The notes beneath the pieces were generated by a model. That model was not told the origin of the DNA, ran no database searches, and was given only the letters and a program-made list of their open reading frames with translations. The position numbers were made by a program, and so were the translations under genes. Below are positions 1-64,000 of a stretch of 64,000 bases of DNA, one piece after another (position 1 is the first letter of the stretch; every line of letters begins with the position of its first letter). This DNA is from an uncultured Gammaproteobacteria bacterium (GTDB lineage: Bacteria; Pseudomonadota; Gammaproteobacteria; Steroidobacterales; Rariloculaceae): contig CAWAJM010000001.1 of NCBI GenBank assembly GCA_963782445.1, positions 2,930,666 to 2,994,665 on the forward strand, in the 5' to 3' direction.

Positions 1-557
1 ATGCCCGAGTAGGGCGCCTTGACGACCGTATAGTCGAGCTGTTCCTTCGCCGCCGCGACGCCGGACCGCGCCGCCTGCAGCCTGGCGTCGGCCGCGTCCT
101 TGTTGGCTTTCGCCTGGTCGAAGCGGGCCTTCGGCACGGTCTCGTTGCGGTACATGCCCGAGACGCGCTCGAATTCCTTGTTGGCCTCGGCCGCGCGTGC
201 CCCCGCTTCCGCGAGTGCCGCCTCGGCCCGCTTCAGCGCCGCACGCTGCTCCGTGTCGGTCAGCCTCACGATGACCGAGCCCGCCTCGACGAAGTCGTTG
301 ACGTCGTAGGGCAGCTCCGCGACACGGCCGGAGGTCTGCGCCGAAACCGTGGCCCGGTTCACGGCCTCGACGGTGCCGTCGAAGACGCGCTCGCGAGGCG
401 CCACCTCGTAGGCGGCCACGGCCGTCGCGAAGGGCAGCTCGCGCGCCGCGGCGTCGGCGGCCGTCGCGGCCAGCGGCGCCACGAGCGCGACGAGTAAGGC
501 TAGGCCGAGACACCCGGCGAATGCGTCGACGGCGGCGGAGATCCTAGAGCTGATCAT
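1..557 (-). CDS. Efflux pump periplasmic adaptor (membrane fusion protein, HlyD/RND-MFP family), 5' part only; continues past the window start
   Basis: Own translation of the minus strand from ATG 557-555 (GAGG 9 nt upstream): MISSRISAAVDAFAGCLGLALLVALVAPLAATAAD...VEAVNRATVSAQTSGRVAELPYDVNDFVEAGSVIVRLTDTEQRAAL...AAKEQLDYTVVKAPYSGI. This gives a signal anchor, lipoyl/beta strands and a coiled-coil hairpin typical of MFPs. It is missing from the ORF track only because the window edge truncates it. Confidence 0.8.
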   Translation of the reverse strand, partial: MISSRISAAVDAFAGCLGLALLVALVAPLAATAADAAARELPFATAVAAYEVAPRERVFDGTVEAVNRATVSAQTSGRVAELPYDVNDFVEAGSVIVRLTDTEQRAALKRAEAALAEAGARAAEANKEFERVSGMYRNETVPKARFDQAKANKDAADARLQAARSGVAAAKEQLDYTVVKAPYSG

Positions 558-594
558 TGGCTTTACCTCGAAATTCTGAATGGCACGGAGCGGC

Positions 595-1911
595 TCATAG
601 CAGGCCGACGGCCCGCGCGAGCCGGTAGCGCGCGAGGGCGACGTCGTAGCGCGCATCGTCGAGATTGCTGCGGCTCGAGCGGCGCAGCGCCTCGGCCGCG
701 AGCACATCGGTGTTCGTGCCCTCGCCCATGCGATAACGGTCGGCCGCGACCCGCAGGTTCTCCTCGGCCTGATCCACGGCCTCCGTCGCGAGCTTGACGC
801 GCCGCTCGGCCTCGGCCCGCGAGAGCCAGGCCTGGCGCACATCGAGCCGAACCATGCTCTCGAGGTTCTTGCGCTCGTCCTGCGTCGCGGCCGACTCGAG
901 CTCGATGGCCGCGGCTCGATTGCGCGTGCGGCCGCTGTCGAAGAGCCGCCACTCGATGCCGACGCCGACCGACCAGAAGTCTCGGCGATTCAGAACGTCG
1001 TTCTCGATGTGGTTGTAGCCGCCGGTCAGGCCCACGCGGGGCCGGTTCTGCGCCCGCGCGGCGCGCGCCTGCGCGTCGAGCGCGGTCGCGGCCGCCGCGA
1101 GCCGGTCGAGCTCTTCGCGGTGCTCGAGGGCCATGGCCGTGAGCGCATCGAGGTCGGCCCGATCGATGCGGTCGGCGATGGCCGGCAGCTTCGGATCGAG
1201 CTGGACGGCTGCCGTGAGCGCGCGCCCGAGCGCTCGGTTATACGCCGCGCGCGCGAGATCGACCGCGTTCTCGGCCTGCAGTCCGCGCTGGCGGGCCTCC
1301 GCCAGGGAAACGGAGGCGGCCAGATAGTCGCTGCGCGGCACCGACCCGCTCTTGTACATGTCCTCCACATCGTGGAGGTGCGCTTCGAGGCTCGCCTCGT
1401 CGCTCTGCGCGACCGCAAGGGCGCTCGACGCGCGCAGCACGTCGACGTAATGCTCGGCGACCTCGAGCTTGACCTGCTCGGTCAACGCCCCGGCCGTGTA
1501 GCGCTGCACGTCGACGCCGGCCGCGGCCGCGTCGATCGCATTGCGCGTCGCCCCGCCCGTGTAGAGCGGCATGGACAGCTGCGCGCTGCCCATCGCGAAC
1601 GTCGAGCCCGAATACAGCGGCAGCTGCAGCGCGAGCCCGGCGCCGCCGAAATCGAACGCGGGCGTCTCGTCGAACTGCATGGCGCTCGCACCGGCCTTGA
1701 TTTCGGGCTTGCGCTCGGCCCGCGCGGCGCCGAGATCCTGCTGAGCCGCCGCAACGCGGTTCGCCGCGGCCCGCAGCTTGAGGTCGCCGGCCAAGGCGGC
1801 TTTCCAAGCCTCCGTCAGCGTCTCCGCGCCGGCGGGCCCGACGGCGCCCAGCAGGGCCGCCGCGAGGGCCGCCGACGCGGCAAGCCGTTTCCCTGAATTG
1901 ATTCGCCTCAT
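595..1911 (-). CDS. TolC-family outer membrane efflux protein
   Basis: 438-aa ORF with a signal peptide (AALLGAVGPAGA/ETL), a two-fold repeated alpha/beta pattern and TolC-like stretches (LTEAWKAAL, GGYNHIEND..FWSVGVGIEWRLFDSG). Its ATG overlaps the stop of the upstream sqr gene (ATGA at 1908-1911). Confidence 0.85.
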   Translation of the reverse strand: MRRINSGKRLAASAALAAALLGAVGPAGAETLTEAWKAALAGDLKLRAAANRVAAAQQDLGAARAERKPEIKAGASAMQFDETPAFDFGGAGLALQLPLYSGSTFAMGSAQLSMPLYTGGATRNAIDAAAAGVDVQRYTAGALTEQVKLEVAEHYVDVLRASSALAVAQSDEASLEAHLHDVEDMYKSGSVPRSDYLAASVSLAEARQRGLQAENAVDLARAAYNRALGRALTAAVQLDPKLPAIADRIDRADLDALTAMALEHREELDRLAAAATALDAQARAARAQNRPRVGLTGGYNHIENDVLNRRDFWSVGVGIEWRLFDSGRTRNRAAAIELESAATQDERKNLESMVRLDVRQAWLSRAEAERRVKLATEAVDQAEENLRVAADRYRMGEGTNTDVLAAEALRRSSRSNLDDARYDVALARYRLARAVGLL

Positions 1912-3182
1912 GATGCCTTCAGCTTCTCGATGCCCAGCGCCTTGAGCACGTAGTGCTCATAGACGGTCTCGCTCGTGCCGCGCCGCACCTTATGGAGGAA
2001 GTACTTCTCGAATGCGACCTTGCCGAGATGAACCCACCGGCCCTTCTTGGCCCAGGTCACATTGCGGGGCGGGATCTGCGGGAGCGCGACGAAGGCGATC
2101 CCCGTGTCCCCCATGTCGGCCAGGCAGATCGCGTTCCACGTTGCCGTGGCCGCAGGGGCCTTCCCCTCGAGCGCCGCGGCGATGTTCCGAACGATAGCCG
2201 TCACCATCGACTCGATCATGTAGCCCGTCTTCGGCGCCCCGGTCGGCACCGGCGTCTTCTCGACGGGCGCCAGCGCGATGCCGACGCCGGCCGCGTAGAC
2301 GTTCTCGTACTTCGGGTTGCGCTGATACGCGTCGACGACGACAAAACCGCGCGGGTTCACGAGGTCCGCAATGTCGCGCACGGCCGGCACGCCCCGGAAA
2401 GCGGGCAGCAGCATGGCGAATGCGAAATCGACGGTCAGCGTCTCGACGGGCTCTCCGTGCTCGTCGCAGCGCGTGACCGAGGCCTTCCCCGGCTCGACCT
2501 GGGCGACCTTCGCGTTGGTGATCCACGAGATGTGGCGCTGACGCAGCTCCGATTCCATGAGCCCCCTCGAGTCGCCGACGCCGCCGAGTCCCAAGTGCCC
2601 GACGTAGGGTTCGCTGGTCACGAACGTCATCGGCACCTTGTCGCGGAGCTTGCGCTTACGCAGATCCGCGTCGAGGATCAGGGCGAATTCGTACGCGGGG
2701 CCGAAGCAGCTCGCGCCCTGCACGGCGCCGACGACAATCGGGCCGGGGTTCTCGAGGAAGCGCTGGTAGGCGTCCCAGGCGCGTTTCGCATGGTCGGTCG
2801 TGCAAATCGACTGCGTGTGGCCCGTCTCCGGCCCGAGACCCGGAATCTCGTCGAACGCGAGCTCCGGTCCGGTTGCGAGCACCAGGTAGTCGTACTCGAT
2901 GCGCCGGCCGCCCACGGTCAGGGCATTCTCCTCGGGCAGCACCTTCTCGACGGGCTCCGCAACGAAGTCGATCTTCAGCCGGGCGAGCTGCTCGCCGAGC
3001 GGCACGGACACCTGTTCCTCGGTGCGCCAGCCGACGCCAACCCAGGGGTTCGAGGGCACGAACTGGAAAGACTTACGGGGATTGATCAATGTGATCGCGT
3101 GGTCTTTGGGCAAGCTGCGCCGCAGCTCGAAAGCTGCGGACGTGCCGGCGATTCCGGCACCGACGACGACGATGTGACTCAT
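1908..3182 (-). CDS. sqr: Sulfide:quinone oxidoreductase (FAD-dependent pyridine nucleotide-disulfide oxidoreductase)
   Basis: 424 aa. N-terminal Rossmann motif HIVVVGAGIAGTSAA. Three cysteines sit in SQR-typical contexts (SICTTDH, GASCFGPAYEF, NAICLADMG). C-terminal amphipathic tail. Confidence 0.85.
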   Translation of the reverse strand: MSHIVVVGAGIAGTSAAFELRRSLPKDHAITLINPRKSFQFVPSNPWVGVGWRTEEQVSVPLGEQLARLKIDFVAEPVEKVLPEENALTVGGRRIEYDYLVLATGPELAFDEIPGLGPETGHTQSICTTDHAKRAWDAYQRFLENPGPIVVGAVQGASCFGPAYEFALILDADLRKRKLRDKVPMTFVTSEPYVGHLGLGGVGDSRGLMESELRQRHISWITNAKVAQVEPGKASVTRCDEHGEPVETLTVDFAFAMLLPAFRGVPAVRDIADLVNPRGFVVVDAYQRNPKYENVYAAGVGIALAPVEKTPVPTGAPKTGYMIESMVTAIVRNIAAALEGKAPAATATWNAICLADMGDTGIAFVALPQIPPRNVTWAKKGRWVHLGKVAFEKYFLHKVRRGTSETVYEHYVLKALGIEKLKAS

Positions 3183-3212
3183 GACGCTACCTCTCTTGAC
3201 TGCGCAGATTTC

Positions 3213-3467
3213 TCAGCGGCCGCCCGTCGCAAGCTCCGCCTCGGACCTCAGCCCGAGACGTCGCATGACGAGCGCGGCGGGGCAAAAATGCGTGAACGAC
3301 TGCTGAAACAGGTTCGCGCCGACGAATACTGTGAGCCATACGAAGGCCGGATGGACCCACTCGGTCAGCACGACCGAAAGCAGGACCATGAAGCCCGCGA
3401 ACGCGGCCACGCCGCGCTCGAGCGAGAAACCGTGCTTTTGCCGGGTTGTCGAAGTTGCGGTGGCCAT
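3213..3467 (-). CDS. DUF2892 (YgaP-like) small inner-membrane protein
   Basis: 84 aa with a two-helix hairpin and the FxxFCP-type motif (QQSFTHFCPAALVMRRLG) characteristic of DUF2892. It is the first gene of the sqr operon. Confidence 0.75.
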   Translation of the reverse strand: MATATSTTRQKHGFSLERGVAAFAGFMVLLSVVLTEWVHPAFVWLTVFVGANLFQQSFTHFCPAALVMRRLGLRSEAELATGGR

Positions 3468-3536
3468 TGCCGCTCTCCATGTTTTCGAAGTGCTTGAAAT
3501 TCCGGTTCGACGGCCCGTTGGGCCGCCTCGGACCCT

Positions 3537-3564
3537 ATAATATGCATTATCTCTAAATTAGCAA
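3537..3564 (-). promoter_or_regulatory. Candidate sigma-70 promoter of the DUF2892-sqr operon (TTGCTA-N16-TATTAT read on the minus strand)
   Basis: AT-rich island in a GC-rich genome. The hexamers and 16-nt spacer were read directly. The -35 element overlaps the palindromic operator. Confidence 0.4.
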
Positions 3565-3576
3565 GCACTAATTTAG
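3553..3576. promoter_or_regulatory. Perfect palindrome CTAAATTAG-N6-CTAATTTAG, candidate ArsR/SqrR operator
   Basis: 9-bp perfect inverted repeat with a 6-bp spacer. It is centred in the divergent intergenic region and overlaps the -35 hexamers of both candidate promoters. Confidence 0.55.
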
Positions 3577-3600
3577 CGAAACACAATTAAATGATATAGT
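3573..3600 (+). promoter_or_regulatory. Candidate sigma-70 promoter of the ArsR/SqrR-like gene (TTAGCG-N16-TATAGT)
   Basis: Hexamers and spacing read directly; located 34 nt upstream of ATG 3634. Confidence 0.4.
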
Positions 3601-3633
3601 GTCCGCCGATCGGAGCACTTCGCAGTTGTACGT

Positions 3634-4002
3634 ATGCCGGAGATTCAGATGCGCGATCCACGGCCGCAAGCCGAGGCCGAGTTCCTCGAGCTGCGCGAGC
3701 ACGCGGGCGAGGCGGCGGCCCTACTCAAGGCCCTGTCGAACGAGCACCGCCTGCTGATCCTCTGTACGCTCGCCGCCGGCGAGCTGTCGGTCGGCGAGCT
3801 CAACGAAGAGGTCGACATGAGCCAGTCGGCGCTTTCGCAACAGCTCGCGCTGCTGCGCCGCGAGGGACTCGTGCAGACGCGGCGCCAGGCGCAGACGATC
3901 TACTACTCGCTGGCGCCGAGCAAGGCGGTGCAGGTCATCGACCTCATGAAGCGCCTGTACTGCACGCACCCGCGCCGAGCGAACGGGCGGCGCGGACGCT
4001 GA
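3634..4002 (+). CDS. ArsR/SmtB-family transcriptional repressor of the SqrR/BigR/YgaV (persulfide-sensing) type
   Basis: 122 aa with a winged HTH (LKALSNEHRLLILCTLAAGELSVGELNEEVDMSQSALSQQLALLRREGLV). Cys44 and Cys110 are 66 residues apart, the same spacing as the sensing pair of SqrR (C41/C107) and BigR (C42/C108). The gene is divergent from an sqr operon. Confidence 0.8.
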   Translation: MPEIQMRDPRPQAEAEFLELREHAGEAAALLKALSNEHRLLILCTLAAGELSVGELNEEVDMSQSALSQQLALLRREGLVQTRRQAQTIYYSLAPSKAVQVIDLMKRLYCTHPRRANGRRGR

Positions 4003-4241
4003 CACGGGCGCCGGGCGGCGACGTCGCTCGACCCGCATGCCTTGGCGGGGCTTCTCGCTGGGCGTAATAGCGCGATGCGTCTGCGGCAAGGCTCCAGGCT
4101 CTGCGTAAGGGCGGTGGCGGGACCGCCGTTGCCTTCGGCATTTACGATCCTCGGCAGCGGCCTCGGGCAGAGGCCAAAGCCATCGCCTCGCGCGGCGTTT
4201 GCGGCGACAATACGCGCCTGCTCGTCACTGCCGGAGAACAG

Positions 4242-6422
4242 ATGACCGACTACGTTGCCTCGGGCGACCTGCGCATCGCGAAGCCGCTGTACGATCTCGT
4301 TGCCGACGAGATTGCCCCCGGCACGGGCGTTTCGCCCGAAACGGCCTGGACCCTGCTCCAAGGGCTCGTGCACGAGCTCGGTCCGCGCAACCGAGCGCTG
4401 CTCGAGACGCGGGACCGCTTGCAGGCGCAGATCGACGGATGGTTCGCGGCGCGGCGCGGCCAGGCGTTCGACGTTGCGGCTTCACGGGCCTTTCTCGAGG
4501 GCATCGGCTATCTCGTCCCCGAAGGGCCGGCCTTCGCGGTCGGCACGCGCGGCGTGGATCCGGAGATCGCCACTGTCGCCGGGCCGCAGCTCGTCGTCCC
4601 CGTCGACAAGGCCCGCTACGCCCTGAACGCTGCGAACGCCCGCTGGGGCAGCCTCTACGACGCGCTGTACGGCACGGACGTGTTGCCCGAAGCGCCCGGC
4701 ACCGAGAAGGGCGTGCGCTACAACCCGCGGCGCGGCGAGGCCGTGATTGCGCGCGCCAACGAGATCCTGGACGAGATCGTGCCGCTCGAGAGCGGCGCAC
4801 GCTGGGCCGACGTCCAGCAGCTGCGACGGGCCGGGGGCGGCTTGGTGCTCGCGCGGGCCGCCGGCGGCGAGACGCGGCTGGCGGACCCGCAGGCGTTCGC
4901 CGGCTACGGCCTTGCGGCCGACGGCGCGCTCTCGAGCGTGTTGCTGCGGCACCACGGCCTGCACGTCGCCATCGAGATCGACCCGGCCCATCCGATCGGG
5001 CGCCAGCATCCGGCCGGCATCAAGGACGTCGTGCTCGAAAGCGCCGTGACGACGATCATGGACTGCGAAGACTCGGTCGCCGCCGTCGACGCCGAGGACA
5101 AGACTGTCGTCTACTCGAACTGGTGCGGGCTCATGAAGGGCACGCTGACCGCCTCCTTCACGAAGGCCGGCAGCACGATCGAGCGCCGGCTGCATGCGGA
5201 CCGGCGCTACGTCAAGCCCGACGGCCGCGAGCTCGTGCTGCCCGGCCGTAGTCTGCTGCTCGTGCGCCACGTCGGGGCGCACGTCTTGACCGACGCGGTC
5301 ACGACCGCGGACGGTGCGCCCATCTACGAGACTTTCCTCGATTGCGTCGTGACCGTGCTCGCCGCCCTGCACGATCTGCGCGGCACCGGTCCTCTGCACA
5401 ACTCGCGCACCGGCAGTGTCTATATCGTCAAACCGAAACAGCACGGCCCGGAGGAAGTGGCCCTCTCGGCCGAGCTCTTCGCGCGCGTGGAGCGAGCCTA
5501 CGGGCTGAGCGAGAATACCCTCAAGATCGGCGTCATGGACGAAGAGCGCCGCACGACGGTGAACCTGGTCGAATGCCTGCGGGCCGTGCGCGACCGCGTG
5601 ATCTTCATCAACACGGGCTTCCTCGACCGGACCGGCGACGAGATCCATACGCACATGGAAGCCGGACCGATGATCCCGAAACCCGAGATCAAGAACGCGA
5701 AGTGGATGCGGGCCTACGAAGACTGGAACGTCGACGTGGGCCTCGCGGCAGGGCTGCCCGGGCACGGTCAGATCGGCAAGGGTATGTGGGCTATGCCCGA
5801 CGAAATGAAGGCCATGCTCGAGACGAAGGTCGGCCATCCCGAGGCCGGCGCGAGCTGCGCCTGGGTGCCGTCGCCGACCGCCGCGACGCTGCACGCGATT
5901 CACTATCACGAGGTCAACGTCGAGGCGCGCCAGCGCCGCCTCGCCGAGCGGCCGCGCGCCCCGCTCGAGGACATCCTGACGCCGCCGTTGCTCGGCGATC
6001 GCAGCCTCGGCGCGGACGAGATCCAGCGCGAGTTGGAAAACAACGCGCAAGGCATCCTGGGCTACGTCGTACGCTGGGTCGAGCACGGCGTCGGGTGCTC
6101 GAAGGTGCCGGACATCCACGACATCGGGCTCATGGAAGACCGCGCCACCTTGCGCATCTCTTCTCAGCACATCGCGAACTGGCTACGCCACGGACTCGTC
6201 GACGAGGACCGCGTGCGCGAGACGATGCGGCGTATGGCCGAGGTCGTGGATCGGCAGAATGCGGCCGATCCGGCCTATAGGCCCATGACGCCGGATACGG
6301 CCTCGAGCATCGCCTTCCAGGCGGCGCTGGATCTCGTCTTCGAGGGACGTAAAGAGCCGAACGGGTATACCGAGCACACGCTGGCGCGACGCCGGCGCGA
6401 GTTCAAGTCCCGGGCCCAGTGA
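4242..6422 (+). CDS. glcB: Malate synthase G
   Basis: 726 aa. The N-terminus ([21 protein letters not shown]) and the length match malate synthase G end to end. Confidence 0.95.
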
Positions 6423-6832
6423 CGACCGCGGCGAGGCGCCCTGCGCCTCGCCCGATCCGCCGCGGCATCCACCAGCCGTCGGCGCTGCCGCCGCACGCAA
6501 TTTCCATGCCATAAATGGGCGCCTGCCCATCGCCTGTCTCCGTTTCAGGACAGGTTTGTCCCTCTGCCCATCTCTTGTAAATTCTCGGTCGCGCAGGAGA
6601 CCAGCGCCTACTGCGCAGTTGCTGAAAAAGGCAAATCCGCCGCGAGGCGGAGACGCAAAGCCACCGGTCTTTGGCTCGGCCAGAGACAGCGGGGTTGCCA
6701 GCAATGAGTCGAGTCGCTCGCCGCTTTGCGGCGGCGGCGTCCCGGGTGTGAATCCCGTGCGGCTCAAAGCTTCTTCCCCGCTCGGCACCGCGTCGCCGGC
6801 GCCCAAACGCCAAAGAGCGGGGAAGAAAGAGC

Positions 6833-7570
6833 ATGGGGATCTCGGTCTCGAGAAGCGGCCTGATTGCGGCCGCCAGCCTGAGTGTGTTGTTGGCGGCCTG
6901 CGGCGGCGGTGGGGGCTCCGGCACCTCGGCCGACACGGGCAGCGGCTCGGCGCAGGCGCCGACGGGCGGAAGCTCGACCCAGACGCCGACGGGCAGCGGC
7001 ACTGCAAGCGGCGGCTCGGCGCCTGTGGCGAATGCGAAGCCGACGATCACGGGAACGCCGACGACGGCCGTCGCGGCCAATTCGACCTACACGTTTCAGC
7101 CGACGGCCAGCGACCCCGACGGCGACGTGCTGACGTTCAGTATTCAGAACCCGCCCCCTTGGGCCAGCTTCGATGCCGCCACGGGCAAACTCACCGGCAC
7201 GCCCGGCGCGGGCAACGTCGGGGCCTACGACAACATCGCGATCAGCGTTACGGACGGCGCGGCCGACGCTTCGCTCAGCGCCTTCTCGATCAACGTGGAG
7301 GCCATGGGCAACAAATCGGTCGAGTTGTCGTGGCAAGCCCCGACGCAAAACGAAGACGGCTCGCCGCTGACCGATCTCGCGGGCTTCAAGGTCTATTGGG
7401 GAACGTCGCCGGGGAATTACCCGAATACGGTCACGGTCGACAACCCGAGCGTGCTCACGTACGTGCTCAGCAATCTCGTGCCGAACACGTACTACTTCGT
7501 TGCGACGGCCGTCAATTCGCAGGGCGAGGAAAGCGCGCCCTCGCCCATGGCCACCGCGACCATTAGCTGA
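6833..7570 (+). CDS. Secreted lipoprotein with a putative Ig/cadherin-like (He_PIG-type) domain and a fibronectin type III domain
   Basis: 245 aa. Lipobox LLAACGG followed by a Gly/Ser/Thr linker. Ig-like repeat signature (YTFQPTASDPDGDVLTFSIQNPPPWASFDAATGKLTGTP...ISVTDG). FN3-like tail (VELSWQAPTQNEDGSPLTDLAGFKVYWG...YYFVATAVNSQGEES). Confidence 0.7.
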   Translation: MGISVSRSGLIAAASLSVLLAACGGGGGSGTSADTGSGSAQAPTGGSSTQTPTGSGTASGGSAPVANAKPTITGTPTTAVAANSTYTFQPTASDPDGDVLTFSIQNPPPWASFDAATGKLTGTPGAGNVGAYDNIAISVTDGAADASLSAFSINVEAMGNKSVELSWQAPTQNEDGSPLTDLAGFKVYWGTSPGNYPNTVTVDNPSVLTYVLSNLVPNTYYFVATAVNSQGEESAPSPMATATIS

Positions 7571-7597
7571 CAGCGCACGTCGGCGGCGCGCGGCCAG

Positions 7598-9376
7598 TCA
7601 AAAATCGTCGTCGACGATCGTGACCACGGCCGTCAGCAGGTGACCCTGCTGGCGGCCGCTCGGGGACAATAGGCTCGCGTTGACGTAGAAGTGCTCGCGC
7701 GGCTCCGGGACCGCGTCGTCCGTGATGGGAACGAATACCGTGAGCCGGGACTGGCCGGGGGCGAAAGTCTCGACGGTCCGCCCGACATCCCCGAAATCGT
7801 CGCCGGCCTTCGCCGTGCCGCTGCGCGTCCACCAAACAATTCTCGCCGCGTTCCGCGCATCGTCGCGCCGTATTTCGATGGGCACGACCGTATCGCCTTC
7901 GTTCGTCACGATGGACGTGGCCGCGAAATAGACGCGCTGTGACGGCGCCGGCAGCGAAGCCGGAGCGACGGCCGCCTCTGAGGGCCCCGCCTTGTGCGCA
8001 GGCTTCTCCTGCGGCGCTGCGCGCGGATGAGATTCGACTCGTTGCGTCTGCGGCGCCGCGGCGGCCTTGGACTTCACGGCGGGCCGCCCCTCGGGCACCG
8101 CCGCAGCTCGGCCGGCCGGCTCGCTCGCACCCACGGCCGACCGTCCGCTCTCGCCCTTCGCGGGCGCCTGCTCACGCTCGGCCTCGGCGGGCGGCGCGGG
8201 AGCGTCGGCCGCCGTGTCCCGACGTGCTTCGCCGGTGGGCGCCCCGGACGCCCTGTCCTCCGTCGCGGCGCGCGCCGCCGGCGGCGGCAAGGGAGACTTC
8301 GCGCTGCCCGAAGACCGCATCAGATCGGCCGCACCGCGGGCCGCGGGCGCGACGACATAGCGGTCCATCGCTGCAGCCGCCCGCGAGTAGAGCGCAGTCG
8401 CGCGGCTTCCGATCCCGCTCGGGCCGAGCGCCAGCACGGCGAACACGGAGAGCGCGACGAGTGCAGCTGCCGCCAAGACCCCGGCGGCGCGGCGAGCGAA
8501 GGACGGCCCCGTTGCATTGCGGGCCTGCGGCCGCGTTGCCGTAGCGGCGCGCGGCCACCTCCTTGGCCCGGTCCGAAGGTCGAGGCCGGCGAGCAACTGG
8601 GCAACGCTGCGCGTGCGCTCGTCCCGCCCCTTGAGCCCCGCGCGCAGCGCCCGCCATTGGCTGCGCGACAGTCCCTTGATGCGGTCGGGCATCGCGGCGC
8701 GGCGCCCGCTGCGAGCGGGTGTAGACAGGTAGGGAGGCGGCCGTGAACCCGAGAGCAGCTCGTAAGCCAGCGCCGCCAGCCCATAGATGTCGTCGCGCTC
8801 GTCAACGGAAAACGGACCGCTGCGGCTCAGGCAGGCGGCCGAAAACAGCACCTTCACCTCGCCGCGGCCGGCGACGACTACGTTCTCGGCACGGACGTCA
8901 CCGTGCACGACGCCGGCCTCGTGCGCATACATCAGCGCCTCGCCCACCGACTGCACGACCTCGAGGGCCTCCGCCCGGGTCACGAGCTCCGGCTGCAGAC
9001 TGTCGATGACGCCGCGCAGCGCCTCGCCGTCGACGAATTCCATCGTCATGAAATACGTGCCGGCTTCGCGGCCGAGATCGTGGACGGCTGCGATGTGCGG
9101 ATGCTCGAGCCGCCGCACGGCCTCGAACGCGCGCTCGAAGGCGGCGAGCCGAGCAGGCGCCGCCGCCACCTCGCGCGGCAGCACGAGCAGCGCGACTTCG
9201 CGGGGCTCGCCCCAGCGGTCCGTCCGCTGCCGATCGAATGCCCGATACACGCTGCCGAAGCGCCCCTGGTCGAGCCGCTCGTGCACGCGGAAGCGGCCGC
9301 CGAGCCCGCTCGCCACGTCGGCCGCCTCGGCCCTCTCGGGATACCCGCTGGTATCGCCCAGCATGATGGGGTCCAT
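7598..9376 (-). CDS. Membrane-anchored Hanks-type Ser/Thr kinase-like protein (probable pseudokinase) with a C-terminal Calx-beta domain
   Basis: 592 aa with a kinase-fold N-terminus (QGRFGSVYRAF, HGDVRAENVVV). The VAIK lysine is replaced (VALLVL) and DFG is replaced (VLFS). One TM helix (GVLAAAALVALSVFAVLAL) and an Ala/Pro-rich linker follow. The tail is Calx-beta-like (NEGDTVVPIEIRR..WWTRSGTAKAGDDFGDV..FAPGQSRLTVFVPITDDAVPEPREHFYVN). Confidence 0.75.
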   Translation of the reverse strand: MDPIMLGDTSGYPERAEAADVASGLGGRFRVHERLDQGRFGSVYRAFDRQRTDRWGEPREVALLVLPREVAAAPARLAAFERAFEAVRRLEHPHIAAVHDLGREAGTYFMTMEFVDGEALRGVIDSLQPELVTRAEALEVVQSVGEALMYAHEAGVVHGDVRAENVVVAGRGEVKVLFSAACLSRSGPFSVDERDDIYGLAALAYELLSGSRPPPYLSTPARSGRRAAMPDRIKGLSRSQWRALRAGLKGRDERTRSVAQLLAGLDLRTGPRRWPRAATATRPQARNATGPSFARRAAGVLAAAALVALSVFAVLALGPSGIGSRATALYSRAAAAMDRYVVAPAARGAADLMRSSGSAKSPLPPPAARAATEDRASGAPTGEARRDTAADAPAPPAEAEREQAPAKGESGRSAVGASEPAGRAAAVPEGRPAVKSKAAAAPQTQRVESHPRAAPQEKPAHKAGPSEAAVAPASLPAPSQRVYFAATSIVTNEGDTVVPIEIRRDDARNAARIVWWTRSGTAKAGDDFGDVGRTVETFAPGQSRLTVFVPITDDAVPEPREHFYVNASLLSPSGRQQGHLLTAVVTIVDDDF

Positions 9377-9380
9377 GGGA

Positions 9381-10397
9381 CTACCGGGTCAGTGCGTCGG
9401 ACAGCGGCGGCTCGGGCCGCTCGTGGCCTGCGAGACCCGGACGATCCCTTCGTCCCAGCCTCGCATCGATGATGTCCGCGACCCTGTAGTCCTTGAGGTC
9501 CTTGGCATGTGTGAAGATGATGAGCTCGCCGAGCAGCCCGAGCGCGAATAGCTGCACGCCGAGCACGACGAACAGGCATGCGAGCAGCAGCGCGGGCCGG
9601 TCCGCCAGGGGCCGTGCGAATGCGAGCCGCTGCACGAGCAACGCGACCACGACCAGCGCGCCGACGCCGAAGGTCGCGCTGCCGATCATGCCGAAGAAGC
9701 GCAGCGGCTTCTTGGTGAAGCGCACGAGAAAGAATATCGTGAGCACGTCCAGGAAGCGGTGCACGTACTCGCGCAGTCGATAGCGGCCCCTGAAGTCGTC
9801 GCGCTGCGACTGGCTCAGATCGACCTCCCGGACGCGGAAGCCCTGCTTCGCGGCCAGGACCGGCAGCAGTCGATGCTGCTCGCCATAGATCGTAATCTCC
9901 TCGGCGACGCGCCGGTTCAGGACCCGCGCGCCGCAGCCGAGGTCGTTGAACGATTCGCCGGTGATGAGCCTGAGCAGGCGGTGAAAGCCCCGCCGGCGGA
10001 GGCCGTCCAGCCCCTTGACGCGGCGCGGCCACCGGCGGGCAATGACGAGATCCGCGTCGTCGCAGGCCCTCAGCAGCTTCGGAATTTCGACGGCGTCGAT
10101 CTGAAAATACGCCGGCAGCGTCATGAGCCGCGCCCCGCTCGAGTTCGCAAAACCCACCATGAGCGCGGTCGCTTCGCCGAAGCTTTTGCCGAGTTGTACG
10201 ATCTTGATGGGCTCGCCCGAGTCCCGCAGGATCATGAGCTCGCGCCTCGCTTCGGCCCGCCCCCCGTCGAGCACATACAGGATCTCGTAGCTGACGCCGC
10301 AACCATCGAGGCCCTGTCGATAATCGGCGTGCAGAGCCGCAACATCGTCGACTCGGTCGCCGACCGGCACCACGACGGACAGTTCGACTTGTTTCAT
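9381..10397 (-). CDS. GT2-family (GtrB/DPM1-like) membrane glycosyltransferase paralogue with degenerate DXD motifs
   Basis: Start taken at ATG 10397 (MKQVELSVVVPV), which overlaps the upstream stop as ATGA. The longer track ORF (to 10646) overlaps the upstream gene. The protein has a GT-A fold plus two C-terminal TM helices. The usual DDGS and DxDxQ positions read LDGG and LPAYFQID. Confidence 0.75.
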   Translation of the reverse strand: MKQVELSVVVPVGDRVDDVAALHADYRQGLDGCGVSYEILYVLDGGRAEARRELMILRDSGEPIKIVQLGKSFGEATALMVGFANSSGARLMTLPAYFQIDAVEIPKLLRACDDADLVIARRWPRRVKGLDGLRRRGFHRLLRLITGESFNDLGCGARVLNRRVAEEITIYGEQHRLLPVLAAKQGFRVREVDLSQSQRDDFRGRYRLREYVHRFLDVLTIFFLVRFTKKPLRFFGMIGSATFGVGALVVVALLVQRLAFARPLADRPALLLACLFVVLGVQLFALGLLGELIIFTHAKDLKDYRVADIIDARLGRRDRPGLAGHERPEPPLSDALTR

Positions 10398-11386
10398 CGC
10401 TGTGTTCGTCCTCGTCCTTGCAGCGCGCCGCCGGCGCTCAGCCGTTCCGAATCGCGCAAAACATATTCCGCGGTCAACATCGAAAGCCGTTGATCGCGCA
10501 GGTCGCCCGTCCGGTAGACCAATTCGGCGATCATCCCCGTCATTAGCAAGAAAAGCGCCAACGCGCCGAGCAGCACGCCCACACCGGCCAGAACCGTCGA
10601 AAATCCGCCGCCGACCAGGACGCTGTACAGACAACCGGCCAGGCATGCGGAGCCGACCGCGAGCGCCGGCACGGCCGGCACGAGGAACCAGGCCAGCGGC
10701 CGTGACGCAAAGCCGATGATTGTCTTAACGGCGAGCAGATCCAGCAGCACCTTGTAAACTCTGGAAAGGCCGTACTTCGATTCGCCGAAGCGGCGGGCGT
10801 GATGGCGGACCTTGATCTCGGCGAGTCGCGGGCCCGCCAACGACGCCATTGCCGGAATGAACCGGTGCATTTCCGAGTACAGAGGGATGTTCTTGATGAC
10901 CTCGGCCCGGTAGGCCTTGAGCGAGCAGCCGTTGTCCTTGATCGGCACACCCGTTACCTTGCCGATCAGTCGATTGGCGATCCGCGACGGGATCTTGCGG
11001 CTGACCAGCTTGTCCTTGCGCTCGTGGCGCCATCCCACGACGATGTCGAATCCCTGCTTGAGCTTGTCCAGGAACAGCGGAATGTCGCGCGGGTCGTTCT
11101 GCAGATCCCCGTCCATCGTCACGAGCACCCTGCCCCGCGCGTGCTCGATCCCGGCGGCCATGGCCGCCGTCTGGCCGGAGTTGCGCCGCAACCTAAGCAC
11201 CTTGATCTCTGGGAAACGCGCCGGCAGCTCGGCGGCAATTCCAAACGTGTCGTCGGCGCTGCCGTCGTCGACGAGCAGCACTTCGAACTCGAGCTGGAGC
11301 GGCGCGACGGCGGCCATGATCGCCTCCGCGAGCGGCACGACGTTCTCGCGCTCGTTATAGAGCGGAACGACTATCGACAGTTCCAT
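10394..11386 (-). CDS. Polyprenol-phosphate glycosyltransferase (GT2, GtrB/ArnC/DPM1-like)
   Basis: 330 aa with MELSIVVPLYNERENV, VDDGSADDT, TMDGDLQNDP, VVGWRHERKD and two C-terminal TM helices. This is the canonical signature of polyprenyl-phosphate sugar synthases. Confidence 0.85.
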   Translation of the reverse strand: MELSIVVPLYNERENVVPLAEAIMAAVAPLQLEFEVLLVDDGSADDTFGIAAELPARFPEIKVLRLRRNSGQTAAMAAGIEHARGRVLVTMDGDLQNDPRDIPLFLDKLKQGFDIVVGWRHERKDKLVSRKIPSRIANRLIGKVTGVPIKDNGCSLKAYRAEVIKNIPLYSEMHRFIPAMASLAGPRLAEIKVRHHARRFGESKYGLSRVYKVLLDLLAVKTIIGFASRPLAWFLVPAVPALAVGSACLAGCLYSVLVGGGFSTVLAGVGVLLGALALFLLMTGMIAELVYRTGDLRDQRLSMLTAEYVLRDSERLSAGGALQGRGRTQR

Positions 11387-12555
11387 GCCGTACCCGCGCC
11401 GACGCTGGCCTCGGCGGCGACCGCCTCGAACACCGCCTCATACCGCGCTGCGCAGCGGTCGATGAAGAATGCCCGCGCCCGCTCGCGGTTCGCGCGGCCG
11501 ATCGCCCGCCGCCGCGCGTCGTTCGTTATCAACGACTCGCAGCGACGCACGAAGCCGTCAAGGTCGTTGAGCGGGACGAGATGCCCCGTGACGCCATCTT
11601 CGAGGTAATCCGTGTGGCCGCCCCGGTCGTAGCTCACGACGGGCAGTCCCTGACTCATTGCCTCGAGGAACACGAGTCCGAAGCCCTCGTGCTGGCTCGA
11701 CGAGACATACAGGTCGGCGGCGGCCAGCACCTCGAACTTCGACGCCTCCGGAACGAGTCCGAGAAAGCGTACGCGACGCTCGAGCCCGAGACGCCGCGCC
11801 TTAGCCCGCAGCTGCGGCACGAGCGGCCCCGAACCGACGAGCAACAGATGCACGCGCCCGTCGCGCAGCCGCGTCATCGCCTCGAGCAACTGATCGACGG
11901 CCTTGCGCTTGACGAGTCTGCCGACGGTGACGAGCACGACATCCTCCGGGCCGAACCCAAAACGCTCGCGCGCCCCGACAGGCTCCGGCGGTGTCGCAAT
12001 GCCGAGCGGAATCACATGGGCCGAGACCTCGGGGGCGAAATAGCGGTGCAGATTGGCCTCGGTGTCCTTTGATTGGGCGACCACCGCGTCGGCGCGCAGG
12101 GCGAGGTAACGCACCGCCGCGCGCAGCCCGGCATGTCGATGCGCAGACGAAGCCTTGCTCGGGTCGTAGAGGTCGCCGCCGTGGACCGACAGCACGTTCG
12201 GGATCCGCGCCGCGCGCGCGACGAAGTGGCCGACGGGCCCGCTCGGCAGCGCGAAGTGCGTATTGACGACATCGAACGTCGTGTCCCTCACGAGCCGCCG
12301 CCCGCGACGCGTGCCGTTCAACATGTAGGCGAACATCGAGGGGAAATTCGCGGCCGTAAGCCGCCGCCGGAACAGCACGGGCGCGCGCACGACCTCGACG
12401 CCGTTCTCGACGCTCTCGGACGGAAGCCCGAGCGCTCGCGACGTGAGCACGGTCACTTCATGCCGGCGCGCGAGCTCTTCGGCGAGTGCGGCATTGACGA
12501 CCCCGCCGCCGCCCCCGAGCGGCGGATATTCGTAATTGCAGAACAGGATTCGCAT
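11371..12555 (-). CDS. Glycosyltransferase family 4 (GT-B)
   Basis: 394 aa. MRILFCNYEYPPLGGGGGV N-terminus and an EX7E-type C-terminal region (SSQHEGFGLVFLEAMSQGLPVV). Confidence 0.85.
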   Translation of the reverse strand: MRILFCNYEYPPLGGGGGVVNAALAEELARRHEVTVLTSRALGLPSESVENGVEVVRAPVLFRRRLTAANFPSMFAYMLNGTRRGRRLVRDTTFDVVNTHFALPSGPVGHFVARAARIPNVLSVHGGDLYDPSKASSAHRHAGLRAAVRYLALRADAVVAQSKDTEANLHRYFAPEVSAHVIPLGIATPPEPVGARERFGFGPEDVVLVTVGRLVKRKAVDQLLEAMTRLRDGRVHLLLVGSGPLVPQLRAKARRLGLERRVRFLGLVPEASKFEVLAAADLYVSSSQHEGFGLVFLEAMSQGLPVVSYDRGGHTDYLEDGVTGHLVPLNDLDGFVRRCESLITNDARRRAIGRANRERARAFFIDRCAARYEAVFEAVAAEASVGAGTAWNCR

Positions 12556-12633
12556 TCAGCCGCGCCTCCGTCGCCTCGTTCGCATTCTTGTGCCTCTCCA
12601 TCCTGAACGGGCAGATCGATCCGACCTGGTGGT

Positions 12634-12650
12634 ATACAGAATGCGTGCCA
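12634..12650 (-). promoter_or_regulatory. Sigma-54-type promoter candidate TGGCACGCATTCTGTAT (minus strand) upstream of the GT4-GT2-GT2-kinase-like operon
   Basis: Perfect -24 TGGCAC with correct spacing to the -12 element. The -12 reads TGT instead of TGC. It lies about 80 nt upstream of ATG 12555. Confidence 0.4.
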
Positions 12651-13160
12651 ATCCCCCGGCCCCAGCGCATGCTCGTTCGACATTCAGGAAGTCGTCGATT
12701 GCGGGCACGCCCTCGTTGCGAGCTTCATCGACCCGCGCAGCAAGAGTTGGAAGCCGAGTTGAAAACTTTGGAAGGCGTGCACGCACGCCTTGGGTGTAGT
12801 CTTGAGCGGTGTCCGACCGCGGTCGGAGCGCGGCCCGGGCCCTCGCGGTTTGCTAACGCTTCGGAGACCTTCTCATGCCCACTCAATTCCCTGATACCAA
12901 GAGGGCGTTCGTGACTGCCGCGGAAGCGGGCGCAGCCGCGCAACGCGCCGAGACGGTATCCAGCGAACCGCGCCCGGCCGCGGCCGCAGCTTCCAGCGCC
13001 GCCAACCGTCCCTCCGACGCGGCCGCGCCCGCAACGACGCGCTCGTCACGGCTCGCTGCAAAACTGGAACCGTTCGATTCCTACTGGCAGGCCCCGCGCG
13101 ACGTTCGAGAAGGGCTATCGCTCGTTTCGGGCCTACTACGAACACAACTATCTGCCGCAT

Positions 13161-13775
13161 ATGCCGAGCGAGAAGAATGCCAAGATCCTCGTCGTGAGCT
13201 GCGGTCCCGGCTACCTCGTACATACCCTGCGCGCCGCAGGCTACGCAAACGTCACGGGCATCGACTCCGACGAGACCAAGATCGCCCACGCGCTTCGCCA
13301 CGGCCTTTCGTGCGAGACGGCGCGCGCCTTCGAATACTTGTCGGACCGGGCCGATACATTCGACGCAATCGTCCCGGAGCAGGAACTCAATCACCTGACG
13401 CTGGACGAGCAGATCGAATTTCTGCGGGCCTGCCGCAGAGCGCTGCGCAACGGCGGTCTGCTGCTCGTTTACGGTCTCAACGGGGCCAACCCGCTCGTCG
13501 CGTCCGAAAACCTCGCGCACAACATCGACCACTTCAACACGTTCACGGAATACAGCCTCGGCCAAGTGCTCGCTCTTGCCGGGTTCGCGGATGTGACGCC
13601 GCGCCCGCTCGCGCTCTACGTCTTCTGGAAGAACCCGCTCAACTACGTCGGCCTCGCGTTCACTTGGCTCGCCGAGCTGTTCTTCCGGGTCTCGTACAAG
13701 CTCTACGGTAAAGACGTTAAGATCCTCACGAAGAAGCTCGCGGCCACGGCCTACCGGCGCGACGCACCGGCGTAG
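13161..13775 (+). CDS. Class I SAM-dependent methyltransferase (probably the 3' frame of a frameshifted gene that starts at 12875)
   Basis: 204 aa with SAM motif I (ILVVSCGPGYLVHTL), an acidic loop (GIDSD) and post-I/II motifs. The conserved N-terminal stretch continues upstream in another frame (see finding). Confidence 0.8.
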   Translation: MPSEKNAKILVVSCGPGYLVHTLRAAGYANVTGIDSDETKIAHALRHGLSCETARAFEYLSDRADTFDAIVPEQELNHLTLDEQIEFLRACRRALRNGGLLLVYGLNGANPLVASENLAHNIDHFNTFTEYSLGQVLALAGFADVTPRPLALYVFWKNPLNYVGLAFTWLAELFFRVSYKLYGKDVKILTKKLAATAYRRDAPA

Positions 13776-13944
13776 CGTCGGTACGCCCGGCGGCTCGCTG
13801 CGGGGCATCGGCACGAGAGCGGCAACGACCGCGGCGGGCCGGCGGCCGATGCCTTGGCGGCGGGCTTCCCGAGCCTCCGGCAACTTCCGGGACCCGAACC
13901 CGTTCATGAATCATGCGGCCGACACGGCCGACATGGACGGACGA

Positions 13945-14934
13945 CTAAAGCATCCCGTGCGCCCGATACCACTCGGCCGTGCGGGCGGCTCCGAGTCGAA
14001 ACGGCACGGACGGCGCGTATCCGAGCAGCCGTGCCGCCTTCTCCTGAGAGAACTGGAAGCGCTTAACGAAGAAATCGAGCCGTCGCCGGTGCCAAGGCGG
14101 CGAGACGCCGAACGGCCGGCAAGCGCTTTCGCAGACGACGGCTGCGAGCAGAAACGGCACGAGAGGCAGTCGGATCGCACGCAACGGTTTGCCGAGGGCC
14201 TCGGCCACGTGCTCGATGAAGCGGCGCGTCGGCAGCACCTCGCTGCCGGCGAGAACGATCGTCTCGCCGACCGCCTCCTCGCGCGCCGAAGCGCGCTCGA
14301 GGCCTGCCACGAGATCGTCCACATAGACGGGCTGATGCTCGTTGCGCCCGCCTCCGATGAGCGGCACCACTCCGTCGTTCACGAGCTTGAAGAGCTTGAC
14401 AAGGCGGCCGTCGCCGGGACCGTAGGTTTCCGAGATCCGCACGATCGTGAACGGCAGGCGATCGCCGTAGGACGCCACGACGCGCTCGGCCGCCAGCTTC
14501 GTGATGCCGTAGATATTCTGCGGATCCGGGGTCGATTGCTCGTCGAGCCGGCCGCGCTTGGCGGAGCCGTAGACGCCGATCGTGCTGCCATGCACGAAGC
14601 GCCGCACGTCGGCCGCCGCGGCGGCTTCGAGCAGGTTACGCGTGCCCTCGACGTTCACGGCGTGAAAATAGGCGTCGTCCACGTTGCTCTCGTGCTGAGC
14701 GGCAGCCAGATGGAAGACGGTATCGACGCCCTGCACGAGGCGGGCGAGCAAAGCTCGATCGGCGATGGAGCCGACCTCGACGCCGATACCGGCTTCGGCC
14801 AGCGCCGTGCCCCGCAGCTTCTCGAGCGGCGTGTTCTCGCCGCCGAAGGCGACGACATCGTGGCCGCTCTCGGCCAGCCTCTGCGCAAGTCGCGCGCCGA
14901 TGAATCCGGTCGCGCCGGTAACCAATGCCCTCAT
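13945..14934 (-). CDS. NAD-dependent epimerase/dehydratase (extended SDR)
   Basis: 329 aa. MRALVTGATGFIGARL Rossmann motif and a YxxxK motif (NIYGITKLAAE). Confidence 0.85.
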   Translation of the reverse strand: MRALVTGATGFIGARLAQRLAESGHDVVAFGGENTPLEKLRGTALAEAGIGVEVGSIADRALLARLVQGVDTVFHLAAAQHESNVDDAYFHAVNVEGTRNLLEAAAAADVRRFVHGSTIGVYGSAKRGRLDEQSTPDPQNIYGITKLAAERVVASYGDRLPFTIVRISETYGPGDGRLVKLFKLVNDGVVPLIGGGRNEHQPVYVDDLVAGLERASAREEAVGETIVLAGSEVLPTRRFIEHVAEALGKPLRAIRLPLVPFLLAAVVCESACRPFGVSPPWHRRRLDFFVKRFQFSQEKAARLLGYAPSVPFRLGAARTAEWYRAHGML

Positions 14935-15036
14935 TCTCGTTCTCCCATTCGCGTGCCGGCGCCGCGCCCCGCGTGAGGGCGGAAGCGCTCGGGCACTATT
15001 CCTGGTCGTTGCCGGCCTGACAGGTCGATGCGGCCG

Positions 15037-16773
15037 CTAAGCGCCGACGCCCGCCACGATGCTCGCCGGACCGCCCGTGCCGGTGCCCGCTGCGGGGCGC
15101 TCGACGGTGCCGCCGACCGCAATGCGCTTCTCGACCGCGGCGATCTCCGCCCGGCGCCGTGCCTCGTCCCAGCCGAGCTCGCGGCCGGCAAGCGCGGCAG
15201 CCTCCTCGAGGGCGGCGCTGCCGGGATGGCCGCCGGACGCGAGATCCGTGCGGCGGAACACCACGTCTGCCAGCGTCAGGGCCATCTCCTCGCGGATGGC
15301 GTGCAGCACCTCGGCCTTGAGCGTCGTCGCCCCCGCGAGGCAGCCGGCCGCGTCCCCCTCCGCGAGCGCGAGGACGTCGCGGAACGCCGCGCCGTAGTTG
15401 TGCGCGAGCGCCGCCACGGCGCCCGGCGCGAGATTCAACGGGGCGGCCCGGGCCACGGTGCCGACGAGCCCCTCGAAGGTCTCGAAGTCGCCCCCGTGCA
15501 AAGGGGTGCGGTGCGTCGGGGCGCGCTCGGTCCGCTCGCCGAGCTTGCGGGTCACGAGATCGACGGCCGTCGCCGCATCGGCACGCGCCATCGTATAGCG
15601 CACGCCGATGAGGCTGACGAGATTGTCGAGCCCGTGCTCGGCCCGGTGATCGATCACGTGCGAGTGCTTACCGTAGCGCAGATCCTCGGCACCGGGCTCG
15701 TTGTCCCCGAAGGGCAGCAGCCCCGCGTTCCACATGGTCACGTCGCTCGGCTCGAGGCCGAGCGACGGCAGGGCCTCGTTGATCTCGTCGATGAAACCGG
15801 CGATCTCGCGCTCCCCGACTCTAACGCGGTCCGGCGGTTCGCTCCAGACGCGGTGCCATACGCCGCAAAGCGTGTACTGCCGCCAGGGCGTGAGAAACAG
15901 ATGCCGGGCCGAACGGCTCAGGACGGCGTCGGGGTCGCGCGTGCGCGCCGGCAGGGCCACGCCGTAATCGTGCGCGAAACGGCGGCGCACGAGAAAACAC
16001 GCGTCGCGCGAAAACGGGCCGTTCGAGCGCAGCGGCGTCCCTTCGTGCTCGGCCATGAACCACGGCACCCAAGGCCCGGCGGCGTTGAGCACGGCACGCG
16101 CGCGCACCTCGTAGTGCTCGCCCGAGATCTCGTCGCGGACCTCGGCGCCGACGACGGTCGTGTCCGCGCGCAGCAGGCGCAGCGCAGCCGCATGGTTCAA
16201 GGCGACAGCACCGTTCTCGACGGCCGAGCGCACGAACGCCAGCACGAGGCGCGTGGGGTTGTACATCTGACCGTCGCAGAACACGGCGCCGCCCGTGAGC
16301 GCTTGCCCCGGCATGCCCGGAAACAGCTCGGCGACCGTCCCCGCGTCGAGAAAGCGCGTCAACGGAACGTGACGGCTGCGGTCCCGAATCCGCAAATTTC
16401 TATCTGCCGTCAAGGCATCGTAGGCAAGCATTCCCGCCCCCAGAAACGGCTTGCCGCGGCGCCCGCGTCCGTACGTCGGAATTACGACGGGCACCGGTTC
16501 GACGAGATGCGGTGCAATCCTGAGCAGCGCGCTGCGCTCGTGGCTGCTGCGTCTGAGGCGGCCGAGATCGAGATGCTGCAAATAGCGGATCCCGCCATGC
16601 ACGAATTTATACGAATTCGCGGACGTGCCGGCGCCGAAGTCGAGCCGTTCGACCAGGGCGACCGAAAGTCCGCGCAGCGTCGCGTCCCAGGCGGCGCACG
16701 CGCCGAAGATACCGCCCCCGATCACGAGCAGATCGAAGGCCCTGTCTTCCAATATCCGACTCTCTCTTTGCAT
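15037..16773 (-). CDS. FAD-dependent oxidoreductase, glycerol-3-phosphate dehydrogenase/oxidase-like (GlpD/GlpO family)
   Basis: 578 aa. DLLVIGGGIFGACAAWDATLRGLSVALVE dinucleotide fold followed by GTSANSYKFVHGGIRYL, plus a long C-terminal helical domain. Confidence 0.8.
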   Translation of the reverse strand: MQRESRILEDRAFDLLVIGGGIFGACAAWDATLRGLSVALVERLDFGAGTSANSYKFVHGGIRYLQHLDLGRLRRSSHERSALLRIAPHLVEPVPVVIPTYGRGRRGKPFLGAGMLAYDALTADRNLRIRDRSRHVPLTRFLDAGTVAELFPGMPGQALTGGAVFCDGQMYNPTRLVLAFVRSAVENGAVALNHAAALRLLRADTTVVGAEVRDEISGEHYEVRARAVLNAAGPWVPWFMAEHEGTPLRSNGPFSRDACFLVRRRFAHDYGVALPARTRDPDAVLSRSARHLFLTPWRQYTLCGVWHRVWSEPPDRVRVGEREIAGFIDEINEALPSLGLEPSDVTMWNAGLLPFGDNEPGAEDLRYGKHSHVIDHRAEHGLDNLVSLIGVRYTMARADAATAVDLVTRKLGERTERAPTHRTPLHGGDFETFEGLVGTVARAAPLNLAPGAVAALAHNYGAAFRDVLALAEGDAAGCLAGATTLKAEVLHAIREEMALTLADVVFRRTDLASGGHPGSAALEEAAALAGRELGWDEARRRAEIAAVEKRIAVGGTVERPAAGTGTGGPASIVAGVGA

Positions 16774-16889
16774 CGCAATTTATTCCAAAGGATGGGAAAT
16801 CATTCCATGTTTTTCAAAGCGCTCCCGCACCTATCACACCTCGCAAACGACTCTGCTAAGCTCGAAACGAGTCGAATTCAACGCAGCCG

Positions 16890-17615
16890 ATGAACGGAAA
16901 AGCGCAACTGGATACGAGCATGAAAAGCATTCTTCTTGTTACCGCCGACACCCCCTCTGCAACTGCCGTACCGCTCCGCAGGCGCGCGCGCCACGGCGCC
17001 GGCCCGGCGCTCGCTGCACTCGTCATTCTGGGCGCAGCCTTGGCAGCCGGGCCGGGCACCGCGCTCGCCCAGCGCAAGGCCCGCGCGGCGGCCGCCGCGG
17101 CCAACCCGGCGCCCGCGACCGCCGAGGACGCAGGCGGGTACAAGGTCCAGCCCGGCGACATGCTGCACGTCTCCGTCTGGAAGGAGGACGGGCTGGACCA
17201 GGACGTGCTCGTGCGCCCCGACGGCGGCTTCTCCTTTCCCCTGGCCGGCGATGTCAGCGCCGCGGGCAAGACCGTCGCCGAGCTGCGCCAGGAGATCACG
17301 CAGCGGCTGCAACACTACATCCCCGGCCTCGTCGTGACGGTCGCGGTCAAGGAAATCAACGGCAACAAGGTTTACGTCATCGGCCAAGTCAACAAACCGG
17401 GCAGCTTCGTCATGAACCCGCGGGTCGACGTCATGCAGGCCTTGAGTATCGCCGGCGGTACGACGGCGTTCGCCTCTACGGGCGATATTTTCGTTCTCCG
17501 CCGCCAGAATGGCAGGCAAGTTGCACTGCCGTTCTCGTACAACGACGTTGTGCGGGGGAAGAACCTCCAGCAGAACATCTTGTTGCAGAGCGGCGACGTA
17601 GTGGTCGTGCCCTAG
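16890..17615 (+). CDS. Short polysaccharide export (OPX/Wza-like, EpsE-type) periplasmic protein
   Basis: 241 aa. Signal peptide, Poly_export region (YKVQPGDMLHVSVW..VRPDGGFSFPLAGDVSAAGKTVAELRQEI) and an SLBB-like part (VYVIGQVNKPGSF). There is no C-terminal OM-spanning helix domain. An alternative start is ATG 16920. Confidence 0.85.
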   Translation: MNGKAQLDTSMKSILLVTADTPSATAVPLRRRARHGAGPALAALVILGAALAAGPGTALAQRKARAAAAAANPAPATAEDAGGYKVQPGDMLHVSVWKEDGLDQDVLVRPDGGFSFPLAGDVSAAGKTVAELRQEITQRLQHYIPGLVVTVAVKEINGNKVYVIGQVNKPGSFVMNPRVDVMQALSIAGGTTAFASTGDIFVLRRQNGRQVALPFSYNDVVRGKNLQQNILLQSGDVVVVP

Positions 17616-17659
17616 ACGGGCGCAAGCTCCGCGCCGCGATCGGTTCAGGAACAACAAAA

Positions 17660-19366
17660 ATGCAGGAACAACAGAGCCCCGAGCTCGGTCTCAAGGACTA
17701 CATCGCGATCGGCAAGCGCCGCTGGCTGCTGCTCTTCCTCATTGCGGCACCGGTCATCACCATCGCGGTCGGGTTGGCCTTCTGGCTGCCGCCGCTGTAC
17801 ACCTCGCAGGGTGCGCTACTCCTGGAAGGCTCCGAGGTACCGGACTACGTTGTGAAACCCACGGTGCCGACGCTACCCGATGCACAGGTCCGCATGATCA
17901 CCGATCGCGTCCTTACGAACGACAACCTGCAGAAGATAGTCGCTGCCGACCATCTGTATCCGAAGCTCGCCTCCACGGATCCGAAGGCCGCCGTGCAGGC
18001 GTTGCGCCAGAACATTTCGATCCAGGCCGAGGACCCGAAATTGCTGCAGGGTGTGATCGGCGCGAGCGATACGACGGTCGCATTTACGATCAGCTACTCG
18101 AACGCCCTGCCGGGCAAGGCCAAGGACATAGCGAACCAGCTCATTCACCTCTACCTCGAAGAGAACAAGCGCGCCCAGGAGCAGCTCGCGAGCTCCACGC
18201 GCGACTTCCTCGCGGGGCAGGCGAAGGATCTCGAGAAGCAGATGGCGGTCAAGGAAAAGCAGCTCGCGGCGTTCAAGAAGCAACACGCGGACAGCCTGCC
18301 GGAGCTGCAGACCATGAACATGCAGCTTCTGCAGAAGACGCAGCAGGACATCGAGGACAACGACACCGAGATTCGCCAGTTGCGCGAGCAGGTTTCGCTG
18401 CAGGAGTCGCAGCTGCAACAGACCAGCCCGTACGCGACCATCTATGACGACCAGGGCAAGCCGATGCTGAGCCCCGCCGACCGGCTCAAGATGCTCCAGC
18501 GGCAATACGTCGAAGAGTCGGCGACTTACAGCCAGGACTACCCGGATCTCGTCAAGCTCAGGCGCCAGATCCAAGCGCTGAGCGCCCAGACCGGACTGCC
18601 CGGCGTCGACAAGTCCGTGCTCAAGGCGGACCTCGACGCGCGCGAGCAGGAACTCGCGAACGACCGGCAGCACTACGGCCCGGATTACCCGGACATCGTC
18701 CGCCTCGAGCACGAGGTCAAGAACCTGCGCACGGCGCTCGCGAAGGCGCCGGCGAGCTCCGGCAATCCATCGGCCGCGGCGCCGCCCGACAACCCGGTCT
18801 ACCTGCAGAAGCAGGTGGAGCTCAAGGGCTCGAAGGACGACCTCGCCGCCGCGCTGAAGCGCCGCGACGACCTCAACAACCGCCTCAAGGATCTCGAAAG
18901 GCGGCTGACGGCGACGCCTGAGGTCGAGCGCGAATACACGAGCCTGTCGCGCGGCTACCAGCAGCTCGTCAATCAATACGCCGATCTCAAGAGCAAGCAG
19001 CAGCAGGCCGAAGTCTCGGTGAACCTCGAGAGCGCGAGCAAGGGCCAGCGGTTCGACATCCTGCGCTACCCCAACCTGCCATCGTTGCCGTCCTCGCCGA
19101 ACAGGATCGCCGTCATCATGCTGGGCCTTGCACTCGCCCTCGGCGGCGGCGCCGCGGCCATCGCCATCGCAGAAGTCACGGACGCGACCGTGCGCTCCCC
19201 GCGCGACATCAACCGGTTCCTCGAAATTCCGCCGCTCGTCATGATCCCGTACATCGACAACGACGTCGACGTGCGTACGAAGCGGTGGAAACGGCTCGGG
19301 GCGGTCGTCATGGTCGGCGCATGGGCGGGACTCACGGTGTTCGTCATCATGAACCCGGCCGGATAG
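17660..19366 (+). CDS. Polysaccharide chain-length determinant (Wzz/GumC-like, PCP family)
   Basis: 568 aa from ATG 17660 (MQEQQSPELGLKDYI). N-terminal TM helix, long coiled-coil periplasmic region, C-terminal TM helix. The 5' extension of track ORF 16625..19366 is rejected because it overlaps the OPX gene. Confidence 0.85.
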   Translation: MQEQQSPELGLKDYIAIGKRRWLLLFLIAAPVITIAVGLAFWLPPLYTSQGALLLEGSEVPDYVVKPTVPTLPDAQVRMITDRVLTNDNLQKIVAADHLYPKLASTDPKAAVQALRQNISIQAEDPKLLQGVIGASDTTVAFTISYSNALPGKAKDIANQLIHLYLEENKRAQEQLASSTRDFLAGQAKDLEKQMAVKEKQLAAFKKQHADSLPELQTMNMQLLQKTQQDIEDNDTEIRQLREQVSLQESQLQQTSPYATIYDDQGKPMLSPADRLKMLQRQYVEESATYSQDYPDLVKLRRQIQALSAQTGLPGVDKSVLKADLDAREQELANDRQHYGPDYPDIVRLEHEVKNLRTALAKAPASSGNPSAAAPPDNPVYLQKQVELKGSKDDLAAALKRRDDLNNRLKDLERRLTATPEVEREYTSLSRGYQQLVNQYADLKSKQQQAEVSVNLESASKGQRFDILRYPNLPSLPSSPNRIAVIMLGLALALGGGAAAIAIAEVTDATVRSPRDINRFLEIPPLVMIPYIDNDVDVRTKRWKRLGAVVMVGAWAGLTVFVIMNPAG

Positions 19367-19379
19367 GAGACAGCTCAGG

Positions 19380-20198
19380 ATGGCCAGCATCGACAAAGGC
19401 CTCGCGCGCGTGCGCGGGGCGAAGTCCGAAAAGCGCGACGGTCAGGTCGCGGAGTTCATCAAGCCCTCCGAATCGGGCGGAGGCATCGCGATCGATACGC
19501 TGCCGCGCGTGAAGCTCAATCCGCGCGCGCTGCACAAGAACCGTGTCATCACGGACGAAGCAGTACCGGCCGCATCGGCTTACAAAATGCTGCGCACGCG
19601 CGTACTGCAGCGCATGCGGCGCAACAACTGGACATCGCTGGCCGTGACCGGCACCTGCCCGTCCGAAGGCAAGACGCTGACGGCCGTAAACCTAGCCATC
19701 AGCATGGCGCGGGATCTGAGCACGAGCGTGATTCTCGTCGATCTCGACCTGCGCAATCCCTCGATTGCGCGCTGCCTCGGCCTGTCTCCTCGGCACGGCA
19801 TCGGCGATTACCTGCAGGGCGCCGTCGAGCTCGAGCGCACACTGTTCTCGCCGAACATGGATCGGCTCGGCCTGCTGCTGAACGAGCGGCCGTTCCCGAA
19901 TTCCTCCGAGCTGTTGAACTCGCCGCAGATGGCCGCTCTGGTGGCCGAGCTCAAGCAGGGGGACGGCCGTATCGTGATTTTCGATCTCCCGCCCCTGCTC
20001 GTCACGGACGACATGCTGGCCTTCTGTCCGCTAGTCGACGCGATCCTGCTCGTGCTCGCCGAAGGCACGACGAAGCAGGCGGACCTCGTGACGGCCAAGG
20101 AGCTGCTCCAGGACACGAACATCGTCGGGGCCGTGCTGAACCGCTCCTCGGAGAACGTCGCGCCCTACTACTATTACTATGGATATGGCAAACAGTAG
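19380..20198 (+). CDS. BY-kinase-type tyrosine autokinase ATPase subunit (separate cytoplasmic polypeptide)
   Basis: 272 aa. Walker A (GTCPSEGKT), Walker A' (ILVDLDLRNPS), Walker B (IVIFDLPPL) and a C-terminal Tyr cluster (APYYYYYGYGKQ). Confidence 0.85.
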   Translation: MASIDKGLARVRGAKSEKRDGQVAEFIKPSESGGGIAIDTLPRVKLNPRALHKNRVITDEAVPAASAYKMLRTRVLQRMRRNNWTSLAVTGTCPSEGKTLTAVNLAISMARDLSTSVILVDLDLRNPSIARCLGLSPRHGIGDYLQGAVELERTLFSPNMDRLGLLLNERPFPNSSELLNSPQMAALVAELKQGDGRIVIFDLPPLLVTDDMLAFCPLVDAILLVLAEGTTKQADLVTAKELLQDTNIVGAVLNRSSENVAPYYYYYGYGKQ

Positions 20199-20787
20199 TG
20201 CAGTCGCAGCGCGCGCGGTCGACCTGCGCGCCAAGGCCGGCGACGCATTGCGCGGCCTGGCCCGCGATCCGCTCGAGATCTTTCGCATCGGCGCCATCGG
20301 CTTCAACACTGTCAAATTCCGTTACCTCAAGCGCTGCGCCGGTGCAGGCAGCGTGTTCGGCACGGGCAACCGCATCATCAACGCAGCCAACGTCAGCATC
20401 GGCAACGGCTGCCTGTTTCAGGATTCGATCTACCTTCGGGCCGGAGCCAGGGGCCGAATCACGATCGGCGATCGCGTGGCAATCAACAGCTTCTGTCAGC
20501 TATACGGCCACGGCGGCATCACGCTGGGCGACGAGACTCAGCTCGGCCCCAATACGATCGTGACGACGACGCATCACGACTACGCGGGCGACCTGACCGA
20601 GCAGTTCCGGGCGGTCTGGATCGGGCAACGGGTATGGATCGGCGCGAACGCGACGGTTCTATCCGGCGTGACGATCGGCGACGGCGCGGTTATCGGCGCG
20701 GGCGCAGTCGTGACGCGCGACGTCCCGGCGCACACAGTCGCGGTCGGCGTACCCGCCCGCGTCGTCCGCGAGGTGGCGTCGGCGTAG
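20179..20787 (+). CDS. Hexapeptide-repeat (LbH) O-acetyltransferase
   Basis: 202 aa with repeated [LIV]-G-x4 hexapeptides (ITIGDRVAINSF, ITLGDETQLGPN, VWIGANATVLSGVTIGDGAVIGAGAVV). Confidence 0.8.
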   Translation: MDMANSSAVAARAVDLRAKAGDALRGLARDPLEIFRIGAIGFNTVKFRYLKRCAGAGSVFGTGNRIINAANVSIGNGCLFQDSIYLRAGARGRITIGDRVAINSFCQLYGHGGITLGDETQLGPNTIVTTTHHDYAGDLTEQFRAVWIGQRVWIGANATVLSGVTIGDGAVIGAGAVVTRDVPAHTVAVGVPARVVREVASA

Positions 20788-20791
20788 GGTA

Positions 20792-22714
20792 CTACGCAGC
20801 GTTCCGAAGCATGGCGCTCTCCACCGCGTCGGTCTGCTCCCCGCGCATGTGGATCCGATACCAGATTTCGGCCGCGGCGAGCAGCCACAGCCGCTGACCG
20901 TGGTCACGGCGGCCGGCCAAATGTTCGCCGACGAGCTCGGCGACGCCGGTGTGAGTGAGGCAGCCGTCCTCGACGAGCGCCGAGTCGCGCAGCAGCGTGT
21001 CGTAGAGCCGCCGAAACTCGTGGCGCAACAGGTACGGCAACGGCGACGAAAAGCCCTGCTTTGAGCGCGTCACGACTTCCTGCGGTACGTAACGCTTGGC
21101 GAGCGCCTTCTCGATTCGCCTGAGCTCCGTTCCCCGTACCTTGAACGCCGTTGGCAGCGTCGCACAGTACTCGGCCAACACGTGGTCGAGAAACGGACTG
21201 CGCGCCTCGAGGCCGTGCGCCATGGTCATGCGATCGAGGATCATGAGAGGGTGATCGGGCAGCCGGGTGCAGTCGTCCGCGTAGAGCATGCGGTCGAGCG
21301 CTTCCTTGGCGTCGGCGGCGTCGTAAAGCGTCTCGATGCCGCGCTCCGGGTCGAACGCCGCGACGCTGCGCTTGAAGCGTTCGGAGTATACGCGTTCGCG
21401 ATAGTCCTCGGTGAAGTAGAAGTAGCTCAGGCTCTTGGCGTAGCGCCGGCCCCCCTCGTGCGCGGCCAGCGAATGCACCCACTTGAGCCTGTGCCCGGCG
21501 CTCCGATACCAGTTTCCGCCCGATAGTCGGTCGATGACGGGCGCGAACACGCGCTCGCGCACGATCTTCGGGAGCAGCGCGTAATAGCGCGCATAAACGT
21601 TGCCGTAATAGCGGTCGTAGCCGCCGAAAAGCTCGTCGCCGCCGTCGCCCCCGAGCACGACCTTGACATGCTGCCGAGCAAGCTCGGCCAAGTGGTACGT
21701 GCACACGGAGAGCGCGTCGGCGGGCTCGTCGAGATGCCAGATGACGCGCGGCAGCGAACGCGTCAGGGAGGGCGAGACGGGCAGACGCCGATTCGCGAGC
21801 CCGTAGCGATCGGCGACGGCCTTGCCGAATCGGTAGTCGGAATGCCCCGCGTATGGAACGTCGCCAGTGAACGTTTCGAAGGCGCGGCCGATTGCCGAAT
21901 GCATGAGCGCCGTCACGATGCTCGAGTCCATGCCGCCGCTCAGAAACGCGCCGACGGGCACGTCGCTGACGAGATGGTAGCTCACGGCTTCGCGCGCCTT
22001 TGCATCGAGCTCGTCCAAAGCGGCATCGAAGCCGATTCGGCGCTTCGGCTCGAAGCCCAGCTTCCAGTAGGGTTTCACCTCCACGCGCCCGTTCTCGAAC
22101 ACGAGATAATGGGCCGGCGGAAGCTTGCGGATACGCTTGAACATCGAGCGCGGCGGCGTGACGACGCGCAGCGTCAGATATTCGTGCAGCGCATCTGGGT
22201 CCATCTCGGCGAGGCCTGGCTCGAGTGCGAGCAGCGCCTTGATTTCGGACGCGAACGCGAATGTATTGCCGTCGTGCCAGTAGTAGAACGGTTTCTGGCC
22301 AAAATGATCGCGCGCGGCGATGAGCCGCCGGCGATGGGCATCGTAGAATGCGAATGCGAACATGCCGCGCAGTCTCGGGAGGGCCCTTTCGCCTTCCCGC
22401 GCGAGCAGGCGCAGCAGCACCTCGGTGTCGCCGTGCGTCGCGAGCGGGGTCTCCGCGGCGACCGAGGGCGCGAGATCCCTGTAGTTGTAGATCTCGCCGT
22501 TGAACGTTATCCAGCTGCGGCCGTCGCCCGTGCGCATTGGCTGAGGACTGCCGTGGGGGTCGATGACGGCCAAGCGGCAATGACCGAAGCCCACTTCCCC
22601 TTCGACAAGCGCGCCTTCGCCGTCCGGCCCGCGATGGACGATCGCGGCCGTCATTCTTTTGATTTCCTCGGCTCGGACCGGCCTCGAGCGAACGACTCCT
22701 ACTATGCCGCACAT
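20792..22714 (-). CDS. Asparagine synthase (glutamine-hydrolysing) family amidotransferase
   Basis: 640 aa from ATG 22714 (MCGIVGVV, Cys2 Ntn nucleophile). PP-loop SGGMDSS. The upstream extension of the track ORF (to 22912) is Arg/Gly-rich and is rejected. Confidence 0.9.
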   Translation of the reverse strand: MCGIVGVVRSRPVRAEEIKRMTAAIVHRGPDGEGALVEGEVGFGHCRLAVIDPHGSPQPMRTGDGRSWITFNGEIYNYRDLAPSVAAETPLATHGDTEVLLRLLAREGERALPRLRGMFAFAFYDAHRRRLIAARDHFGQKPFYYWHDGNTFAFASEIKALLALEPGLAEMDPDALHEYLTLRVVTPPRSMFKRIRKLPPAHYLVFENGRVEVKPYWKLGFEPKRRIGFDAALDELDAKAREAVSYHLVSDVPVGAFLSGGMDSSIVTALMHSAIGRAFETFTGDVPYAGHSDYRFGKAVADRYGLANRRLPVSPSLTRSLPRVIWHLDEPADALSVCTYHLAELARQHVKVVLGGDGGDELFGGYDRYYGNVYARYYALLPKIVRERVFAPVIDRLSGGNWYRSAGHRLKWVHSLAAHEGGRRYAKSLSYFYFTEDYRERVYSERFKRSVAAFDPERGIETLYDAADAKEALDRMLYADDCTRLPDHPLMILDRMTMAHGLEARSPFLDHVLAEYCATLPTAFKVRGTELRRIEKALAKRYVPQEVVTRSKQGFSSPLPYLLRHEFRRLYDTLLRDSALVEDGCLTHTGVAELVGEHLAGRRDHGQRLWLLAAAEIWYRIHMRGEQTDAVESAMLRNAA

Positions 22715-22840
22715 GGATCGCTTCCCACCTCTGTTCTCTTTCCCTGGACGCGGTGGACCGCTGTGTCCACTTCCACCCTGCCGGCCGTCGCCCCCTCCCA
22801 TCCAAGCCGCACTCGGCAGCAGCCGACGCAGCCCGTACTT

Positions 22841-22857
22841 GAGCAAAGTCCGTGCCA
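22841..22857 (-). promoter_or_regulatory. Sigma-54 promoter TGGCACGGACTTTGCTC (minus strand) upstream of the AsnB-family gene
   Basis: Strict match to TGGCAC-N5-TTGC; intergenic, about 130 nt upstream of ATG 22714. Confidence 0.65.
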
Positions 22858-22908
22858 CTCGGCCGGCCGCACGCCTGCGGAGGCAGCCTGCAGCGCGCCC
22901 CCTGCCGC

Positions 22909-24663
22909 TCACGCAGGCACGACATGGGCTTGCGCCCCTTCAACCGCCGCCAGCGCATGCTGATCCCTTCGCAGACGGCCGTACATGCGCACGGCGAGCA
23001 GCGCACGAAACGCCAGGATTTCCGGTGCCAGGGCAGGCCGGCCGCCGCCGAGCCGGCGGCGGCCGGCCTCGGCGAGGCGGCGAGCCAGACCGCGGCGCAA
23101 TGGAAGGGCCGCCGGCCGGTCGACCGCCGCGCTGCGGCGCGCGTCGACGAGGCATCTGAGCCGCGCGGCGAAGTCCTCGCCGAGCGCGGATCGCGCGGGG
23201 GTCGAGGCGAATTCGTCGAGCATGAGCTCGAGCGTAGCGGGCTCGGCCACGAAGGCCGCGAGCGGATAGACGGCCGTGCGGCGCGCGAACGGGATGGCTG
23301 GCGAGAGCCGCTCGACCAGCCTACGCCAGAGGCGCTTGTCGGTTCTCAAGCCATCCGGCAGCCTCCGCACGCAATCGACGATGCCATTGAACAGCAAGGG
23401 GTTCACAACCTCGACGTACGCCGCCTTCAAATCCGTGAGCGCGGCCAACAACGCAGGCATCGCGAACTGCTGATAAGTCCGGTCGCGCCAGGCAGGAAGC
23501 GACTCGGCCGGCCGCCGGACGAGGTTCGGCGGAAGCGTTTGCGCACTCAGCCCGAAGCGCTCGCGGCTATCGGCGTCGAGCACATCGTCCAGCAGCGTGA
23601 ATCGGCACGCCGCGCGGACGTTGGCTTCGCTGCGCACGCGCGTCCACCCCATGACCTCGTCGCCGCGAATGACGCCGTCGCACTGCTGCTCGGCGAGCGT
23701 GCGCCAGATCGCAAAGCCGTCCAGGTAGCCGGAGACCCGATCGGTTCTGCCTTCGCCGGCGACGAGGAACCGCTCGATCAGCCGGTCGCGCGGCTCGCGC
23801 GAGACTGCAATCGGAAAGAACCGGTGCGAGAGCCGAAAGTGGGCCGCGAGATCTGCGGCGATGGCGACGTCGCCGGCGCGATCGGCCTGGGCCTCCTTGA
23901 CGCCCCACGTAACGCTGCGAAGGCCTCGCCGGTCGCGCAGCATGAGGAGCACTCCCCTGCTGTCCACACCTCCGGAGAGCGGCAAGAGCCACCGAGCGTA
24001 ATCGAATCGGAGCGCTTCGAAGACGCGGGCGAGAGCGTCCTCGAGACGCCCGCGACACTGCGACTCGGCATCCGCGTCTGCCGCATCGCCGGCCCGGGGC
24101 CCGAGCTCGATCGCCGGCGCCTCGACCGTCAGGCGCCAGCCGGAGCGGTCCAGCTTCACCCGGCCGCCGGGCGGCACCTGGCGGACCCGTGCATCCCAAC
24201 CCGCCTCCGGTCCCAATGTCCCCGAGGAAAGCATCCAGGACAGGGCGTCCCGGTTCGGCTCGAAACTGCCGGTCACGGCGGCCAGCGCGCGTTGAGACGT
24301 GGAGGCGACGAAGAGATTTCGAGTCAGCCTGTACCAAAGCGTGCGCGACGCAACGGCATCGGCCACGAGCTCGGCACTGCCGCAGTCCACGCGGATCAAC
24401 GCGTAGGCGCCGTCCGGTGCGGCCGCGCCCGGCCGTGCCCAGTCTGGCGCCCCGGCGCCGAGCCGGCCGAGAACGACGCTGGCCCCGGCCGTCTCGACGC
24501 GGCTCGGTGGATTGAACAGCATGCATACGGCGCCGTGGCCGCGGCAGACGCGAGCCGGACGCGCATCGAGGTTGTCGAGTTGCAGGAGGCGGCCGAGGAC
24601 GGCGACCTCCTCCGCGGACAGGTCGGCGTCAGCCTCCCGCCGGCATATGAACAGCGCTCTCAT
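22909..24663 (-). CDS. Asparagine-synthase-related PP-loop ATPase lacking the N-terminal Cys nucleophile
   Basis: 584 aa from ATG 24663 (MRALFICRRE). PP-loop LSGGVDSRGVLLML and an AsnB-like N-domain remnant without Cys2. Confidence 0.75.
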   Translation of the reverse strand: MRALFICRREADADLSAEEVAVLGRLLQLDNLDARPARVCRGHGAVCMLFNPPSRVETAGASVVLGRLGAGAPDWARPGAAAPDGAYALIRVDCGSAELVADAVASRTLWYRLTRNLFVASTSQRALAAVTGSFEPNRDALSWMLSSGTLGPEAGWDARVRQVPPGGRVKLDRSGWRLTVEAPAIELGPRAGDAADADAESQCRGRLEDALARVFEALRFDYARWLLPLSGGVDSRGVLLMLRDRRGLRSVTWGVKEAQADRAGDVAIAADLAAHFRLSHRFFPIAVSREPRDRLIERFLVAGEGRTDRVSGYLDGFAIWRTLAEQQCDGVIRGDEVMGWTRVRSEANVRAACRFTLLDDVLDADSRERFGLSAQTLPPNLVRRPAESLPAWRDRTYQQFAMPALLAALTDLKAAYVEVVNPLLFNGIVDCVRRLPDGLRTDKRLWRRLVERLSPAIPFARRTAVYPLAAFVAEPATLELMLDEFASTPARSALGEDFAARLRCLVDARRSAAVDRPAALPLRRGLARRLAEAGRRRLGGGRPALAPEILAFRALLAVRMYGRLRRDQHALAAVEGAQAHVVPA

Positions 24664-24739
24664 CGTCTCGGGTCCCCATGCTTTCGCGCTCCGGCGCCTG
24701 CGCGGCGCCTCGCGTATTTCGCTGCCTTTCGCCGACACC

Positions 24740-24756
24740 ATGCAAAGATGATGCCG
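24740..24756 (-). promoter_or_regulatory. Sigma-54 promoter candidate CGGCATCATCTTTGCAT (minus strand)
   Basis: GG and GC dinucleotides at the correct 12-nt register, about 80 nt upstream of ATG 24663. It shares CATCTTTG with the motif at 27099-27115. Confidence 0.55.
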
Positions 24757-24897
24757 TACGTGGAACTTACCTGGTAGGGGACTTGTCGACGGCAAGCGCC
24801 GCTCGCATCGCACACACTTTCCAGATGCTGGAATTCGCCGCGGGGTTGCGGCCCGGGGCGATCGCCCCGAGGCGGAGGCCGTCCAAGGCAACTCGCT

Positions 24898-26997
24898 TCA
24901 GTCGAAGCGATAGATCTTCGTTTCGCCGTCCCGGCCCACGTAAACGACGTGGGACGCCTGTCCCCTGATGAAACGCTTGACGGCTTCGCTGACGGCGCGC
25001 GTCTCGGCCAACATGGCGTCTGAGGCGACGAGCCACTTCCTGCGGCCGGGGACGGAGAGCGTCTTCTCGAGCGCGTCGGCGCTCATGATGAGCGGTGTCG
25101 AAACGTAAAGATCGAGCAGACGGCCGCCGCGCTCGTACGTCTGGGTCTCGAAGACGGCTGTCCTGACCCAATAGTCGGTATGCCCGAGATAGGAATACAT
25201 CTCGCGCGAGTCGAGCACGATGATCTCGTCGCCCGGGGCCGCATGGCGCTTCAGGTAGGCGGCAGGCGTCTTGAAATCGGGGTAATCGGTTAGCCCGAAC
25301 ACGCGGTACAGCAGGCCTTCGTTCCGGTACTGCTCGCGGGCGACGAGCAGGCCTCGAACCGGATTCAAGTCGAAGCCGAGCACGAGCAGCACGAACAGCC
25401 CGCCGATGACCGCCGCGCGAGCGCGGCTCGGCGGGCCGCCCGCCGCGCGGCTGCCGGCAGCCGTGTCCGTGCCGTCAGGCGCACGGCGCCAGGCCGCCAG
25501 CACCTGCTGCCAGCGCAGCAAACCGAGCGCGACGAAGGTAAAGAACAGCGTGTCGAAGGGCACTTCGTAGCGGAACAGCTCGTAGCGGGTACCGAACAGG
25601 CCGTTGACGACGAGCGGCGTGCCAAAAGCGAGTAACAGGAAACCTGCAGCAGGTTCCGAGGACGGACCGGAAGCCCGGTCGAACGCCCAGAGCACGCCGA
25701 CGGCCGCGACGACCGAGGCGAGCGGCCACTGATTCACGAAGCCCCAGAAGACGAAGAAGTGCGGATAGTTCAGCAGCGACCATCTCATGGCGGCCTTCAC
25801 GGCAGCGAGACCGACGAAGGCCGGCGCGGCGAGCCCAAGCGCCACGGTCGCGAGCAGCCACGCGGCGAAGGCGGCCGCCGTGATGCCCATGGCGAATACC
25901 ACGGCGGGGCTGCGCAGTGCGGCCAAACCGCGTCTTTTGAGCCATGCGGTGGCCACGATCCCGAGGAGCGCGAAGTTGAACAGGCCAACGGCACAGCAGG
26001 CGGCCGTGCCGATCAGCGCCGTCCGTTCCAAACCCGGCCGGCGCCGCCGGAAGGCGAACAGCACTGCGACGCCCACAATGGCCGCAGCAAGCACGAAGTA
26101 CCAGACGGGCGACGCGGCGACGAATCGCGAGAGCAGCGGAAGCCGCGGCACGGCCGGTCCGAGGGGGTCCGGGCTCGAAAGATGGCTCGCGATGAAGGCC
26201 TGCTCCGAACCGCCGAGCGGCAGTGTCCGCATCCGCTCGACGAACCCGCTCCAGACGAAAAAGAAGCCGGCCGTCACGACGGTCCCGGTGACCGGAAACG
26301 CGAGCCGCCGCGGGCGCAGCCATTCGCGCGGCCCGTCGAGGATCAGCGGATAGAACATGGCGGCGGCCAGCGTATAGCCGAGCTGATGCAAAGAAATCGT
26401 CAATACCGCCAAGGCGATACACAGCACCCCGCCGGCGAGGCTGGGCGCGCGGACCCGGTAGCGCCAGAGCGCCCACAACGTCAGCACATAGAAGAAGATG
26501 AACGCCGAGTACATGCGGGCATAACGCGCGAACTCCACGTCCCAGACGCTGATCGCGAGAAGGGCAGCCGCCGCGAGTCCCACGCGGTCGCCGAACAGCG
26601 CGCGGGCAAAGACGAAGGCGAGCGGGATCGTGGCAATGCCGAACAGCGCGGCCGGGAGCCGCATCGCGAACTCGCTGAACCCGAAAATCTTGGCACTCGC
26701 GGCCATCGCGTAGAGGAAAGGCGCGCCGCGCAGGTAGATCATGCCGCTTGGCAACTCGGGAATGCCCTTCGCGAGGATCGCCTGCACGGAAAGCGACGAC
26801 AGATCCTCGTCGGAGTGGATGCCGAGGTGACCGAGATGCGCGAGGCGAAAGTACGCGCCGACGGCCATGACGACCGCGAGCAGCAGCCAGGTCGAGGCGC
26901 CGGACACCGTGAGCGGGACGCGGCGCCCGGCCCAGCCGGGCGGCCCGCCTCGATCGCTGACGGCAGGGGTCGGAGAATTGCTTAGGGTCGACGACAT
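24898..26997 (-). CDS. GT-C fold (ArnT/PMT, GT39/GT83-like) polyprenyl-phosphate-sugar-dependent glycosyltransferase with a soluble C-terminal domain
   Basis: About 700 aa from ATG 26997 (GAGG 7 nt upstream; the track ORF extends to a TTG at 27051). Many TM helices fill the N-terminal two thirds. An acidic motif lies in the first loop (HLGIHSDEDLSS), followed by ArnT-like FGFSEFAMRLPAALFG. The last ~170 aa are soluble. Confidence 0.75.
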   Translation of the reverse strand: MSSTLSNSPTPAVSDRGGPPGWAGRRVPLTVSGASTWLLLAVVMAVGAYFRLAHLGHLGIHSDEDLSSLSVQAILAKGIPELPSGMIYLRGAPFLYAMAASAKIFGFSEFAMRLPAALFGIATIPLAFVFARALFGDRVGLAAAALLAISVWDVEFARYARMYSAFIFFYVLTLWALWRYRVRAPSLAGGVLCIALAVLTISLHQLGYTLAAAMFYPLILDGPREWLRPRRLAFPVTGTVVTAGFFFVWSGFVERMRTLPLGGSEQAFIASHLSSPDPLGPAVPRLPLLSRFVAASPVWYFVLAAAIVGVAVLFAFRRRRPGLERTALIGTAACCAVGLFNFALLGIVATAWLKRRGLAALRSPAVVFAMGITAAAFAAWLLATVALGLAAPAFVGLAAVKAAMRWSLLNYPHFFVFWGFVNQWPLASVVAAVGVLWAFDRASGPSSEPAAGFLLLAFGTPLVVNGLFGTRYELFRYEVPFDTLFFTFVALGLLRWQQVLAAWRRAPDGTDTAAGSRAAGGPPSRARAAVIGGLFVLLVLGFDLNPVRGLLVAREQYRNEGLLYRVFGLTDYPDFKTPAAYLKRHAAPGDEIIVLDSREMYSYLGHTDYWVRTAVFETQTYERGGRLLDLYVSTPLIMSADALEKTLSVPGRRKWLVASDAMLAETRAVSEAVKRFIRGQASHVVYVGRDGETKIYRFD

Positions 26998-27098
26998 TCG
27001 GAGGCCTCGCTGCTTGGATCCCGCCAGCCGGATCACCCCTCTACACCGCAAGATGCTCGACGCTTCGTTCCCGGCACCGGAAGCGTTTCGAGACGCCT

Positions 27099-27115
27099 AT
27101 ACAAAGATGGTGCCA
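27099..27115 (-). promoter_or_regulatory. Sigma-54 promoter candidate TGGCACCATCTTTGTAT (minus strand) upstream of the GT-C gene
   Basis: Perfect -24 with correct spacing; the -12 reads TGT rather than TGC. It lies between the flippase stop and the GT-C start. Confidence 0.45.
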
Positions 27116-27141
27116 ACCGGGCCGGCAAACCGCAGGCGGTC

Positions 27142-28677
27142 TCATCCGCGAGCGTCTCGGGCGGCGCCGCGCGCAGGCAGCGCCTTCCGCGTGAATTGGT
27201 AGACATAGGCGAGCATGGGGTCCTTGAGGAGAATCAGAGTGGCCACATACAGCACGCCGCCGGCAACGAGCGAGGCGGACGCCGTCTGGATGGCGTCGAG
27301 CCCGAAGAACCGGAAGCACGCGGTCGTGCCCGCCAGGCAGACGCCGGCCACAAAGCCGTAGCGCAACAACTGCCGCAGCGAGCGCGCCGCGTCGAAATGC
27401 TCGAGCTCGCGGCCGAGCAGCCAGAGCATGACCACGAAGACGACCGCCGCCGAGACGCTGAGCCCCAAGGTCACGCCAATGACCCCGAAACGGCCCGACA
27501 GCTCCGGCGCGATCATGAGATAGACGACCGTCCCCAGAGGCATGACGACGGCGGGGACCGCGACGCGCTCCAGGGCATAGAATGCGCTCGATATCAGTGC
27601 GTTGACGTTGGAGAACAAGACCGACGGCACCGCGCCCAGAAGCGCAAGCGCCACCAGCGCCGCCATGCGCGCGTCGAACTGGCCGCGCAGAAAGACCAGA
27701 TCGACGATGACGCGCGAGTTCAGCGCCATCCACCACAGCACGGGCGCCAGCAGCAGAAAACCCGAGCCGAGCCCGTTGTCGTACAGGCGTGCGATCTCGC
27801 GGGACTCGCGATTGACGGCGTAGCGCGCCGTGCGGCTGAACATCATGAGCCGGACGCCCATGAATACCGAGCGCCCGAGCGGTTCGGTGAGCCGCTGCGA
27901 CATCGCGAGCGCGGATATCGCGCCGCTGCCGAGAAGCGATCCGAGATAGTTGTCGATGACGAACCGCGTGCGGGCCAGCAGGCCGCTCCCCATGACGATG
28001 GCCGAAGCGGTGAATATCTTCCCTTCCCATTCTCTTCGAATGGAGATTCGCCAGGCGTAGCGGTAGCGGGCCCGTCTGGCCATGAGCCCGCAAACGAGGA
28101 TTTGGCCGGCGAGATTGCCGACGGGCAGCGCATAGACGCCGATGAAGCCGTTCATGGCGAGCACGGTGATGAGATTGGCCAACGGCAGCGCGGCGCGAAT
28201 TGCCATGAGGTGCACGTAGTCCTCGTCGTGCTGGCAAACGTACTGGTGAAAAGCCGTGATCGTCATGAACACGATCGTCGGCGCCATGATGAGGAAGTCC
28301 TCGCGCACGAGCCCGAGCGCCGGTGTGTCGAATCCCGGCAGCAGAATTCGGAAGAGCAGGCCGCTGCCCGCGGCGAGCGCGAGCATCAGGACGAGGGAGA
28401 GCAGCGCCGCGACGGTCACGACCGAGGACGTGAGCTCGGAAGCGCTCCGGTCCCCTTCCTTCCTGGCCCGCGCCAGGATCGGCAGAAAGTTCTTACCGAG
28501 ATAGTCGAGGCATAACGCCATGTAGAGATTCGGCAGCATCAAGGCAGCGTAGTAGGCGTCGACCTCGCGCGTGAGCCCGAAGATCGCCGCGATGGCGACG
28601 TTGTTGGCAAAACCGATGAGCAGCGTTCCGACGACGATCGCGTTCGTCGCGACGAAGCTGCGCGAGGTCGTGCTCAT
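27142..28677 (-). CDS. MOP-superfamily flippase (MurJ/MviN/Wzx-like)
   Basis: 511 aa polytopic membrane protein with a MurJ-like N-terminus (VGTLLIGFANNVAIAAIFGLTREVDAYYAALMLPNL). Confidence 0.8.
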   Translation of the reverse strand: MSTTSRSFVATNAIVVGTLLIGFANNVAIAAIFGLTREVDAYYAALMLPNLYMALCLDYLGKNFLPILARARKEGDRSASELTSSVVTVAALLSLVLMLALAAGSGLLFRILLPGFDTPALGLVREDFLIMAPTIVFMTITAFHQYVCQHDEDYVHLMAIRAALPLANLITVLAMNGFIGVYALPVGNLAGQILVCGLMARRARYRYAWRISIRREWEGKIFTASAIVMGSGLLARTRFVIDNYLGSLLGSGAISALAMSQRLTEPLGRSVFMGVRLMMFSRTARYAVNRESREIARLYDNGLGSGFLLLAPVLWWMALNSRVIVDLVFLRGQFDARMAALVALALLGAVPSVLFSNVNALISSAFYALERVAVPAVVMPLGTVVYLMIAPELSGRFGVIGVTLGLSVSAAVVFVVMLWLLGRELEHFDAARSLRQLLRYGFVAGVCLAGTTACFRFFGLDAIQTASASLVAGGVLYVATLILLKDPMLAYVYQFTRKALPARGAARDARG

Positions 28678-28739
28678 GACCGCAGATGGGCCCGGCCGAG
28701 GCAGCCCGCCCCTCCGGCAGGGGCTCCCCGCGCCGCATC

Positions 28740-28756
28740 CGGCACTCGTCTTGCAA
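28740..28756 (+). promoter_or_regulatory. Sigma-54 promoter candidate CGGCACTCGTCTTGCAA
   Basis: GGCAC-N6-TTGCA in the correct register, 38 nt upstream of ATG 28792 (GAGGGG RBS). Confidence 0.55.
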
Positions 28757-28791
28757 GGCCTGCCATCGGCACCGTCCAGTCAGAGGGGAAT

Positions 28792-29763
28792 ATGAGAACC
28801 TTGAAGTACGCAGCGAAGTGGTCGCTGTGGCGTGCCTGCCCGGGCGTGTTCGCCGCTCGCGCGCCGAAGGCCGCGCGCCGTTACTCCGTCGCCATTTACT
28901 CGGGACCGTCGCCTTTCGAGCTGCGCCCTGCCGCCGGCGCCCGCAATCCGGTCCTCGCGCCGGCGCAGGTCACGGACGTCCCCGCGTCCATGGTGGCCGA
29001 CCCATTCCTCTTGCGGGCCGACGGCCGTTGGCATTTGTTCTTCGAGGTTCTCAACCGTCTGTCCTGGAAGGGCGAAATCGCCTACGCGACCAGTGACGAC
29101 GGGCTCAGCTGGACCTACCGCGGCCTCGCCCTCGTCGAGCCCTTTCACTTGTCGTACCCGCAGGTCTTCGCGTGGCGCGGCGACTTTTACATGATTCCGG
29201 AAAGCGGCCGGGCCCGCGCGGTGCGCCTCTACCGCGCGCGGCGCTTTCCGACGGGCTGGCGGCGGGCCGCCACCTTGCTCGACGGTGCCCGCTTCGCCGA
29301 CAGCTCCGTGTTCCGGCACGAGGGGCGCTGGTGGATGTTGACGGATGCCGGGGACGACGCCGCTCACCCGCTTTTGCGCCTTTTCCACGCCCCCGAGCTC
29401 GCCGGCCCCTGGCGGGAGCACCCGGCGAGCCCGATCGAGGACAACGTTCTGACGGCCAGGCCCGCCGGCCGCGTCGTCGTCCACGACGGTACGCCGGTGC
29501 GCTTCGCGCAGCCGGTCTATCCCGAATACGGCGCGGAAGTGAGGGCATTCGCGATCACCGTATTGACGCCCACGCGCTATGAAGAGCGCGCCGTCGCCGG
29601 CCCGCCCTTGCTCGGGCCCGGGCAATTCGCCTGGAACTCCGGGGGGATGCATCACGTCGACCCTCACCTGCTGGAAGACGGCAGTTGGTTCGCCGCGGTA
29701 GACGGTTTCGAGTTTTTGATGGGGCCCCCAATAGCCGCCATGGGCATCTGCCCGACTCATTGA
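28792..29763 (+). CDS. Five-bladed beta-propeller (GH43/GH32-like; GINT1 N-terminal-domain-like) protein of unknown function
   Basis: 323 aa. The MVADPFLLRADGRWHLFFE..., ATSDDGLSWTY, FYMIPES, WWMLTD and HHVDP blade-like repeats resemble the family often annotated as glucosamine inositolphosphorylceramide transferase-like. Confidence 0.6.
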   Translation: MRTLKYAAKWSLWRACPGVFAARAPKAARRYSVAIYSGPSPFELRPAAGARNPVLAPAQVTDVPASMVADPFLLRADGRWHLFFEVLNRLSWKGEIAYATSDDGLSWTYRGLALVEPFHLSYPQVFAWRGDFYMIPESGRARAVRLYRARRFPTGWRRAATLLDGARFADSSVFRHEGRWWMLTDAGDDAAHPLLRLFHAPELAGPWREHPASPIEDNVLTARPAGRVVVHDGTPVRFAQPVYPEYGAEVRAFAITVLTPTRYEERAVAGPPLLGPGQFAWNSGGMHHVDPHLLEDGSWFAAVDGFEFLMGPPIAAMGICPTH

Positions 29764-29778
29764 GCAAGGAGCATGCCA
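29762..29778 (-). promoter_or_regulatory. Orphan sigma-54 promoter motif TGGCATGCTCCTTGCTC (minus strand), antisense to the 3' end of the propeller gene
   Basis: Strict consensus match that overlaps the stop codon of 28792..29763. No credible minus-strand gene lies downstream. Confidence 0.35.
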
Positions 29779-29786
29779 ACGTCGAC

Positions 29787-29818
29787 GGCGTCGCGGCGGA
29801 TGCCTCCGCAGCGACGCC
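29787..29818 (+). terminator. Strong GC hairpin (8+5 bp stem, loop TGCC) after the propeller gene; no U-tract
   Basis: GGCGTCGC-G-GCGGA-TGCC-TCCGC-A-GCGACGCC, read directly. Confidence 0.4.
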
Positions 29819-29819
29819 C

Positions 29820-29839
29820 TCCAAGAATTGCTATCGGAT
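29820..29839. repeat. 20-bp perfect direct repeat copy 1 (TCCAAGAATTGCTATCGGAT)
   Basis: Identical 20-mer recurs at 30383-30402. Its reverse complement resembles the 5' coding end of the GT-C gene (...CTAAGCAATTCTCCG...). Confidence 0.85.
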
Positions 29840-29865
29840 AGCAAAAAGTCCTGCGGGCGCGTAGG

Positions 29866-30382
29866 CATGAGCCGTGATACGGCCCCCCGCGTGCGTCTGA
29901 CGAAGCGCTTGACGGCTTCGTCGACCGCCGGGTCTGCGCCAGCAACGCGTCGAAGGCGACGAGCCACTTCCTGCGGCCCGGGACGGTGAGGGCCTTCTCG
30001 AGCGCGTCGGCGCTCATGATCAGCGGCGTAGGCACATAGCGATCGAGCAGCCGGCCGTGGCGTTCGGACGTTTGCGTCGCGAAGATGGCGGTCCTGACCA
30101 AGTAGTCCACGTGACCGAGATAGGAATGCATCTCGCGCGAGCCGCGCACGATGATCTCGTCGTCGGGCGCCGCATGGCGCTTCAAGTACGCCGCGGGCGT
30201 CTTGAAATGTGGATAGTCGGAGAGCCCGAACGCGCGGTGCAGCAGGCCCTCGTTCCGATAGTGCTGCGCGACGAGCGGACCGCGAATCGGGTCCAAGTCG
30301 AAGCCGAACACGAGCTGATGCAGAGAGATCGTCAATACTCCCAAGGCGATACACAGCCGACTTCGGCGAGTCGTTCACTCCT
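29866..30382 (-). pseudogene. Internally deleted, frameshifted remnant of a paralogue of the GT-C gene 24898..26997
   Basis: Track ORF 29757..30344 contains GFDLDPIRGPLVAQHYRNEGLLHRAFGLSDYPHFKTPAAYLKRHAAPDDEIIV...LIMSADALEKALTVPGRRKWLVA. The intact protein has GFDLNPVRGLLVAREQYRNEGLLYRVFGLTDYPDFKTPAAYLKRHAAPGDEIIV...LIMSADALEKTLSVPGRRKWLVA. The LTISLHQL segment is fused directly to this C-terminal domain. The last ~30 codons shift frame (AVKRF appears in another frame). Confidence 0.65.
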
Positions 30383-30402
30383 TCCAAGAATTGCTATCGG
30401 AT
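30383..30402. repeat. 20-bp perfect direct repeat copy 2 (TCCAAGAATTGCTATCGGAT)
   Basis: Identical to 29820-29839; together the two copies bracket the GT-C remnant. Confidence 0.85.
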
Positions 30403-30475
30403 CTCCAAAAGGGCCCGCTCGACGTTGGTCAGAGTCGCGAAGGCCGCCCGTAGGGCGGCCGAGAACTTGCGGCGC

Positions 30476-30492
30476 TGGTATGGAAATTGAAT
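30476..30492 (+). promoter_or_regulatory. Sigma-54-like promoter candidate TGGTATGGAAATTGAAT
   Basis: Correct GG/-12 register, 37 nt upstream of TTG 30526. The -12 reads TTGA (C to A). It resembles the TGGCATGCAAATTGCTT family in the locus. Confidence 0.35.
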
Positions 30493-30525
30493 TCGTACCG
30501 TAGCCAGAACTAGGGAGGCGCCGGA

Positions 30526-31797
30526 TTGAAGGTCCTAATAGCGAACAAATACTTGTTCCTGAAAGGCGGCGCCGAGGCCGTGATGTTGATGGAAAGGGAA
30601 TTTCTACTCGGCGCAGGCATCGACGTTGTCGACTTCTCTATGCATGACCCGCGCAATATTCCGAGCGCCTACTCCGGGTACTTCGTCAGCAATCAGAACT
30701 ATGCGGAACCGGGCAACGGAGCGTTCAAACTCCGCACCGCAATGAAGCTCGTCCACTCGCCGGAAGCTGTGCGCAACTTTGGGAGACTCATACGAGAAAC
30801 CAGGCCAGACGTCGTGCACTGCCACAACGTCTATCACCAGCTAACGCCTTCGATCATCGGCGTCGCAGCGAGGCACAACGTCCCGGTCGTGCTCACTGTC
30901 CACGACTACAAGCCGATTTGCCCGATCCACACCCGCCTGCGTCACGGCGAGCCCTGCTCCGCCTGTCTCGACGGCCGCGTCTCCAACGTCTTGAAGTACC
31001 GCTGCCGCGAGGGGTCTCTCGCCCGCAGCGGACTGCTGTATGCAGAGGCCGTGGTCCAGCGCCTGCTCGGAAGTTACGAGAAAGTCGACGCCGTCATCGC
31101 CCCGAGCGAATTCATGCGCGCCGCCGTGACCCATCGTCGCTTTGAGGCGGACCGAGTCCATCTGATTCCAAATGGCGTCGACACGCACAGAATGCGTCCG
31201 AGCGGCCAGGACCGAGGCTACGCGCTTTACCTCGGTAGACTGTCACCGGAGAAGGGCATCGAGACCCTGCTCGCGGCCCACGCAACTGTGGCGGACGAGG
31301 TTACCCTGCACGTGGCGGGCACCGGGCCCGACGAAGACAATCTGCGCCGGAAGTATCCGCGGGCACGCTTTCTCGGCCACTTGACCGGGGCGTCCGTCAC
31401 GGAAGCCGTCCGCAATGCCGGTATCGTCGTGCTGCCGTCCGACTGCTACGAGAACTGCCCGATCTCGGTACTCGAGGCAATGAGTTGCGCCAAGGCGGTG
31501 ATCGCCAGCCGAATCGGCGGGATCCCCGAGTTGGTGACCCATGAGCAAACGGGGCTGCTGTTTCCGCCCGGGAATCGGGCTGAGCTGGCGCGCTGTCTAG
31601 CCGATCTCAGCCGCGATCACGAGGCACGCCTTCGGCTTGGCGCGGCCGCGCGCGAGCGCGTCGAACGGCACTTCTCCGTGGACCGGCACAATTCGGCACT
31701 GCTCGGCGTCTACGAGGGTGTCGTTCAGAGGCGCCGCCGAGCGGGCGACCGAAAGCGGTCCGAGAGGCGGCGCCCGGCACTCGGTCGCCCATCGTAG
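30526..31797 (+). CDS. Glycosyltransferase family 4 (GT-B)
   Basis: 423 aa. TTG start with GGGAGG 8 nt upstream. MKVLIANKYLFLKGGAE N-terminus and an EX7E-like region (PSDCYENCPISVLEAMSCAKAVIASRIGGIPE). Confidence 0.85.
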   Translation: MKVLIANKYLFLKGGAEAVMLMEREFLLGAGIDVVDFSMHDPRNIPSAYSGYFVSNQNYAEPGNGAFKLRTAMKLVHSPEAVRNFGRLIRETRPDVVHCHNVYHQLTPSIIGVAARHNVPVVLTVHDYKPICPIHTRLRHGEPCSACLDGRVSNVLKYRCREGSLARSGLLYAEAVVQRLLGSYEKVDAVIAPSEFMRAAVTHRRFEADRVHLIPNGVDTHRMRPSGQDRGYALYLGRLSPEKGIETLLAAHATVADEVTLHVAGTGPDEDNLRRKYPRARFLGHLTGASVTEAVRNAGIVVLPSDCYENCPISVLEAMSCAKAVIASRIGGIPELVTHEQTGLLFPPGNRAELARCLADLSRDHEARLRLGAAARERVERHFSVDRHNSALLGVYEGVVQRRRRAGDRKRSERRRPALGRPS

Positions 31798-31831
31798 CGC
31801 CCGTCACGCTCGTGTTGTTCAGCGGCCCCGC

Positions 31832-33043
31832 TCAGCCGATGATGGACTCATAGACCCGAAAAATCTGCGCCTCGAACGCCTCCACCGAGAAGTGCTCGAG
31901 CACCCTTGTGCGCGCGTTCGCCCCCATTCTCGCGCGCTCACCCGGGCGGTCGGCCAGATACCGGATCGCCTCCTCGAGGCGAACCACATAGTCCTCATAT
32001 CCAGCCGGTTTGATCTTGATGCCGCACTCCCGGGTCACACTGTATGCGGGGCCCCCGTAATCGGACGTAATGACCGGCACACCATAGGCCATGGCTTCGA
32101 GGATCGCGGCGCCGCCGGGCTCTCGAAGCGTCGGCAGACAGAACATGTCGCTGCCCGCCAATACGCGCAGCGCCTCGCCGTGCGGGAGGCTGCCCATGAG
32201 CTTGACGTGCGAACCGATGCCGGCCTCCGAAATCCGGCGCTCCAATGCGCGCCGCGCGGATCCGTCGCCGACGATGGTCGCAAATACGTCCCGCCGGCTC
32301 CTCAAGACCCGCCGCATCGCCTCCACGAGCAACTCTTGGCCCTTATTGGACTCGAGCCTGCCCATGCAACACAGCGATATGGTATCCGTTCTCTGCAGCG
32401 GCTTGGGCTCGAAGGCGGCGGCGTCCACAAAGCAGTCGAACAGCACTTGGGCACGGGAATGCATCTCCTGCGGAAGATACCGGAGCAGGTGCGGCGTTCC
32501 GATGAGCACCCTTTCCGCCGCACGATAATAGGCGAGCCATTCCGGCCTGCGCGTGATACGCGAGTAGTACAGATCGCGGAGCCTTGCACGGACCGAACGA
32601 CTGCCCGCCAGAGCTTCGAATCCCGGCGGAAGGCGGAGTCCGCCCCCGACCGGTCCGACGAGTAGGGGCACGCCGTGCTTGTACAAATCGCTGTAAGCGT
32701 AGATGCCGGCGGGAGTCAGACAATGCACCATGGCGTGATCGCCGCCGGCGAGCAGTCCTCGAATCATGGCGCCGCCCTTCGCGAGCATGCGCCGGTAGAC
32801 GTGAAGATAGAGGCGCCTGCGCCTGAGAAACCCCGTGACGCCATCGCACAGATCTACGTAGTGGAACGTCGATTCCCCGTAATCTTCCCGCTCGATGCCG
32901 GCACGGTGCTTTTCGTCCGTCACTACGTCGAGCGCGTATCGCTTGGACAGAACCTTGACCCAAAGGCTGGCGGCACCGGATTCCGAGCCGAGCATCGGAT
33001 TGAGATCGATCGCGACGACGAGCACCCTACTCACTTTCGGCAT
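31832..33043 (-). CDS. Glycosyltransferase family 4 (GT-B)
   Basis: 403 aa with a C-terminal GT-B motif (CLPTLREPGGAAILEAMAYGVPVITSDYGGP). Confidence 0.85.
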   Translation of the reverse strand: MPKVSRVLVVAIDLNPMLGSESGAASLWVKVLSKRYALDVVTDEKHRAGIEREDYGESTFHYVDLCDGVTGFLRRRRLYLHVYRRMLAKGGAMIRGLLAGGDHAMVHCLTPAGIYAYSDLYKHGVPLLVGPVGGGLRLPPGFEALAGSRSVRARLRDLYYSRITRRPEWLAYYRAAERVLIGTPHLLRYLPQEMHSRAQVLFDCFVDAAAFEPKPLQRTDTISLCCMGRLESNKGQELLVEAMRRVLRSRRDVFATIVGDGSARRALERRISEAGIGSHVKLMGSLPHGEALRVLAGSDMFCLPTLREPGGAAILEAMAYGVPVITSDYGGPAYSVTRECGIKIKPAGYEDYVVRLEEAIRYLADRPGERARMGANARTRVLEHFSVEAFEAQIFRVYESIIG

Positions 33044-33077
33044 AAGCTCACACTGCGTAAACCGTGCGCCGGTTCAC

Positions 33078-34427
33078 TTACTCTCTTCCGGAGGCGAGAT
33101 ACGCGCCGCGCGGGAAGGATGAGAGGTTCTCTCGAGCTTCGTCACCGGCTCGACTGGCGTGGCGTTGGAGGTAGGCGTTCCTGGCGACAATTCCCGAGTA
33201 GAACCAAAACGGATAGGCAATCTCGTTGATGGTGAATACGCTCTTGTACATAAGCGCCATCGTCATGATGATTATCACTGCCCCCCATACCTGTCCGAGC
33301 ACGGCAAACGTACCGGCCGATTTCGCAATCAGCCGCGCGTCCTGAAACACGCACCAGTAGAAGAGCAAGTACGTCAGCAGGCCCACGATGCCGATCTCCC
33401 AGAGGAAGTAGCTGACCTGCGTGACATCGACGCCGTAACGCTCGTAAAATGAAGCATATTCGCCGTCGAACCCGGGCAGCGACGAGTGCGAGACGTTGCC
33501 CGCGCCAAGGCCGAAAACGAGGTCCAGCGGATGCGCCGACAGCTTTTCCACGGCGAGGCCGACGCTGTCGAACCGGCCAACGTAACGATCGTCGCCTTCC
33601 GCCGCGCCGCTATAGAGATAGCTCTCCACGTAGCCTTGGGTGAAGAACGCGCCGATCGTGTGACTATATTTCCCGTAGATGGACAGCGAGTTGTAGATCA
33701 GCACGTAGCAGAATAAGGCCATGCCGCCGATGCCGATGACCGGAACCAGGCGACGCAGCGGCCGCGTGCCGCGCGGCATGAAAAGTGCCGGCGCAAGCAG
33801 GGCCACGGGTAAGAGCAAGACAGTCCCCTTGGTCTCGTTCAGGGTTGTCGGCAAGAAGAAGACGGCGACCGCAACGATCAAAAGGCCAAGCCGAAGCCGC
33901 CGATGCAGGTACAGCGTCACCAATACGGCGATGCCGCAGATCATCAACATACTCAACGCGCTCGACGAGGTCGTCGTCCCCCGCACCGGATCTCCGGTAT
34001 GCATGCTGCCGGCGTACTCCACGAAGCGCTGGAACACCGCGAGAGGCGACTGAATGAGCAGGATGCCGAGCAGAAACCCGAGTTGAACCTTGATCTGCCG
34101 CGTCGTGAACGGATACATGGCCGCAAGCAGAAAGAAAGGGACGAATTTGACGTAGTTGCGCAGCCCGGAGACTACGGCGCCCGTAGGCATCGTCTGGGCG
34201 AAGAAGCCGAACGCCAGAACGAACACGAACACGCTGATGAATAAACCGTAGCGCCAATCGAGCAGCAGTCTGCTGCCCGCAACGAGACGGGCCAACACAA
34301 TGACGAGAGCCAGCACCGACAGCGCCTCGGGCAACAGGACCCAGGCTGCCGGAATTACGTGGAGACGTTTAGCAGCGTAACCGGCCGAGAAGACCGAAAT
34401 GAACAGCGAAACAACCAGAAAATTCAC
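33078..34427 (-). CDS. Wzy-type polymerase / O-antigen-ligase-like polytopic membrane protein
   Basis: About 449 aa from GTG 34427 (VNFLVVSLFISVF), with 10 or more TM helices and a large loop. The upstream part of track ORF 33078..34829 overlaps the preceding GT4 gene and is rejected. The start codon is uncertain. Confidence 0.65.
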   Translation of the reverse strand: MNFLVVSLFISVFSAGYAAKRLHVIPAAWVLLPEALSVLALVIVLARLVAGSRLLLDWRYGLFISVFVFVLAFGFFAQTMPTGAVVSGLRNYVKFVPFFLLAAMYPFTTRQIKVQLGFLLGILLIQSPLAVFQRFVEYAGSMHTGDPVRGTTTSSSALSMLMICGIAVLVTLYLHRRLRLGLLIVAVAVFFLPTTLNETKGTVLLLPVALLAPALFMPRGTRPLRRLVPVIGIGGMALFCYVLIYNSLSIYGKYSHTIGAFFTQGYVESYLYSGAAEGDDRYVGRFDSVGLAVEKLSAHPLDLVFGLGAGNVSHSSLPGFDGEYASFYERYGVDVTQVSYFLWEIGIVGLLTYLLFYWCVFQDARLIAKSAGTFAVLGQVWGAVIIIMTMALMYKSVFTINEIAYPFWFYSGIVARNAYLQRHASRAGDEARENLSSFPRGAYLASGRE

Positions 34428-34441
34428 TGCCGAGCCGCCCG

Positions 34442-35833
34442 TTACTCGGCCACGCCGAAGGCCGAATTCTTCGTCTCGGGGGCCACCCGCTCCAGCAGGG
34501 CCCGATAACGGCTCTCGACCAGCTTGCCCATACGCTCGTGCGTGCGGTGCCTTTCGACGTAGGCTCTGCCGGCCCGCCCCATCTCGCGCGCCTCTTGCTC
34601 GTGACGCAGCAGGTACACAACGGCCTCGGCGAAGCTCCGCTCCTCCCAAGGCGTTACGAGGCCGGCACAGCTTTCGCGCAGCATGGCGGACTGCTCCGGA
34701 TGATCGTTCGCGACGACTGGCTTGCCTAGTGCCATGTACTCGACGAGTTTCGTTGGCGATGTCGAGCGCAAGATCGGAATCGGGGCATAAGGCGAGACGC
34801 ACACGTCGGCGGACCTCACGTATTCCCAACCGCGCCGCATCGGCATCCAGCCGGTGATCCTGACGGCGTCCGCTACCCCCAGCCGCACCGCCTCTCGCAG
34901 GAGCGCGGCCTCGTCCTCCGGGCGCTCGCCGCGCCCGACGAGAACGAGCCTCGCGGCCGGCACATCCTTTCGCACGTGCGCCAGCATGCCGATCAAGAAC
35001 TCCAGGTGGCGTTCGGCGGCCAGCGTGCCGATATACACGATCCAGCGCTCTCCGGACGATTTATCCGTCGGTTCGGCGCCGCCGCGGTCAAGGTCCGCCA
35101 GATTGATGGAACTGGGAACGGCGGTGGTCTTCTCGAGCGGCACGCCGCGCATGACGAAATCGCGCCGCATCTGCTCGCTCTGCACGAAGACGTGCCCAGC
35201 AGCAGGACAAATCACGCGGTAAAGCAGAAACTGCTGCAGTATCCCCCTGAGCAGGTAGAAGACGCGATAGCGCGCCATCCCTGTGCGCGCGGCATACAAC
35301 GACGCCTCCCCATGGGGAAATGCGAGCCAGTACACGAACGGGACCCGCTCGCGCCGCGCGGCCGTCAAAGCCAGCAGTGCCGCCAGGTAAGTGTCCTTTG
35401 CCTGCACGAGGGAATACCGGCCGCCCCTTATGAGCCGAAACACTTTGAAGTCATTGAAGAACCCCAGGAAGAACTTGCGCAGCCGACGCCACCGCGAACC
35501 GCCGCCGTCGGTCGAAGCAACGTAAGCGGTGCCGTTGCCGAAAGGCTGCTGTCCGGCGGTCACGGCAGGCGACGCCGCCTGCAACACCCAATCGATTTCG
35601 TGCCCTCGGCGCGGAAGATCCTCGCCGAATATCGCCTTGGCCGCGGGACGGAACGGCGGAAACGAATCCGACGTCACGAACAGAATCCGCAACCGGTCCG
35701 GGCTAAAGCCGCCGGAGTCCGGCGGCATGTCCTCGCAGCTCATTCCTCGGGCAACTCCCTTGTTGCAGTGTTCCGGACGCTCGGTCCTCGACCGTCTAGA
35801 CGCTCGTATCATGTCTACGCGCCACTTCTTCAA
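34442..35833 (-). CDS. Glycosyltransferase family 4 (GT-B)
   Basis: About 430-463 aa. RILFVTSDSFPP N-terminus and a C-terminal SPYAPIPILRSTSPTKLVEYMALGKPVVAND motif. The start is either TTG 35833 (overlapping the upstream stop) or ATG 35743. Confidence 0.8.
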   Translation of the reverse strand: MKKWRVDMIRASRRSRTERPEHCNKGVARGMSCEDMPPDSGGFSPDRLRILFVTSDSFPPFRPAAKAIFGEDLPRRGHEIDWVLQAASPAVTAGQQPFGNGTAYVASTDGGGSRWRRLRKFFLGFFNDFKVFRLIRGGRYSLVQAKDTYLAALLALTAARRERVPFVYWLAFPHGEASLYAARTGMARYRVFYLLRGILQQFLLYRVICPAAGHVFVQSEQMRRDFVMRGVPLEKTTAVPSSINLADLDRGGAEPTDKSSGERWIVYIGTLAAERHLEFLIGMLAHVRKDVPAARLVLVGRGERPEDEAALLREAVRLGVADAVRITGWMPMRRGWEYVRSADVCVSPYAPIPILRSTSPTKLVEYMALGKPVVANDHPEQSAMLRESCAGLVTPWEERSFAEAVVYLLRHEQEAREMGRAGRAYVERHRTHERMGKLVESRYRALLERVAPETKNSAFGVAE

Positions 35834-36987
35834 TTTCGCTGCTGGGCCGCGGCCACCGCCGTATAGACGGCGCGCGTCGATTCGGCTGCCCGCCGCCAGC
35901 TATAGCGCGCGAAGTCGAAAGCCGTCGGAGCCGCGGCGGGCGGCCTACCGGACGCAGCCTCCTCGAGAAGCCGTGCGAGGGTCGCTATGTCGCCGACCTC
36001 GAACAGGCTGTCCGCGGAGATTGGCAATGCGCGGTTCTCGGGCAGGTCGCTGGCCAGAATCGGTGCTCCGTAGCTCAATGCCTCCAGAAGCGCGATCGGA
36101 TGCCCCTCGAGGGACGATGGGAGAACGAACACGCCGCAGTGCGAGAACAGCTCACGGAGATCTCGGCCACGCCGGAAGCCGGCGACGACGATGCGGGGGT
36201 TTCGCTCGCAACGCTCGACGACCTGCCGGGCATACGGATCTTCCTCGTCTCGGGCGCCGACGAGTACGAGTTTCCAATCGTCTACGGCGGCTCGCTCGAA
36301 GGCATCAACGAGATCGAGTTGTCGCTTAACCTGATCGAGCCGCGCTACGCAAAGTGCGTAGCGGCCTTGGCGAATGCCGAGCTCATCGAGCACGTGCGTG
36401 GTCGCCGCCCGCACGGTCCGCGGCACTCCGTTCGGAATCAGCCACGGTCGAACGCCGTACCGGCCGCGCACCGTCTCCTCCAGAAGGTCAGAGACGACGA
36501 TGGGGGCGTGGGCGTAACGCATGCCCATTCGCTCACCGGCCGTCAACAGAAGACGAGCCAAAGTGCCCCACTTCTCTCGACGGTAATCGGCGGCATGGTG
36601 CGTGACAACCACGCGCAGACCCAGGAGCCTGGCGAGCGGGGCCAGCAGCGCCGGACCGACGCCGTGCAGGTGCAGAATGTCGGGGCGCTTCAGCGCGGCG
36701 TAACAGAGCCCTAGAACCGAATGCACCGCGGTTTCGAGCCCCGTTCGTCGCGGCGCCCAAACGTACCGAAGCCTTACGCGATGCCATTCCCGCGGGCGCC
36801 GGACTGGAAAATAACGAGATCGCTGTATTACTTCCACCTCACACCCAAGCCGGGCCAGCAACGGGTAGAGATTTCTCGAATGTGTCTCGATGCCGCCTTG
36901 AACTTCGACAATGCCGCGCAGGCCGAGAACAAGGACTCGAATACGCGGTTTCTTCTTCGGAATTACTCGTCGCGCAGCGACCGCCAT
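35830..36987 (-). CDS. Glycosyltransferase family 4 (GT-B)
   Basis: 385 aa from ATG 36987 (AGGAGG 5-6 nt upstream). RIRVLVLGLRGIVEVQGGIETH N-terminus and PSSLEGHPIALLEALSYGAPILASD. Confidence 0.8.
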   Translation of the reverse strand: MAVAARRVIPKKKPRIRVLVLGLRGIVEVQGGIETHSRNLYPLLARLGCEVEVIQRSRYFPVRRPREWHRVRLRYVWAPRRTGLETAVHSVLGLCYAALKRPDILHLHGVGPALLAPLARLLGLRVVVTHHAADYRREKWGTLARLLLTAGERMGMRYAHAPIVVSDLLEETVRGRYGVRPWLIPNGVPRTVRAATTHVLDELGIRQGRYALCVARLDQVKRQLDLVDAFERAAVDDWKLVLVGARDEEDPYARQVVERCERNPRIVVAGFRRGRDLRELFSHCGVFVLPSSLEGHPIALLEALSYGAPILASDLPENRALPISADSLFEVGDIATLARLLEEAASGRPPAAAPTAFDFARYSWRRAAESTRAVYTAVAAAQQRN

Positions 36988-37116
36988 AGAGCCTCCTGCC
37001 CCCCGGATCGAGGTCCCGTTCGGCGCGCGTCCGCTCGCCCGAACGAAACGAATGGCTGCGAGGCGACGTATTATCGGCCACGGGAAGAATTGTTGTTTGG
37101 ACCTGCGGAACGGGCG

Positions 37117-37133
37117 GTGCAAATTGCATGCCA
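37117..37133 (-). promoter_or_regulatory. Sigma-54 promoter TGGCATGCAATTTGCAC (minus strand) for the GT4-GT4-wzy-GT4 operon
   Basis: Strict consensus match in the divergent intergenic region, about 130 nt upstream of ATG 36987. Confidence 0.7.
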
Positions 37134-37347
37134 CGGGCGGCAGCACTCCTGTCGTTGCGCTCTGCCGCGAGGAGCCCGAGGCCGCGGCCTCCCGGATTTG
37201 CTGTTCCGCCTTGCAAAACTTGTAAGTGTCGCAATGCCTCCGGCGCCGCCTCCACTATCGTTCCGTTCCCGGAGCTTTCCTGAATAGCGTTTTGCTGCGG
37301 GCACTGCCATCGGGTCCCGGTTGGCGCACGATCGGCCGGGCCGCCCA

Positions 37348-37364
37348 TGGCATGCAAATTGCTT
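37348..37364 (+). promoter_or_regulatory. Sigma-54 promoter TGGCATGCAAATTGCTT for the priming glycosyltransferase gene
   Basis: Strict consensus match, nearly identical to the motifs at 37117-37133 and 44621-44637. It overlaps the first ATG (37347) of the track ORF, so the real start is further downstream. Confidence 0.7.
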
Positions 37365-37424
37365 CGGCTGAGTCACGAAGACCTATTCGCGCTAAGAAGA
37401 CTCAACCACGCTGAAGAGTGGGCT

Positions 37425-38828
37425 TTGGCCAACACCTATTACAAGTTCGGCTTCGCTCCATTGCTATTCTCGGCAATGGAGAGCATCGCGGCCCCGGCGA
37501 TATCGACGGGCGTGTTGCTTGCCGCAACGCAGGCACTGGGCGTTCCGCTTACGCAGCCATACATTCTGCTGGCCATCTTCTCCGCGCTCCTGTGCTTCAC
37601 CTTCATTCGGCCGGAGACGAAGCAGCACCGCTTCGTGCTGCCGAGCGGCTGGGCCATCGCGACGCGGATCGCTCTGGCATGGTTAGCCGTCGTCGGCATC
37701 CTGCTGCTCATCGGCTACGCGACGAAGATCTCCGAATACTATTCCAGGCGGGCACTGTTCCTCTGGTTCGTCACAACACCGCCCCTGTTGGTGGCCGCGC
37801 CGCTGCTCCTGCGCCAGTGCGCGCGCCGCATCGCGGTGGCCTCGGGCAATGCCCGGACCGTCGTGATCGCCGGCATCAACGACATGAGCCAGCAGCTCGC
37901 CCAAACGATTGCCGCAAGGCCCGAGTTTGGCCTGGAGCAACTGGGATTCTTCGAGGATCGCTGCACCTATCGCGTCGTCAGCGAGGAAAGCCCTATTCCG
38001 GTCCTCGGCCGGCTTGCGGAGCTGCCCGAGTACGTGAAGCGCCATCGAGTCGACGTCATTTTCGTCGCGATGCCGCATCATCTCGAGCGCACGAAGACGC
38101 TGCTTCATGCGCTGCGCGATACCACGGCGTCCGTGTACCTGATCCCGGAGATCTCGTTCATCGATCTCATTCAGACGAGAGCCGACGAGATCAGCGGCAT
38201 TCCCGTCATCGCGCTGTGCGAGACCCCGTTCCACGGCTGGCACGGGTTCGAGAAGCGCGCGACCGATATCGCGTTGGCATCGTTGATGCTCGTCGTCGCC
38301 GTGCCCGTCATGCTGCTCATCATGCTCGGCATCAGGCTCACGAGCCCGGGCGGCGTGATTTTCAGGCAGCGCCGCTACGGGCTCGACGGCGAGGAGATCA
38401 TCGTCTACAAATTCCGTACGATGACCGTAACGGAGGACGGGCCGAAAATACGTCAGGCCACTCGGGACGATCCTCGCGTGACTGCATTTGGTCGGTTTCT
38501 GCGGCGCTACTCCCTCGACGAGCTCCCGCAGCTCATCAACGTGCTGCAGGGGCGCATGAGCCTCGTCGGCCCGCGTCCTCACGCCGTCGCCCACAACGAG
38601 GAGTATCGCAAGCAGATCGACGGCTACATGGTGCGCCACAAGGTCGCCCCGGGCATCACGGGTCTAGCTCAGATCAATGGCTGTCGCGGCGAGACGAGCA
38701 ACCTCATCGAAATGAAGCGGCGCATCGACTACGACCTCGACTACCTGCGCCGCTGGTCCCTGATGCTAGACCTGAAGATCCTGTGCAAGACGATTGCGAT
38801 TATGTTCAGGGGGGAAGGCGCCTACTGA
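37425..38828 (+). CDS. Undecaprenyl-phosphate hexose-1-phosphate transferase (WcaJ/WbaP-like priming polyprenyl glycosylphosphotransferase)
   Basis: C-terminal bacterial sugar transferase domain (KRATDIALASLMLVV..PGGVIFRQRRYGLDGEEIIVYKFRTM..DELPQLINVLQGRMSLVGPRP..PGITGLAQ) preceded by 4-5 TM helices. The start is uncertain (TTG 37425 or ATG 37476). ATG 37347 is rejected because it lies inside the promoter. Confidence 0.85.
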   Translation: MANTYYKFGFAPLLFSAMESIAAPAISTGVLLAATQALGVPLTQPYILLAIFSALLCFTFIRPETKQHRFVLPSGWAIATRIALAWLAVVGILLLIGYATKISEYYSRRALFLWFVTTPPLLVAAPLLLRQCARRIAVASGNARTVVIAGINDMSQQLAQTIAARPEFGLEQLGFFEDRCTYRVVSEESPIPVLGRLAELPEYVKRHRVDVIFVAMPHHLERTKTLLHALRDTTASVYLIPEISFIDLIQTRADEISGIPVIALCETPFHGWHGFEKRATDIALASLMLVVAVPVMLLIMLGIRLTSPGGVIFRQRRYGLDGEEIIVYKFRTMTVTEDGPKIRQATRDDPRVTAFGRFLRRYSLDELPQLINVLQGRMSLVGPRPHAVAHNEEYRKQIDGYMVRHKVAPGITGLAQINGCRGETSNLIEMKRRIDYDLDYLRRWSLMLDLKILCKTIAIMFRGEGAY

Positions 38829-40027
38829 GCGCCGTCGGCTGCCGCCGGTCCGACCGCTGCCACGGGGGAGCGACCGGCGCGCGCTTCGAGGCCGAGCAAA
38901 GCCGCGACGCGGTCGATAGCCGCCGTCGAGTGGCGCTCGATCGCATACGTGCGGGCCCGCTCGCCGATTTCCTTCCGCAGCCTCGAGCACTCGAGCAGGT
39001 GACGCAGGGCCTGCGCAAGCCCTTGCTCGTCGTTCGCAACACGGCCGAAACCGCTTTGGCTCAACAGGCCGTCCGGGTCGACGTGCAGGCTGACCACCGG
39101 CACCCGGCGCATCCAAGCCTGGATGAACGTGTTGGAAAACCCTTCGTAGTCGCTCGTATTCACGAGCACGTGCGCCCGCTCGAGAAGTCTACCGACCTCC
39201 TCCTGACGTTGCACGCCGAGATAGTCGACGTTCGGGGCGGCGCTGATGGCAGCCATGACCTCGTCGAGCCAGCGCCCTCGCCCTCCTGCAGCGCCGACCA
39301 TGACGAAGCGCACGTCCTCCCGGGCCTCGAACTGCTTGGCCAAGCGCACGAAGGCGGCAGGGTTCTTCAATGGCTTGAAATTGGCTATCCAGACCACCTC
39401 GAGGGGCGACGCCGGCTTCTCCGCGCTCCCGTCGACAGGCGGCACGGGATGAAAGTTCGGCACGACGAGTGCATCGGAACGCCCGAAGTTGGCCGCGAGC
39501 TCCGCCTTCTGAGTCTCGGTCTGGGCAAGAATCAAATCGGCATGCTCTATTCCATACTCCAGGAAACGCTGCTCGATGGCGTAGTGCAACCGCGCCCACT
39601 GCACTCGTTGGCGTCGCACGCTGCGATCGCTCGTGACCCGCCATACCATGCGCGCGCCGTTGCGGCGGGCATAGTGAGCAGCGATGCCCGTGTATGCACA
39701 GCCGACTTGCTGATAGATGATATCCGGCCGTACCTGCACAAGCGCCGAGTAGAGCCTGCGGACGTTGAAAAACAGCCCGTAACGGCGAATCCCGCCGAGC
39801 GTAGAGAACTTGACGATGCGGTAACCATGCGGCTCGAAGCCCGGGGCCGTACGGGCGGCCAGGAAGTACAGCTCGGCCTCGTATCGCTCGAGCAGATGTT
39901 CGATAAGGAGCTTCGCCTGGTACTGGGAGCCGCCCATCACTGCGGCCCAATGCGTCGGCAGCACGACACAGACTCTTGGGACGCGCCGGGCCGGCGTGCC
40001 GGTCGAGGCCGGGGCCGTGTCAGGCAC
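38822..40027 (-). CDS. Glycosyltransferase family 4 (GT-B)
   Basis: 401 aa. RVCVVLPTHWAAVMGGSQYQ N-terminus and NTSDYEGFSNTFIQAWMRRVPVVS. Its 3' end overlaps the convergent PGT gene by 7 bp. Confidence 0.85.
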   Translation of the reverse strand: MPDTAPASTGTPARRVPRVCVVLPTHWAAVMGGSQYQAKLLIEHLLERYEAELYFLAARTAPGFEPHGYRIVKFSTLGGIRRYGLFFNVRRLYSALVQVRPDIIYQQVGCAYTGIAAHYARRNGARMVWRVTSDRSVRRQRVQWARLHYAIEQRFLEYGIEHADLILAQTETQKAELAANFGRSDALVVPNFHPVPPVDGSAEKPASPLEVVWIANFKPLKNPAAFVRLAKQFEAREDVRFVMVGAAGGRGRWLDEVMAAISAAPNVDYLGVQRQEEVGRLLERAHVLVNTSDYEGFSNTFIQAWMRRVPVVSLHVDPDGLLSQSGFGRVANDEQGLAQALRHLLECSRLRKEIGERARTYAIERHSTAAIDRVAALLGLEARAGRSPVAAVGPAAADGAQ

Positions 40028-40820
40028 AGCCGAACCTCAACGCCAGCGCGCAGGCCCGCTCGTACACCGGCCGGCAAAGCTCATCGACACGCTCCGCCTG
40101 CCGCCCGCTCCATGGCTCACGCTTGGCCGAGCGCGTGTGGATGGTCTCGAGCAGTTCGCTCCGGTAGGGCAGATCCGCAAAACGCAGCAGGGCCGGGATC
40201 GACGCTTCTTTGTTCAAGACCATGTCATTGTACTCGACAACCAACAGTCTATTCTCCGGCAGTCGACCGGCGAGCTCGAACGTCTGCGCGGTCTTTGCAG
40301 AATAGGCCGCGCACGCCTTGTCCAACGACGACTGCCACAGGGCCCGGGCGGCCCGCAACGCGCCGCCGCTCGTGGGCGATTCCCGGCCGCAGGCGTTGTA
40401 GAGCCTGCGCAGGGCCGCCCGGGACCAATTGTTCAGCATCGAATGCACAACGGCTCTCGGCTCCCTGACAATCCAAAGGAGGCGAAAATTGCCGTGCTCG
40501 AAATACTCGAAGACCCGATCGTTGAGATATGTAGTTTGGAAGCACGGCCTCCCCTCGAGCGGCAATTCCGCATAGCCGCAAAGGAGCAGCGCGGCGTCGA
40601 GCTCGTCGTCGACTCCAAAACGATGGTCGGCAACGCCTTCGGCCTTCGAGAGCATGCGCGCGACGGCCGTTGTCCCGGAACGTTGGCATCCGGCCACGAG
40701 AAGGGGGTCGGGATAGCGCTCGAGCTCGCCGAGCAGCTTCCTGCCGGGCTTTACGCAGCGGTGAAATCGGGCCCACGACTCGACTTTCGGGCCCCGCCAT
40801 ACGACCTTCTCGTTCTGCAT
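40020..40820 (-). CDS. Sulfotransferase-family protein (PAPS-dependent type)
   Basis: 266 aa from ATG 40820 (MQNEKVV). 5'-PSB loop LVAGCQRSGTTAVARML and a 3'-PB-like WIVREPRAVVHS. The longer track ORF (to 41024) would include the sigma-54 promoter and is rejected. Confidence 0.75.
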   Translation of the reverse strand: MQNEKVVWRGPKVESWARFHRCVKPGRKLLGELERYPDPLLVAGCQRSGTTAVARMLSKAEGVADHRFGVDDELDAALLLCGYAELPLEGRPCFQTTYLNDRVFEYFEHGNFRLLWIVREPRAVVHSMLNNWSRAALRRLYNACGRESPTSGGALRAARALWQSSLDKACAAYSAKTAQTFELAGRLPENRLLVVEYNDMVLNKEASIPALLRFADLPYRSELLETIHTRSAKREPWSGRQAERVDELCRPVYERACALALRFGCA

Positions 40821-40862
40821 CTGGTTTGGTGTGTTTCGGATTCGCTGTCGACCGCGCCATTT

Positions 40863-40879
40863 CTGCAAATTTCGTTCCA
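40863..40879 (-). promoter_or_regulatory. Sigma-54 promoter TGGAACGAAATTTGCAG (minus strand) for the sulfotransferase-GT4 unit
   Basis: GG-N10-GC register is correct and the -12 is TTTGCA. It lies 45 nt upstream of ATG 40820. Confidence 0.6.
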
Positions 40880-41219
40880 GCTCGACCAGCGCGCAAGTCG
40901 GCGCTCTGCCCCGCCGGCGGCGGTCAGTTCCAACGGTGCGAATCTTCCATGATCCGATGCCCGGCGAATTCGGAAACTGTCTCCATTTGCCGACTGTTGA
41001 CCCGCAGGGTCGACTCATCGACACTCCTTCTCACACCGAGGGCAGACCCATCGAAAGGTGGGGACGCAAAACCACGGGTCTAACGCGAGCACATCGCTAT
41101 GATCGCCGGGTTGCAGGGTTTCGTAGTCGAATGCCTCAGGCCATCGCCATGCGGGGCCATTGCAGTCCTGGATTCTCGCAGTGCTCTTCCTAACGGGCAT
41201 CACGGCAAAGGATTGAAGT

Positions 41220-42728
41220 ATGGCGATGCGAAACCTTCTCGCTTGTCTCTTACTGAGCTTTGCGGTCTATGCAAATGGATACGCAGCCACCTACTACGTG
41301 CGCAACGGTGGCGACGATTCGGCCGACGGCAAGAGCCCCGCTACGGCATGGGCGACGATCGGCAAAGTCAATTCGCATTCCTTCTCGGCGGGCGACTCGG
41401 TACTGTTCCATGAAGGCGACACATGGACCGGCGCTACGCTCGGGATAGGCTGGTCCGGGACGAGCTCCAAGCAGGCCGTGATCGGCGCCTACTACGTCGA
41501 CGCCGGACAACCGCAAACGGGATTTCGTACCAGGCGGCCGACCATCGACGGCCAGAAGAAGTATCCGTCGTCGCACTATGCGCCGCTTGTGGAGGTCAAG
41601 GGCGATAACGTCCGCGTCCAGGATCTCGCGATCGTAAACTCTCAGGGTCGCGGGATCGTGTTCGATTCGGTCTCCGACGACCATGCCGTGAACCTCGTGC
41701 TCTCGAGCATCTATGACGGCTCGATCAAGTTCCTGACATGCTCCGGTTGCCTCGCCGAGGGCAATACGGTATCGGATTCGGACCGGGTCTGGCCCGAAGC
41801 TCACAAGACTTGGTCAGCTGCGATCTCTGCGAACGGTTCCTCGAACGTCGTCATCCGCGGGAACAATGTCATTCACGAGTACGGTGAAGGCATCAACGTC
41901 TTCGGCGGCAGCAAGAACTCGATCATCGAGCACAATTACCTGTTCGGGGTCCGCGCGGTCGGAATCTATTCCGACGGGGCTCCCAGCACCACCATCCGGT
42001 ACAACATTGTGGTGGGCGCGAACGATTCCAGGTTCTGGAGGAACGGGAAGGCATCCGGCGCGGGCATCGCCCTAAACAACGAAAGCTATCACTATGCGGG
42101 CCATGGCGGCTCGCAGAGCACGAGCGTTCAGTCAAAGAACGCCAAGATATACGGCAATCTCGTTGCTTATACCAACGACGGCATCGCCATCTGGGGTCAG
42201 CTCGACGGCTCGAGCTTCGACAACACCATGATCTACAACAACACGCTGGTTGACAACGACGTTCAGTTCGCGAGCCTGGACAATAGACCGATGCCGAATT
42301 CGCAGTTCATGAACAACATCCTCATGAGCATCAGCTCGGGAACGGCGGACGTGAATTCGTCCAGCCTCTCCGGGTTAGTTGCGAAGAATAACTACTTCAG
42401 CCAGGGCGACCCGGGCGGAACGTTTTCGAGCTCCGGCAACGTATATAAAGGCCTCCAGCTCGCGCGCATGAGCGGATGGCGCAGCGTAACGGACCCTGCA
42501 AGCGTCAGTTGGCGGGATTTCCAGATTGCGCCCGGCGGCTCGACGATCGGCGCAGGCAATTCGACGCCGCTCAAGAACGCGACCGCCAACGATTCCTACA
42601 ACATGGACTTCAACGGAAAACCGCACAATCGGCCGCCCGACATGGGAGCCATCCGCTTCGGCACTCTGAAGCGCGTCCCGGGAACGCCGTCCGGTCTCAC
42701 GGCCACCAGTTCCGCCGGCACGACCTGA
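41220..42728 (+). CDS. Secreted right-handed parallel beta-helix repeat protein (polysaccharide lyase/epimerase/hydrolase-like), paralogue 1
   Basis: 502 aa. Signal peptide, ATYYVRNGGDDSADGKSPATAWATIGKV N-cap and repeated beta-helix rungs (VRVQDLAIVNSQGRGI, VIRGNNVIHEYGEGINV, IIEHNYLFGVRAVGIY). Confidence 0.75.
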   Translation: MAMRNLLACLLLSFAVYANGYAATYYVRNGGDDSADGKSPATAWATIGKVNSHSFSAGDSVLFHEGDTWTGATLGIGWSGTSSKQAVIGAYYVDAGQPQTGFRTRRPTIDGQKKYPSSHYAPLVEVKGDNVRVQDLAIVNSQGRGIVFDSVSDDHAVNLVLSSIYDGSIKFLTCSGCLAEGNTVSDSDRVWPEAHKTWSAAISANGSSNVVIRGNNVIHEYGEGINVFGGSKNSIIEHNYLFGVRAVGIYSDGAPSTTIRYNIVVGANDSRFWRNGKASGAGIALNNESYHYAGHGGSQSTSVQSKNAKIYGNLVAYTNDGIAIWGQLDGSSFDNTMIYNNTLVDNDVQFASLDNRPMPNSQFMNNILMSISSGTADVNSSSLSGLVAKNNYFSQGDPGGTFSSSGNVYKGLQLARMSGWRSVTDPASVSWRDFQIAPGGSTIGAGNSTPLKNATANDSYNMDFNGKPHNRPPDMGAIRFGTLKRVPGTPSGLTATSSAGTT

Positions 42729-42740
42729 GCGTCACCGTCA

Positions 42741-42767
42741 CCGGACGGCGCCGCACGCGCCGTCCGG
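42741..42767 (+). terminator. 11-bp perfect GC hairpin (CCGGACGGCGC-CGCAC-GCGCCGTCCGG) just after beta-helix gene 1; no U-tract
   Basis: Read directly; lies 13 nt after the stop codon. Confidence 0.45.
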
Positions 42768-43031
42768 CGGCGCATTCCGAGCACGTTGTCGTCGTTCGAC
42801 GACAATTGACCTTCGCTGTGCTACTCGTCACACTCCTTCGCCACCGCGGCCGGCACGCGGCACAGCCAGCCCGCCGCCCCGGCATCTTGTCCGAGCGTCA
42901 TCGCCGCGACGTAGCCCAACCAGGAAGTAAACCGCAAGTTCCAAGGTCCAAAGGTCCGGGGCTTGACCGGGGCAATCGTGTTCGCGGGCGAGCCGCGCTC
43001 ATCGAGTGGCATCCAGCCATGAGGGTCACGA

Positions 43032-44528
43032 ATGTATCCACGAATCGCACTCGGATTGGTCCTGGCATTGTCTCTTTCCGGCGCCTCTCGGGCCGCGACA
43101 TACTACGTGCGCCACGGCGGCGACGACTCGGCGGACGGCCTCAGCCCCGCCACGGCGTGGGCGACCTTGACCAAAGTCAGCTCCCACTCGTTCTCCGCGG
43201 GAGACAGCGTGCTGCTACACGAGGGCGATACATGGACCGGCCAAACGCTCGAAGTCGATTGGTCGGGCAAGAGCTCGAAGGAAGCCGTCGTCGGTGCCTA
43301 CTACATGAACGGTAGCCAGCCGGAGATCGGCTATCGCACGGCTCGTCCGACTTTGGACGGCCAGAAGAAGGTTCCATCCAGCCAATACGCCGCGATGGTG
43401 ACGGTCAAAGGGGATTGGATACGCGTCCAGGATCTCGCTATCGCAAACTCGGAAGGCCGCGGCATTTTGTTCGACGGCGTCTCGTCGGGGCAAGCCGTAG
43501 ACCTGCTGATATCGGCGGCCTTCGACGGCTCCATCAAATTCATGGATAGCCGGAACGGGCTGGCGGCCGGCAACACCATCACGGGCTCCGACAGGGTATT
43601 TCCCGAGACCGGTCGCGTCTGGTCCGCCGCGATCTCGGCCGGTCGCTCGACCGGCACGATCATCCGTGGCAATAACATCCTCGGGGACTACGGCGAAGGC
43701 ATCAACGTCTTCGAAAACAGCAGCGACTCTCTCATTGAACGCAACTACTTGTACGGCGTACGCGCCGTCAGCATCTATGCCGACGCCGCCCCGTCCACCA
43801 CCATTAGGTACAACATGGTTGTCGGGACGACCGATCGGCAGTTCTGGCGCAGTGCCGATTCCGTCGGCGCCGGCATCGCCCTGAACAACGAAAGCTACCA
43901 CTACCAGGGTCACGGCGGCACGTTGAGCAGCGGCGTGCAGTCGACGCACGCCAAGATATACGGCAACCTCGTGGCCTACACGAGCAGCGGTATCGGCATT
44001 TTCGGTCAGCTAGAGAACTCGCGCTTCGACGGCACGCTAATCTACAACAACACGTTAGTCGACAACGACGTTCAATTCGCGTTACTTACGGCTAATGTCC
44101 CATTGCCGAACTCGCAGTTCATCAACAACATTCTCCTGAGCCTGTCGCCCGGCACTAAGGACGTTAACGTCTCCTCGCTGAATGGCATGGTCGCGAAGAA
44201 CAATTACTTCAGCCAGGGCGATCCAGGCGGCGACTTCTCGAGCGCGGGCAACCGATATGACGGCATCGAGCTCGTCAAGATGACCGGCTGGCGAAGCGTC
44301 AAAGATTCCAAGGCATTGAGTTGGCGGGATTTCCAAGTCAAACCCGGGGCCTCGACGATCGGCGCAGGCGACGACACGCCGCGCACCAAGGCCACCAAGG
44401 CCGACACCTACAACGTCGACTACAACGGCAAGGCCTTTGGCGAACCGCTCGACATGGGCGGCTTGCGATTCGACTCTCTCCACCATGTTCCTGGCAGCCC
44501 GGGCGGGCTCAGTATCACGGCGCAATGA
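43032..44528 (+). CDS. Secreted right-handed parallel beta-helix repeat protein, paralogue 2
   Basis: 498 aa, colinear with 41220..42728 along the full length (ATYYVRHGGDDSADGLSPATAWATLTKV..., IIRGNNILGDYGEGINV, LIERNYLYGVRAVSIY, LIYNNTLVDNDVQFA). Confidence 0.75.
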   Translation: MYPRIALGLVLALSLSGASRAATYYVRHGGDDSADGLSPATAWATLTKVSSHSFSAGDSVLLHEGDTWTGQTLEVDWSGKSSKEAVVGAYYMNGSQPEIGYRTARPTLDGQKKVPSSQYAAMVTVKGDWIRVQDLAIANSEGRGILFDGVSSGQAVDLLISAAFDGSIKFMDSRNGLAAGNTITGSDRVFPETGRVWSAAISAGRSTGTIIRGNNILGDYGEGINVFENSSDSLIERNYLYGVRAVSIYADAAPSTTIRYNMVVGTTDRQFWRSADSVGAGIALNNESYHYQGHGGTLSSGVQSTHAKIYGNLVAYTSSGIGIFGQLENSRFDGTLIYNNTLVDNDVQFALLTANVPLPNSQFINNILLSLSPGTKDVNVSSLNGMVAKNNYFSQGDPGGDFSSAGNRYDGIELVKMTGWRSVKDSKALSWRDFQVKPGASTIGAGDDTPRTKATKADTYNVDYNGKAFGEPLDMGGLRFDSLHHVPGSPGGLSITAQ

Positions 44529-44620
44529 ACAGGTGGAGAATTTCCAGCATTTGGAATGAGCGCCGCCGACTCAGGGCGCGCAAGCCGCCGCGGCGATAGG
44601 AGACCGCGCGCCGGAACCAG

Positions 44621-44637
44621 TGGCATGCAACTTGCTT
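44621..44637 (+). promoter_or_regulatory. Sigma-54 promoter TGGCATGCAACTTGCTT for the OM beta-barrel gene
   Basis: Strict consensus match 37 nt upstream of ATG 44674. It overlaps the first ATG (44620) of the track ORF, which is therefore rejected as the start. Confidence 0.7.
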
Positions 44638-44673
44638 GTCGGAGCGGGGACCTTTTGGGGGCGAACACCAGCC

Positions 44674-45978
44674 ATGAACCGATCCATCGCAAGCAGACGA
44701 TGGTGCCTGGCCGGCACATGCCTGGCATGCGCCGTCGTCGGGTCGGCGCCCTTCGGCGCCGCCTCTGCCGCCTGGGACACCGTCTCCAACATTCGCATGG
44801 GCATCGAAGCGAACGACAATCCGAGGCTCGGCCAACAGCAGACGACACAGTCACAAACGCTGCAGGACCTGCAGGATCACACGTCGGTCCGCGCCCTCGT
44901 AGACATGATCTTCCGCCTTCAGAACATCGGTCAGCGCAGCAACATATACGTGCAGCCCCGAATCCGCGCGGACGCATACTCGGACACGATCGACAAAGAC
45001 CTTCAGCGCAAGGACCTGTACCTGTTCGCGAGCGGCAACTACAAATGGGAACGCGCCGAAATCGGGCTACGTAGCAATTTCGCGCGCGAGAGCATATTGA
45101 GCAGCGAGCTGCTCGACGCGGGGCTCATCGATCTCGGCGACCCGAGCATCGTGGGCCAGCCCATCCAGACGGACACGGGGCAGCTCGTCATGCTCAGCGA
45201 GCACCGAAACCGTGCCATCGTCGCACCGTACGCAAACTTCACCATATCGCCGCGCAGCTCGATCGGCGTGGACGCGACGTATCTGAACCAGACGTATTCG
45301 GGCCTGCAGCTCCGAACCCGGTCCGACATCTGGCAAAAAGAGCTCGGGACGCACGTGTCTCGAACGATCGATTCGCGCACCAGCGCCACGGCCCGCCTTT
45401 TCGCCGCGGACTACCATGCGGTAGCCACGGACAACGACACGCGCACCGTCGGTGTAGAAGGCGGCCTTTCACGCAAGCTCAACGAGACCTTGTCGCTGAA
45501 TCTCAGCGCCGGCCTCGAGCGCAGCGCGTTCACGTATCTGCCCGCGGCCGGCCCGACCGTGCACAATGCGGCCGCGAATTACATCTTCGACGTGGGTCTA
45601 GGTAAGCAGACGGAAACCACGACGCTGAAACTGGACGTGAGCCGGCAAATCGACCCGAGCGCCGCCGGCTTCATGACGCGCCGCAACGAGCTGCGCATCC
45701 TGTACGCGCACGATATGTCCCAGCGGCTGACCCTGAACTTCGCGCTGCGGGCCTTTCAAAGCGGCGGCCTCAGTTCCACCGCCTCCACGGACGAAACACA
45801 GCGCAATTATGCTCGGCTCGCGTTCGAGCTCGACTGGGCATTCACCCGGACGTGGTCGTTCGCCGTGGGCTACGATGCCGTCTCGCAGTCGTTCCAGCAC
45901 GTCTCGAGAGAGAACGGCAGCGCCAATGTCGTCTCGCTGGGCGTCGTCTATCAGGGCTTGTCGCGCCAGGGGCGCTAG
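44674..45978 (+). CDS. Outer-membrane beta-barrel protein of the type associated with PEP-CTERM/EPS loci
   Basis: 434 aa from ATG 44674 with a signal peptide (CLACAVVGSAPFGAASA/AW). The remainder shows the alternating amphipathic-strand pattern with Y/F/W-ending strands (LSLNLSAGLERSAFTY, WSFAVGYDAVSQSF, ANVVSLGVVYQG). Confidence 0.65.
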   Translation: MNRSIASRRWCLAGTCLACAVVGSAPFGAASAAWDTVSNIRMGIEANDNPRLGQQQTTQSQTLQDLQDHTSVRALVDMIFRLQNIGQRSNIYVQPRIRADAYSDTIDKDLQRKDLYLFASGNYKWERAEIGLRSNFARESILSSELLDAGLIDLGDPSIVGQPIQTDTGQLVMLSEHRNRAIVAPYANFTISPRSSIGVDATYLNQTYSGLQLRTRSDIWQKELGTHVSRTIDSRTSATARLFAADYHAVATDNDTRTVGVEGGLSRKLNETLSLNLSAGLERSAFTYLPAAGPTVHNAAANYIFDVGLGKQTETTTLKLDVSRQIDPSAAGFMTRRNELRILYAHDMSQRLTLNFALRAFQSGGLSSTASTDETQRNYARLAFELDWAFTRTWSFAVGYDAVSQSFQHVSRENGSANVVSLGVVYQGLSRQGR

Positions 45979-46140
45979 TGGCCTGTAACGGCCGATTCGG
46001 TAGTGGCTGAGCGATGGATGGCGCGTCGGGGCAAGGCACGAGGAGGAGGCATAGTCGTGACTATGGCGACGACGAGCAACGCGGCACCGGCGCGCCAGAC
46101 GCGTTCAGGCGCTACCGAATCAGCCGTTACAGGCCACTAG
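45975..46140. repeat. 166-bp nested imperfect palindrome between convergent genes
   Basis: 29-nt arms CTAGTGGCCTGTAACGGCCGATTCGGTAG (45975-46003) and CTACCGAATCAGCCGTTACAGGCCACTAG (46112-46140) differ by 1 mismatch. An inner palindrome CATAGTC-GT-GACTATG (46050-46065) has exactly the same centre. The flanks between them are partly complementary. Confidence 0.85.
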
Positions 46141-46177
46141 TTACCCGGGAGTCTTCTGTGACGACGGCCGCCGTTCC

Positions 46178-47038
46178 CTAAGACTTCGTGTTGCGCGCGC
46201 GAACCGCGCGCGTCCGCTCCCGGGACTGAGTGCGCGCGCCGTAACGCAGCGGCACGGCAGCTTCCGGTGCATAGACCATGAAGGTCATGCTCTCCTGGAT
46301 ATAGAGCTGAACGTGCTCGGCGTCGTGATTCGAATAGCCGATCGAGAAGTCCTGACCCACGACCAGCTCGAAGTCGCCGCCGCGCAGGCTCATGACCACG
46401 GCACCGTCGACGGCCGGCGCCCAGATGATGCGGCCATCGAGCTGCTGCGTAACCATGTTGATGACGGGGTAGCCGCCCTTGTTCGTCGTCTCCGTCAGAC
46501 CCTCGTAGCACCGCGGGCCGAGCGCAATCGCGTAAGGGCCCTCGACGCCCTGATTGCGCAGCCAGCTCAGCGCCGCAGCCACCGCTTCGGGATACTTCTC
46601 GTAGTCTTCCGAAAGCGGCAGTGCATGACCGTCCGCGCGTTGCATGATTCCGTCGATGCCGGCCGCGGCGAAGCCCTCAAAGATCGACCGGTCCTCCGTC
46701 AGCGCGGCCGTACGGGCCGCGGCCACGACGTTGCCGAGATCTGCGTCGCGGCTGCCGCGGGCCATGGCGTCGACCTCGGCGCGATCGAGCCGAAACGGGA
46801 CCGTGAGCTCGACGAGGGCGCGGGTCGCGCGCAGCGAGGCGTCGACGCCCTCGCGCGGCGACTCGATGCGGTCCGCGCGGCCCGATCCGTAGGACGAGCA
46901 CTGCCAGCCGTGCGGGCCGCTGAAATCGACGAGCTTGCGTCCGGACAGCGTACGCCGCAGGGTGCGCTCGGCCTCCGCATCGATCTGCGCCCAGGTATCG
47001 GGCGTGATCGGCGCGAATTGTCTGTGCAGGTGATCCAT
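46178..47038 (-). CDS. Family 1 encapsulin nanocompartment shell protein (HK97 fold, linocin M18-like)
   Basis: 286 aa. MDHLHRQFAPITPDTWAQIDAEAERTL N-terminus and characteristic ...GYPVINMV...GGDFELVVGQDFSIGY... Confidence 0.9.
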   Translation of the reverse strand: MDHLHRQFAPITPDTWAQIDAEAERTLRRTLSGRKLVDFSGPHGWQCSSYGSGRADRIESPREGVDASLRATRALVELTVPFRLDRAEVDAMARGSRDADLGNVVAAARTAALTEDRSIFEGFAAAGIDGIMQRADGHALPLSEDYEKYPEAVAAALSWLRNQGVEGPYAIALGPRCYEGLTETTNKGGYPVINMVTQQLDGRIIWAPAVDGAVVMSLRGGDFELVVGQDFSIGYSNHDAEHVQLYIQESMTFMVYAPEAAVPLRYGARTQSRERTRAVRARNTKS

Positions 47039-47047
47039 GCCGCTCCC

Positions 47048-47473
47048 TTATCGCTTCGGTTCCGGCGGCCGGCGCAGGCTGCCGATTCCGAGATCGCCGG
47101 GCTTCGCACCGCCGGACGCCTCGCCCTCCGCGCCTTGCTCGGCGTCGGCTTCGATTCCGATGATGGAACCTTCCGTGAACAAATAGCGGCGGAGAAAACG
47201 GTCCAGGACGGGGTCCTGGCGCCGCAGCCACTCGAGAACCATGGCCGCGTGTTCCTTCTCCTCGTCGCGATTGTGCGCGAGCACGGCCTTGAGCTCCGGG
47301 TCGTCCGTCGCGTCGACGCGTTGCGAGTACCAATCGACGGCCTCGAGCTCCTCCATGAGGGAGCGGATTGCGCGGTGATTGTCGATCGTTTGCGGGCGGA
47401 GCTCGTCCGCGGCTTCGTGCAGGCTATCAGGTTCGCTCATGGTTTCCGTTTCGTCTTTTTCGCTCTCGGGCAC
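47048..47473 (-). CDS. Encapsulated ferritin-like cargo protein (EncFtn) with a C-terminal encapsulin targeting peptide
   Basis: 130-141 aa. Ferritin-like EExxH-type ligands (LMEELEAVDWY, NRDEEKEHAAMVLEWL) and a C-terminal DLGIGSLRR motif matching family-1 targeting peptides. It lies 9 nt upstream of the shell gene. The start is ATG 47473 or 47440. Confidence 0.85.
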   Translation of the reverse strand: MPESEKDETETMSEPDSLHEAADELRPQTIDNHRAIRSLMEELEAVDWYSQRVDATDDPELKAVLAHNRDEEKEHAAMVLEWLRRQDPVLDRFLRRYLFTEGSIIGIEADAEQGAEGEASGGAKPGDLGIGSLRRPPEPKR

Positions 47474-47485
47474 TCGGACCGCCTG

Positions 47486-48193
47486 CTAGCGCAGCAGCCA
47501 CTGCGCCAACAGGTCCCTGCCGAAGATCCAATAGTGCAGGGAAGCTCCCAGAATGGCATGCGATGCGGCGAGCGGCAACAGCACCCGGTACCGACGATAG
47601 AGACTGCCCCAAACCAGGGCAGCCACGAACACCGCCGCCATGACCACGAAGCGCGGATAGTGCACGGCGCTGAATATCAGGGCCATGAGCGCGACGGCGG
47701 CGCGCGGCGGCAGAATGTAGCTCAGCCTGCCGAGCAGGTAGACCTCGAACACGAATTGCTGCGCGAGCCCCCAGAGCAAGTACAGCCCAACGGCCGGCAG
47801 GTAGTGCGGGTTGAGTACGCGCGCTGCCGCTCCCTGCCAGCCGCCGTGCTCGTAGCCGAGCCCCGCGCCGACCGCAAAAAACAACAGCGCGCCCGCCAGC
47901 GTGAACGCGCCGGCCCGAATTGCGGTGGCCTCGAAACGCCGCCTGTACGGCTCGGCCGGAGCCGGCTGCGCCCGCCACAGTCTGCGCGTCCGCCCATATG
48001 CGGCGCCGATGAGCACCACCGCGGCGAGGCCGAGGACGCCGTCGAGGTACCGCGGCCGATCGCGGAACGCGAGCAGATATACGGCCGTGAACAGGCCGAT
48101 CAGTAGCAGCTCAAGCCAAACCTGCCGGACCGAAGGCGCATCGAGGTGCCGGTCGCGGCCGTCCTCGGAACCGAACCCGGCCCCCGTGTGCAT
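47486..48193 (-). CDS. CPBP-family (CAAX protease / Abi-like) intramembrane protein with atypical motifs
   Basis: 235 aa with 6-7 TM helices. The FxxxH motif is present (IFSAVHY) and a second His motif reads SHAILGA. The usual EExxxR motif is not evident (GLAQQFVFEVYLLGRL). Confidence 0.65.
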   Translation of the reverse strand: MHTGAGFGSEDGRDRHLDAPSVRQVWLELLLIGLFTAVYLLAFRDRPRYLDGVLGLAAVVLIGAAYGRTRRLWRAQPAPAEPYRRRFEATAIRAGAFTLAGALLFFAVGAGLGYEHGGWQGAAARVLNPHYLPAVGLYLLWGLAQQFVFEVYLLGRLSYILPPRAAVALMALIFSAVHYPRFVVMAAVFVAALVWGSLYRRYRVLLPLAASHAILGASLHYWIFGRDLLAQWLLR

Positions 48194-48199
48194 GGGGGC

Positions 48200-48862
48200 C
48201 TAGGAACCGGCCGGGAGCGGCAAGCGAATCGTGAAGCCTCCCTCGGTACGCCGCTCGGCCGTGCCGCCGAGCCGCTCGAGCAGATGCTCGGCCACGAGAA
48301 GGCGCACGACGAGCATCTTCTGCTCGCGCCGCCGCTCGTCGGCCCCCTTCTCGGACCCGCCGTCGCCGCTCGCACCGTCGCCGGTGGCAGAGGCCGCCAC
48401 GCGGACCCAGCCGGCCTCCTCCCGCGCCTCGACCGACACTGCCTGGCCGGACTGCATCCCTGCGAGGAGGTTGTCGAGCAGCGTCCCGAGAACCTGGAGC
48501 AGGCGCTCGGCGTCCGTCTCCAGCATGGAGGCGGGAAGGCCGCCGCTCTCGACAGCGATATGACGCTCCTCGGCCGCCGGTCGGAGGTTACCCAGAGCTT
48601 CCCCGAGCACGGTGCCCAGCGTAACGCGCTCGCGCTTGAGCTCGAGGCTATCGGAAGCGATCTGCACAACGTCGCCGAGCTCCCGAATGAGCTTGGCCTC
48701 GCGCTCCAGATTGCGGCGGATGACCGCTGCCGCATTGAGCACGGCATCCCGGTCCGAGGCCTTGAGCTCGAGCAGACTCACGGACATGAGACAGGCATTG
48801 AGCGGAGCGCGCAATTCGTGCACGACGGCGGCGAGCAAGGCATTTCGGTCAACTTTAGTCAC
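48200..48862 (-). CDS. Soluble histidine kinase core without a sensor domain (HisKA plus atypical HATPase_c)
   Basis: 220 aa from a GTG start. H-box AAVVHELRAPLNA and N-box LGTLLDNLLAG. The G1/G2 region is replaced by a Gly/Asp/Arg-rich stretch (ATGDGASGDGGSEKGADERRREQK) with no GxGLGL motif. Confidence 0.7.
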   Translation of the reverse strand: MTKVDRNALLAAVVHELRAPLNACLMSVSLLELKASDRDAVLNAAAVIRRNLEREAKLIRELGDVVQIASDSLELKRERVTLGTVLGEALGNLRPAAEERHIAVESGGLPASMLETDAERLLQVLGTLLDNLLAGMQSGQAVSVEAREEAGWVRVAASATGDGASGDGGSEKGADERRREQKMLVVRLLVAEHLLERLGGTAERRTEGGFTIRLPLPAGS

Positions 48863-49183
48863 GGTATCGGAACGGATCGATTACAATCGCAATGAACCCG
48901 ATGATAACCGCCGACACGGCGAGTTAGAAAACGCGGAAAGGCGCCGGCGGCCCTCGCCGGCCCCTTGGGAGGCAAGCGTGGAACCGACCGGCTTCGGATG
49001 GGTCCACAGTAAGCGAACCTGCTCGGCTTCGCTGGCCGGAAGGCGCGAAGCGGCCGGTGCGGCAGGCGCACGGCGAGCTCTTTCCACAATCCGGCGCCGC
49101 GGCGCGGCGCTGTGCCGACACGCGCTTCCCGAATCTGGTAGATTCGAGTAATACTGATACAAGAGACAGAACGGGTGAACTAG

Positions 49184-50515
49184 ATGGCAAGGGTATTGCT
49201 TGTCGACGACGAGCCGGACTTTGTGCAGTCGGCGTCCGAGATGCTGCGGCTTCACGGCCACGACGTGCGCACGGCGGATACCTTGGCTAATGCACGCCGG
49301 CTGCTCGACTCGCAGAGTTCCGACGTGCTCTTACTGGATCTCATGTTGCCGGACGGCAACGGTCTCGAGCTGCTCGAGGAGCTGGCCGAGAACCATCAGG
49401 CCATCGAGCGGGTCGTGCTCATTACGGGCCACCCCGGCATCAAGTCCCAGATCAAGAACCTGAGCGGGCCCTCGGTCAACTACCTGACCAAACCCATCGA
49501 CAGCCGCGAGCTCATGGGACTGCTGCGCGAGCTCGAGCGTACGGACCAGGGCCAGGAGCCCGAGGACGTAGCGCTGCACTTCGGGGTGCTCGTCGGCGAG
49601 ACGCCGCAAATGCAGGCCGTGTACAACCAGATCGAGAAGATCGGCGGGACGGACAGCGCCGTCCTGATTCTCGGCGAGACGGGCACCGGCAAGGAGCTCG
49701 TCGCGGAGGCAATCCACCGCGTCAGCGGTCGTACCGGCGAATTCGTGGCCGTCAACTGCGGCTCATTATCGCGGGAGCTGGCGGGCAGCGAGCTGTTCGG
49801 GCACGAGAAGGGCAGCTTCACGGGCGCGACGCGCCAACACTCCGGCTTCTTTCAGCGCGCTCACGCGGGTACGCTGTTCCTCGACGAGCTCACGGAGATG
49901 CCGGCCGAGCTGCAGCCGCATTTCCTGCGCGTCCTCGAGACCCGCTGCGTGCTTCCCGTCGGCAGCGAGAAGGAGGTGCCCATCGAGACGCGTGTGGTCG
50001 CGGCCACGAACCGCGTGCCGACCGAGGCCATCCAGAACAAGGCGCTGCGCAAGGACCTGTACTACCGGCTTTCCGTGTTCCCGATCAACCTGCCGCCGCT
50101 GCATTCCCGGCGCGGCGACATTAGCCTGCTCGCCAACCATTTCCTGCGCGAGCTGGCCCGGCGCTACGGTCCCGAGCGCTGGCTGTCGGAAAAATCCATG
50201 AAGCGGCTCGAGGCCTACCACTGGCCCGGCAACGTGCGCGAGCTGCGCCACGTCATCCACCGCGCCTTCATCCTCTCGGACTCCGAAGACGGCGAGCTCG
50301 AGCTGCCGGAGCGCTTCGAGAGCCCGTTCGGCCAGCAGAACCGGCTCGAGGGTCTGCAGGTCGGCCGCTCGATCCGGGACATCGAGCGCGAGCTCATCAT
50401 GCGCACCTTGGCGCACTTCGACGGCGACAAGCGCGCCGCTGCGGAAATCCTCGGGATCAGCCTCAATACGCTGTACAACCGGCTGCACGTCTACGAGCAG
50501 GAGAAGGCGTCCTAG
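49184..50515 (+). CDS. Sigma-54-dependent response regulator (NtrC family bacterial enhancer-binding protein)
   Basis: 443 aa. Receiver domain (VLLVDDEPDF..DVLLLDLMLPDGNG), AAA+ domain (GETGTGKELVAEAIH, ELFGHEKGSFTGA, RVVAATN) and a C-terminal Fis-type HTH (AAEILGISLNTLYNRL). Confidence 0.9.
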   Translation: MARVLLVDDEPDFVQSASEMLRLHGHDVRTADTLANARRLLDSQSSDVLLLDLMLPDGNGLELLEELAENHQAIERVVLITGHPGIKSQIKNLSGPSVNYLTKPIDSRELMGLLRELERTDQGQEPEDVALHFGVLVGETPQMQAVYNQIEKIGGTDSAVLILGETGTGKELVAEAIHRVSGRTGEFVAVNCGSLSRELAGSELFGHEKGSFTGATRQHSGFFQRAHAGTLFLDELTEMPAELQPHFLRVLETRCVLPVGSEKEVPIETRVVAATNRVPTEAIQNKALRKDLYYRLSVFPINLPPLHSRRGDISLLANHFLRELARRYGPERWLSEKSMKRLEAYHWPGNVRELRHVIHRAFILSDSEDGELELPERFESPFGQQNRLEGLQVGRSIRDIERELIMRTLAHFDGDKRAAAEILGISLNTLYNRLHVYEQEKAS

Positions 50516-50583
50516 CGCCTCGGTGTCGGCTGCAGCCCGCCCTATTCATGAACGGAATCGGGCGGCCGCGAAACGTTACCTCC

Positions 50584-50599
50584 TGGCACGGCCCTTGCA
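50584..50599 (+). promoter_or_regulatory. Sigma-54 promoter TGGCACGGCCCTTGCA for csbD/AI-2E/mgtC
   Basis: Perfect consensus, 38 nt upstream of ATG 50635 (AGGAGA RBS) and immediately downstream of the bEBP gene. Confidence 0.75.
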
Positions 50600-50634
50600 C
50601 CCTGGCTAAGCAGGCAGTCAAGGAGAATAGTCGT

Positions 50635-50835
50635 ATGAACTGGGATCGTATCGAAGGCAACTGGAAACAACTCAAAGGCGACGCGCGGCAGCGCTGGGGC
50701 AAGCTCACCGACGACGACTGGGAGGTCATCGGCGGGAAGCGCGACGAGCTCGTCGGCCGCCTTCAGGAACGCTACGGCAAGAGCCGGGACGAGGCCGAAC
50801 GCGAGGTCGAGGACTGGGGCCGTAACCTGAGCTGA
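50635..50835 (+). CDS. csbD: CsbD-family general stress protein
   Basis: 66 aa: MNWDRIEGNWKQLKGDARQRWGKLTDDDWEVIGGKRDELVGRLQERYG, a textbook CsbD repeat. Confidence 0.85.
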   Translation: MNWDRIEGNWKQLKGDARQRWGKLTDDDWEVIGGKRDELVGRLQERYGKSRDEAEREVEDWGRNLS

Positions 50836-50844
50836 CGAGAGCCG

Positions 50845-52008
50845 TTGCAGCCGCCGGAGCCGCGATTTCGCAAGCTGTTCGCCGTTGCGGTCGTTCTGAC
50901 ATTCAGCTTGCTGTTCTTCGACATGATCGCCCCGTTTATCGAGGCGGTCATACTGGCGGCGGTCTTGAGCGGACTGCTCTACCCGGCCTTCCGCTGGCTG
51001 GCCGGGCGTCTACCCAACGAGGGGATGGCCGCGACGATCACCGTCGCGGCCGTTCTCTTCGCCATTGTGCTGCCGCTCGTCTTCTTGGTCTTCGCTTTCG
51101 TCAAGGAAGCGATCCGCATCACCGGCGACCTCGCCCCCTGGATACAGGCCCAGCTCAACGGGCGCGGGCCGCAGTGGCACATCCCGACCTGGGTGCCTTT
51201 CGGCGCCTATCTGGAACCGTATCGGGACCAGATCCTCGGCCGTCTCGGCGACCTCGTAAGCCAGGCCGGAAGCTATTTCGTCAACGGGCTATCGGCCGTG
51301 ACGCAGGGCACGTTCCTGTTCGTGCTGAACCTGTTCATCATGCTCTACTCGATGTTCTTCTTTCTCATGGCCGGGCCCAAGCTTTGGGACATCTTCGGCT
51401 ACACGCCGCTGACGCACGAGGACCTCGAGCTCATTGCCGAGAAGGGTATCTCGATCGCCCGCGCAACGCTCAAAGGGACCGTCGTCGTCGGTGTGCTGCA
51501 GGGCACGCTGGCCGGTGCGGCGTTTGCCGTCACGGGCATCGAGGGCCCGGTGTTCTGGGGCGTCGGCGTGGCCTTCGCCTCGGTGATTCCGGGGATCGGC
51601 GCCGCCATTGTCTGGGTCCCGGCCTGTATCTTTCTGTTCGTGACCGGGCACACGCTGCCCGCGATCGGCCTGTTGCTGTGGTGCGCGCTCGTCGTGAGCT
51701 CGGTGGACAACCTCGTGCGCCCGTGGCTCGTCGGCAGCGACACCCGCATGCCCGACGTTCTGATCCTACTGAGCACGCTCGGCGGAATAGCGATGTTCGG
51801 CGTGACCGGCATCGTCATCGGTCCCATCATTGCGGGCCTATTTCTCACGAGCTGGCACATATTCTCGGCCAGCTTTCGGCAGGAATTCGAGAGTGCCGAT
51901 GCCGCACCGCCGCTGTTGGACGAGGAAACCGAAGGTCTCGGCACCGAGGACCGCCCTCGCCAAAGTTCTTCCGGCTCCGGGACTTCGAGCCGCAAGAAGG
52001 CCGGCTAG
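50845..52008 (+). CDS. AI-2E family transporter (PerM/YhhT, UPF0118)
   Basis: 387 aa polytopic membrane protein with family-typical stretches (LYSMFFFLMAGP, LKGTVVVGVLQG, ASVIPGIGAAIVWVPA). TTG start at 50845. Confidence 0.85.
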   Translation: MQPPEPRFRKLFAVAVVLTFSLLFFDMIAPFIEAVILAAVLSGLLYPAFRWLAGRLPNEGMAATITVAAVLFAIVLPLVFLVFAFVKEAIRITGDLAPWIQAQLNGRGPQWHIPTWVPFGAYLEPYRDQILGRLGDLVSQAGSYFVNGLSAVTQGTFLFVLNLFIMLYSMFFFLMAGPKLWDIFGYTPLTHEDLELIAEKGISIARATLKGTVVVGVLQGTLAGAAFAVTGIEGPVFWGVGVAFASVIPGIGAAIVWVPACIFLFVTGHTLPAIGLLLWCALVVSSVDNLVRPWLVGSDTRMPDVLILLSTLGGIAMFGVTGIVIGPIIAGLFLTSWHIFSASFRQEFESADAAPPLLDEETEGLGTEDRPRQSSSGSGTSSRKKAG

Positions 52009-52013
52009 CGCCG

Positions 52014-52490
52014 ATGCATCTCGTCGACGGCAATTGGCTCGTGCAGATCGAGATCGCGATCAAGGTCATCATCGCCGGCGTGCTGGGCGGGCTCGTGGGC
52101 CTCGAGCGGGAGCTCGCCAACCGTCCCGCCGGCCTGCGCACGCATGCCATCCTGGCGGCGACCGCGGCCCTGCTGGTCGGGCTCTCGGACGTGCTCATTC
52201 AGCGCTTTGCGACGGAGACGGCCGTCGGACTGCTGCGCTCGGACCCGCTGCGCGTCGTGGTCGCCATTGTAACCGGCGTTGCCTTTCTCGGCGCCGGGAC
52301 CATCTTCCGGCACCCCTCCGAGAACGTCATCGAGGGACTCACGACCGGCACGTCGCTGCTGCTCGTAGCCACCCTCGGCATCGCCGTCGCCACGGAGCAA
52401 CTGCTGCTCGCCGCCATCGTCACGGCCGCGGCTCTGGTCGTGCTGCGCGTCGTCGGCCGGGCGCTCGGCAAGCCTCGAAGCAACAAGTAG
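52014..52490 (+). CDS. MgtC/SapB family membrane protein
   Basis: 158 aa: IKVIIAGVLGGLVGLERELANRPAGLRTHAIL..., the canonical MgtC N-terminal domain. Confidence 0.85.
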   Translation: MHLVDGNWLVQIEIAIKVIIAGVLGGLVGLERELANRPAGLRTHAILAATAALLVGLSDVLIQRFATETAVGLLRSDPLRVVVAIVTGVAFLGAGTIFRHPSENVIEGLTTGTSLLLVATLGIAVATEQLLLAAIVTAAALVVLRVVGRALGKPRSNK

Positions 52491-52521
52491 CCTTGCCGAG
52501 CGGGGAGCGTCGTGCGGCCGG

Positions 52522-52809
52522 CTAAACGGCCCCGAGGACGCGGCCGAGCCTGAGCGCCGTGCGGCCAAGGCCCACGAGCCGTGCGCGGGATACGCCGCCG
52601 GCCTCCGGCTCTTGCGAATCGTCCTTCAGGGCGAGCCGGCCGACGAGCAGGCCGGCGACGAAGAACGCCGCGAGCCCAAGCGGGCTGCCGACCTCCTGGC
52701 GCAAGCGGCTCACCAAGCGCGCCTGCGCGAGCTCGATTTCGTCGCGGTCCTGCCGGGCCGCGAGCGCGAGCTCTTGGCACACCCGTCTTTGTCGGCTCAG
52801 CATCGACAC
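52522..52809 (-). CDS. YqjK-like small membrane protein
   Basis: 95 aa with a coiled N-terminus and one TM helix (PLGLAAFFVAGLLVG). It is the third gene after the yqjD- and yqjE-like genes. Confidence 0.5.
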   Translation of the reverse strand: MSMLSRQRRVCQELALAARQDRDEIELAQARLVSRLRQEVGSPLGLAAFFVAGLLVGRLALKDDSQEPEAGGVSRARLVGLGRTALRLGRVLGAV

Positions 52810-52815
52810 GTTCCG

Positions 52816-53214
52816 TCACTCCTCTCTCGGAAACAGCGCACTGCGCAAGGCCGGCATCGTGAGATCGCGGCTCAGGCGCAGCGCCTTGCGGTACATGAGG
52901 TACGCCGCGACGATGTGCAGGGCCGCCAAGCCGAGACCGACCGCGATCCAGGTCACGCCTGCCAGCACGACGACATAGGCGATGACGCTGACGACGAGGA
53001 TCCACGCGACAATGAGCAGCACCGACGCAACGATCGCGAGGACCAGCATCGTGACGCCGCTCATCGCCGCCAGGCCGCTCGAGGCAGCTGCGAGCTCGAG
53101 CAGGCGGGCGAAACGCTGCTTGAACGCCGAGCCGAGCTCGGCGGCCGCGCCGGCGAGGCTCGACGAATCGGAGGCGGGAGACGACGGCGTCAGGCGGTCG
53201 CGGTCGCCACTCAC
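52816..53214 (-). CDS. YqjE-like (DUF1469, phage-holin-family) membrane protein
   Basis: 132 aa with two long TM helices and the typical LLELAAAS..., HIVAAYLMYRKA tail. It overlaps the upstream gene by 4 bp. Confidence 0.7.
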   Translation of the reverse strand: MSGDRDRLTPSSPASDSSSLAGAAAELGSAFKQRFARLLELAAASSGLAAMSGVTMLVLAIVASVLLIVAWILVVSVIAYVVVLAGVTWIAVGLGLAALHIVAAYLMYRKALRLSRDLTMPALRSALFPREE

Positions 53215-53597
53215 CGTTTCATGAGGCTGCTGACGAGCAACCCTGCGACAAAGGCGAGACCGGCACTCGCCATGGGATTCTTTCTCACATAGGCCTTGAC
53301 CTTCTCGATATTCGCGTCGAGCGCGGATTCGAACTGCGCCTCGGCCTCACGTGCGCGGTCGGCGACCTCCTCCGCGGCGCCCCGCAGCTCACGCCGAGCC
53401 TCGTCGGCCGCCGCGCGCAGCTCGCGTTCGGCTTCCGCCGCGTCGGCACGCATTTCCCGCTCGGCCTGGGCCGAGCGCTGTGCTGCGCTGTCGATGCCTT
53501 CGTGCGCCTGGGCGGCGGCCTCGTCCGTGCTCGGGTGCTGCCGCCCGCCGTCTGCCTGACCGTTCATGCCCGCCGCGTCGTCCGGTGTCGTGCCCAC
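53211..53597 (-). CDS. DUF883 (ElaB/YqjD/YgaM) tail-anchored stress protein
   Basis: 128 aa from GTG 53597 (AAGGAG 8 nt upstream). C-terminus is YVRKNPMASAGLAFVAGLLVSSLMKR. Confidence 0.8.
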   Translation of the reverse strand: MGTTPDDAAGMNGQADGGRQHPSTDEAAAQAHEGIDSAAQRSAQAEREMRADAAEAERELRAAADEARRELRGAAEEVADRAREAEAQFESALDANIEKVKAYVRKNPMASAGLAFVAGLLVSSLMKR

Positions 53598-53645
53598 TGT
53601 TGTTCTCCTTGGTGTATCTCGTCGTGCCGCTCAGGCACACGGAGA

Positions 53646-53662
53646 ATGCGAAAACCATGCCA
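53646..53662 (-). promoter_or_regulatory. Sigma-54 promoter TGGCATGGTTTTCGCAT (minus strand) for the yqjD/E/K-like operon
   Basis: GG-N10-GC register is correct; about 50 nt upstream of GTG 53597. Confidence 0.6.
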
Positions 53663-53713
53663 CTGAGTTTAGCAGGCACCGGCCGATCGCTGACAAGCGG
53701 ACCGGCCGACCCG

Positions 53714-55211
53714 TCATCCGGCCTTCGGGCCCGTAACGCGCTTGAGCAGCGTTCCGGCGCCGATCTGTGCACCGGGATCGGCGACCCGATTGATGAGCGC
53801 GAGCTCGTCGAGGCCGATCGAAGAAGGATAACGCTCCGCGAACTGGCGCAGCGTCATAGGCGCCGGCAGCTTTACGATTTCGACGTGCTGAGCCTCGATG
53901 CCGAGGATGGCCTTGTCCTTCACGGGCGCGAAGCTCGTCGCGAGGCGCTCGAGCTGCGCCTGCTGGCTCCCGAAGCCGCTCTCGGGGGCGTAGGCCAACA
54001 GCTCGTACGTGGTCTGTCCATGCGTGACGTGAGTGGCATAGCCGTGCACCGTGCCCGACTTGACCGCAGCCTGAAACTCCGTCACGACGGCCGCGTCGCC
54101 GCCCAGCGTCTGCGGCTTGCTGCCGAGGCCCGTGACGCCCTGCCGGGTCGCGAAGGCCTTGGCGGCCTGCTGGGCTCCGCCGGTCCCGGCGATCGTCAAC
54201 TGCACGGCGGCGGCCTGATTCGGGGCGACCGCGTCGACCGTGTGCTCGAGATTCTGGCGCTGCCAGCCGGAGGGGACGGCGATCTTGAACGCAAGCTCCG
54301 GCTGATAGAACCAGTCGCCGCGGAAGAAACCGTTGCGAGGATTATTGCCGTATACGAGCCCGTTCACGTGCTGGAGATAGGCGTCGCGGCAGACCGCAAA
54401 GCTCCGCGACGCCTTCGGCAGATCGGCGATGCGCTTTTGCGTGTTGGCGATGCGCTCGGGCTCGCCGGGGTGGCTCGCGAGCCAGCTCGGCAACGGGCTC
54501 GAGCCCGCAAGCTTGCTCGAACGTCTGCAACGCGCGAAACACGTTGACCATCTGCTCGGGCTCATAGCCTTGCTGCACCATGTACTTGAAGCCGAGCGCA
54601 TCGGCCTGGCGCTCGTCGTCGCGGCCGTACTTGAGAAACAGCAGTCCGAGGCCCTGATTCGCAAGCTGGCCCAGCTGGGCCAGCTGCGGAGAGACGGCCA
54701 TGCCGATGCCGAGGCCGAGCTGGGCCAGCTCCTGCCGGCTCAGTTGCTCGACCGAATGACGTGCCGTCACGTGCCCGATCTCGTGACCGAGGACCGCGGC
54801 GAGCTCGGCTTCGTTGGTCATGAGATCGACAAGCCCGCGCGTGACGAAGATGTAGCCGCCGGGCAGCGCGAAGGCGTTGGGGCTCGGATCGTCGACGACG
54901 TGGAACGCCCACGGCAGATCCGGCCGCGTGGTACCCGCCGCGAGCTTCCGCCCGACCGCGGCGACATAGCTCTGCAGTCCCGGAGCCTGAACGAACCCGA
55001 TCGACTTCTCGACATCCGCGGCCGAGCTCTGCCCCATCGCGATCTCCTGCTGCCGGGAAATCAGCGCGAGCTGCCGCTCGCCGGTCGCGGGGTTGACGCT
55101 GCAGCCGGCTGCAGCGACGAAGCCGAGGAGCGCGAAAGCCGCCCTCGCGGCGCGCCCTCCCGAAAGGATCCGCGGTCTGGAGGGCGCGCGGGCACCGCCT
55201 CGTGAAGTCAT
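53714..55211 (-). pseudogene. M48-family Zn metallopeptidase lipoprotein, interrupted by a 1-nt frameshift near 54508-54520
   Basis: Frame 1 (track ORF 54342..55451 from ATG 55211) carries lipobox FVAAAGC and HEIGHVTARH and runs to ...MVNVFRALQTFEQ. The conserved continuation KLAGSSPLPSWLASHPGEPERI... and the whole C-terminal domain lie in track ORF 53714..54664. Confidence 0.8.
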
Positions 55212-55275
55212 GCGCGTCGGCCTCCAAGAACCATGCCAGGGCCCCGCGCAGCCTTCGCAACGCGCGGACAGGCAT

Positions 55276-55292
55276 TGGCACACAGCTTGCTT
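55276..55292 (+). promoter_or_regulatory. Sigma-54 promoter TGGCACACAGCTTGCTT
   Basis: Perfect consensus. It is divergent from the M48 gene and about 295 nt upstream of glgC, with no credible ORF immediately downstream. Confidence 0.65.
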
Positions 55293-55478
55293 GCAACGTC
55301 TGCACGGTCGACCGTTCCGGCGGGGGACATGGGGGAAACGCTGCTCCGGCATCGCAAGTCCTGAGTCGAATGCTCGCACACCCGATGGGCGAAGACGATC
55401 GGGTGCGCGCGGTTCGGCCGTCTCGGCGCCCGGCCGGGACCGCCCGCGCATCGGCGCCGGCGATGTGCCTGGCGGGTC

Positions 55479-55518
55479 AAAAACGGGAATCGGCCCGCTG
55501 TTTTTGAGCGGATTTTTT
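55479..55518 (+). terminator. A-run/hairpin/T-run element (AAAAACGGG..CCCGCTGTTTTTGAGCGGATTTTTT), candidate intrinsic terminator or attenuator
   Basis: Short stems (CGGG/CCCG and CCGCT/AGCGG) are followed by T5 and T6 runs. These are conspicuous in a GC-rich genome, but the stems are weak. Confidence 0.4.
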
Positions 55519-55586
55519 CACAACGAAGGTGCGCAGCCCCGCGGGGGCGCCGCACAGGGATCTACGGGATCTCCAGGAGGATGCCC

Positions 55587-56858
55587 ATGGAGCAAGCAAG
55601 CCGAGCCGCAACGGATCGAGCACGGGAAGGCGATACGCTGGCCCTCGTTCTGGCGGGCGGCAGCGGAACCCGGCTGCGCGGCCTGACCGAATGGCGCGCG
55701 AAGCCGGCCGTCCCGTTCGCGGGGCACTACCGCACCGTCGACTTCACGTTGTCTAACTGCGTGAACTCGGGGCTTCGGCGCATTGCGCTGCTCACGCAGT
55801 ACAAGTCGCAGTCGTTGATCCGTCACATCCAGCGGAGCTGGGGGATTCTGCACCGCGAGCTCGGCGAATTCGTCGAGATCTGGCCCGCGCAGCAGCGCCT
55901 CGGCGAGCGCTGGTACGCAGGAACCGTCGACGCCCTCTACCAGAATCGCGACCTCATAGAGGCGCTCGCGCCGGACCACGTTCTCGTCCTCGCGGGCGAC
56001 CACGTCTACGCCATGGACTACTCGAGGATGATCGCGCAGCACATCGCCAACCGCGCAGACTTGACGGTCGGCTGCGTCGAGGTGCCGGTCGAGGACGCGC
56101 AGGGGTTCGGCATCGTGGGCATCGATCGCGACGGCCGCGTCCGTTCCTTCGTCGAGAAGCCAGAGCGGCCGGCGCCCGCACCGGGCCGCCGCGACGTGAC
56201 GCTCGCCTCCATGGGCATCTACGTCTTCGAGCGCGATTTCCTATTCGAGCAGATGGAGCGGGACGCCGACGACGCCGACTCGACGCACGACTTCGGCTAC
56301 AGCCTGCTGCCGTCGGCGATCCCCTCCGGCAGGGTCTTCGCCTACAGCTTCCGCGACCCGCGCGACCCCCGGCTGCCCGGCTACTGGCGCAACGTCGGCA
56401 CGGTCGACACGTACTGGCAGGCACACATGGAGTTGCTCGAAGAGCCCGCGCGGCTCGATCTTCACGATGAAGCCTGGCCCATCCGCGGCGAGCGCGACGG
56501 GCTGCCGCCCGCGCGCATCACGGGTCCCGTGCGCATCGGCGCCTCGATCCTCGCGCCCGGCGCCGTCGTGGCCGGCAACGTCTATCGCTCCATTGTCTCG
56601 AGCGGCTGTCGCATCGGCGCACATTCGCGCATCAACGAGTGCGTCCTGCTGCCGGGCTGCTCCGTGGGACGGAATTGCTCACTGGACCGGGTCGTTCTCG
56701 ACAGCGGCTGCATTGTGCCGGACAATAGCGTGATCGGCGCCAACCTGCTCGACGCCGCCGAAACGAAGTATCATTTGTCCCGCCGTGGAATCGTGTTGGT
56801 ACCGAACGAGGCCGCGGTTGCCGGCCGGACGACGGCGGCGGCCCGGAAAGTCGCGTGA
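55587..56858 (+). CDS. glgC: Glucose-1-phosphate adenylyltransferase
   Basis: LALVLAGGSGTRLRGLTEWRAKPAVPFAGHYRTVDFTLSNCVNSG and the full-length architecture. The second ATG (55587) is preferred because AGGAGG abuts the first (55581). Confidence 0.95.
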   Translation: MEQASRAATDRAREGDTLALVLAGGSGTRLRGLTEWRAKPAVPFAGHYRTVDFTLSNCVNSGLRRIALLTQYKSQSLIRHIQRSWGILHRELGEFVEIWPAQQRLGERWYAGTVDALYQNRDLIEALAPDHVLVLAGDHVYAMDYSRMIAQHIANRADLTVGCVEVPVEDAQGFGIVGIDRDGRVRSFVEKPERPAPAPGRRDVTLASMGIYVFERDFLFEQMERDADDADSTHDFGYSLLPSAIPSGRVFAYSFRDPRDPRLPGYWRNVGTVDTYWQAHMELLEEPARLDLHDEAWPIRGERDGLPPARITGPVRIGASILAPGAVVAGNVYRSIVSSGCRIGAHSRINECVLLPGCSVGRNCSLDRVVLDSGCIVPDNSVIGANLLDAAETKYHLSRRGIVLVPNEAAVAGRTTAAARKVA

Positions 56859-57021
56859 AGCGGCACGGCAAGCGACGCCTTGGATGACGACTGAATCGCA
56901 GCGAGCGGCCGCGCGCCGGCACCCAGGGTGAGCCGCGCGGTCCGACGCAAGTCCCCGCGCCGGGAGACCGGCGCGGAGGCCCCGGCCGGCGCGCGGCCGG
57001 CGCGGGGCGCCGGGGCGAGAA

Positions 57022-59139
<2,118 letters not shown>

Positions 59140-59159
59140 GCACAGCGAAGGACGAGACG

Positions 59160-60959
59160 ATGCACAGCGCCCACGCCATGCCGTTTGGCGCGGAGGTACT
59201 CGATACCGGCGTACGCTTCAGGCTCTTCGCCCCTGCCGTCGGACGCGTGCACCTGCATATCGGAAGCCGAGCGCCAATCGCCATGCGGCCGGCGGCCGAG
59301 GGTTTCTTCGAGCACGTCGACCCCGATGCGCGGCCCGGCGACCGATACTGCTTCTCGTTCGACGACGATTCCCTGCGTGTGCCGGACCCCGCAAGCCGCT
59401 TCAACCCGGAGGACGTCCACGCACCGAGCGAAGTCGTCGATCCGCGCACGTACGCCTGGCACGACGGCGCGTGGGCCGGGCGACCCTGGCACGAGACGGT
59501 CGTTTACGAGCTGCATGTCGGCAGCTTCACGCCGGAGGGCACGTTCGCCGCAGCCGAGCGACGGCTCGACTACCTCGCCGAGCTCGGCGTCACGGCCATC
59601 GAGCTCATGCCGCTCGCCGACACGCCCGGCGCCCGCAACTGGGGTTACGACGGGGTTTTGCCGTTCGCGCCCGAGCACGCCTATGGCAGGCCGGACGATC
59701 TCAAGCGTTTCGTGGACGCGGCCCACGCGCACCGCCTCATGGTCTTTCTCAACGTCGTCTACAACCACTTCGGGCCGGACGGCAATTACCTGCACCTGTA
59801 CGCGCCGCAGTTCTTCACGGATCGTCACGAGACGCCGTGGGGCGCCGCCATGAACTTCGACGGCGCCGACAGCGGACCGGTACGCGCGTTCTTCATTCAC
59901 AACGCCCTGTATTGGCTCGAGGAGTTCCACTTCGACGGTCTGCGGCTCGACGCCGTGCACGCCATCGTCGACGACTCGGCGCCGAGCTTTCTCGAGGCGC
60001 TCGCCGCGAGCGTGGCCAACCTTCCGCGCCCGCGGCATCTCGTACTCGAGAACGTGAAGAACGAGGCCCGGCACCTGCGGCGCGAGCCGGGGACACCCGG
60101 CCGGCCCTCCGCTTACGACGCGCAGTGGAACGACGACTTCCACCACGCCGTGCACGTGCTGCTCACGGGCGAGCGCGGCGGCTACTACGCCGACTACGAC
60201 GCCCCGGCCGAACGCCTGCTGCGCTGCCTGACCGAGGGCTTCGCGTATCAGGGCGAGGTCTCGAAGTTTCTCGGCGGCCACCGGCGCGGGGAACCCTCGG
60301 TCGGGCTCCCGCCCGAGGCCTTCGTGAACTTCCTTCAGAACCACGATCAGGTGGGCAATCGAGCCTATGGCGAGCGACTTTCGATGCTCGCGGGCGACGA
60401 TGCCCTCTGCGCCGCCGAAACGCTGTTGCTGCTCCTCCCGACCCCGATCCTGCTGTTCATGGGCGAGGAGTTCCATGCCCCCAACCCGTTCCCGTTCTTC
60501 TGCGACTTCTCGGGCGAACTCGCCCGGGCCGTGACCGAAGGCCGGCGTCGGGAATTCGCGGACTTCTTCGCCGATGCCGCGGACCTCGAATCCATTCCGG
60601 ACCCCAACGCACCGGAGACGGCCGCCAGCGCGAAGCTCGACTGGGGCGCGGCGGCCGCTGCCGGCCCGGCCGGCGCGCTCGCGCGCTATCGACGCCTGCT
60701 CGCCCTGCGCCGCAACGTCGTCGCACCGCGCCTGCCCGCGGCCGCGCTGGGCGGCCGCATGCTTGCGTCCGCCGCGCTGACCGCCCGATGGCGGCTCGCC
60801 GACGGGAGCGTGCTCGCGCTGGCCGCCAACCTCACGGCCACCCCCTGTCCCTGCACGGAGTGGCCGGCGGGCGAGCTGCTGGCGGCGACGGCGCCGCTGC
60901 GCCGGCCCTGGCCCGCGGCGCTGCCCGGCTGGTGCACCGCGTGGTTCCGGGAGCCATAG
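59160..60959 (+). CDS. treZ: Malto-oligosyltrehalose trehalohydrolase
   Basis: 599 aa from ATG 59160. MPFGAEVLDTGVRFRLFAP, YELHVGSFTPEGTF, NWGYDGV, VVYNHFGPDGNYL, GLRLDAVH. Confidence 0.9.
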   Translation: MHSAHAMPFGAEVLDTGVRFRLFAPAVGRVHLHIGSRAPIAMRPAAEGFFEHVDPDARPGDRYCFSFDDDSLRVPDPASRFNPEDVHAPSEVVDPRTYAWHDGAWAGRPWHETVVYELHVGSFTPEGTFAAAERRLDYLAELGVTAIELMPLADTPGARNWGYDGVLPFAPEHAYGRPDDLKRFVDAAHAHRLMVFLNVVYNHFGPDGNYLHLYAPQFFTDRHETPWGAAMNFDGADSGPVRAFFIHNALYWLEEFHFDGLRLDAVHAIVDDSAPSFLEALAASVANLPRPRHLVLENVKNEARHLRREPGTPGRPSAYDAQWNDDFHHAVHVLLTGERGGYYADYDAPAERLLRCLTEGFAYQGEVSKFLGGHRRGEPSVGLPPEAFVNFLQNHDQVGNRAYGERLSMLAGDDALCAAETLLLLLPTPILLFMGEEFHAPNPFPFFCDFSGELARAVTEGRRREFADFFADAADLESIPDPNAPETAASAKLDWGAAAAAGPAGALARYRRLLALRRNVVAPRLPAAALGGRMLASAALTARWRLADGSVLALAANLTATPCPCTEWPAGELLAATAPLRRPWPAALPGWCTAWFREP

Positions 60960-60964
60960 CGGAC

Positions 60965-63826
60965 ATGGATGCCGGAGCCGTCCCGCGCGCGACCTACCGG
61001 CTGCAATTGACCGAGGACCACGGCTTCAAAGCCGCCTCGGCCATCGTGCCCTATCTCGCCAAGCTCGGCATCAGCCACGCCTATCTCTCGCCGTACTTGA
61101 AGACGCGTCCCCATAGTGCGCATGGCTACAACGTCATCGACCACTCGAAACTCAACCCGGAGCTCGGCGACCAGGCCGCCTACGACCAGATGTGCCGGGC
61201 GCTGACCGAGCACGGCCTGCGCCAGCTGCTCGACATCGTGCCGAACCACATCGGCGTCATGGGCAGCGACAACGTCTGGTGGCTCGACCTGCTCGAGAAC
61301 GGCCAGGCCTCGCGCTTCGCCGACTACTTCGACATCGACTGGCATCCCGCCAAGGCGGAGCTGGCGAACAAGGTCCTCGTGCCCGTGCTCGGCGACCACT
61401 ACGGCAACGTCCTACTGCGCGGCGAGCTCGGTCTCGTCTTCGACGCGCCGGCGGGCGAGCTCAGCGTCTACTACTACGAGCACCGGTTCCCGCTCGACCC
61501 GGCTACCTACCCGCAAGTGCTCCAGATCGGGCTGCCCGCGTCGGGTTCGGGCCGCTCGGCCGACGACCCCGAGCTCATCGAGCTCGAAAGCATCGTGCGG
61601 GCACTGCGCAATCTGCCGGCCCACTCGGCGGCCGACGGGGTCGCGCGGCGCGTGCGCGCCCATGAGGCGTCGATCGCCAAGCGCCGCCTCGCCGATCTGT
61701 GCGCCGCATCGAAAGCCGTCGCCACGCACATCGCGGCCAACGTCGCCCGACTCAACGGGGAGCCCGGGCAAGCGGGCTCATTCGAGGCGCTGCATGCGCT
61801 GCTCGAGCAGCAGCCTTACCGCGTCGCCTATTGGCGCGTTGCGGCCGACGAGATCAACTACCGCCGCTTCTTCGACATCAACGATCTGGCCGGCCTCAGG
61901 ACACAGAACGAGGACGTCTTCGAAGCCACGCATCGCCGGCTGCTGCAGTGGGTCGCCGAAGACCGAATCCACGGCTTCCGCGTCGACCATCCGGACGGCC
62001 TGTACGACCCTCGAGGCTATCTGCGCTGGCTCGCGGCTCAGCTCGCCGCGATCGGCCATGCCGACCATTACCTCGTCGTCGAGAAGATCCTGGCGGCGCA
62101 CGAGCATCTGCCCGAGGACTGGCCCGTCCACGGCACGACGGGCTACGACTTCTCGTTCGCGGTCAACGGGCTGTTCGTCTACTCGCCCGGCGAGCGCGAC
62201 TTCGACCGGGCCTACACGGGGTTCGTCCGCCGGCAGTTCGACTTCGAGGCGCTGCTCCACAGGACAAAGCGCGAGATCGTGACCTTCCATCTCTCGAGCG
62301 AGCTCACGGTCCTCGCCAACCTGCTGGACCGGCTCGCCGAGACCCGGCTCGCGACCCGCGACTTCACGCGCAACGCCCTGCGCGACGCGCTGCTCGAGCT
62401 CGTCGCTGCATTTCCCGTCTACCGGACCTACATCGCCCAAGGCGAGATCAGCGCGCAGGACAGCCAGTACATCGACTGGGCCGTCCATCATGCGCGGCGC
62501 ACATACGGCGACCGCGACGAGGGTACGTTCGACTTCATCCGCAGCCTGCTGCTCGGCGAGCTCCCGGAGGATGCTACGCCCGCATACCGACTCGAGATCG
62601 AGCGAATCTGCGGCAAGTTCCAGCAGCTCACGGCACCGGCGATGGCCAAGGCGCTCGAAGACACCTGTTTCTACCGCTACGTGCGCCTGCTGTCCTTGAA
62701 CGAGGTCGGCGGCGAACCGACGCGCTTCGGGCTCACGCCGGCGGCGTTCCACCGCCTCGCGCAGCTGCGCTTGCAACACTGGCCCCACACGATGCTGGCG
62801 ACGTCCACCCACGACAGCAAGCGCAGCGAGGACGTGCGTGCGCGCCTCAACGCGCTTTCCGAAATGCCCGACGCCTGGCGGGCCAAGCTCGCTAAGTGGC
62901 GGCGCTTCAACAGCTCGCGGCGCCGCAGCGTCGGCGACGACGCGGCGCCGTCGCGCAACGAAGAGTACTTGTTCTATCAGACACTAGTCGGCACCTGGCC
63001 GGTGCCCTACAAAGAGACCGGGCTACCGGCCTACCGCGAGCGTATCGAGGCCTACATGCGTAAGGCGCTGCGCGAGGCCAAGACGACGACGTCGTGGACG
63101 ACACCGAACGAGGCATACGAGAAGGCCGTGCTGCAGTTCGTCGGCGAGGTGCTCGCGCCGTCGGGCCGCAATCCGTTTCTCGCCGATCTCGACGAGTTCG
63201 TGCGCGCGCTGGCCGTCCCGGGGTTCCTGAACGGCCTCGGGCAGACGCTGCTGAAGCTCACGTCGCCCGGCGTTCCGGACATTTATCAGGGGACCGAGCT
63301 GTGGGACTTCAGTCTCGTCGATCCCGACAACCGCCGCGCCGTCGACTTCGGCATGCGCCAGCGCATGCTCGCGAGACTCGAAGAGGATTGCGCCGATCCG
63401 GGGCTGTTCGACGGCCTCCTCGACGACATGCTGGGCAGGCTCGAGGACGGCCGCGCCAAGCTGTACCTGACGTGGCGCACGCTGAATTTTCGCAAGGCAC
63501 ACGAGGCGCTGTTCGCGGAGGGCAGCTACCTGCCCCTCGACGTGGCCGGCGCGCGCGAGGAGCACGTGCTCGGCTTTGCCCGGCAGTTAGGCGAGGAGAC
63601 GGCCGTGATCGCCGTGGCGAGGTGGTTCACGTCGCTGCTGGCCGAAGGCGCCCGCTGGCCCGGCGCCGGGCTCGACTGGCGCGATACCCGGCTCGTGCTG
63701 CCGGGCCCCGGCCGCTATCGTCATGTATTCACGGGCGAGACGCTGACGGCCGATGCGCACGACGCCGCGATTGCCGCCGCGCACCTTTTCGCCCGCTTCC
63801 CCGCCGCGCTGCTCGTGCGCGAGTGA
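60965..63826 (+). CDS. treY: Malto-oligosyltrehalose synthase
   Basis: 953 aa from ATG 60965. TYRLQLTEDHGFKAASAIVPYLAKLGISHAYLSPYLKTRPHSAHGYNVIDH, DIVPNHIG, GFRVDHPDGL. Confidence 0.9.
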   Translation: MDAGAVPRATYRLQLTEDHGFKAASAIVPYLAKLGISHAYLSPYLKTRPHSAHGYNVIDHSKLNPELGDQAAYDQMCRALTEHGLRQLLDIVPNHIGVMGSDNVWWLDLLENGQASRFADYFDIDWHPAKAELANKVLVPVLGDHYGNVLLRGELGLVFDAPAGELSVYYYEHRFPLDPATYPQVLQIGLPASGSGRSADDPELIELESIVRALRNLPAHSAADGVARRVRAHEASIAKRRLADLCAASKAVATHIAANVARLNGEPGQAGSFEALHALLEQQPYRVAYWRVAADEINYRRFFDINDLAGLRTQNEDVFEATHRRLLQWVAEDRIHGFRVDHPDGLYDPRGYLRWLAAQLAAIGHADHYLVVEKILAAHEHLPEDWPVHGTTGYDFSFAVNGLFVYSPGERDFDRAYTGFVRRQFDFEALLHRTKREIVTFHLSSELTVLANLLDRLAETRLATRDFTRNALRDALLELVAAFPVYRTYIAQGEISAQDSQYIDWAVHHARRTYGDRDEGTFDFIRSLLLGELPEDATPAYRLEIERICGKFQQLTAPAMAKALEDTCFYRYVRLLSLNEVGGEPTRFGLTPAAFHRLAQLRLQHWPHTMLATSTHDSKRSEDVRARLNALSEMPDAWRAKLAKWRRFNSSRRRSVGDDAAPSRNEEYLFYQTLVGTWPVPYKETGLPAYRERIEAYMRKALREAKTTTSWTTPNEAYEKAVLQFVGEVLAPSGRNPFLADLDEFVRALAVPGFLNGLGQTLLKLTSPGVPDIYQGTELWDFSLVDPDNRRAVDFGMRQRMLARLEEDCADPGLFDGLLDDMLGRLEDGRAKLYLTWRTLNFRKAHEALFAEGSYLPLDVAGAREEHVLGFARQLGEETAVIAVARWFTSLLAEGARWPGAGLDWRDTRLVLPGPGRYRHVFTGETLTADAHDAAIAAAHLFARFPAALLVRE

Positions 63827-63847
63827 CGGCGCTCGGCCGAAGCGCGT

Positions 63848-64000
63848 TCAAGCCGGGAACGCGACCGTGCTGAGCAGTGCGAGCGCGGCCTGACGGGAGT
63901 CGAGACGGGTGTGCTGAACGACGATCGGGACATCCGAGCGGATCACGCTCGCATAATCGGTATCGCGCGGCACCGGGGCGGGATCGGCGAGATCGTTGAA
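63848..64000 (-). CDS. 3' end of an unidentified minus-strand gene that enters from beyond the window end
   Basis: Own translation: FNDLADPAPVPRDTDYASVIRSDVPIVVQHTRLDSRQAALALLSTVAFPA*, with the stop at 63848-63850. GC-rich third positions are consistent with coding, but no family is recognisable. Confidence 0.3.
   Translation of the reverse strand, partial: FNDLADPAPVPRDTDYASVIRSDVPIVVQHTRLDSRQAALALLSTVAFPA

Follow-up and report, generated by a model that had tools for sequence, protein, structure and literature searches.

The -24/-12 motifs of an exopolysaccharide (EPS) locus are most probably genuine RpoN (sigma-54) promoters, which would split the locus into many separately promoted units. 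The window, which is the whole 64-kb stretch of DNA that was analysed, contained the Wzx/Wzy-type locus at ~7.6-46 kb (~35 kb), composed of many short, often divergent units. As judged from the sequence, at least six of these very probably have a sigma-54 promoter of their own: WcaJ, the GT/polymerase operon, the amidotransferase, the sulfotransferase operon, the PMT_2-type glycosyltransferase, and the outer-membrane beta-barrel. Four to five further locus units carried weaker candidates, and three neighbouring stress/storage units (csbD, yqjD-like, and glgC) also appeared to have a sigma-54 promoter. We infer the sigma-54 dependence, the transcription start sites, the activator, and the role of an upstream dyad as its binding site.

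Motif excess in non-coding DNA

The strict pattern TGGCAY-N5-TTGC occurred eight times in the 64 kb against 0.13 expected, and none of 100 shuffled windows (mean 0.13) reached eight matches, in agreement with the estimate of an earlier sequence-only reading that it should occur well under once by chance. That reading had counted seven strict matches; all seven were present, and an eighth, 6511(-) TGGCATGGAAATTGC, had been missed. The eleven motifs it listed were all found again at the right position and strand. Six of the eight strict sites were followed by a gene, as it had described.

Looser patterns behaved differently. The bare GG-N10-GC register was uninformative, with 1368 occurrences against 1367 expected in the window. 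With up to two mismatches allowed, 67 sites were found against 59 expected, which is no excess across the whole window; therefore, the weaker listed sites were not acceptable by sequence alone. They were rescued as a class because of their position. Using a sigma-54 weight matrix, which was our approximation of the published consensus and not a curated one, 14 matches of at least 11.5 bits were found in non-coding DNA (5.7 kb, 9% of the window) against 0.48 expected, a ~30-fold excess. The corresponding values were 11 against 0.16 at 13 bits or more, and 7 against 0.014 at 15 bits or more. Coding DNA gave nine matches against 4.1 expected. That the motifs arise by chance or from the composition of a genome with 66% G+C, with which the count of the bare register agrees, is effectively refuted by the shuffles, the non-coding excess, and the conservation of the motifs in relatives.

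Promoter assignments and start codons

The predicted features of the EPS locus were as follows.
22841..22857 (-): sigma-54 promoter TGGCACGGACTTTGCTC, strict match, 17.8 bits; AsnB-like amidotransferase gene AsnB1 (20792-22714; N-terminus MCGIVG), 127 nt to its ATG 22714
37117..37133 (-): sigma-54 promoter TGGCATGCAATTTGCAC, strict match, 18.0 bits; operon 31832-36988 with four genes (GT4, GT4, Wzy-like, GT4), 129 nt to ATG 36988
37348..37364 (+): sigma-54 promoter TGGCATGCAAATTGCTT, strict match, 18.0 bits; priming glycosylphosphotransferase gene WcaJ 37425-38828 (TIGR03023, 489 bits, above the cut-off of 410.75)
40863..40879 (-): sigma-54 promoter TGGAACGAAATTTGCAG, 15.7 bits; sulfotransferase-GT4 operon 38822-40820 (Pfam Sulfotransfer_3 match), 43 nt to ATG 40820
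44621..44637 (+): sigma-54 promoter TGGCATGCAACTTGCTT, strict match, 18.0 bits; outer-membrane beta-barrel gene 44674-45978, 37 nt to ATG 44674, where the signal peptide begins
27099..27115 (-): probable sigma-54 promoter TGGCACCATCTTTGTAT, 12.8 bits, non-canonical -12; PMT_2-type membrane glycosyltransferase gene (PMT2) 24898-26997
24740..24756 (-): candidate sigma-54 promoter CGGCATCATCTTTGCAT, 13.0 bits; second AsnB-like gene 22909-24663, 77 nt to its in-frame ATG 24663
28740..28756 (+): candidate sigma-54 promoter CGGCACTCGTCTTGCAA, 13.2 bits; 36 nt before ATG 28792 of the GINT1_N-family gene 28792-29763
30476..30492 (+): weak candidate TGGTATGGAAATTGAAT, 11.8 bits, no -12 GC; 34 nt before TTG 30526 of the GT4 gene 30526-31797
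12634..12650 (-): weak candidate TGGCACGCATTCTGTAT, 11.8 bits, no -12 GC; 79 nt before ATG 12555 of the GT4-GT2-GT2-kinase operon 7598-12555
16958..16973 (-): possible embedded promoter CGGTACGGCAGTTGCA, 12.6 bits, within signal-peptide codons of a Wza-like gene; divergent GlpD-like/SDR operon 13945-16773
41031..41118 (+): c-di-GMP-I riboswitch aptamer (Rfam RF01051), leader of the beta-helix gene pair 41220-44528

Sites outside the locus and orphan sites were the following.
50584..50600 (+): predicted sigma-54 promoter TGGCACGGCCCTTGCAC, strict match, 17.8 bits; csbD-like gene 50635-50835, 35 nt to its ATG, with ribosome-binding site AAGGAG
53647..53662 (-): probable sigma-54 promoter TGGCATGGTTTTCGCA, 14.1 bits, intergenic; yqjD/yqjE/yqjK-like operon 52522-53597, 49 nt to its start
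55276..55292 (+): sigma-54 promoter-like site TGGCACACAGCTTGCTT, strict match, 17.6 bits; glgC 55581-56858, 289 nt downstream; the site lies in the 369-nt region that separates glgC from a divergent M48 peptidase gene (start 55211)
6495..6511 (-): strict match TGGCATGGAAATTGCGT, 14.7 bits, no downstream gene; directed at the malate synthase gene 4242-6422, whose terminator hairpin and 3' end it faces
29762..29778 (-): orphan strict motif TGGCATGCTCCTTGCTC at the 3' end of a pseudogene

Among the 16 units of the locus, five had a strong, conserved motif, one had a weak yet conserved motif, four had weak candidate motifs (two without the -12 GC), one had its motif within coding sequence, and five had none. 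The claim that almost every transcription unit is preceded by a motif was thus too strong, with six of the 16 units backed by strength and/or conservation. Separate gating of export by sigma-54 was unsupported because the Wza-Wzz-kinase export operon and the flippase were among the units without a motif.

Twelve of the 13 individually classified intergenic matches faced a gene start 34-289 nt away, and in co-directional gaps all six (22857, 24756, 27115, 44621, 50584, and 53662) lay on the strand of the downstream gene. The leaders were 34-129 nt long to the revised start codons, with glgC at 289 nt. The start codons used for leader lengths were fixed independently through the N-termini of homologues. 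The conserved N-terminus M-A/G-x-x-Y-Y/F-K places the start of WcaJ at TTG 37425, and in the closest relative a stop codon interrupts the frame upstream of this start. The outer-membrane protein and sulfotransferase starts were revised to ATG 44674 and ATG 40820, and the earlier rejection of 37347, 44620, and 41024 was sound in all three cases.

It is possible, and on balance unlikely, that promoter function is limited to the strong, conserved sites (five to six in the locus, with csbD, glgC, and yqjD-like) and that 12650, 30476, 28740, 24756, and 16973 resemble the consensus by chance. In that case, a handful of units in the locus would depend on sigma-54, a number comparable to syp (below), and the other units would be under sigma-70 or other control. 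The GC of the -12 element is near-invariant in sigma-54 promoters, and it was absent from 27115, 12650, and 30476. The lack of a window-wide excess at two mismatches and the similar scores of weak matches in coding DNA (13182, 8769, 10560, and 42152) also agree with this reading. Against it, seven intergenic matches of 11.5-15 bits were found where composition-matched shuffles gave ~0.46, all co-oriented with a start codon 34-102 nt away, a position support that depends partly on our chosen start codons. Furthermore, the weak PMT2 site was conserved as an isolated island, and 24756 had a perfect upstream dyad at a distance like that of the strong 44621 promoter.

Conservation of the motifs in relatives

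The window was compared with four related genomes of reshuffled gene order (L001-L004, L004 being chromosome OY969712.1). The host is an uncultured soil or water gammaproteobacterium related to Steroidobacteraceae. Despite rearrangement, the WcaJ, AsnB1, sulfotransferase, PMT2-like, Wzy-like, and yqjD-like genes each kept their own motif. WcaJ was preceded by a motif of 17-18 bits in all four closest relatives, 89-109 nt before the start of the tblastn match; the spacers varied, whereas the -24 and -12 blocks were kept. In L002, L003, and L004, which provide three distinct genomic contexts, each AsnB1 orthologue was preceded by a motif of its own. In L001, the sulfotransferase orthologue had TGGAATGGAAATTGCAC, which shares the unusual TGGAAY -24 element of 40879(-). 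The Wzy-like orthologue in L004 was preceded by TGGCATACAAATTGCAA, and the yqjD-like orthologues in L002 and L003 by TGGCACGCTTTCTGCAC. The 27115(-) motif was the sole conserved island (20 nt, GGTTGGCAYCATCYTTGWAT) in a PMT2 intergenic region otherwise unalignable with L004. For the GT4 gene 30526-31797, a 39%-identical L004 homologue had the strong motif TGGCACGTGGCTTGCAT. Around 16973(-), a 25-nt block was perfectly conserved in L004 while its neighbours varied, for which coding constraint is a possible cause. Distant homologues (up to 59% identity), serving as a negative control, had no motif, and for the GINT1_N-family gene only distant homologues were found, all without one.

It is very improbable that the motif belongs to another DNA-binding protein or to a dispersed repeat or mobile element merely resembling the sigma-54 consensus. 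The spacer GCAAn was shared by 37133, 37348, and 44621, but the flanks were unrelated, none of the sites was covered by a repeat family of at least 24 nt, and orthologous spacers differed around preserved blocks. In addition, the motif was asymmetric and strictly oriented toward genes, and an enhancer-binding protein (bEBP) was encoded nearby. The description of the promoters as near-identical thus held for closeness to the consensus and failed for shared ancestry.

The density was indeed unusual, as the earlier reading had proposed: none of 76 other WcaJ-containing loci (1.32 Mb) had more than one strict match, compared with eight in this window and four in 21 kb of the closest relative. The high density is thus lineage-specific.

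Activator, upstream dyad, and regulatory model

49184..50515 (+): bEBP gene; receiver domain, sigma-54 AAA+ domain with GSFTGA loop, and HTH

No second bEBP copy was found within the 64-kb window, as the sequence-only reading had noted. The protein was 87-89% identical and syntenic in L001-L003. It scored 324 bits with NCBIfam NtrC and 303 bits with PrsR, each under its cut-off (502.6 for PrsR). The rpoN gene was absent from the window; it is expected elsewhere in the genome, given that the sigma-54 interaction domain of the bEBP is intact.

The analogy with PEP-CTERM/PrsR loci was not borne out: every PEP-CTERM-associated NCBIfam match was under its cut-off, and no exosortase match was found among the genes scanned. 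The locus was thus not demonstrably of that type and was a Wzx/Wzy-type EPS cluster. A general role of sigma-54 in controlling EPS and the cell exterior has been described (PMC3162934). The closest precedent was the Vibrio fischeri syp locus, which has four sigma-54 operons and the activator SypG (PMC10162802); the present locus would follow this established kind of regulatory architecture at a higher promoter density, without a new mechanism.

No single upstream element common to all promoters was found. A 15-bp dyad, TTCCA-N5-TGGAA, first noticed by eye and then tested, had 27 matches at up to two mismatches against 9.8 expected, and lay 25-200 nt upstream of 11 of 30 promoters against 1.1 expected. 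It was located 56-130 bp upstream of a subset of EPS promoters, with perfect copies 72 nt upstream of 44621(+) (TTCCAGCATTTGGAA) and 70 nt upstream of 24756(-) (TTCCAGATGCTGGAA), and was absent at the AsnB1, PMT2, GINT1, csbD, glgC, and yqjD-like promoters. The dyad is a candidate activator site.

In the proposed model, sigma-54 holoenzyme would wait in a closed complex at every promoter, and transcription would begin only once an ATP-hydrolysing enhancer-binding protein acts. The locus would be silent by default and activated together or in subsets. The neighbouring bEBP could have the csbD and yqjD-like promoters as its targets instead of those of the locus. During rearrangement of the locus, each promoter apparently moves with its gene as a cassette.

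Many of the motifs could bind the holoenzyme unproductively, as roadblocks, sources of antisense or pervasive transcripts, relics, or inert sites. Three strong matches lay inside coding sequence (29778, 49185, and 17510) against 0.13 expected, two strict matches had no downstream gene (6511 and 29778), and L002 and L003 had back-to-back orphans, 20318(+) and 20362(+). At least the match at 49185, which lies on the bEBP start codon, looks like a coding coincidence. Such binding is improbable as an account of many sites: most strong sites were at canonical distance upstream of start codons and followed their genes through rearrangements, as promoters would, unlike incidental binding sites.

The 29778(-) site, reported earlier as an orphan, indeed had no gene downstream, and a transcript from it would run antisense to 28792-29763. 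The adjoining ORF 29757-30344 was a truncated, internally deleted, and frameshifted PMT_2 gene copy, with 82% nucleotide identity to 24965-25387 over 423 nt and a 47-nt piece matching 26379-26425. The motif aligned with the AsnB1 promoter located after PMT2 in L004, and the site is probably a relic promoter.

Units without a sigma-54 motif would be under other control. One of them, the beta-helix gene pair, had the c-di-GMP-I riboswitch instead, whose aptamer scored 75.8 bits (E = 4e-13), the Rfam gathering score being 35.

Sigma-54 motifs and their placement

The strict sigma-54 pattern, TGGCAY-N5-TTGC, was present eight times on the two strands of the 64-kb window, against 0.13 expected and a maximum of two in dinucleotide-preserving shuffles. 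The shuffle mean agreed with the sequence-only reading, which had placed the chance expectation well below one per 64 kb. That reading had counted seven strict matches, all of them correct, and had overlooked the eighth, 6511(-). The eleven -24/-12 motifs that it had listed in the polysaccharide locus were all recovered at their positions and strands. The strict matches followed the extended consensus TGGCAC-N5-TTGCW, with the GG and GC elements 10 nt apart. Looser searches of the window gave no excess, either for the bare GG-N10-GC register (1368 observed, 1367 expected) or for TGGCAC-N5-TTGC with up to two mismatches (67 observed, 59 expected). The register alone was therefore no evidence, and the weaker sites at 12650, 24756, 27115, 28740, and 30476 were not acceptable by sequence alone.

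Both strands were also scored with a 16-position sigma-54 weight matrix, which was an approximation of the published consensus TGGCACG-N4-TTGCW and not a curated model. Seven sites reached 17.6–18.0 bits on this approximate matrix. The comparison of intergenic with coding matches that had been proposed earlier was run on the window, and the excess was found mainly in the non-coding DNA, which amounted to 5.7 kb (9%, 64.8% G+C). The weak class was enriched as well: at 11.5–15 bits, seven intergenic matches were found where about 0.46 were expected.

Matrix matches in the window, observed and expected from shuffles
Non-coding, at least 11.5 bits: 14 observed, 0.48 expected
Non-coding, at least 13 bits: 11 observed, 0.16 expected
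Non-coding, at least 15 bits: 7 observed, 0.014 expected
Coding, at least 11.5 bits: 9 observed, 4.1 expected

A start codon was faced at a distance of 34–289 nt by 12 of the 13 intergenic matches examined singly, and all six matches in co-directional gaps lay on the strand of the downstream gene. The non-coding status of 24756 and 27115 hinged on rejecting long N-terminal ORF extensions, whose translation was rich in Arg and Pro and unlike real protein. The -12 GC was absent in three weak candidates (27115, 12650, and 30476).

An origin of the sites in a repeat or mobile element was rejected, as none of them was covered by a repeat family, direct or inverted, of at least 24 nt. The motifs had been called near-identical; as copies of one another they did not hold up, since their flanks were unrelated and their likeness reflected closeness to the consensus. 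The spacers differed between orthologous sites. The original observation was confirmed, and the division of the exopolysaccharide (EPS) locus by multiple predicted sigma-54 promoters is well supported by the statistics and by phylogenetic footprinting.

Gene map, transcription units, and start codons

Because the window has a G+C content of 66.4% and spurious long ORFs were abundant, genes were mapped from codon-position G+C and family searches. The region from 7.6 to 46 kb was a Wzx/Wzy-type EPS locus, in which candidates for the priming enzyme, flippase, polymerase, exporter, and chain-length/tyrosine-kinase pair of the pathway were all present. Several matches in the locus were under equivalog cut-offs, so that the roles are family-level assignments.

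Wzx/Wzy pathway components of the locus
WcaJ priming transferase (37425–38828): TIGR03023, 489 bits, above the cut-off of 410.75
MurJ/Wzx-like flippase: E = 3e-37
Wzy-like protein: multi-helix membrane protein, no family match
Wza-like exporter: E = 9e-40
Wzz domain and tyrosine autokinase: E = 5e-44

The other genes of the locus encoded GT4 and GT2 glycosyltransferases, an acetyltransferase, a methyltransferase, two AsnB-like amidotransferases (AsnB1 and AsnB2), a sulfotransferase, a PMT_2-type membrane glycosyltransferase (PMT2), a GINT1_N-family protein (GINT1), two tandem beta-helix paralogues, and a beta-barrel outer-membrane protein. To the right of the locus lay an encapsulin/ferritin operon with a CAAX protease and a histidine kinase, followed by an NtrC-class enhancer-binding protein (bEBP, 49184–50515), and beyond it csbD, an AI-2E transporter gene, a yqjD/E/K-like operon, an M48 peptidase gene, and glgC-glgX.

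Sixteen transcription units were counted between 7598 and 45978, and candidate motifs were assigned to the following units.

Candidate sigma-54 motifs by transcription unit
Strong and conserved motif (5 units)
22857(-): AsnB1 (20792–22714)
37133(-): GT4-GT4-Wzy-GT4 operon
37348(+): WcaJ
40879(-): sulfotransferase-GT4
44621(+): outer-membrane protein (44674–45978)
Weak but conserved motif (1 unit)
27115(-): PMT2 (24898–26997)
Weak candidate (4 units)
24756(-): AsnB2 (22909–24663)
28740(+): GINT1 (28792–29763)
30476(+): GT4, without the -12 GC
12650(-): GT4 operon, without the -12 GC
Candidate inside coding sequence (1 unit)
16973(-): SDR/GlpD-like operon, within a perfectly conserved 25-nt block

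At least six promoters were supported between 22.8 and 44.6 kb. No motif was found for the remaining five of the 16 units, namely the methyltransferase, the Wza-Wzz-kinase-acetyltransferase export operon, the flippase, a pseudogene, and the beta-helix pair. The earlier statement that almost every transcription unit carries a motif was thus too strong, and the separate gating of every step was unsupported, as the export operon was without a motif. A sigma-70 consensus scan of 27–46 kb gave two sites against 3.3 in shuffles, fewer than chance, and hence no alternative promoters for the motif-less units.

The 600-nt stretch at 12556–13160 contained no convincing gene and no Rfam match; in it, the weak motifs 12650(-) and 12630(+) overlapped as a near-palindrome, TGGCACGCATTCTGTATACCA. 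Within the last part of the Wza-like coding sequence, 125 nt ahead of the Wzz-like gene, a 15.4-bit match at 17510–17525(+) was identical in the related genome L004 and may therefore be an internal promoter. A 16.1-bit match at 49185–49200(+) was rejected as a promoter; it overlapped the start codon of the bEBP gene (MARVLL), decayed to TTGT in the relatives, and is probably a coding coincidence.

The three start-codon corrections made in the earlier reading, for WcaJ, the outer-membrane protein, and the sulfotransferase, were upheld. The WcaJ homologues shared the N-terminus M-(A/G)-x-x-Y-(Y/F)-K, starting from TTG in the window (37425) and in L001–L003 and from ATG in L004, and an in-frame stop separated the motif from the start ATG in L004. 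On both grounds the ATG at 37347, which overlaps the motif, was not the start. The outer-membrane protein started at ATG 44674 with a signal peptide, the sulfotransferase at ATG 40820, AsnB2 at 24663, and AsnB1 at ATG 22714 with the canonical MCG N-terminus. The alternative starts 24678 for AsnB2 and 40802 for the sulfotransferase were discarded, as neither position was a start codon. The motifs correct several start codons and supply operon boundaries for the annotation of an uncultured lineage.

Conservation in relatives and putative relic promoters

A WcaJ scan of the genome collection supplied the relatives and assigned the window to an uncultured lineage of Gammaproteobacteria close to Steroidobacteraceae. 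Four genomes, L001–L004, were informative (WcaJ identity 72–76%). L004 was a complete MAG chromosome (OY969712.1) with an AsnB1 identity of 90%. Gene order varied among them. AsnB1 was divergent from WcaJ in L002 and L003, and the sulfotransferase operon was divergent from WcaJ in L001. The order in L004 was Wza-Wzz-kinase, AsnB1, PMT2, sulfotransferase-like, WcaJ, flippase-Wzy, and GT4. Despite the differing order, the genes of WcaJ, AsnB1, the sulfotransferase, PMT2, and the Wzy-like and yqjD-like proteins each kept their own motif in one or more of L001–L004.

Motifs upstream of orthologous genes
WcaJ, L001: TGGCATGCACGTTGCAT
WcaJ, L002 and L003: TGGCATGTCGATTGCAT
WcaJ, L004: TGGCACGCAACTTGCTG
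AsnB1, L002 and L003: TGGCATGAGTCTTGCTC
AsnB1, L004: TGGTACGTTCCTTGCTC
Sulfotransferase, L001 and window: TGGAATGGAAATTGCAC and TGGAACGAAATTTGCAG, with a rare -24 variant common to both
Wzy-like, L004: TGGCATACAAATTGCAA
yqjD-like, L002 and L003: TGGCACGCTTTCTGCAC

The weak PMT2 site, GGTTGGCAYCATCYTTGWAT, was the sole conserved island in an otherwise unalignable intergenic region. For the weak site 30476, the L004 homologue (39% identity) carried a strong motif. No such motif was found upstream of homologues of 59% identity or less, and a GINT1_N metagenome scan returned only homologues of at most 56% identity, none with a sigma-54 motif upstream. These motif-free distant homologues served as a negative control and show that arbitrary promoter regions do not trigger the matrix.

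In L001–L003, the outer-membrane protein gene directly followed WcaJ and was without its own motif, whereas in the window six genes were inserted between the two and the outer-membrane protein gene had its own predicted promoter. This contrast fits a pattern of one promoter per separated unit. The density had been called unusual, and the wider comparison agreed: eight strict matches were present in the 64 kb of the window and four in 21 kb of L004, against 20 in a further 76 loci centred on WcaJ, which span 1.32 Mb and come mainly from Burkholderiales and Steroidobacteraceae, with a maximum of one per locus. Among these loci, the dense array of putative promoters is specific to this lineage.

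The strict motif 29778(-), for which no downstream gene had been found, was located just past a pseudogene (29757–30344, minus strand), a truncated, internally deleted copy of PMT2 with a frameshift at its 3' end. The pseudogene matched 24965–25387 with 82% nucleotide identity over 423 nt, together with a 47-nt piece of the 5' part of PMT2, a pattern that indicates the internal deletion, and shared 7 nt with the 3' end of the GINT1_N-family gene convergent to it. In L004, the AsnB1 promoter occupied the matching place after an intact PMT2, and its sequence, shown in the list of motifs, was similar to that of 29778(-), TGGCATGCTCCTTGCTC. The site is read as the putative remnant of a duplicated segment that comprised PMT2, the promoter, and asnB. 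Any transcript that it still produces would run antisense across 28792–29763 toward the flippase gene.

The other strict match without a downstream gene, 6495–6511(-), pointed at the hairpin that terminates the malate synthase G gene; it possibly gives rise to a small RNA or a short antisense transcript, or is a chance match. Motifs on opposite strands were also placed back to back, 19–25 nt apart, in L002 (20293(-)/20318(+)), L003 (20337(-)/20362(+)), and L004 (8771(-)/8790(+)); in the L002 and L003 pairs, the plus-strand motif had no gene to drive. The gap between the GlpD-like and Wza-like genes (16740–16870) was almost identical to 970–1100 of L004, whereas the other intergenic regions were unalignable. 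It contained two adjacent TTCCA-type half-dyads (16783–16797 and 16803–17) and might encode an RNA not recognised so far or serve as a regulatory region of some complexity.

Activators, riboswitches, and known systems

Sigma-54 promoters without an activator are silent. The only bEBP in the window, as had been noted, was 49184–50515, which contained a receiver domain, an AAA+ domain with a GSFTGA loop, and an HTH; the window contained no rpoN gene. The bEBP was 87–89% identical and syntenic in L001–L003 and directly preceded the csbD promoter, and its targets may be the stress units and not the EPS locus. It was rejected as PrsR, scoring 303.4 bits against the cut-off of 502.6 for the equivalog TIGR02915, with NtrC-type models equal or better.

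An unbiased search of 180-nt stretches ahead of 13 promoters, for dyads of near-exact 5-mers with spacers of 0–12 nt, found none that was convincing in at least three promoters, and the top results were GC-rich noise. By this search, no single upstream activating sequence was common to all promoters. One dyad, TTCCA-N5-TGGAA, was first spotted by eye and tested afterwards. Perfect copies were found at three places.

Perfect TTCCA-N5-TGGAA dyads
24819–24833, 70 nt upstream of 24756(-)
44542–44556, 72 nt upstream of 44621(+)
Between the divergent L004 promoters 14468(-) and 14593(+), 60–65 nt from each

Dyads with one or two mismatches lay upstream of 37133/37348 (at 37211–37225), 40879, 30476, 12650, and the L004 WcaJ promoter. 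Allowing up to two mismatches, 27 copies were present window-wide against 9.8 expected, and 11 of 30 promoters had one at 25–200 nt upstream against 1.1 expected. The dyad was absent upstream of the AsnB1, PMT2, GINT1, csbD, glgC, and yqjD-like promoters. Because the pattern was defined after looking, its role as a candidate activator site is hypothetical; if real, its restriction to a subset would imply more than one activator.

The beta-helix pair (41220–42728 and 43032–44528), which has no sigma-54 motif, was preceded by a c-di-GMP-I riboswitch aptamer at 41031–41118(+) (RF01051, 75.8 bits) in the leader of its first gene. The same DNA is also upstream of the divergent 40879(-) promoter. 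A second riboswitch, a c-di-GMP-I-GGC variant at 6621–6703(+) (RF03167, 68.8 bits), preceded a lipoprotein gene (6833–7570) with He_PIG and fibronectin-III domains. At permissive thresholds, Rfam gave only these two riboswitches and no family in the glgC leader, 12556–13160, or the orphan 6511. The candidate dyad and the two riboswitches offer handles on the signals that control the biofilm matrix in these environmental bacteria.

Control of EPS and the cell exterior by sigma-54 is well established (PMC3162934; PMC5552954 for bep). The closest precedent in working principle is the syp locus of Vibrio fischeri, described in PMC10162802 (citing Yip 2005 and Ray 2013) as 18 genes in four sigma-54 operons that all depend on the enhancer-binding response regulator SypG; the window locus falls outside that family. 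Both are polysaccharide or biofilm loci in several operons, with a sigma-54 promoter for each operon in syp and for several in the window. However, the gene content of the window locus is unrelated (Wzx/Wzy-type, amidotransferases, sulfotransferase, and PMT_2-type glycosyltransferase), its promoters number at least six and possibly 11 rather than four, and many of its units are single-gene and divergent. The window locus also has a c-di-GMP riboswitch on one unit and no internal bEBP, the nearest being 3.2 kb outside, behind the encapsulin operon. The SypG enhancer, TTCTCANNNTGMDW, had one match in the window against 4.4 expected, and it was upstream of no promoter.

PEP-CTERM/exosortase EPS systems with PrsK/PrsR have a 'PEP-CTERM box', and their sigma-54 motif is accompanied by a presumed activator site 32–92 nt upstream (Haft 2006, PMC1569441). 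The window locus resembles them in having proteobacterial EPS-associated genes behind a sigma-54 motif, with many single-gene units and long intergenic regions. In those systems the sites precede PEP-CTERM protein genes, whereas in the window they precede biosynthetic enzymes. The PEP-CTERM/PrsR analogy that had been drawn (Haft 2006, PMC1569441; PMC9850573) did not carry over. All XrtA-associated models were under their cut-offs (TIGR03027, 136 against 180 bits; TIGR03018, 150 against 231; TIGR03108, 472 against 817; TIGR03013, 219 against 393), no exosortase matched among the locus genes scanned, and no PEP-CTERM tail was found on the secreted window proteins inspected.

The bep cluster of Burkholderia cenocepacia, as outlined in PMC5552954 and PMC9684580, is controlled by RpoN and the c-di-GMP-binding bEBP BerB. 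It is likewise a sigma-54-dependent EPS cluster tied to c-di-GMP signalling, but in the window locus the c-di-GMP link is a riboswitch on one unit and not a demonstrated c-di-GMP-binding activator. The 'bacterial exterior' regulon of Francke et al. 2011 (PMC3162934) ties sigma-54 promoters in different phyla to the biosynthesis of EPS, LPS, and the cell envelope; that work sets out a broad tendency and describes no locus this promoter-dense and no promoter-gene cassettes kept through rearrangement.

What is new is that the arrangement exceeds syp in density and modularity, includes a c-di-GMP riboswitch, and is specific to one lineage. A tentative and rather doubtful reading is that the EPS genes of this lineage form self-contained cassettes, in which a sigma-54 promoter is paired with a single gene or a small group of genes and which would be shuffled, duplicated, or lost with enhancer control retained. 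Relic promoters would mark the rearrangements, and distinct upstream dyads (TTCCA-N5-TGGAA in one subset) would let different activators, jointly with a c-di-GMP riboswitch, set amidation, sulfation, and extra sugars unit by unit. The mechanism itself holds nothing unexpected; the promoter-gene cassettes and the relic promoter are noteworthy for specialists and testable. If confirmed by transcription, few known biosynthetic clusters would have enhancer-dependent promoters arrayed as densely as this locus, which would be a natural test of tuning the composition of a surface polymer, beyond its amount, via individual enzyme units. It would also show how regulatory architecture survives heavy rearrangement of gene order, because each gene has its own promoter.

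Several observations concerned the neighbouring genes. At 55212–55580, the 289-nt glgC leader followed a sigma-54-like site, and sigma-54 control of glycogen synthesis, so near to the EPS locus, might couple storage to matrix formation. The operon at 46178–48862(-), between the EPS locus and the bEBP and syntenic in L001–L003, encoded a sensor-less histidine kinase, a CAAX-type protease, an encapsulin-associated ferritin, and a family 1 encapsulin shell protein. The ferritin gene of L001 was preceded by a sigma-54-like motif, CGGCATGGAAATTGCTT. The convergent gap between the outer-membrane protein and encapsulin genes contained a 48-nt inverted repeat (45966–46149), with arms 83% complementary and 88 nt apart.

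Follow-up and report, generated by a model that had tools for sequence, protein, structure and literature searches.

A family 1 encapsulin and its EncFtn cargo in a probable lineage-specific sigma-54 stress island of uncultured Gammaproteobacteria

An encapsulin gene pair that stands head to tail with genes for a CPBP membrane protein and a kinase-like protein, and opposite an NtrC-type activator, raises the question of whether these genes form one functional operon or whether an ordinary iron compartment lies within a wider regulatory neighbourhood. We analyzed this locus in a 64-kb stretch of DNA (the window) and compared it with 168 related loci, all of them MAGs or metagenome contigs. The ORF listing confirmed five genes where a preliminary description of the sequence had placed them, together with the targeting peptide of the cargo:

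46178-47038, minus strand: family 1 encapsulin shell, 286 aa (NCBIfam encap_f1 and Pfam Linocin_M18)
47048-47440, minus strand: EncFtn cargo, 130 aa from its ATG (TIGR04535); the ORF reaches a GTG at 47473
~47069-47095, minus strand: EncFtn C-terminal targeting peptide DLGIGSLRR
47486-48193, minus strand: QQ-type CPBP (Rce1-like) membrane protein, 235 aa (Pfam PF02517)
48200-48862, minus strand: short protein with DHp and degenerate CA domains (pseudo-histidine-kinase), 220 aa, GTG start (HisKA)
49184-50515, plus strand: NtrC-family sigma-54 response regulator (bEBP), 443 aa (REC, Sigma54_activat, HTH_8)

The gaps of 9 nt between EncFtn and shell and 6 nt between kinase and CPBP agreed with that description, as did the divergent region between kinase and bEBP (321 bp, given as 320 bp). 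The gap between CPBP and EncFtn is 45 nt and not 12, because EncFtn starts at the conserved ATG at 47440 (ATGAGCGARCC, kept in all orthologues) rather than at the GTG.

The classical shell and cargo pair proved real, with both proteins above their family-model cut-offs. The shell scored 314 bits against NCBIfam NF041155 (encap_f1; cut-off 100) and E = 1e-89 against Pfam PF04454 (Linocin_M18), and its best solved relative was 9ry4 (E = 1e-84). EncFtn scored 147 bits against TIGR04535 (cut-off 125) and aligned with Rhodospirillum rubrum EncFtn at 2.4e-41, with MEELEAVDWY, EEKEH and LGIGSL kept; the ferroxidase residues and the previously proposed targeting peptide match in this alignment. Judged by its sequence, the compartment is a standard iron-mineralising EncFtn/family 1 encapsulin, resembling the classical systems of R. 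rubrum and Haliangium ochraceum in shell, cargo, ferroxidase-centre residues, LGIGSL and the position of the cargo gene just upstream of the shell gene. It differs from them in a basic C-terminal extension of the shell, some 20 aa that the family model does not cover, and in its setting, a predicted sigma-54 island with a bEBP neighbour and with relatives that carry a -24/-12 promoter.

The CPBP protein matched Rce1-like PF02517 at 35.5 bits (cut-off 22.4). It had been described as having FxxxH and no evident EExxxR, and the departure was found to be stronger than claimed. QQFVFE replaces the catalytic EExxxR in the window, with FSAVH and SHAILG retained, and the family pattern is QQxxF(E/Q), with FxxxH kept and HxxxN now HxxxG/A. 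Residues Q145, Q146, H178, H212 and R156 are invariant in 81/81 family members. An all-helical AlphaFold2 model (pLDDT 89.9) had SpdC (6u0o) and Rce1 (4cad) as its best fold matches. While the protein resembles the CPBP/Rce1-like glutamic proteases, SpdC of S. aureus and APH-1 in its helical membrane fold, FxxxH and motif 3 histidine, it differs from the proteases in that both catalytic Glu are Gln and the motif Arg is Glu/Gln throughout the 81 members, the motif 3 Asn/Asp is Gly/Ala, and the TM-scores are just ~0.4. It is probably non-proteolytic. Members of the QQ-CPBP family occur in five or more phyla, and most have no encapsulin, kinase or bEBP alongside; those without encapsulin include ones from Desulfobacterota, Nitrospirota, Planctomycetota and further groups, and in a sister clade the gene occupies the same position with encapsulin absent. 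Given this distribution, the suggestion that CPBP serves encapsulin as a tether, an immunity or maturation factor, or a sensor found no support, and CPBP as a partner of encapsulin was rejected. The family would be a widespread, non-catalytic membrane protein family whose gene the island abuts, with nothing linking the protein to the compartment.

The kinase core scored 28.9 against HisKA (cut-off 26.9) and 26.3 against HATPase_c, just under the cut-off of 26.4. It lacks a sensor or TM domain, as had been reported. H15 sits in the H-box HELRAPLN and the phospho-acceptor helix is retained. An orthologue alignment showed the G1, F and G2 ATP-binding motifs all to be absent, a wider loss than the G1/G2 replacement first described; the N-box Asn is not conserved, and the DHp domain is far more conserved than the CA domain. 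Residues 161-173 form a low-confidence, Gly/Asp-rich loop. The AlphaFold2 model (pLDDT 86.6) had the pseudokinase DivL (4q20, 2e-13) as its top fold match, followed by HK853 and RetS, and sequence matches in the PDB were KdpD, RetS and DivL. Because G1, F and G2 are lost, the 220-aa protein is not an ATP-dependent kinase by the usual criteria; this role was ruled out, contradicting its proposed function as a sensor kinase.

Like DivL (Caulobacter) and RetS (Pseudomonas), the protein joins a DHp four-helix-bundle element to a CA-like alpha/beta domain without ATP-binding motifs, although it retains the phospho-acceptor His where DivL has Tyr. It has no sensor, receiver or Hpt domain, and its functional likeness to pseudo-histidine-kinases and DHp-based phosphotransfer proteins is one that we infer. 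ChpT (Caulobacter) and Spo0B (Bacillus) are DHp-based phosphotransfer proteins to which it can be likened on general grounds; neither is among its listed matches. The sister clade has orthologous sensors ~700 aa long, which carry TM and PAS domains and whose N, G1, F and G2 boxes are intact, while the encapsulin clade has degenerate short forms, with one locus (L031) intermediate. The gene beside the bEBP would therefore have begun as a membrane-bound TM-PAS sensor kinase and been cut, in the encapsulin clade, to a soluble DHp and degenerate CA protein. The product most likely still uses its conserved DHp helices to dock with the receiver domain of the bEBP, probably acting as a phospho-relay, weak phosphatase or sequestering modulator rather than as a kinase. 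It was noted that the pairing of encapsulin with the short kinase, and of its absence with the long kinase, may go back to one evolutionary event and therefore counts as one observation.

The bEBP was confirmed as NtrC-type with an intact receiver Asp (D52), scoring 72 bits for REC, 208 bits for Sigma54_activat and 48 bits for HTH_8. It resembles NtrC, ZraR, AtoC, GlrR and PEP-CTERM PrsR in its REC, AAA+ (GSFTGA) and Fis-type HTH domains; unlike those two-component activators, it reached no NCBIfam equivalog cut-off (best ntrC, 324 vs 559) and its cognate kinase gene is degenerate in the clade. The only bEBP identified in the window analysis, it adjoins encapsulin wherever the contig of a clade member is long enough and is 83-97% identical across the clade, far above the conservation of the kinase. 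Two elements were located in the divergent region:

48901-48909, minus strand: conserved GGTTATCAT box (-10-like) from the intergenic alignment, 38 nt before the GTG start of the kinase
49130-49146, no strand assigned: perfect palindrome CGAATCT-N3-AGATTCG, a candidate operator for the bEBP promoter, 38 nt before the ATG of that gene

The GGTATCAT/GGTTATCAT block was kept in 10/12 aligned class A intergenic regions, with none evident in L003 and L031, and sequence conservation suggests that the GGTTATCAT box is probably a sigma-70-type promoter of the kinase and, in the window, of the whole array. The palindrome block was recognisable in 11/12 (not L031), with substitutions in several; its sequence is unique within the window and has exact copies in L002, L004 and L006. 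This intergenic region contained no conserved -24/-12 element.

Sigma-54 elements were encountered elsewhere across the island, where conserved copies precede CsbD, a DUF4398/OmpA pair and a beta-barrel gene. Those in the window, with the adjoining genes, are as follows:

44621-44636, plus strand: sigma-54 promoter TGGCATGCAACTTGCT, kept in relatives, preceding the beta-barrel gene
44674-45978, plus strand: conserved 434-aa signal-peptide protein, probably an outer-membrane beta-barrel, convergent with the shell gene
47493-47508, minus strand: weak sigma-54-like element TGGCGCAGTGGCTGCT in the CPBP 3' end (codons for LAQWLL), 2 mismatches, score 18
50584-50599, plus strand: perfect sigma-54 promoter TGGCACGGCCCTTGCA (0 mismatches), 35 nt ahead of the CsbD gene
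50635-50835, plus strand: CsbD-like general stress protein (Pfam CsbD, 68 bits)
50845-52008, plus strand: AI-2E family transporter (Pfam AI-2E_transport, 138 bits)

The TGGCACGGCCCTTGCA promoter occupies the same place in L001, L002, L004, L031, L040 and the class B loci, and CsbD with the AI-2E transporter forms a predicted sigma-54-driven unit downstream of the bEBP with conserved synteny. The beta-barrel gene (cluster C9) is present in 12 class A loci, its product having weak Pfam beta-barrel matches. A different palindrome, TTCCAGCATTTGGAA, lies upstream of its promoter at 44542-44556, and this promoter may belong to another regulon. The 64-kb window contained no DUF4398/OmpA genes.

We assessed how far this arrangement extends. 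Only one clade of uncultured Gammaproteobacteria (at ~65% shell identity or more) had the set of bEBP, short kinase, QQ-CPBP and EncFtn-Enc. The previously suggested survey for CPBP and HisKA neighbours found them shared within this clade and absent from 73 distant encapsulin loci: centred on Enc, the CPBP gene and sigma-54 element occurred in 7/7 loci at >=70% shell identity, and 0/73 loci at <=60% had these partners. Centred on CPBP, the survey returned 14 loci with the full set, 6 with bEBP, kinase and CPBP without encapsulin, and ~60 with CPBP alone. A -24/-12 element lies directly upstream of EncFtn, just past the CPBP stop codon, in 18/21 clade members, which supports a link to sigma-54. 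Such an element falls <=150 nt after the CPBP stop in 16/17 loci, with ~3% expected per such stretch.

It is very unlikely that the genes are one functional operon in which CPBP senses a signal or tethers the compartment and signals via the soluble kinase to a bEBP controlling its expression. The tight gaps in the window, the array's lack of terminator-like and sigma-70-like sites beyond chance level, the absence of a canonical -24/-12 element from the 45-nt spacer, and the CPBP gene directly upstream of EncFtn in 21/21 clade members all favor such a unit, as do the known non-catalytic CPBP/Abi kinase modulators (SpdC-WalK, Abx1-CovS), SpdC being also the best fold match. However, these partnerships act via kinase TM segments, which the short kinase lacks, and the window encodes no partner kinase with TM segments; the kinase has no ATP-binding motifs, and QQ-CPBP mostly occurs away from encapsulin, kinase and bEBP. 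Moreover, the colinear array was found in just 3/21 clade members (window, L001, L006), which lack the DUF4398/OmpA genes and a canonical internal promoter. In all 18 others a separate promoter precedes EncFtn and sets encFtn-enc apart from kinase and CPBP, and most have the two opposite-strand DUF4398/OmpA genes between kinase and CPBP. What is conserved in the clade is not a single four-gene operon, and by this comparison of gene orders the tight array is a derived arrangement.

Synteny without shared regulation appears unlikely as well. The EncFtn-Enc promoter would then be served by another activator or be a non-functional motif, with the window compartment constitutive or under iron or oxidative regulators. 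We found no shared upstream activator site tying the promoters to one bEBP, class B loci retain the island without encapsulin, and sigma-54-like motifs occur at ~2x the expected frequency across the window, which suggests several bEBPs. Against this, the -24/-12 element is retained in a non-coding stretch amid diverged flanks in 18/21 class A and 6/6 class B loci, and no activator gene other than the bEBP has stayed next to the promoters throughout the clade. A further, tentative reading is that the window retains sigma-54 control through TGGCGCAGTGGCTGCT, its sole candidate internal promoter for EncFtn-Enc, which would replace the lost intergenic promoter and make two transcription units. This element (TGGCGC-N5-CTGCT) could be a sigma-54 promoter in the window and in L001, where it is identical: its GG and GC have the right N10 spacing and lie ~45 nt ahead of the EncFtn ATG, and L004, with a near-identical peptide (FAQWLL vs LAQWLL), has no GG at -24 and an intergenic promoter instead. 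However, it is off consensus at -22 and -15, motifs as weak arise by chance at ~0.6 per kb per strand, it lies in codons for a conserved C-terminus that constrain its sequence, and it is broken in the third colinear relative, L006.

We consider it reasonably probable that the locus is an ordinary encapsulin module in a lineage-specific sigma-54 stress island, accompanied by a pseudokinase and an unlinked QQ-CPBP. In the ancestral layout suggested by the relatives, the NtrC-type bEBP, itself highly conserved, would have had around it several sigma-54 units, each transcribed separately: CsbD with the AI-2E transporter, the DUF4398/OmpA lipoprotein pair, and EncFtn-Enc, whose promoter immediately followed the stop codon of the CPBP gene. 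In the window sub-lineage the lipoprotein pair and the canonical EncFtn promoter are absent, which would have left a head-to-tail row of kinase, CPBP, EncFtn and Enc whose transcription probably starts at the sigma-70-like promoter preceding the kinase.

We found no paper that connects encapsulins to CPBP, sigma-54, RpoN or histidine kinases, and the main text of a large survey of encapsulin operons mentions neither a regulator of this kind nor an accessory CPBP gene among family 1 operons, in agreement with the earlier view that two-component control and a CPBP partner are undescribed for these operons. The CPBP-partner idea lacks support, and the loss of the ATP-binding motifs speaks against a kinase sensor. 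The one new point appears to be the predicted sigma-54 control of an encapsulin operon. In these uncultured soil Gammaproteobacteria the bEBP would activate the island promoters, so that the iron compartment would be made as part of a stress response.

All five genes named in the preliminary description were recovered at the same positions from a six-frame ORF list, with curated models in agreement, and they are given here with the promoter-like and palindromic elements that accompany them.

44621-44636, plus strand: conserved sigma-54 element before a beta-barrel gene convergent with the shell gene
46178-47038, minus strand: encapsulin shell (encap_f1 and Linocin_M18 family models)
47048-47473, minus strand: EncFtn ORF (TIGR04535), with a conserved ATG at 47440
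47486-48193, minus strand: CPBP-like (Rce1-like) membrane protein (PF02517)
47493-47508, minus strand: weak TGGCGCAGTGGCTGCT (TGGCGC-N5-CTGCT) inside the 3' end of the CPBP gene
48200-48862, minus strand: kinase core, HisKA above and HATPase_c just under the cut-off
48901-48909, minus strand: conserved -10-like GGTATCAT box before the kinase GTG, in the bEBP-kinase intergenic region
49130-49146: palindrome CGAATCT-N3-AGATTCG near the bEBP start
49184-50515, plus strand: bEBP, an NtrC-type sigma-54 enhancer-binding regulator (REC, Sigma54_activat, AAA_lid_14, HTH_8)
50584-50599, plus strand: perfect sigma-54 element TGGCACGGCCCTTGCA ahead of CsbD

The shell scored 314.4 bits against NF041155 (encap_f1; cut-off 100) and 300 bits against PF04454 (HK97-fold Linocin_M18; cut-off 24.3), and family 1 shells from the PDB matched it at 1e-84 to 1e-44. 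The EncFtn, encoded 9 nt upstream of the shell gene, scored 147.4 bits against TIGR04535 (cut-off 125). Its C-terminal targeting peptide GDLGIGSLRRPPEPKR aligns with LGIGSLKG of the R. rubrum EncFtn, LGIGSL being common to both; MEELEAVDWY and EEKEH are identical in the two proteins (alignment, 2.4e-41), and the ferroxidase-centre Glu/Glu/His and entry-site residues are present. The description of a classical family 1 shell with a targeted EncFtn was borne out, and by these comparisons the compartment is a standard EncFtn encapsulin, itself ordinary. The gap between the CPBP gene and EncFtn required correction from 12 to 45 nt because every orthologue starts EncFtn at the conserved ATG (ATGAGCGARCC). 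It was also noted that the convergent gap between the beta-barrel and shell genes holds a 48-nt inverted repeat (arms 45966-46013 and 46102-46149, 88 nt between them) with arms 83% complementary and a 29-nt core matching at 28 of 29 positions. It is unique in the window and was seen in none of 168 related loci. Either a MITE-like insertion or a large hairpin terminating transcription in both directions could account for it.

The gene neighbourhood was compared in two surveys, one centred on the CPBP gene and one on the shell. In the CPBP-centred survey, the window and 13 distinct loci, all labelled Gammaproteobacteria MAGs, carry the bEBP, a short kinase, the CPBP gene, EncFtn and the shell gene (class A), and six loci of a sister clade carry the bEBP, kinase, CPBP and CsbD with the encapsulin absent (class B). 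The remaining loci, approximately 60, have the CPBP gene amid unrelated neighbours; in Gammaproteobacteria, genes for an EthD-like protein, ArfB and a HAD hydrolase are frequent among them. The shell-centred survey covered 80 metagenomic encapsulin loci. A QQ-CPBP gene, in which QQ replaces the catalytic EE, was found upstream in all seven loci whose shell shares 70% identity or more with that of the window, and the short kinase and bEBP were also present in the three of these with sufficient contig. The CPBP, short kinase and bEBP were found in none of the 73 loci with a shell at most 60% identical, approximately 26 of which have EncFtn. Among the loci surveyed, the association of the encapsulin with these genes is limited to one clade. 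Nothing in the comparisons supports the idea, raised in the preliminary description, that the CPBP protein or the kinase is a functional partner of the compartment.

The window and two related loci (L001 and L006) are the only ones in which the kinase gene immediately precedes the CPBP gene; elsewhere in class A, opposite-strand DUF4398 and DUF4398-OmpA genes mostly part the two. The DUF4398/OmpA pair was absent from the whole 64-kb window by tblastn, as were a small TM ORF and an EthD-like gene. The head-to-tail array of kinase, CPBP, EncFtn and shell genes is present in the window as first described, but set against its relatives it is a derived state, seen in three of 21 clade members.

Sigma-54 elements were scanned as TGGCAC-N5-TTGCW, with GG and GC required. 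Conserved elements were found at four places, namely before EncFtn, CsbD, the DUF4398/OmpA pair and the convergent beta-barrel gene. The EncFtn element lies 10-100 nt past the CPBP stop and reaches a score of 18.5 or more in 16 of 17 class A and B loci, against a background of 0.21 per kb per strand, or approximately 3% per 155-nt stretch; an element of this type was present in seven of seven further metagenomic loci from the shell-centred survey. With a strong element ahead of EncFtn in 18 of 21 clade relatives, a putative internal promoter parts the kinase and CPBP genes from encFtn-enc in most of the clade, at odds with the single operon first proposed. This intergenic element is absent in the window, L001 and L006, and the sole candidate within the window array is the weak TGGCGCAGTGGCTGCT, common to the window and L001 and missing from L006, in a class of motifs with a chance rate of approximately 0.6 per kb per strand. 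A scan of 45800-50700 gave no intrinsic terminators or sigma-70 sites above chance within the array, and the window array is probably co-transcribed from a promoter upstream of the kinase.

In class B loci, the equivalent element stands ahead of other small genes. At the related locus L046 (8600-10200), sigma-54 promoters precede a small lipoprotein gene and, further along, genes for a PRC-barrel protein and for small hydrophilic peptides that have sigma-54 elements of their own, which lends the island the look of a general-stress regulon; promoters at the matching position were seen in four loci with no encapsulin (L032, L051, L053 and L055). In seven relatives (L014, L017, L020, L023, L031, L038 and L040), a small single-TM ORF, its one TM helix leading into a basic tail (MSESAVAIAIYAGLGLLVAVVIFAGALWLANAARRGN...), lies between the sigma-54 promoter and EncFtn; that of L017 (~8762-8920) is 52 aa long.

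The bEBP scored 72 bits for REC, 208 bits for Sigma54_activat and 48 bits for HTH_8, and its sequence contains LLLDLMLPD (D52), GSFTGA at the GAFTGA loop, and GETGTGKE. The earlier identification of an NtrC-type regulator with an intact receiver Asp stands, as D52 is kept within a full REC/AAA+/HTH set. We infer that this regulator would drive the EncFtn-Enc, CsbD and DUF4398/OmpA promoters. Counts of k-mers and palindromes for a shared upstream activator site at these three promoters returned only coding-sequence k-mers, and no conserved -24/-12 element was found in the bEBP-kinase intergenic region. The palindrome CGAATCT-N3-AGATTCG was rejected as the common UAS: the window has a single copy, with none at the sigma-54 promoters. 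Two promoter candidates were also rejected. A sigma-54-like CGGTTCCACGCTTGCC spotted by eye upstream of the kinase has a one-base deletion between GG and GC in L001, and the TGGCAAGGGTATTGCT found at 49185 falls on the start codon of the bEBP gene (MARVLL) and faces the wrong way. In the class A locus L040, the stretch 7522-8001 has apparently no kinase gene between bEBP and CPBP, and a sigma-54 element at 7811-7826 (minus strand) faces the bEBP gene, which suggests bEBP autoregulation in that lineage.

Across the window, 40 sigma-54 -24/-12 matches were counted against 20.7 expected, a number reached in none of 100 shuffles, and the region appears rich in RpoN-dependent promoters. Examples are 37118-37133 (minus) and 37348-37363 (plus), 22842-22857 (minus), and 55276-55291 (plus), and the window has a divergent pair 230 bp apart. 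Perfect TTCCA-N5-TGGAA palindromes occur at 44542-44556 and 24819-24833 (four with one mismatch allowed, against 0.59 expected), the former 65 nt upstream of the beta-barrel gene's sigma-54 promoter, and similar motifs hold the equivalent place in L001, L003, L004 and L006. With this different palindrome upstream, the beta-barrel gene may answer to another activator, and the motif is a candidate site for a different bEBP, perhaps tied to exopolysaccharide genes. Two c-di-GMP-I riboswitch aptamers, at 41031-41118 (plus, 75.8 bits) and 6621-6703 (plus, 68.8 bits), exceed the Rfam gathering score. The former precedes a 502-aa right-handed beta-helix protein (41220-42728) and then a beta-helix/NosD-like protein (43032-44528), an arrangement suggesting that c-di-GMP controls secreted polysaccharide-modifying enzymes.

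The HisKA domain of the kinase scored 28.9 bits (cut-off 26.9) with the H-box HELRAPLN and an invariant H15, and HATPase_c scored 26.3 bits, just under its 26.4 cut-off. The preliminary description of a protein with no TM domain and an altered ATP-lid region was upheld: the 220-aa protein has no TM segment and is without the ATP-binding G1 (DxGxG), F and G2 (GxGxG) boxes. The window kinase does have the N-box Asn, but short orthologues do not conserve this residue. Class B kinases are 670-750 aa long, with a multi-TM region, PAS, the DHp dimerisation domain and an intact CA (ATP-binding) domain, and keep all four ATP boxes (NLLENAF, DTGAGLS, VFTPFWR and HKGLGLGL). In class A, the kinases are approximately 205-230 aa long with a highly conserved H-box and DHp helices (H15, L17, R18 and P20-A23, among others, are invariant in orthologue alignments); they vary at the N-box Asn, have lost G1, carry a deletion of F and read QKGFAVRL or QKMLVVRL at G2. 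The L031 kinase represents an intermediate because it is short and keeps G1 and G2. Taken together, the orthologues trace a visible evolutionary path that starts with a TM-PAS sensor kinase, passes through a short soluble form and ends in a degenerate pseudokinase, and kinase identity across class A is 34-71%, compared to 83-97% for the bEBP. The canonical HisKA phosphatase motif has Thr or Asn at H+4; the residue here is Ala. The structural model (pLDDT 86.6) comprises a DHp hairpin and a CA-like alpha/beta domain, with a loop of low confidence in the place of the ATP lid, and the fold comparison ranked the pseudokinase DivL first, with HK853 and RetS next. A tblastn search of the window gave no full-length sensor kinase paralogue. 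The public gene call (P0020, 195 aa) starts at Met26 and omits the H-box (region 48788-48862); orthologue conservation supports the GTG at 48862 as the start.

The CPBP-like protein scored 35.5 bits against PF02517 (cut-off 22.4), and its motifs were compared in alignments of 15 database homologues and 81 genome-derived members. As first described, FxxxH is kept (FSAVH; His invariant, first position Phe or Tyr in the 81 members) and EExxxR is not evident, being replaced by QQFVFE. QQ is present in 81 of 81 members, with Gln or Glu at the Arg position, and the subfamily pattern is W-[AG]-L-[LV]-Q-Q-x-[LIV]-F-[QE]. Motif 3 reads SHAILG in the window and S-H-A-x-L-[GA] in the subfamily in place of HxxxN/D; all members keep its His, and at the N/D position 70 of the 81 have Gly and 10 have Ala. 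In the canonical CPBP mechanism Gln is unable to act as general base, and for this reason the protein is most likely non-proteolytic, with a strictly conserved polar site retained. A scan found 116 relatives, of which 80 were kept, ranging over Gammaproteobacteria, Desulfobacterota, Nitrospirota, Planctomycetota, Binatia, Methylomirabilota and other groups, and this widely distributed subfamily with its invariant EE-to-QQ change is likely a pseudo-protease. The AlphaFold2 model (pLDDT 89.9) best matched SpdC (probability 0.99, TM 0.40) and Rce1 (TM 0.41-0.45) in the PDB, whereas a sequence profile of the family matched no PDB entry.

In the known cases of interplay between CPBP proteins and kinases, those of SpdC and Abx1, TM segments of the kinase are required, and TM-less kinases failed to bind SpdC (PMC5854430). 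Because contact in the SpdC-WalK and Abx1-CovS pairs is made through these segments, the precedents are not transferable to the soluble window protein, but interplay of this type could apply to the TM-bearing class B orthologues. A wider scheme, which we consider improbable, is a hitherto unrecognised RpoN-dependent general stress regulon in soil Gammaproteobacteria with the iron-mineralising encapsulin as one output, in which the bEBP's partner kinase has become a DHp-only phospho-relay or modulator and the invariant QQ/His/His site of the adjacent CPBP-like protein supplies a membrane-derived input. If true, an encapsulin would for the first time be placed under a defined signalling pathway.

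Little was found published on the control of encapsulin expression, and nothing in the searchable literature ties encapsulins to sigma-54, RpoN, CPBP or histidine kinases. The main text of a large encapsulin survey presents family 1 without such accessory genes (PMC8346489). On these grounds, as far as that main text and the searchable literature extend, the sigma-54-promoted EncFtn-Enc operon appears to be a well-known system under a new form of regulation, a reading drawn solely from motif conservation and synteny in uncultured organisms. In the loci compared, the clade-specific feature is the placement of a standard compartment in a sigma-54 island, where the EncFtn-Enc promoter is co-located with CsbD, DUF4398/OmpA and PRC-barrel stress genes. 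The conserved sigma-54 promoter before EncFtn-Enc, beside a conserved bEBP, offers a concrete testable hypothesis that would place the iron nanocompartment in an RpoN-dependent stress response.
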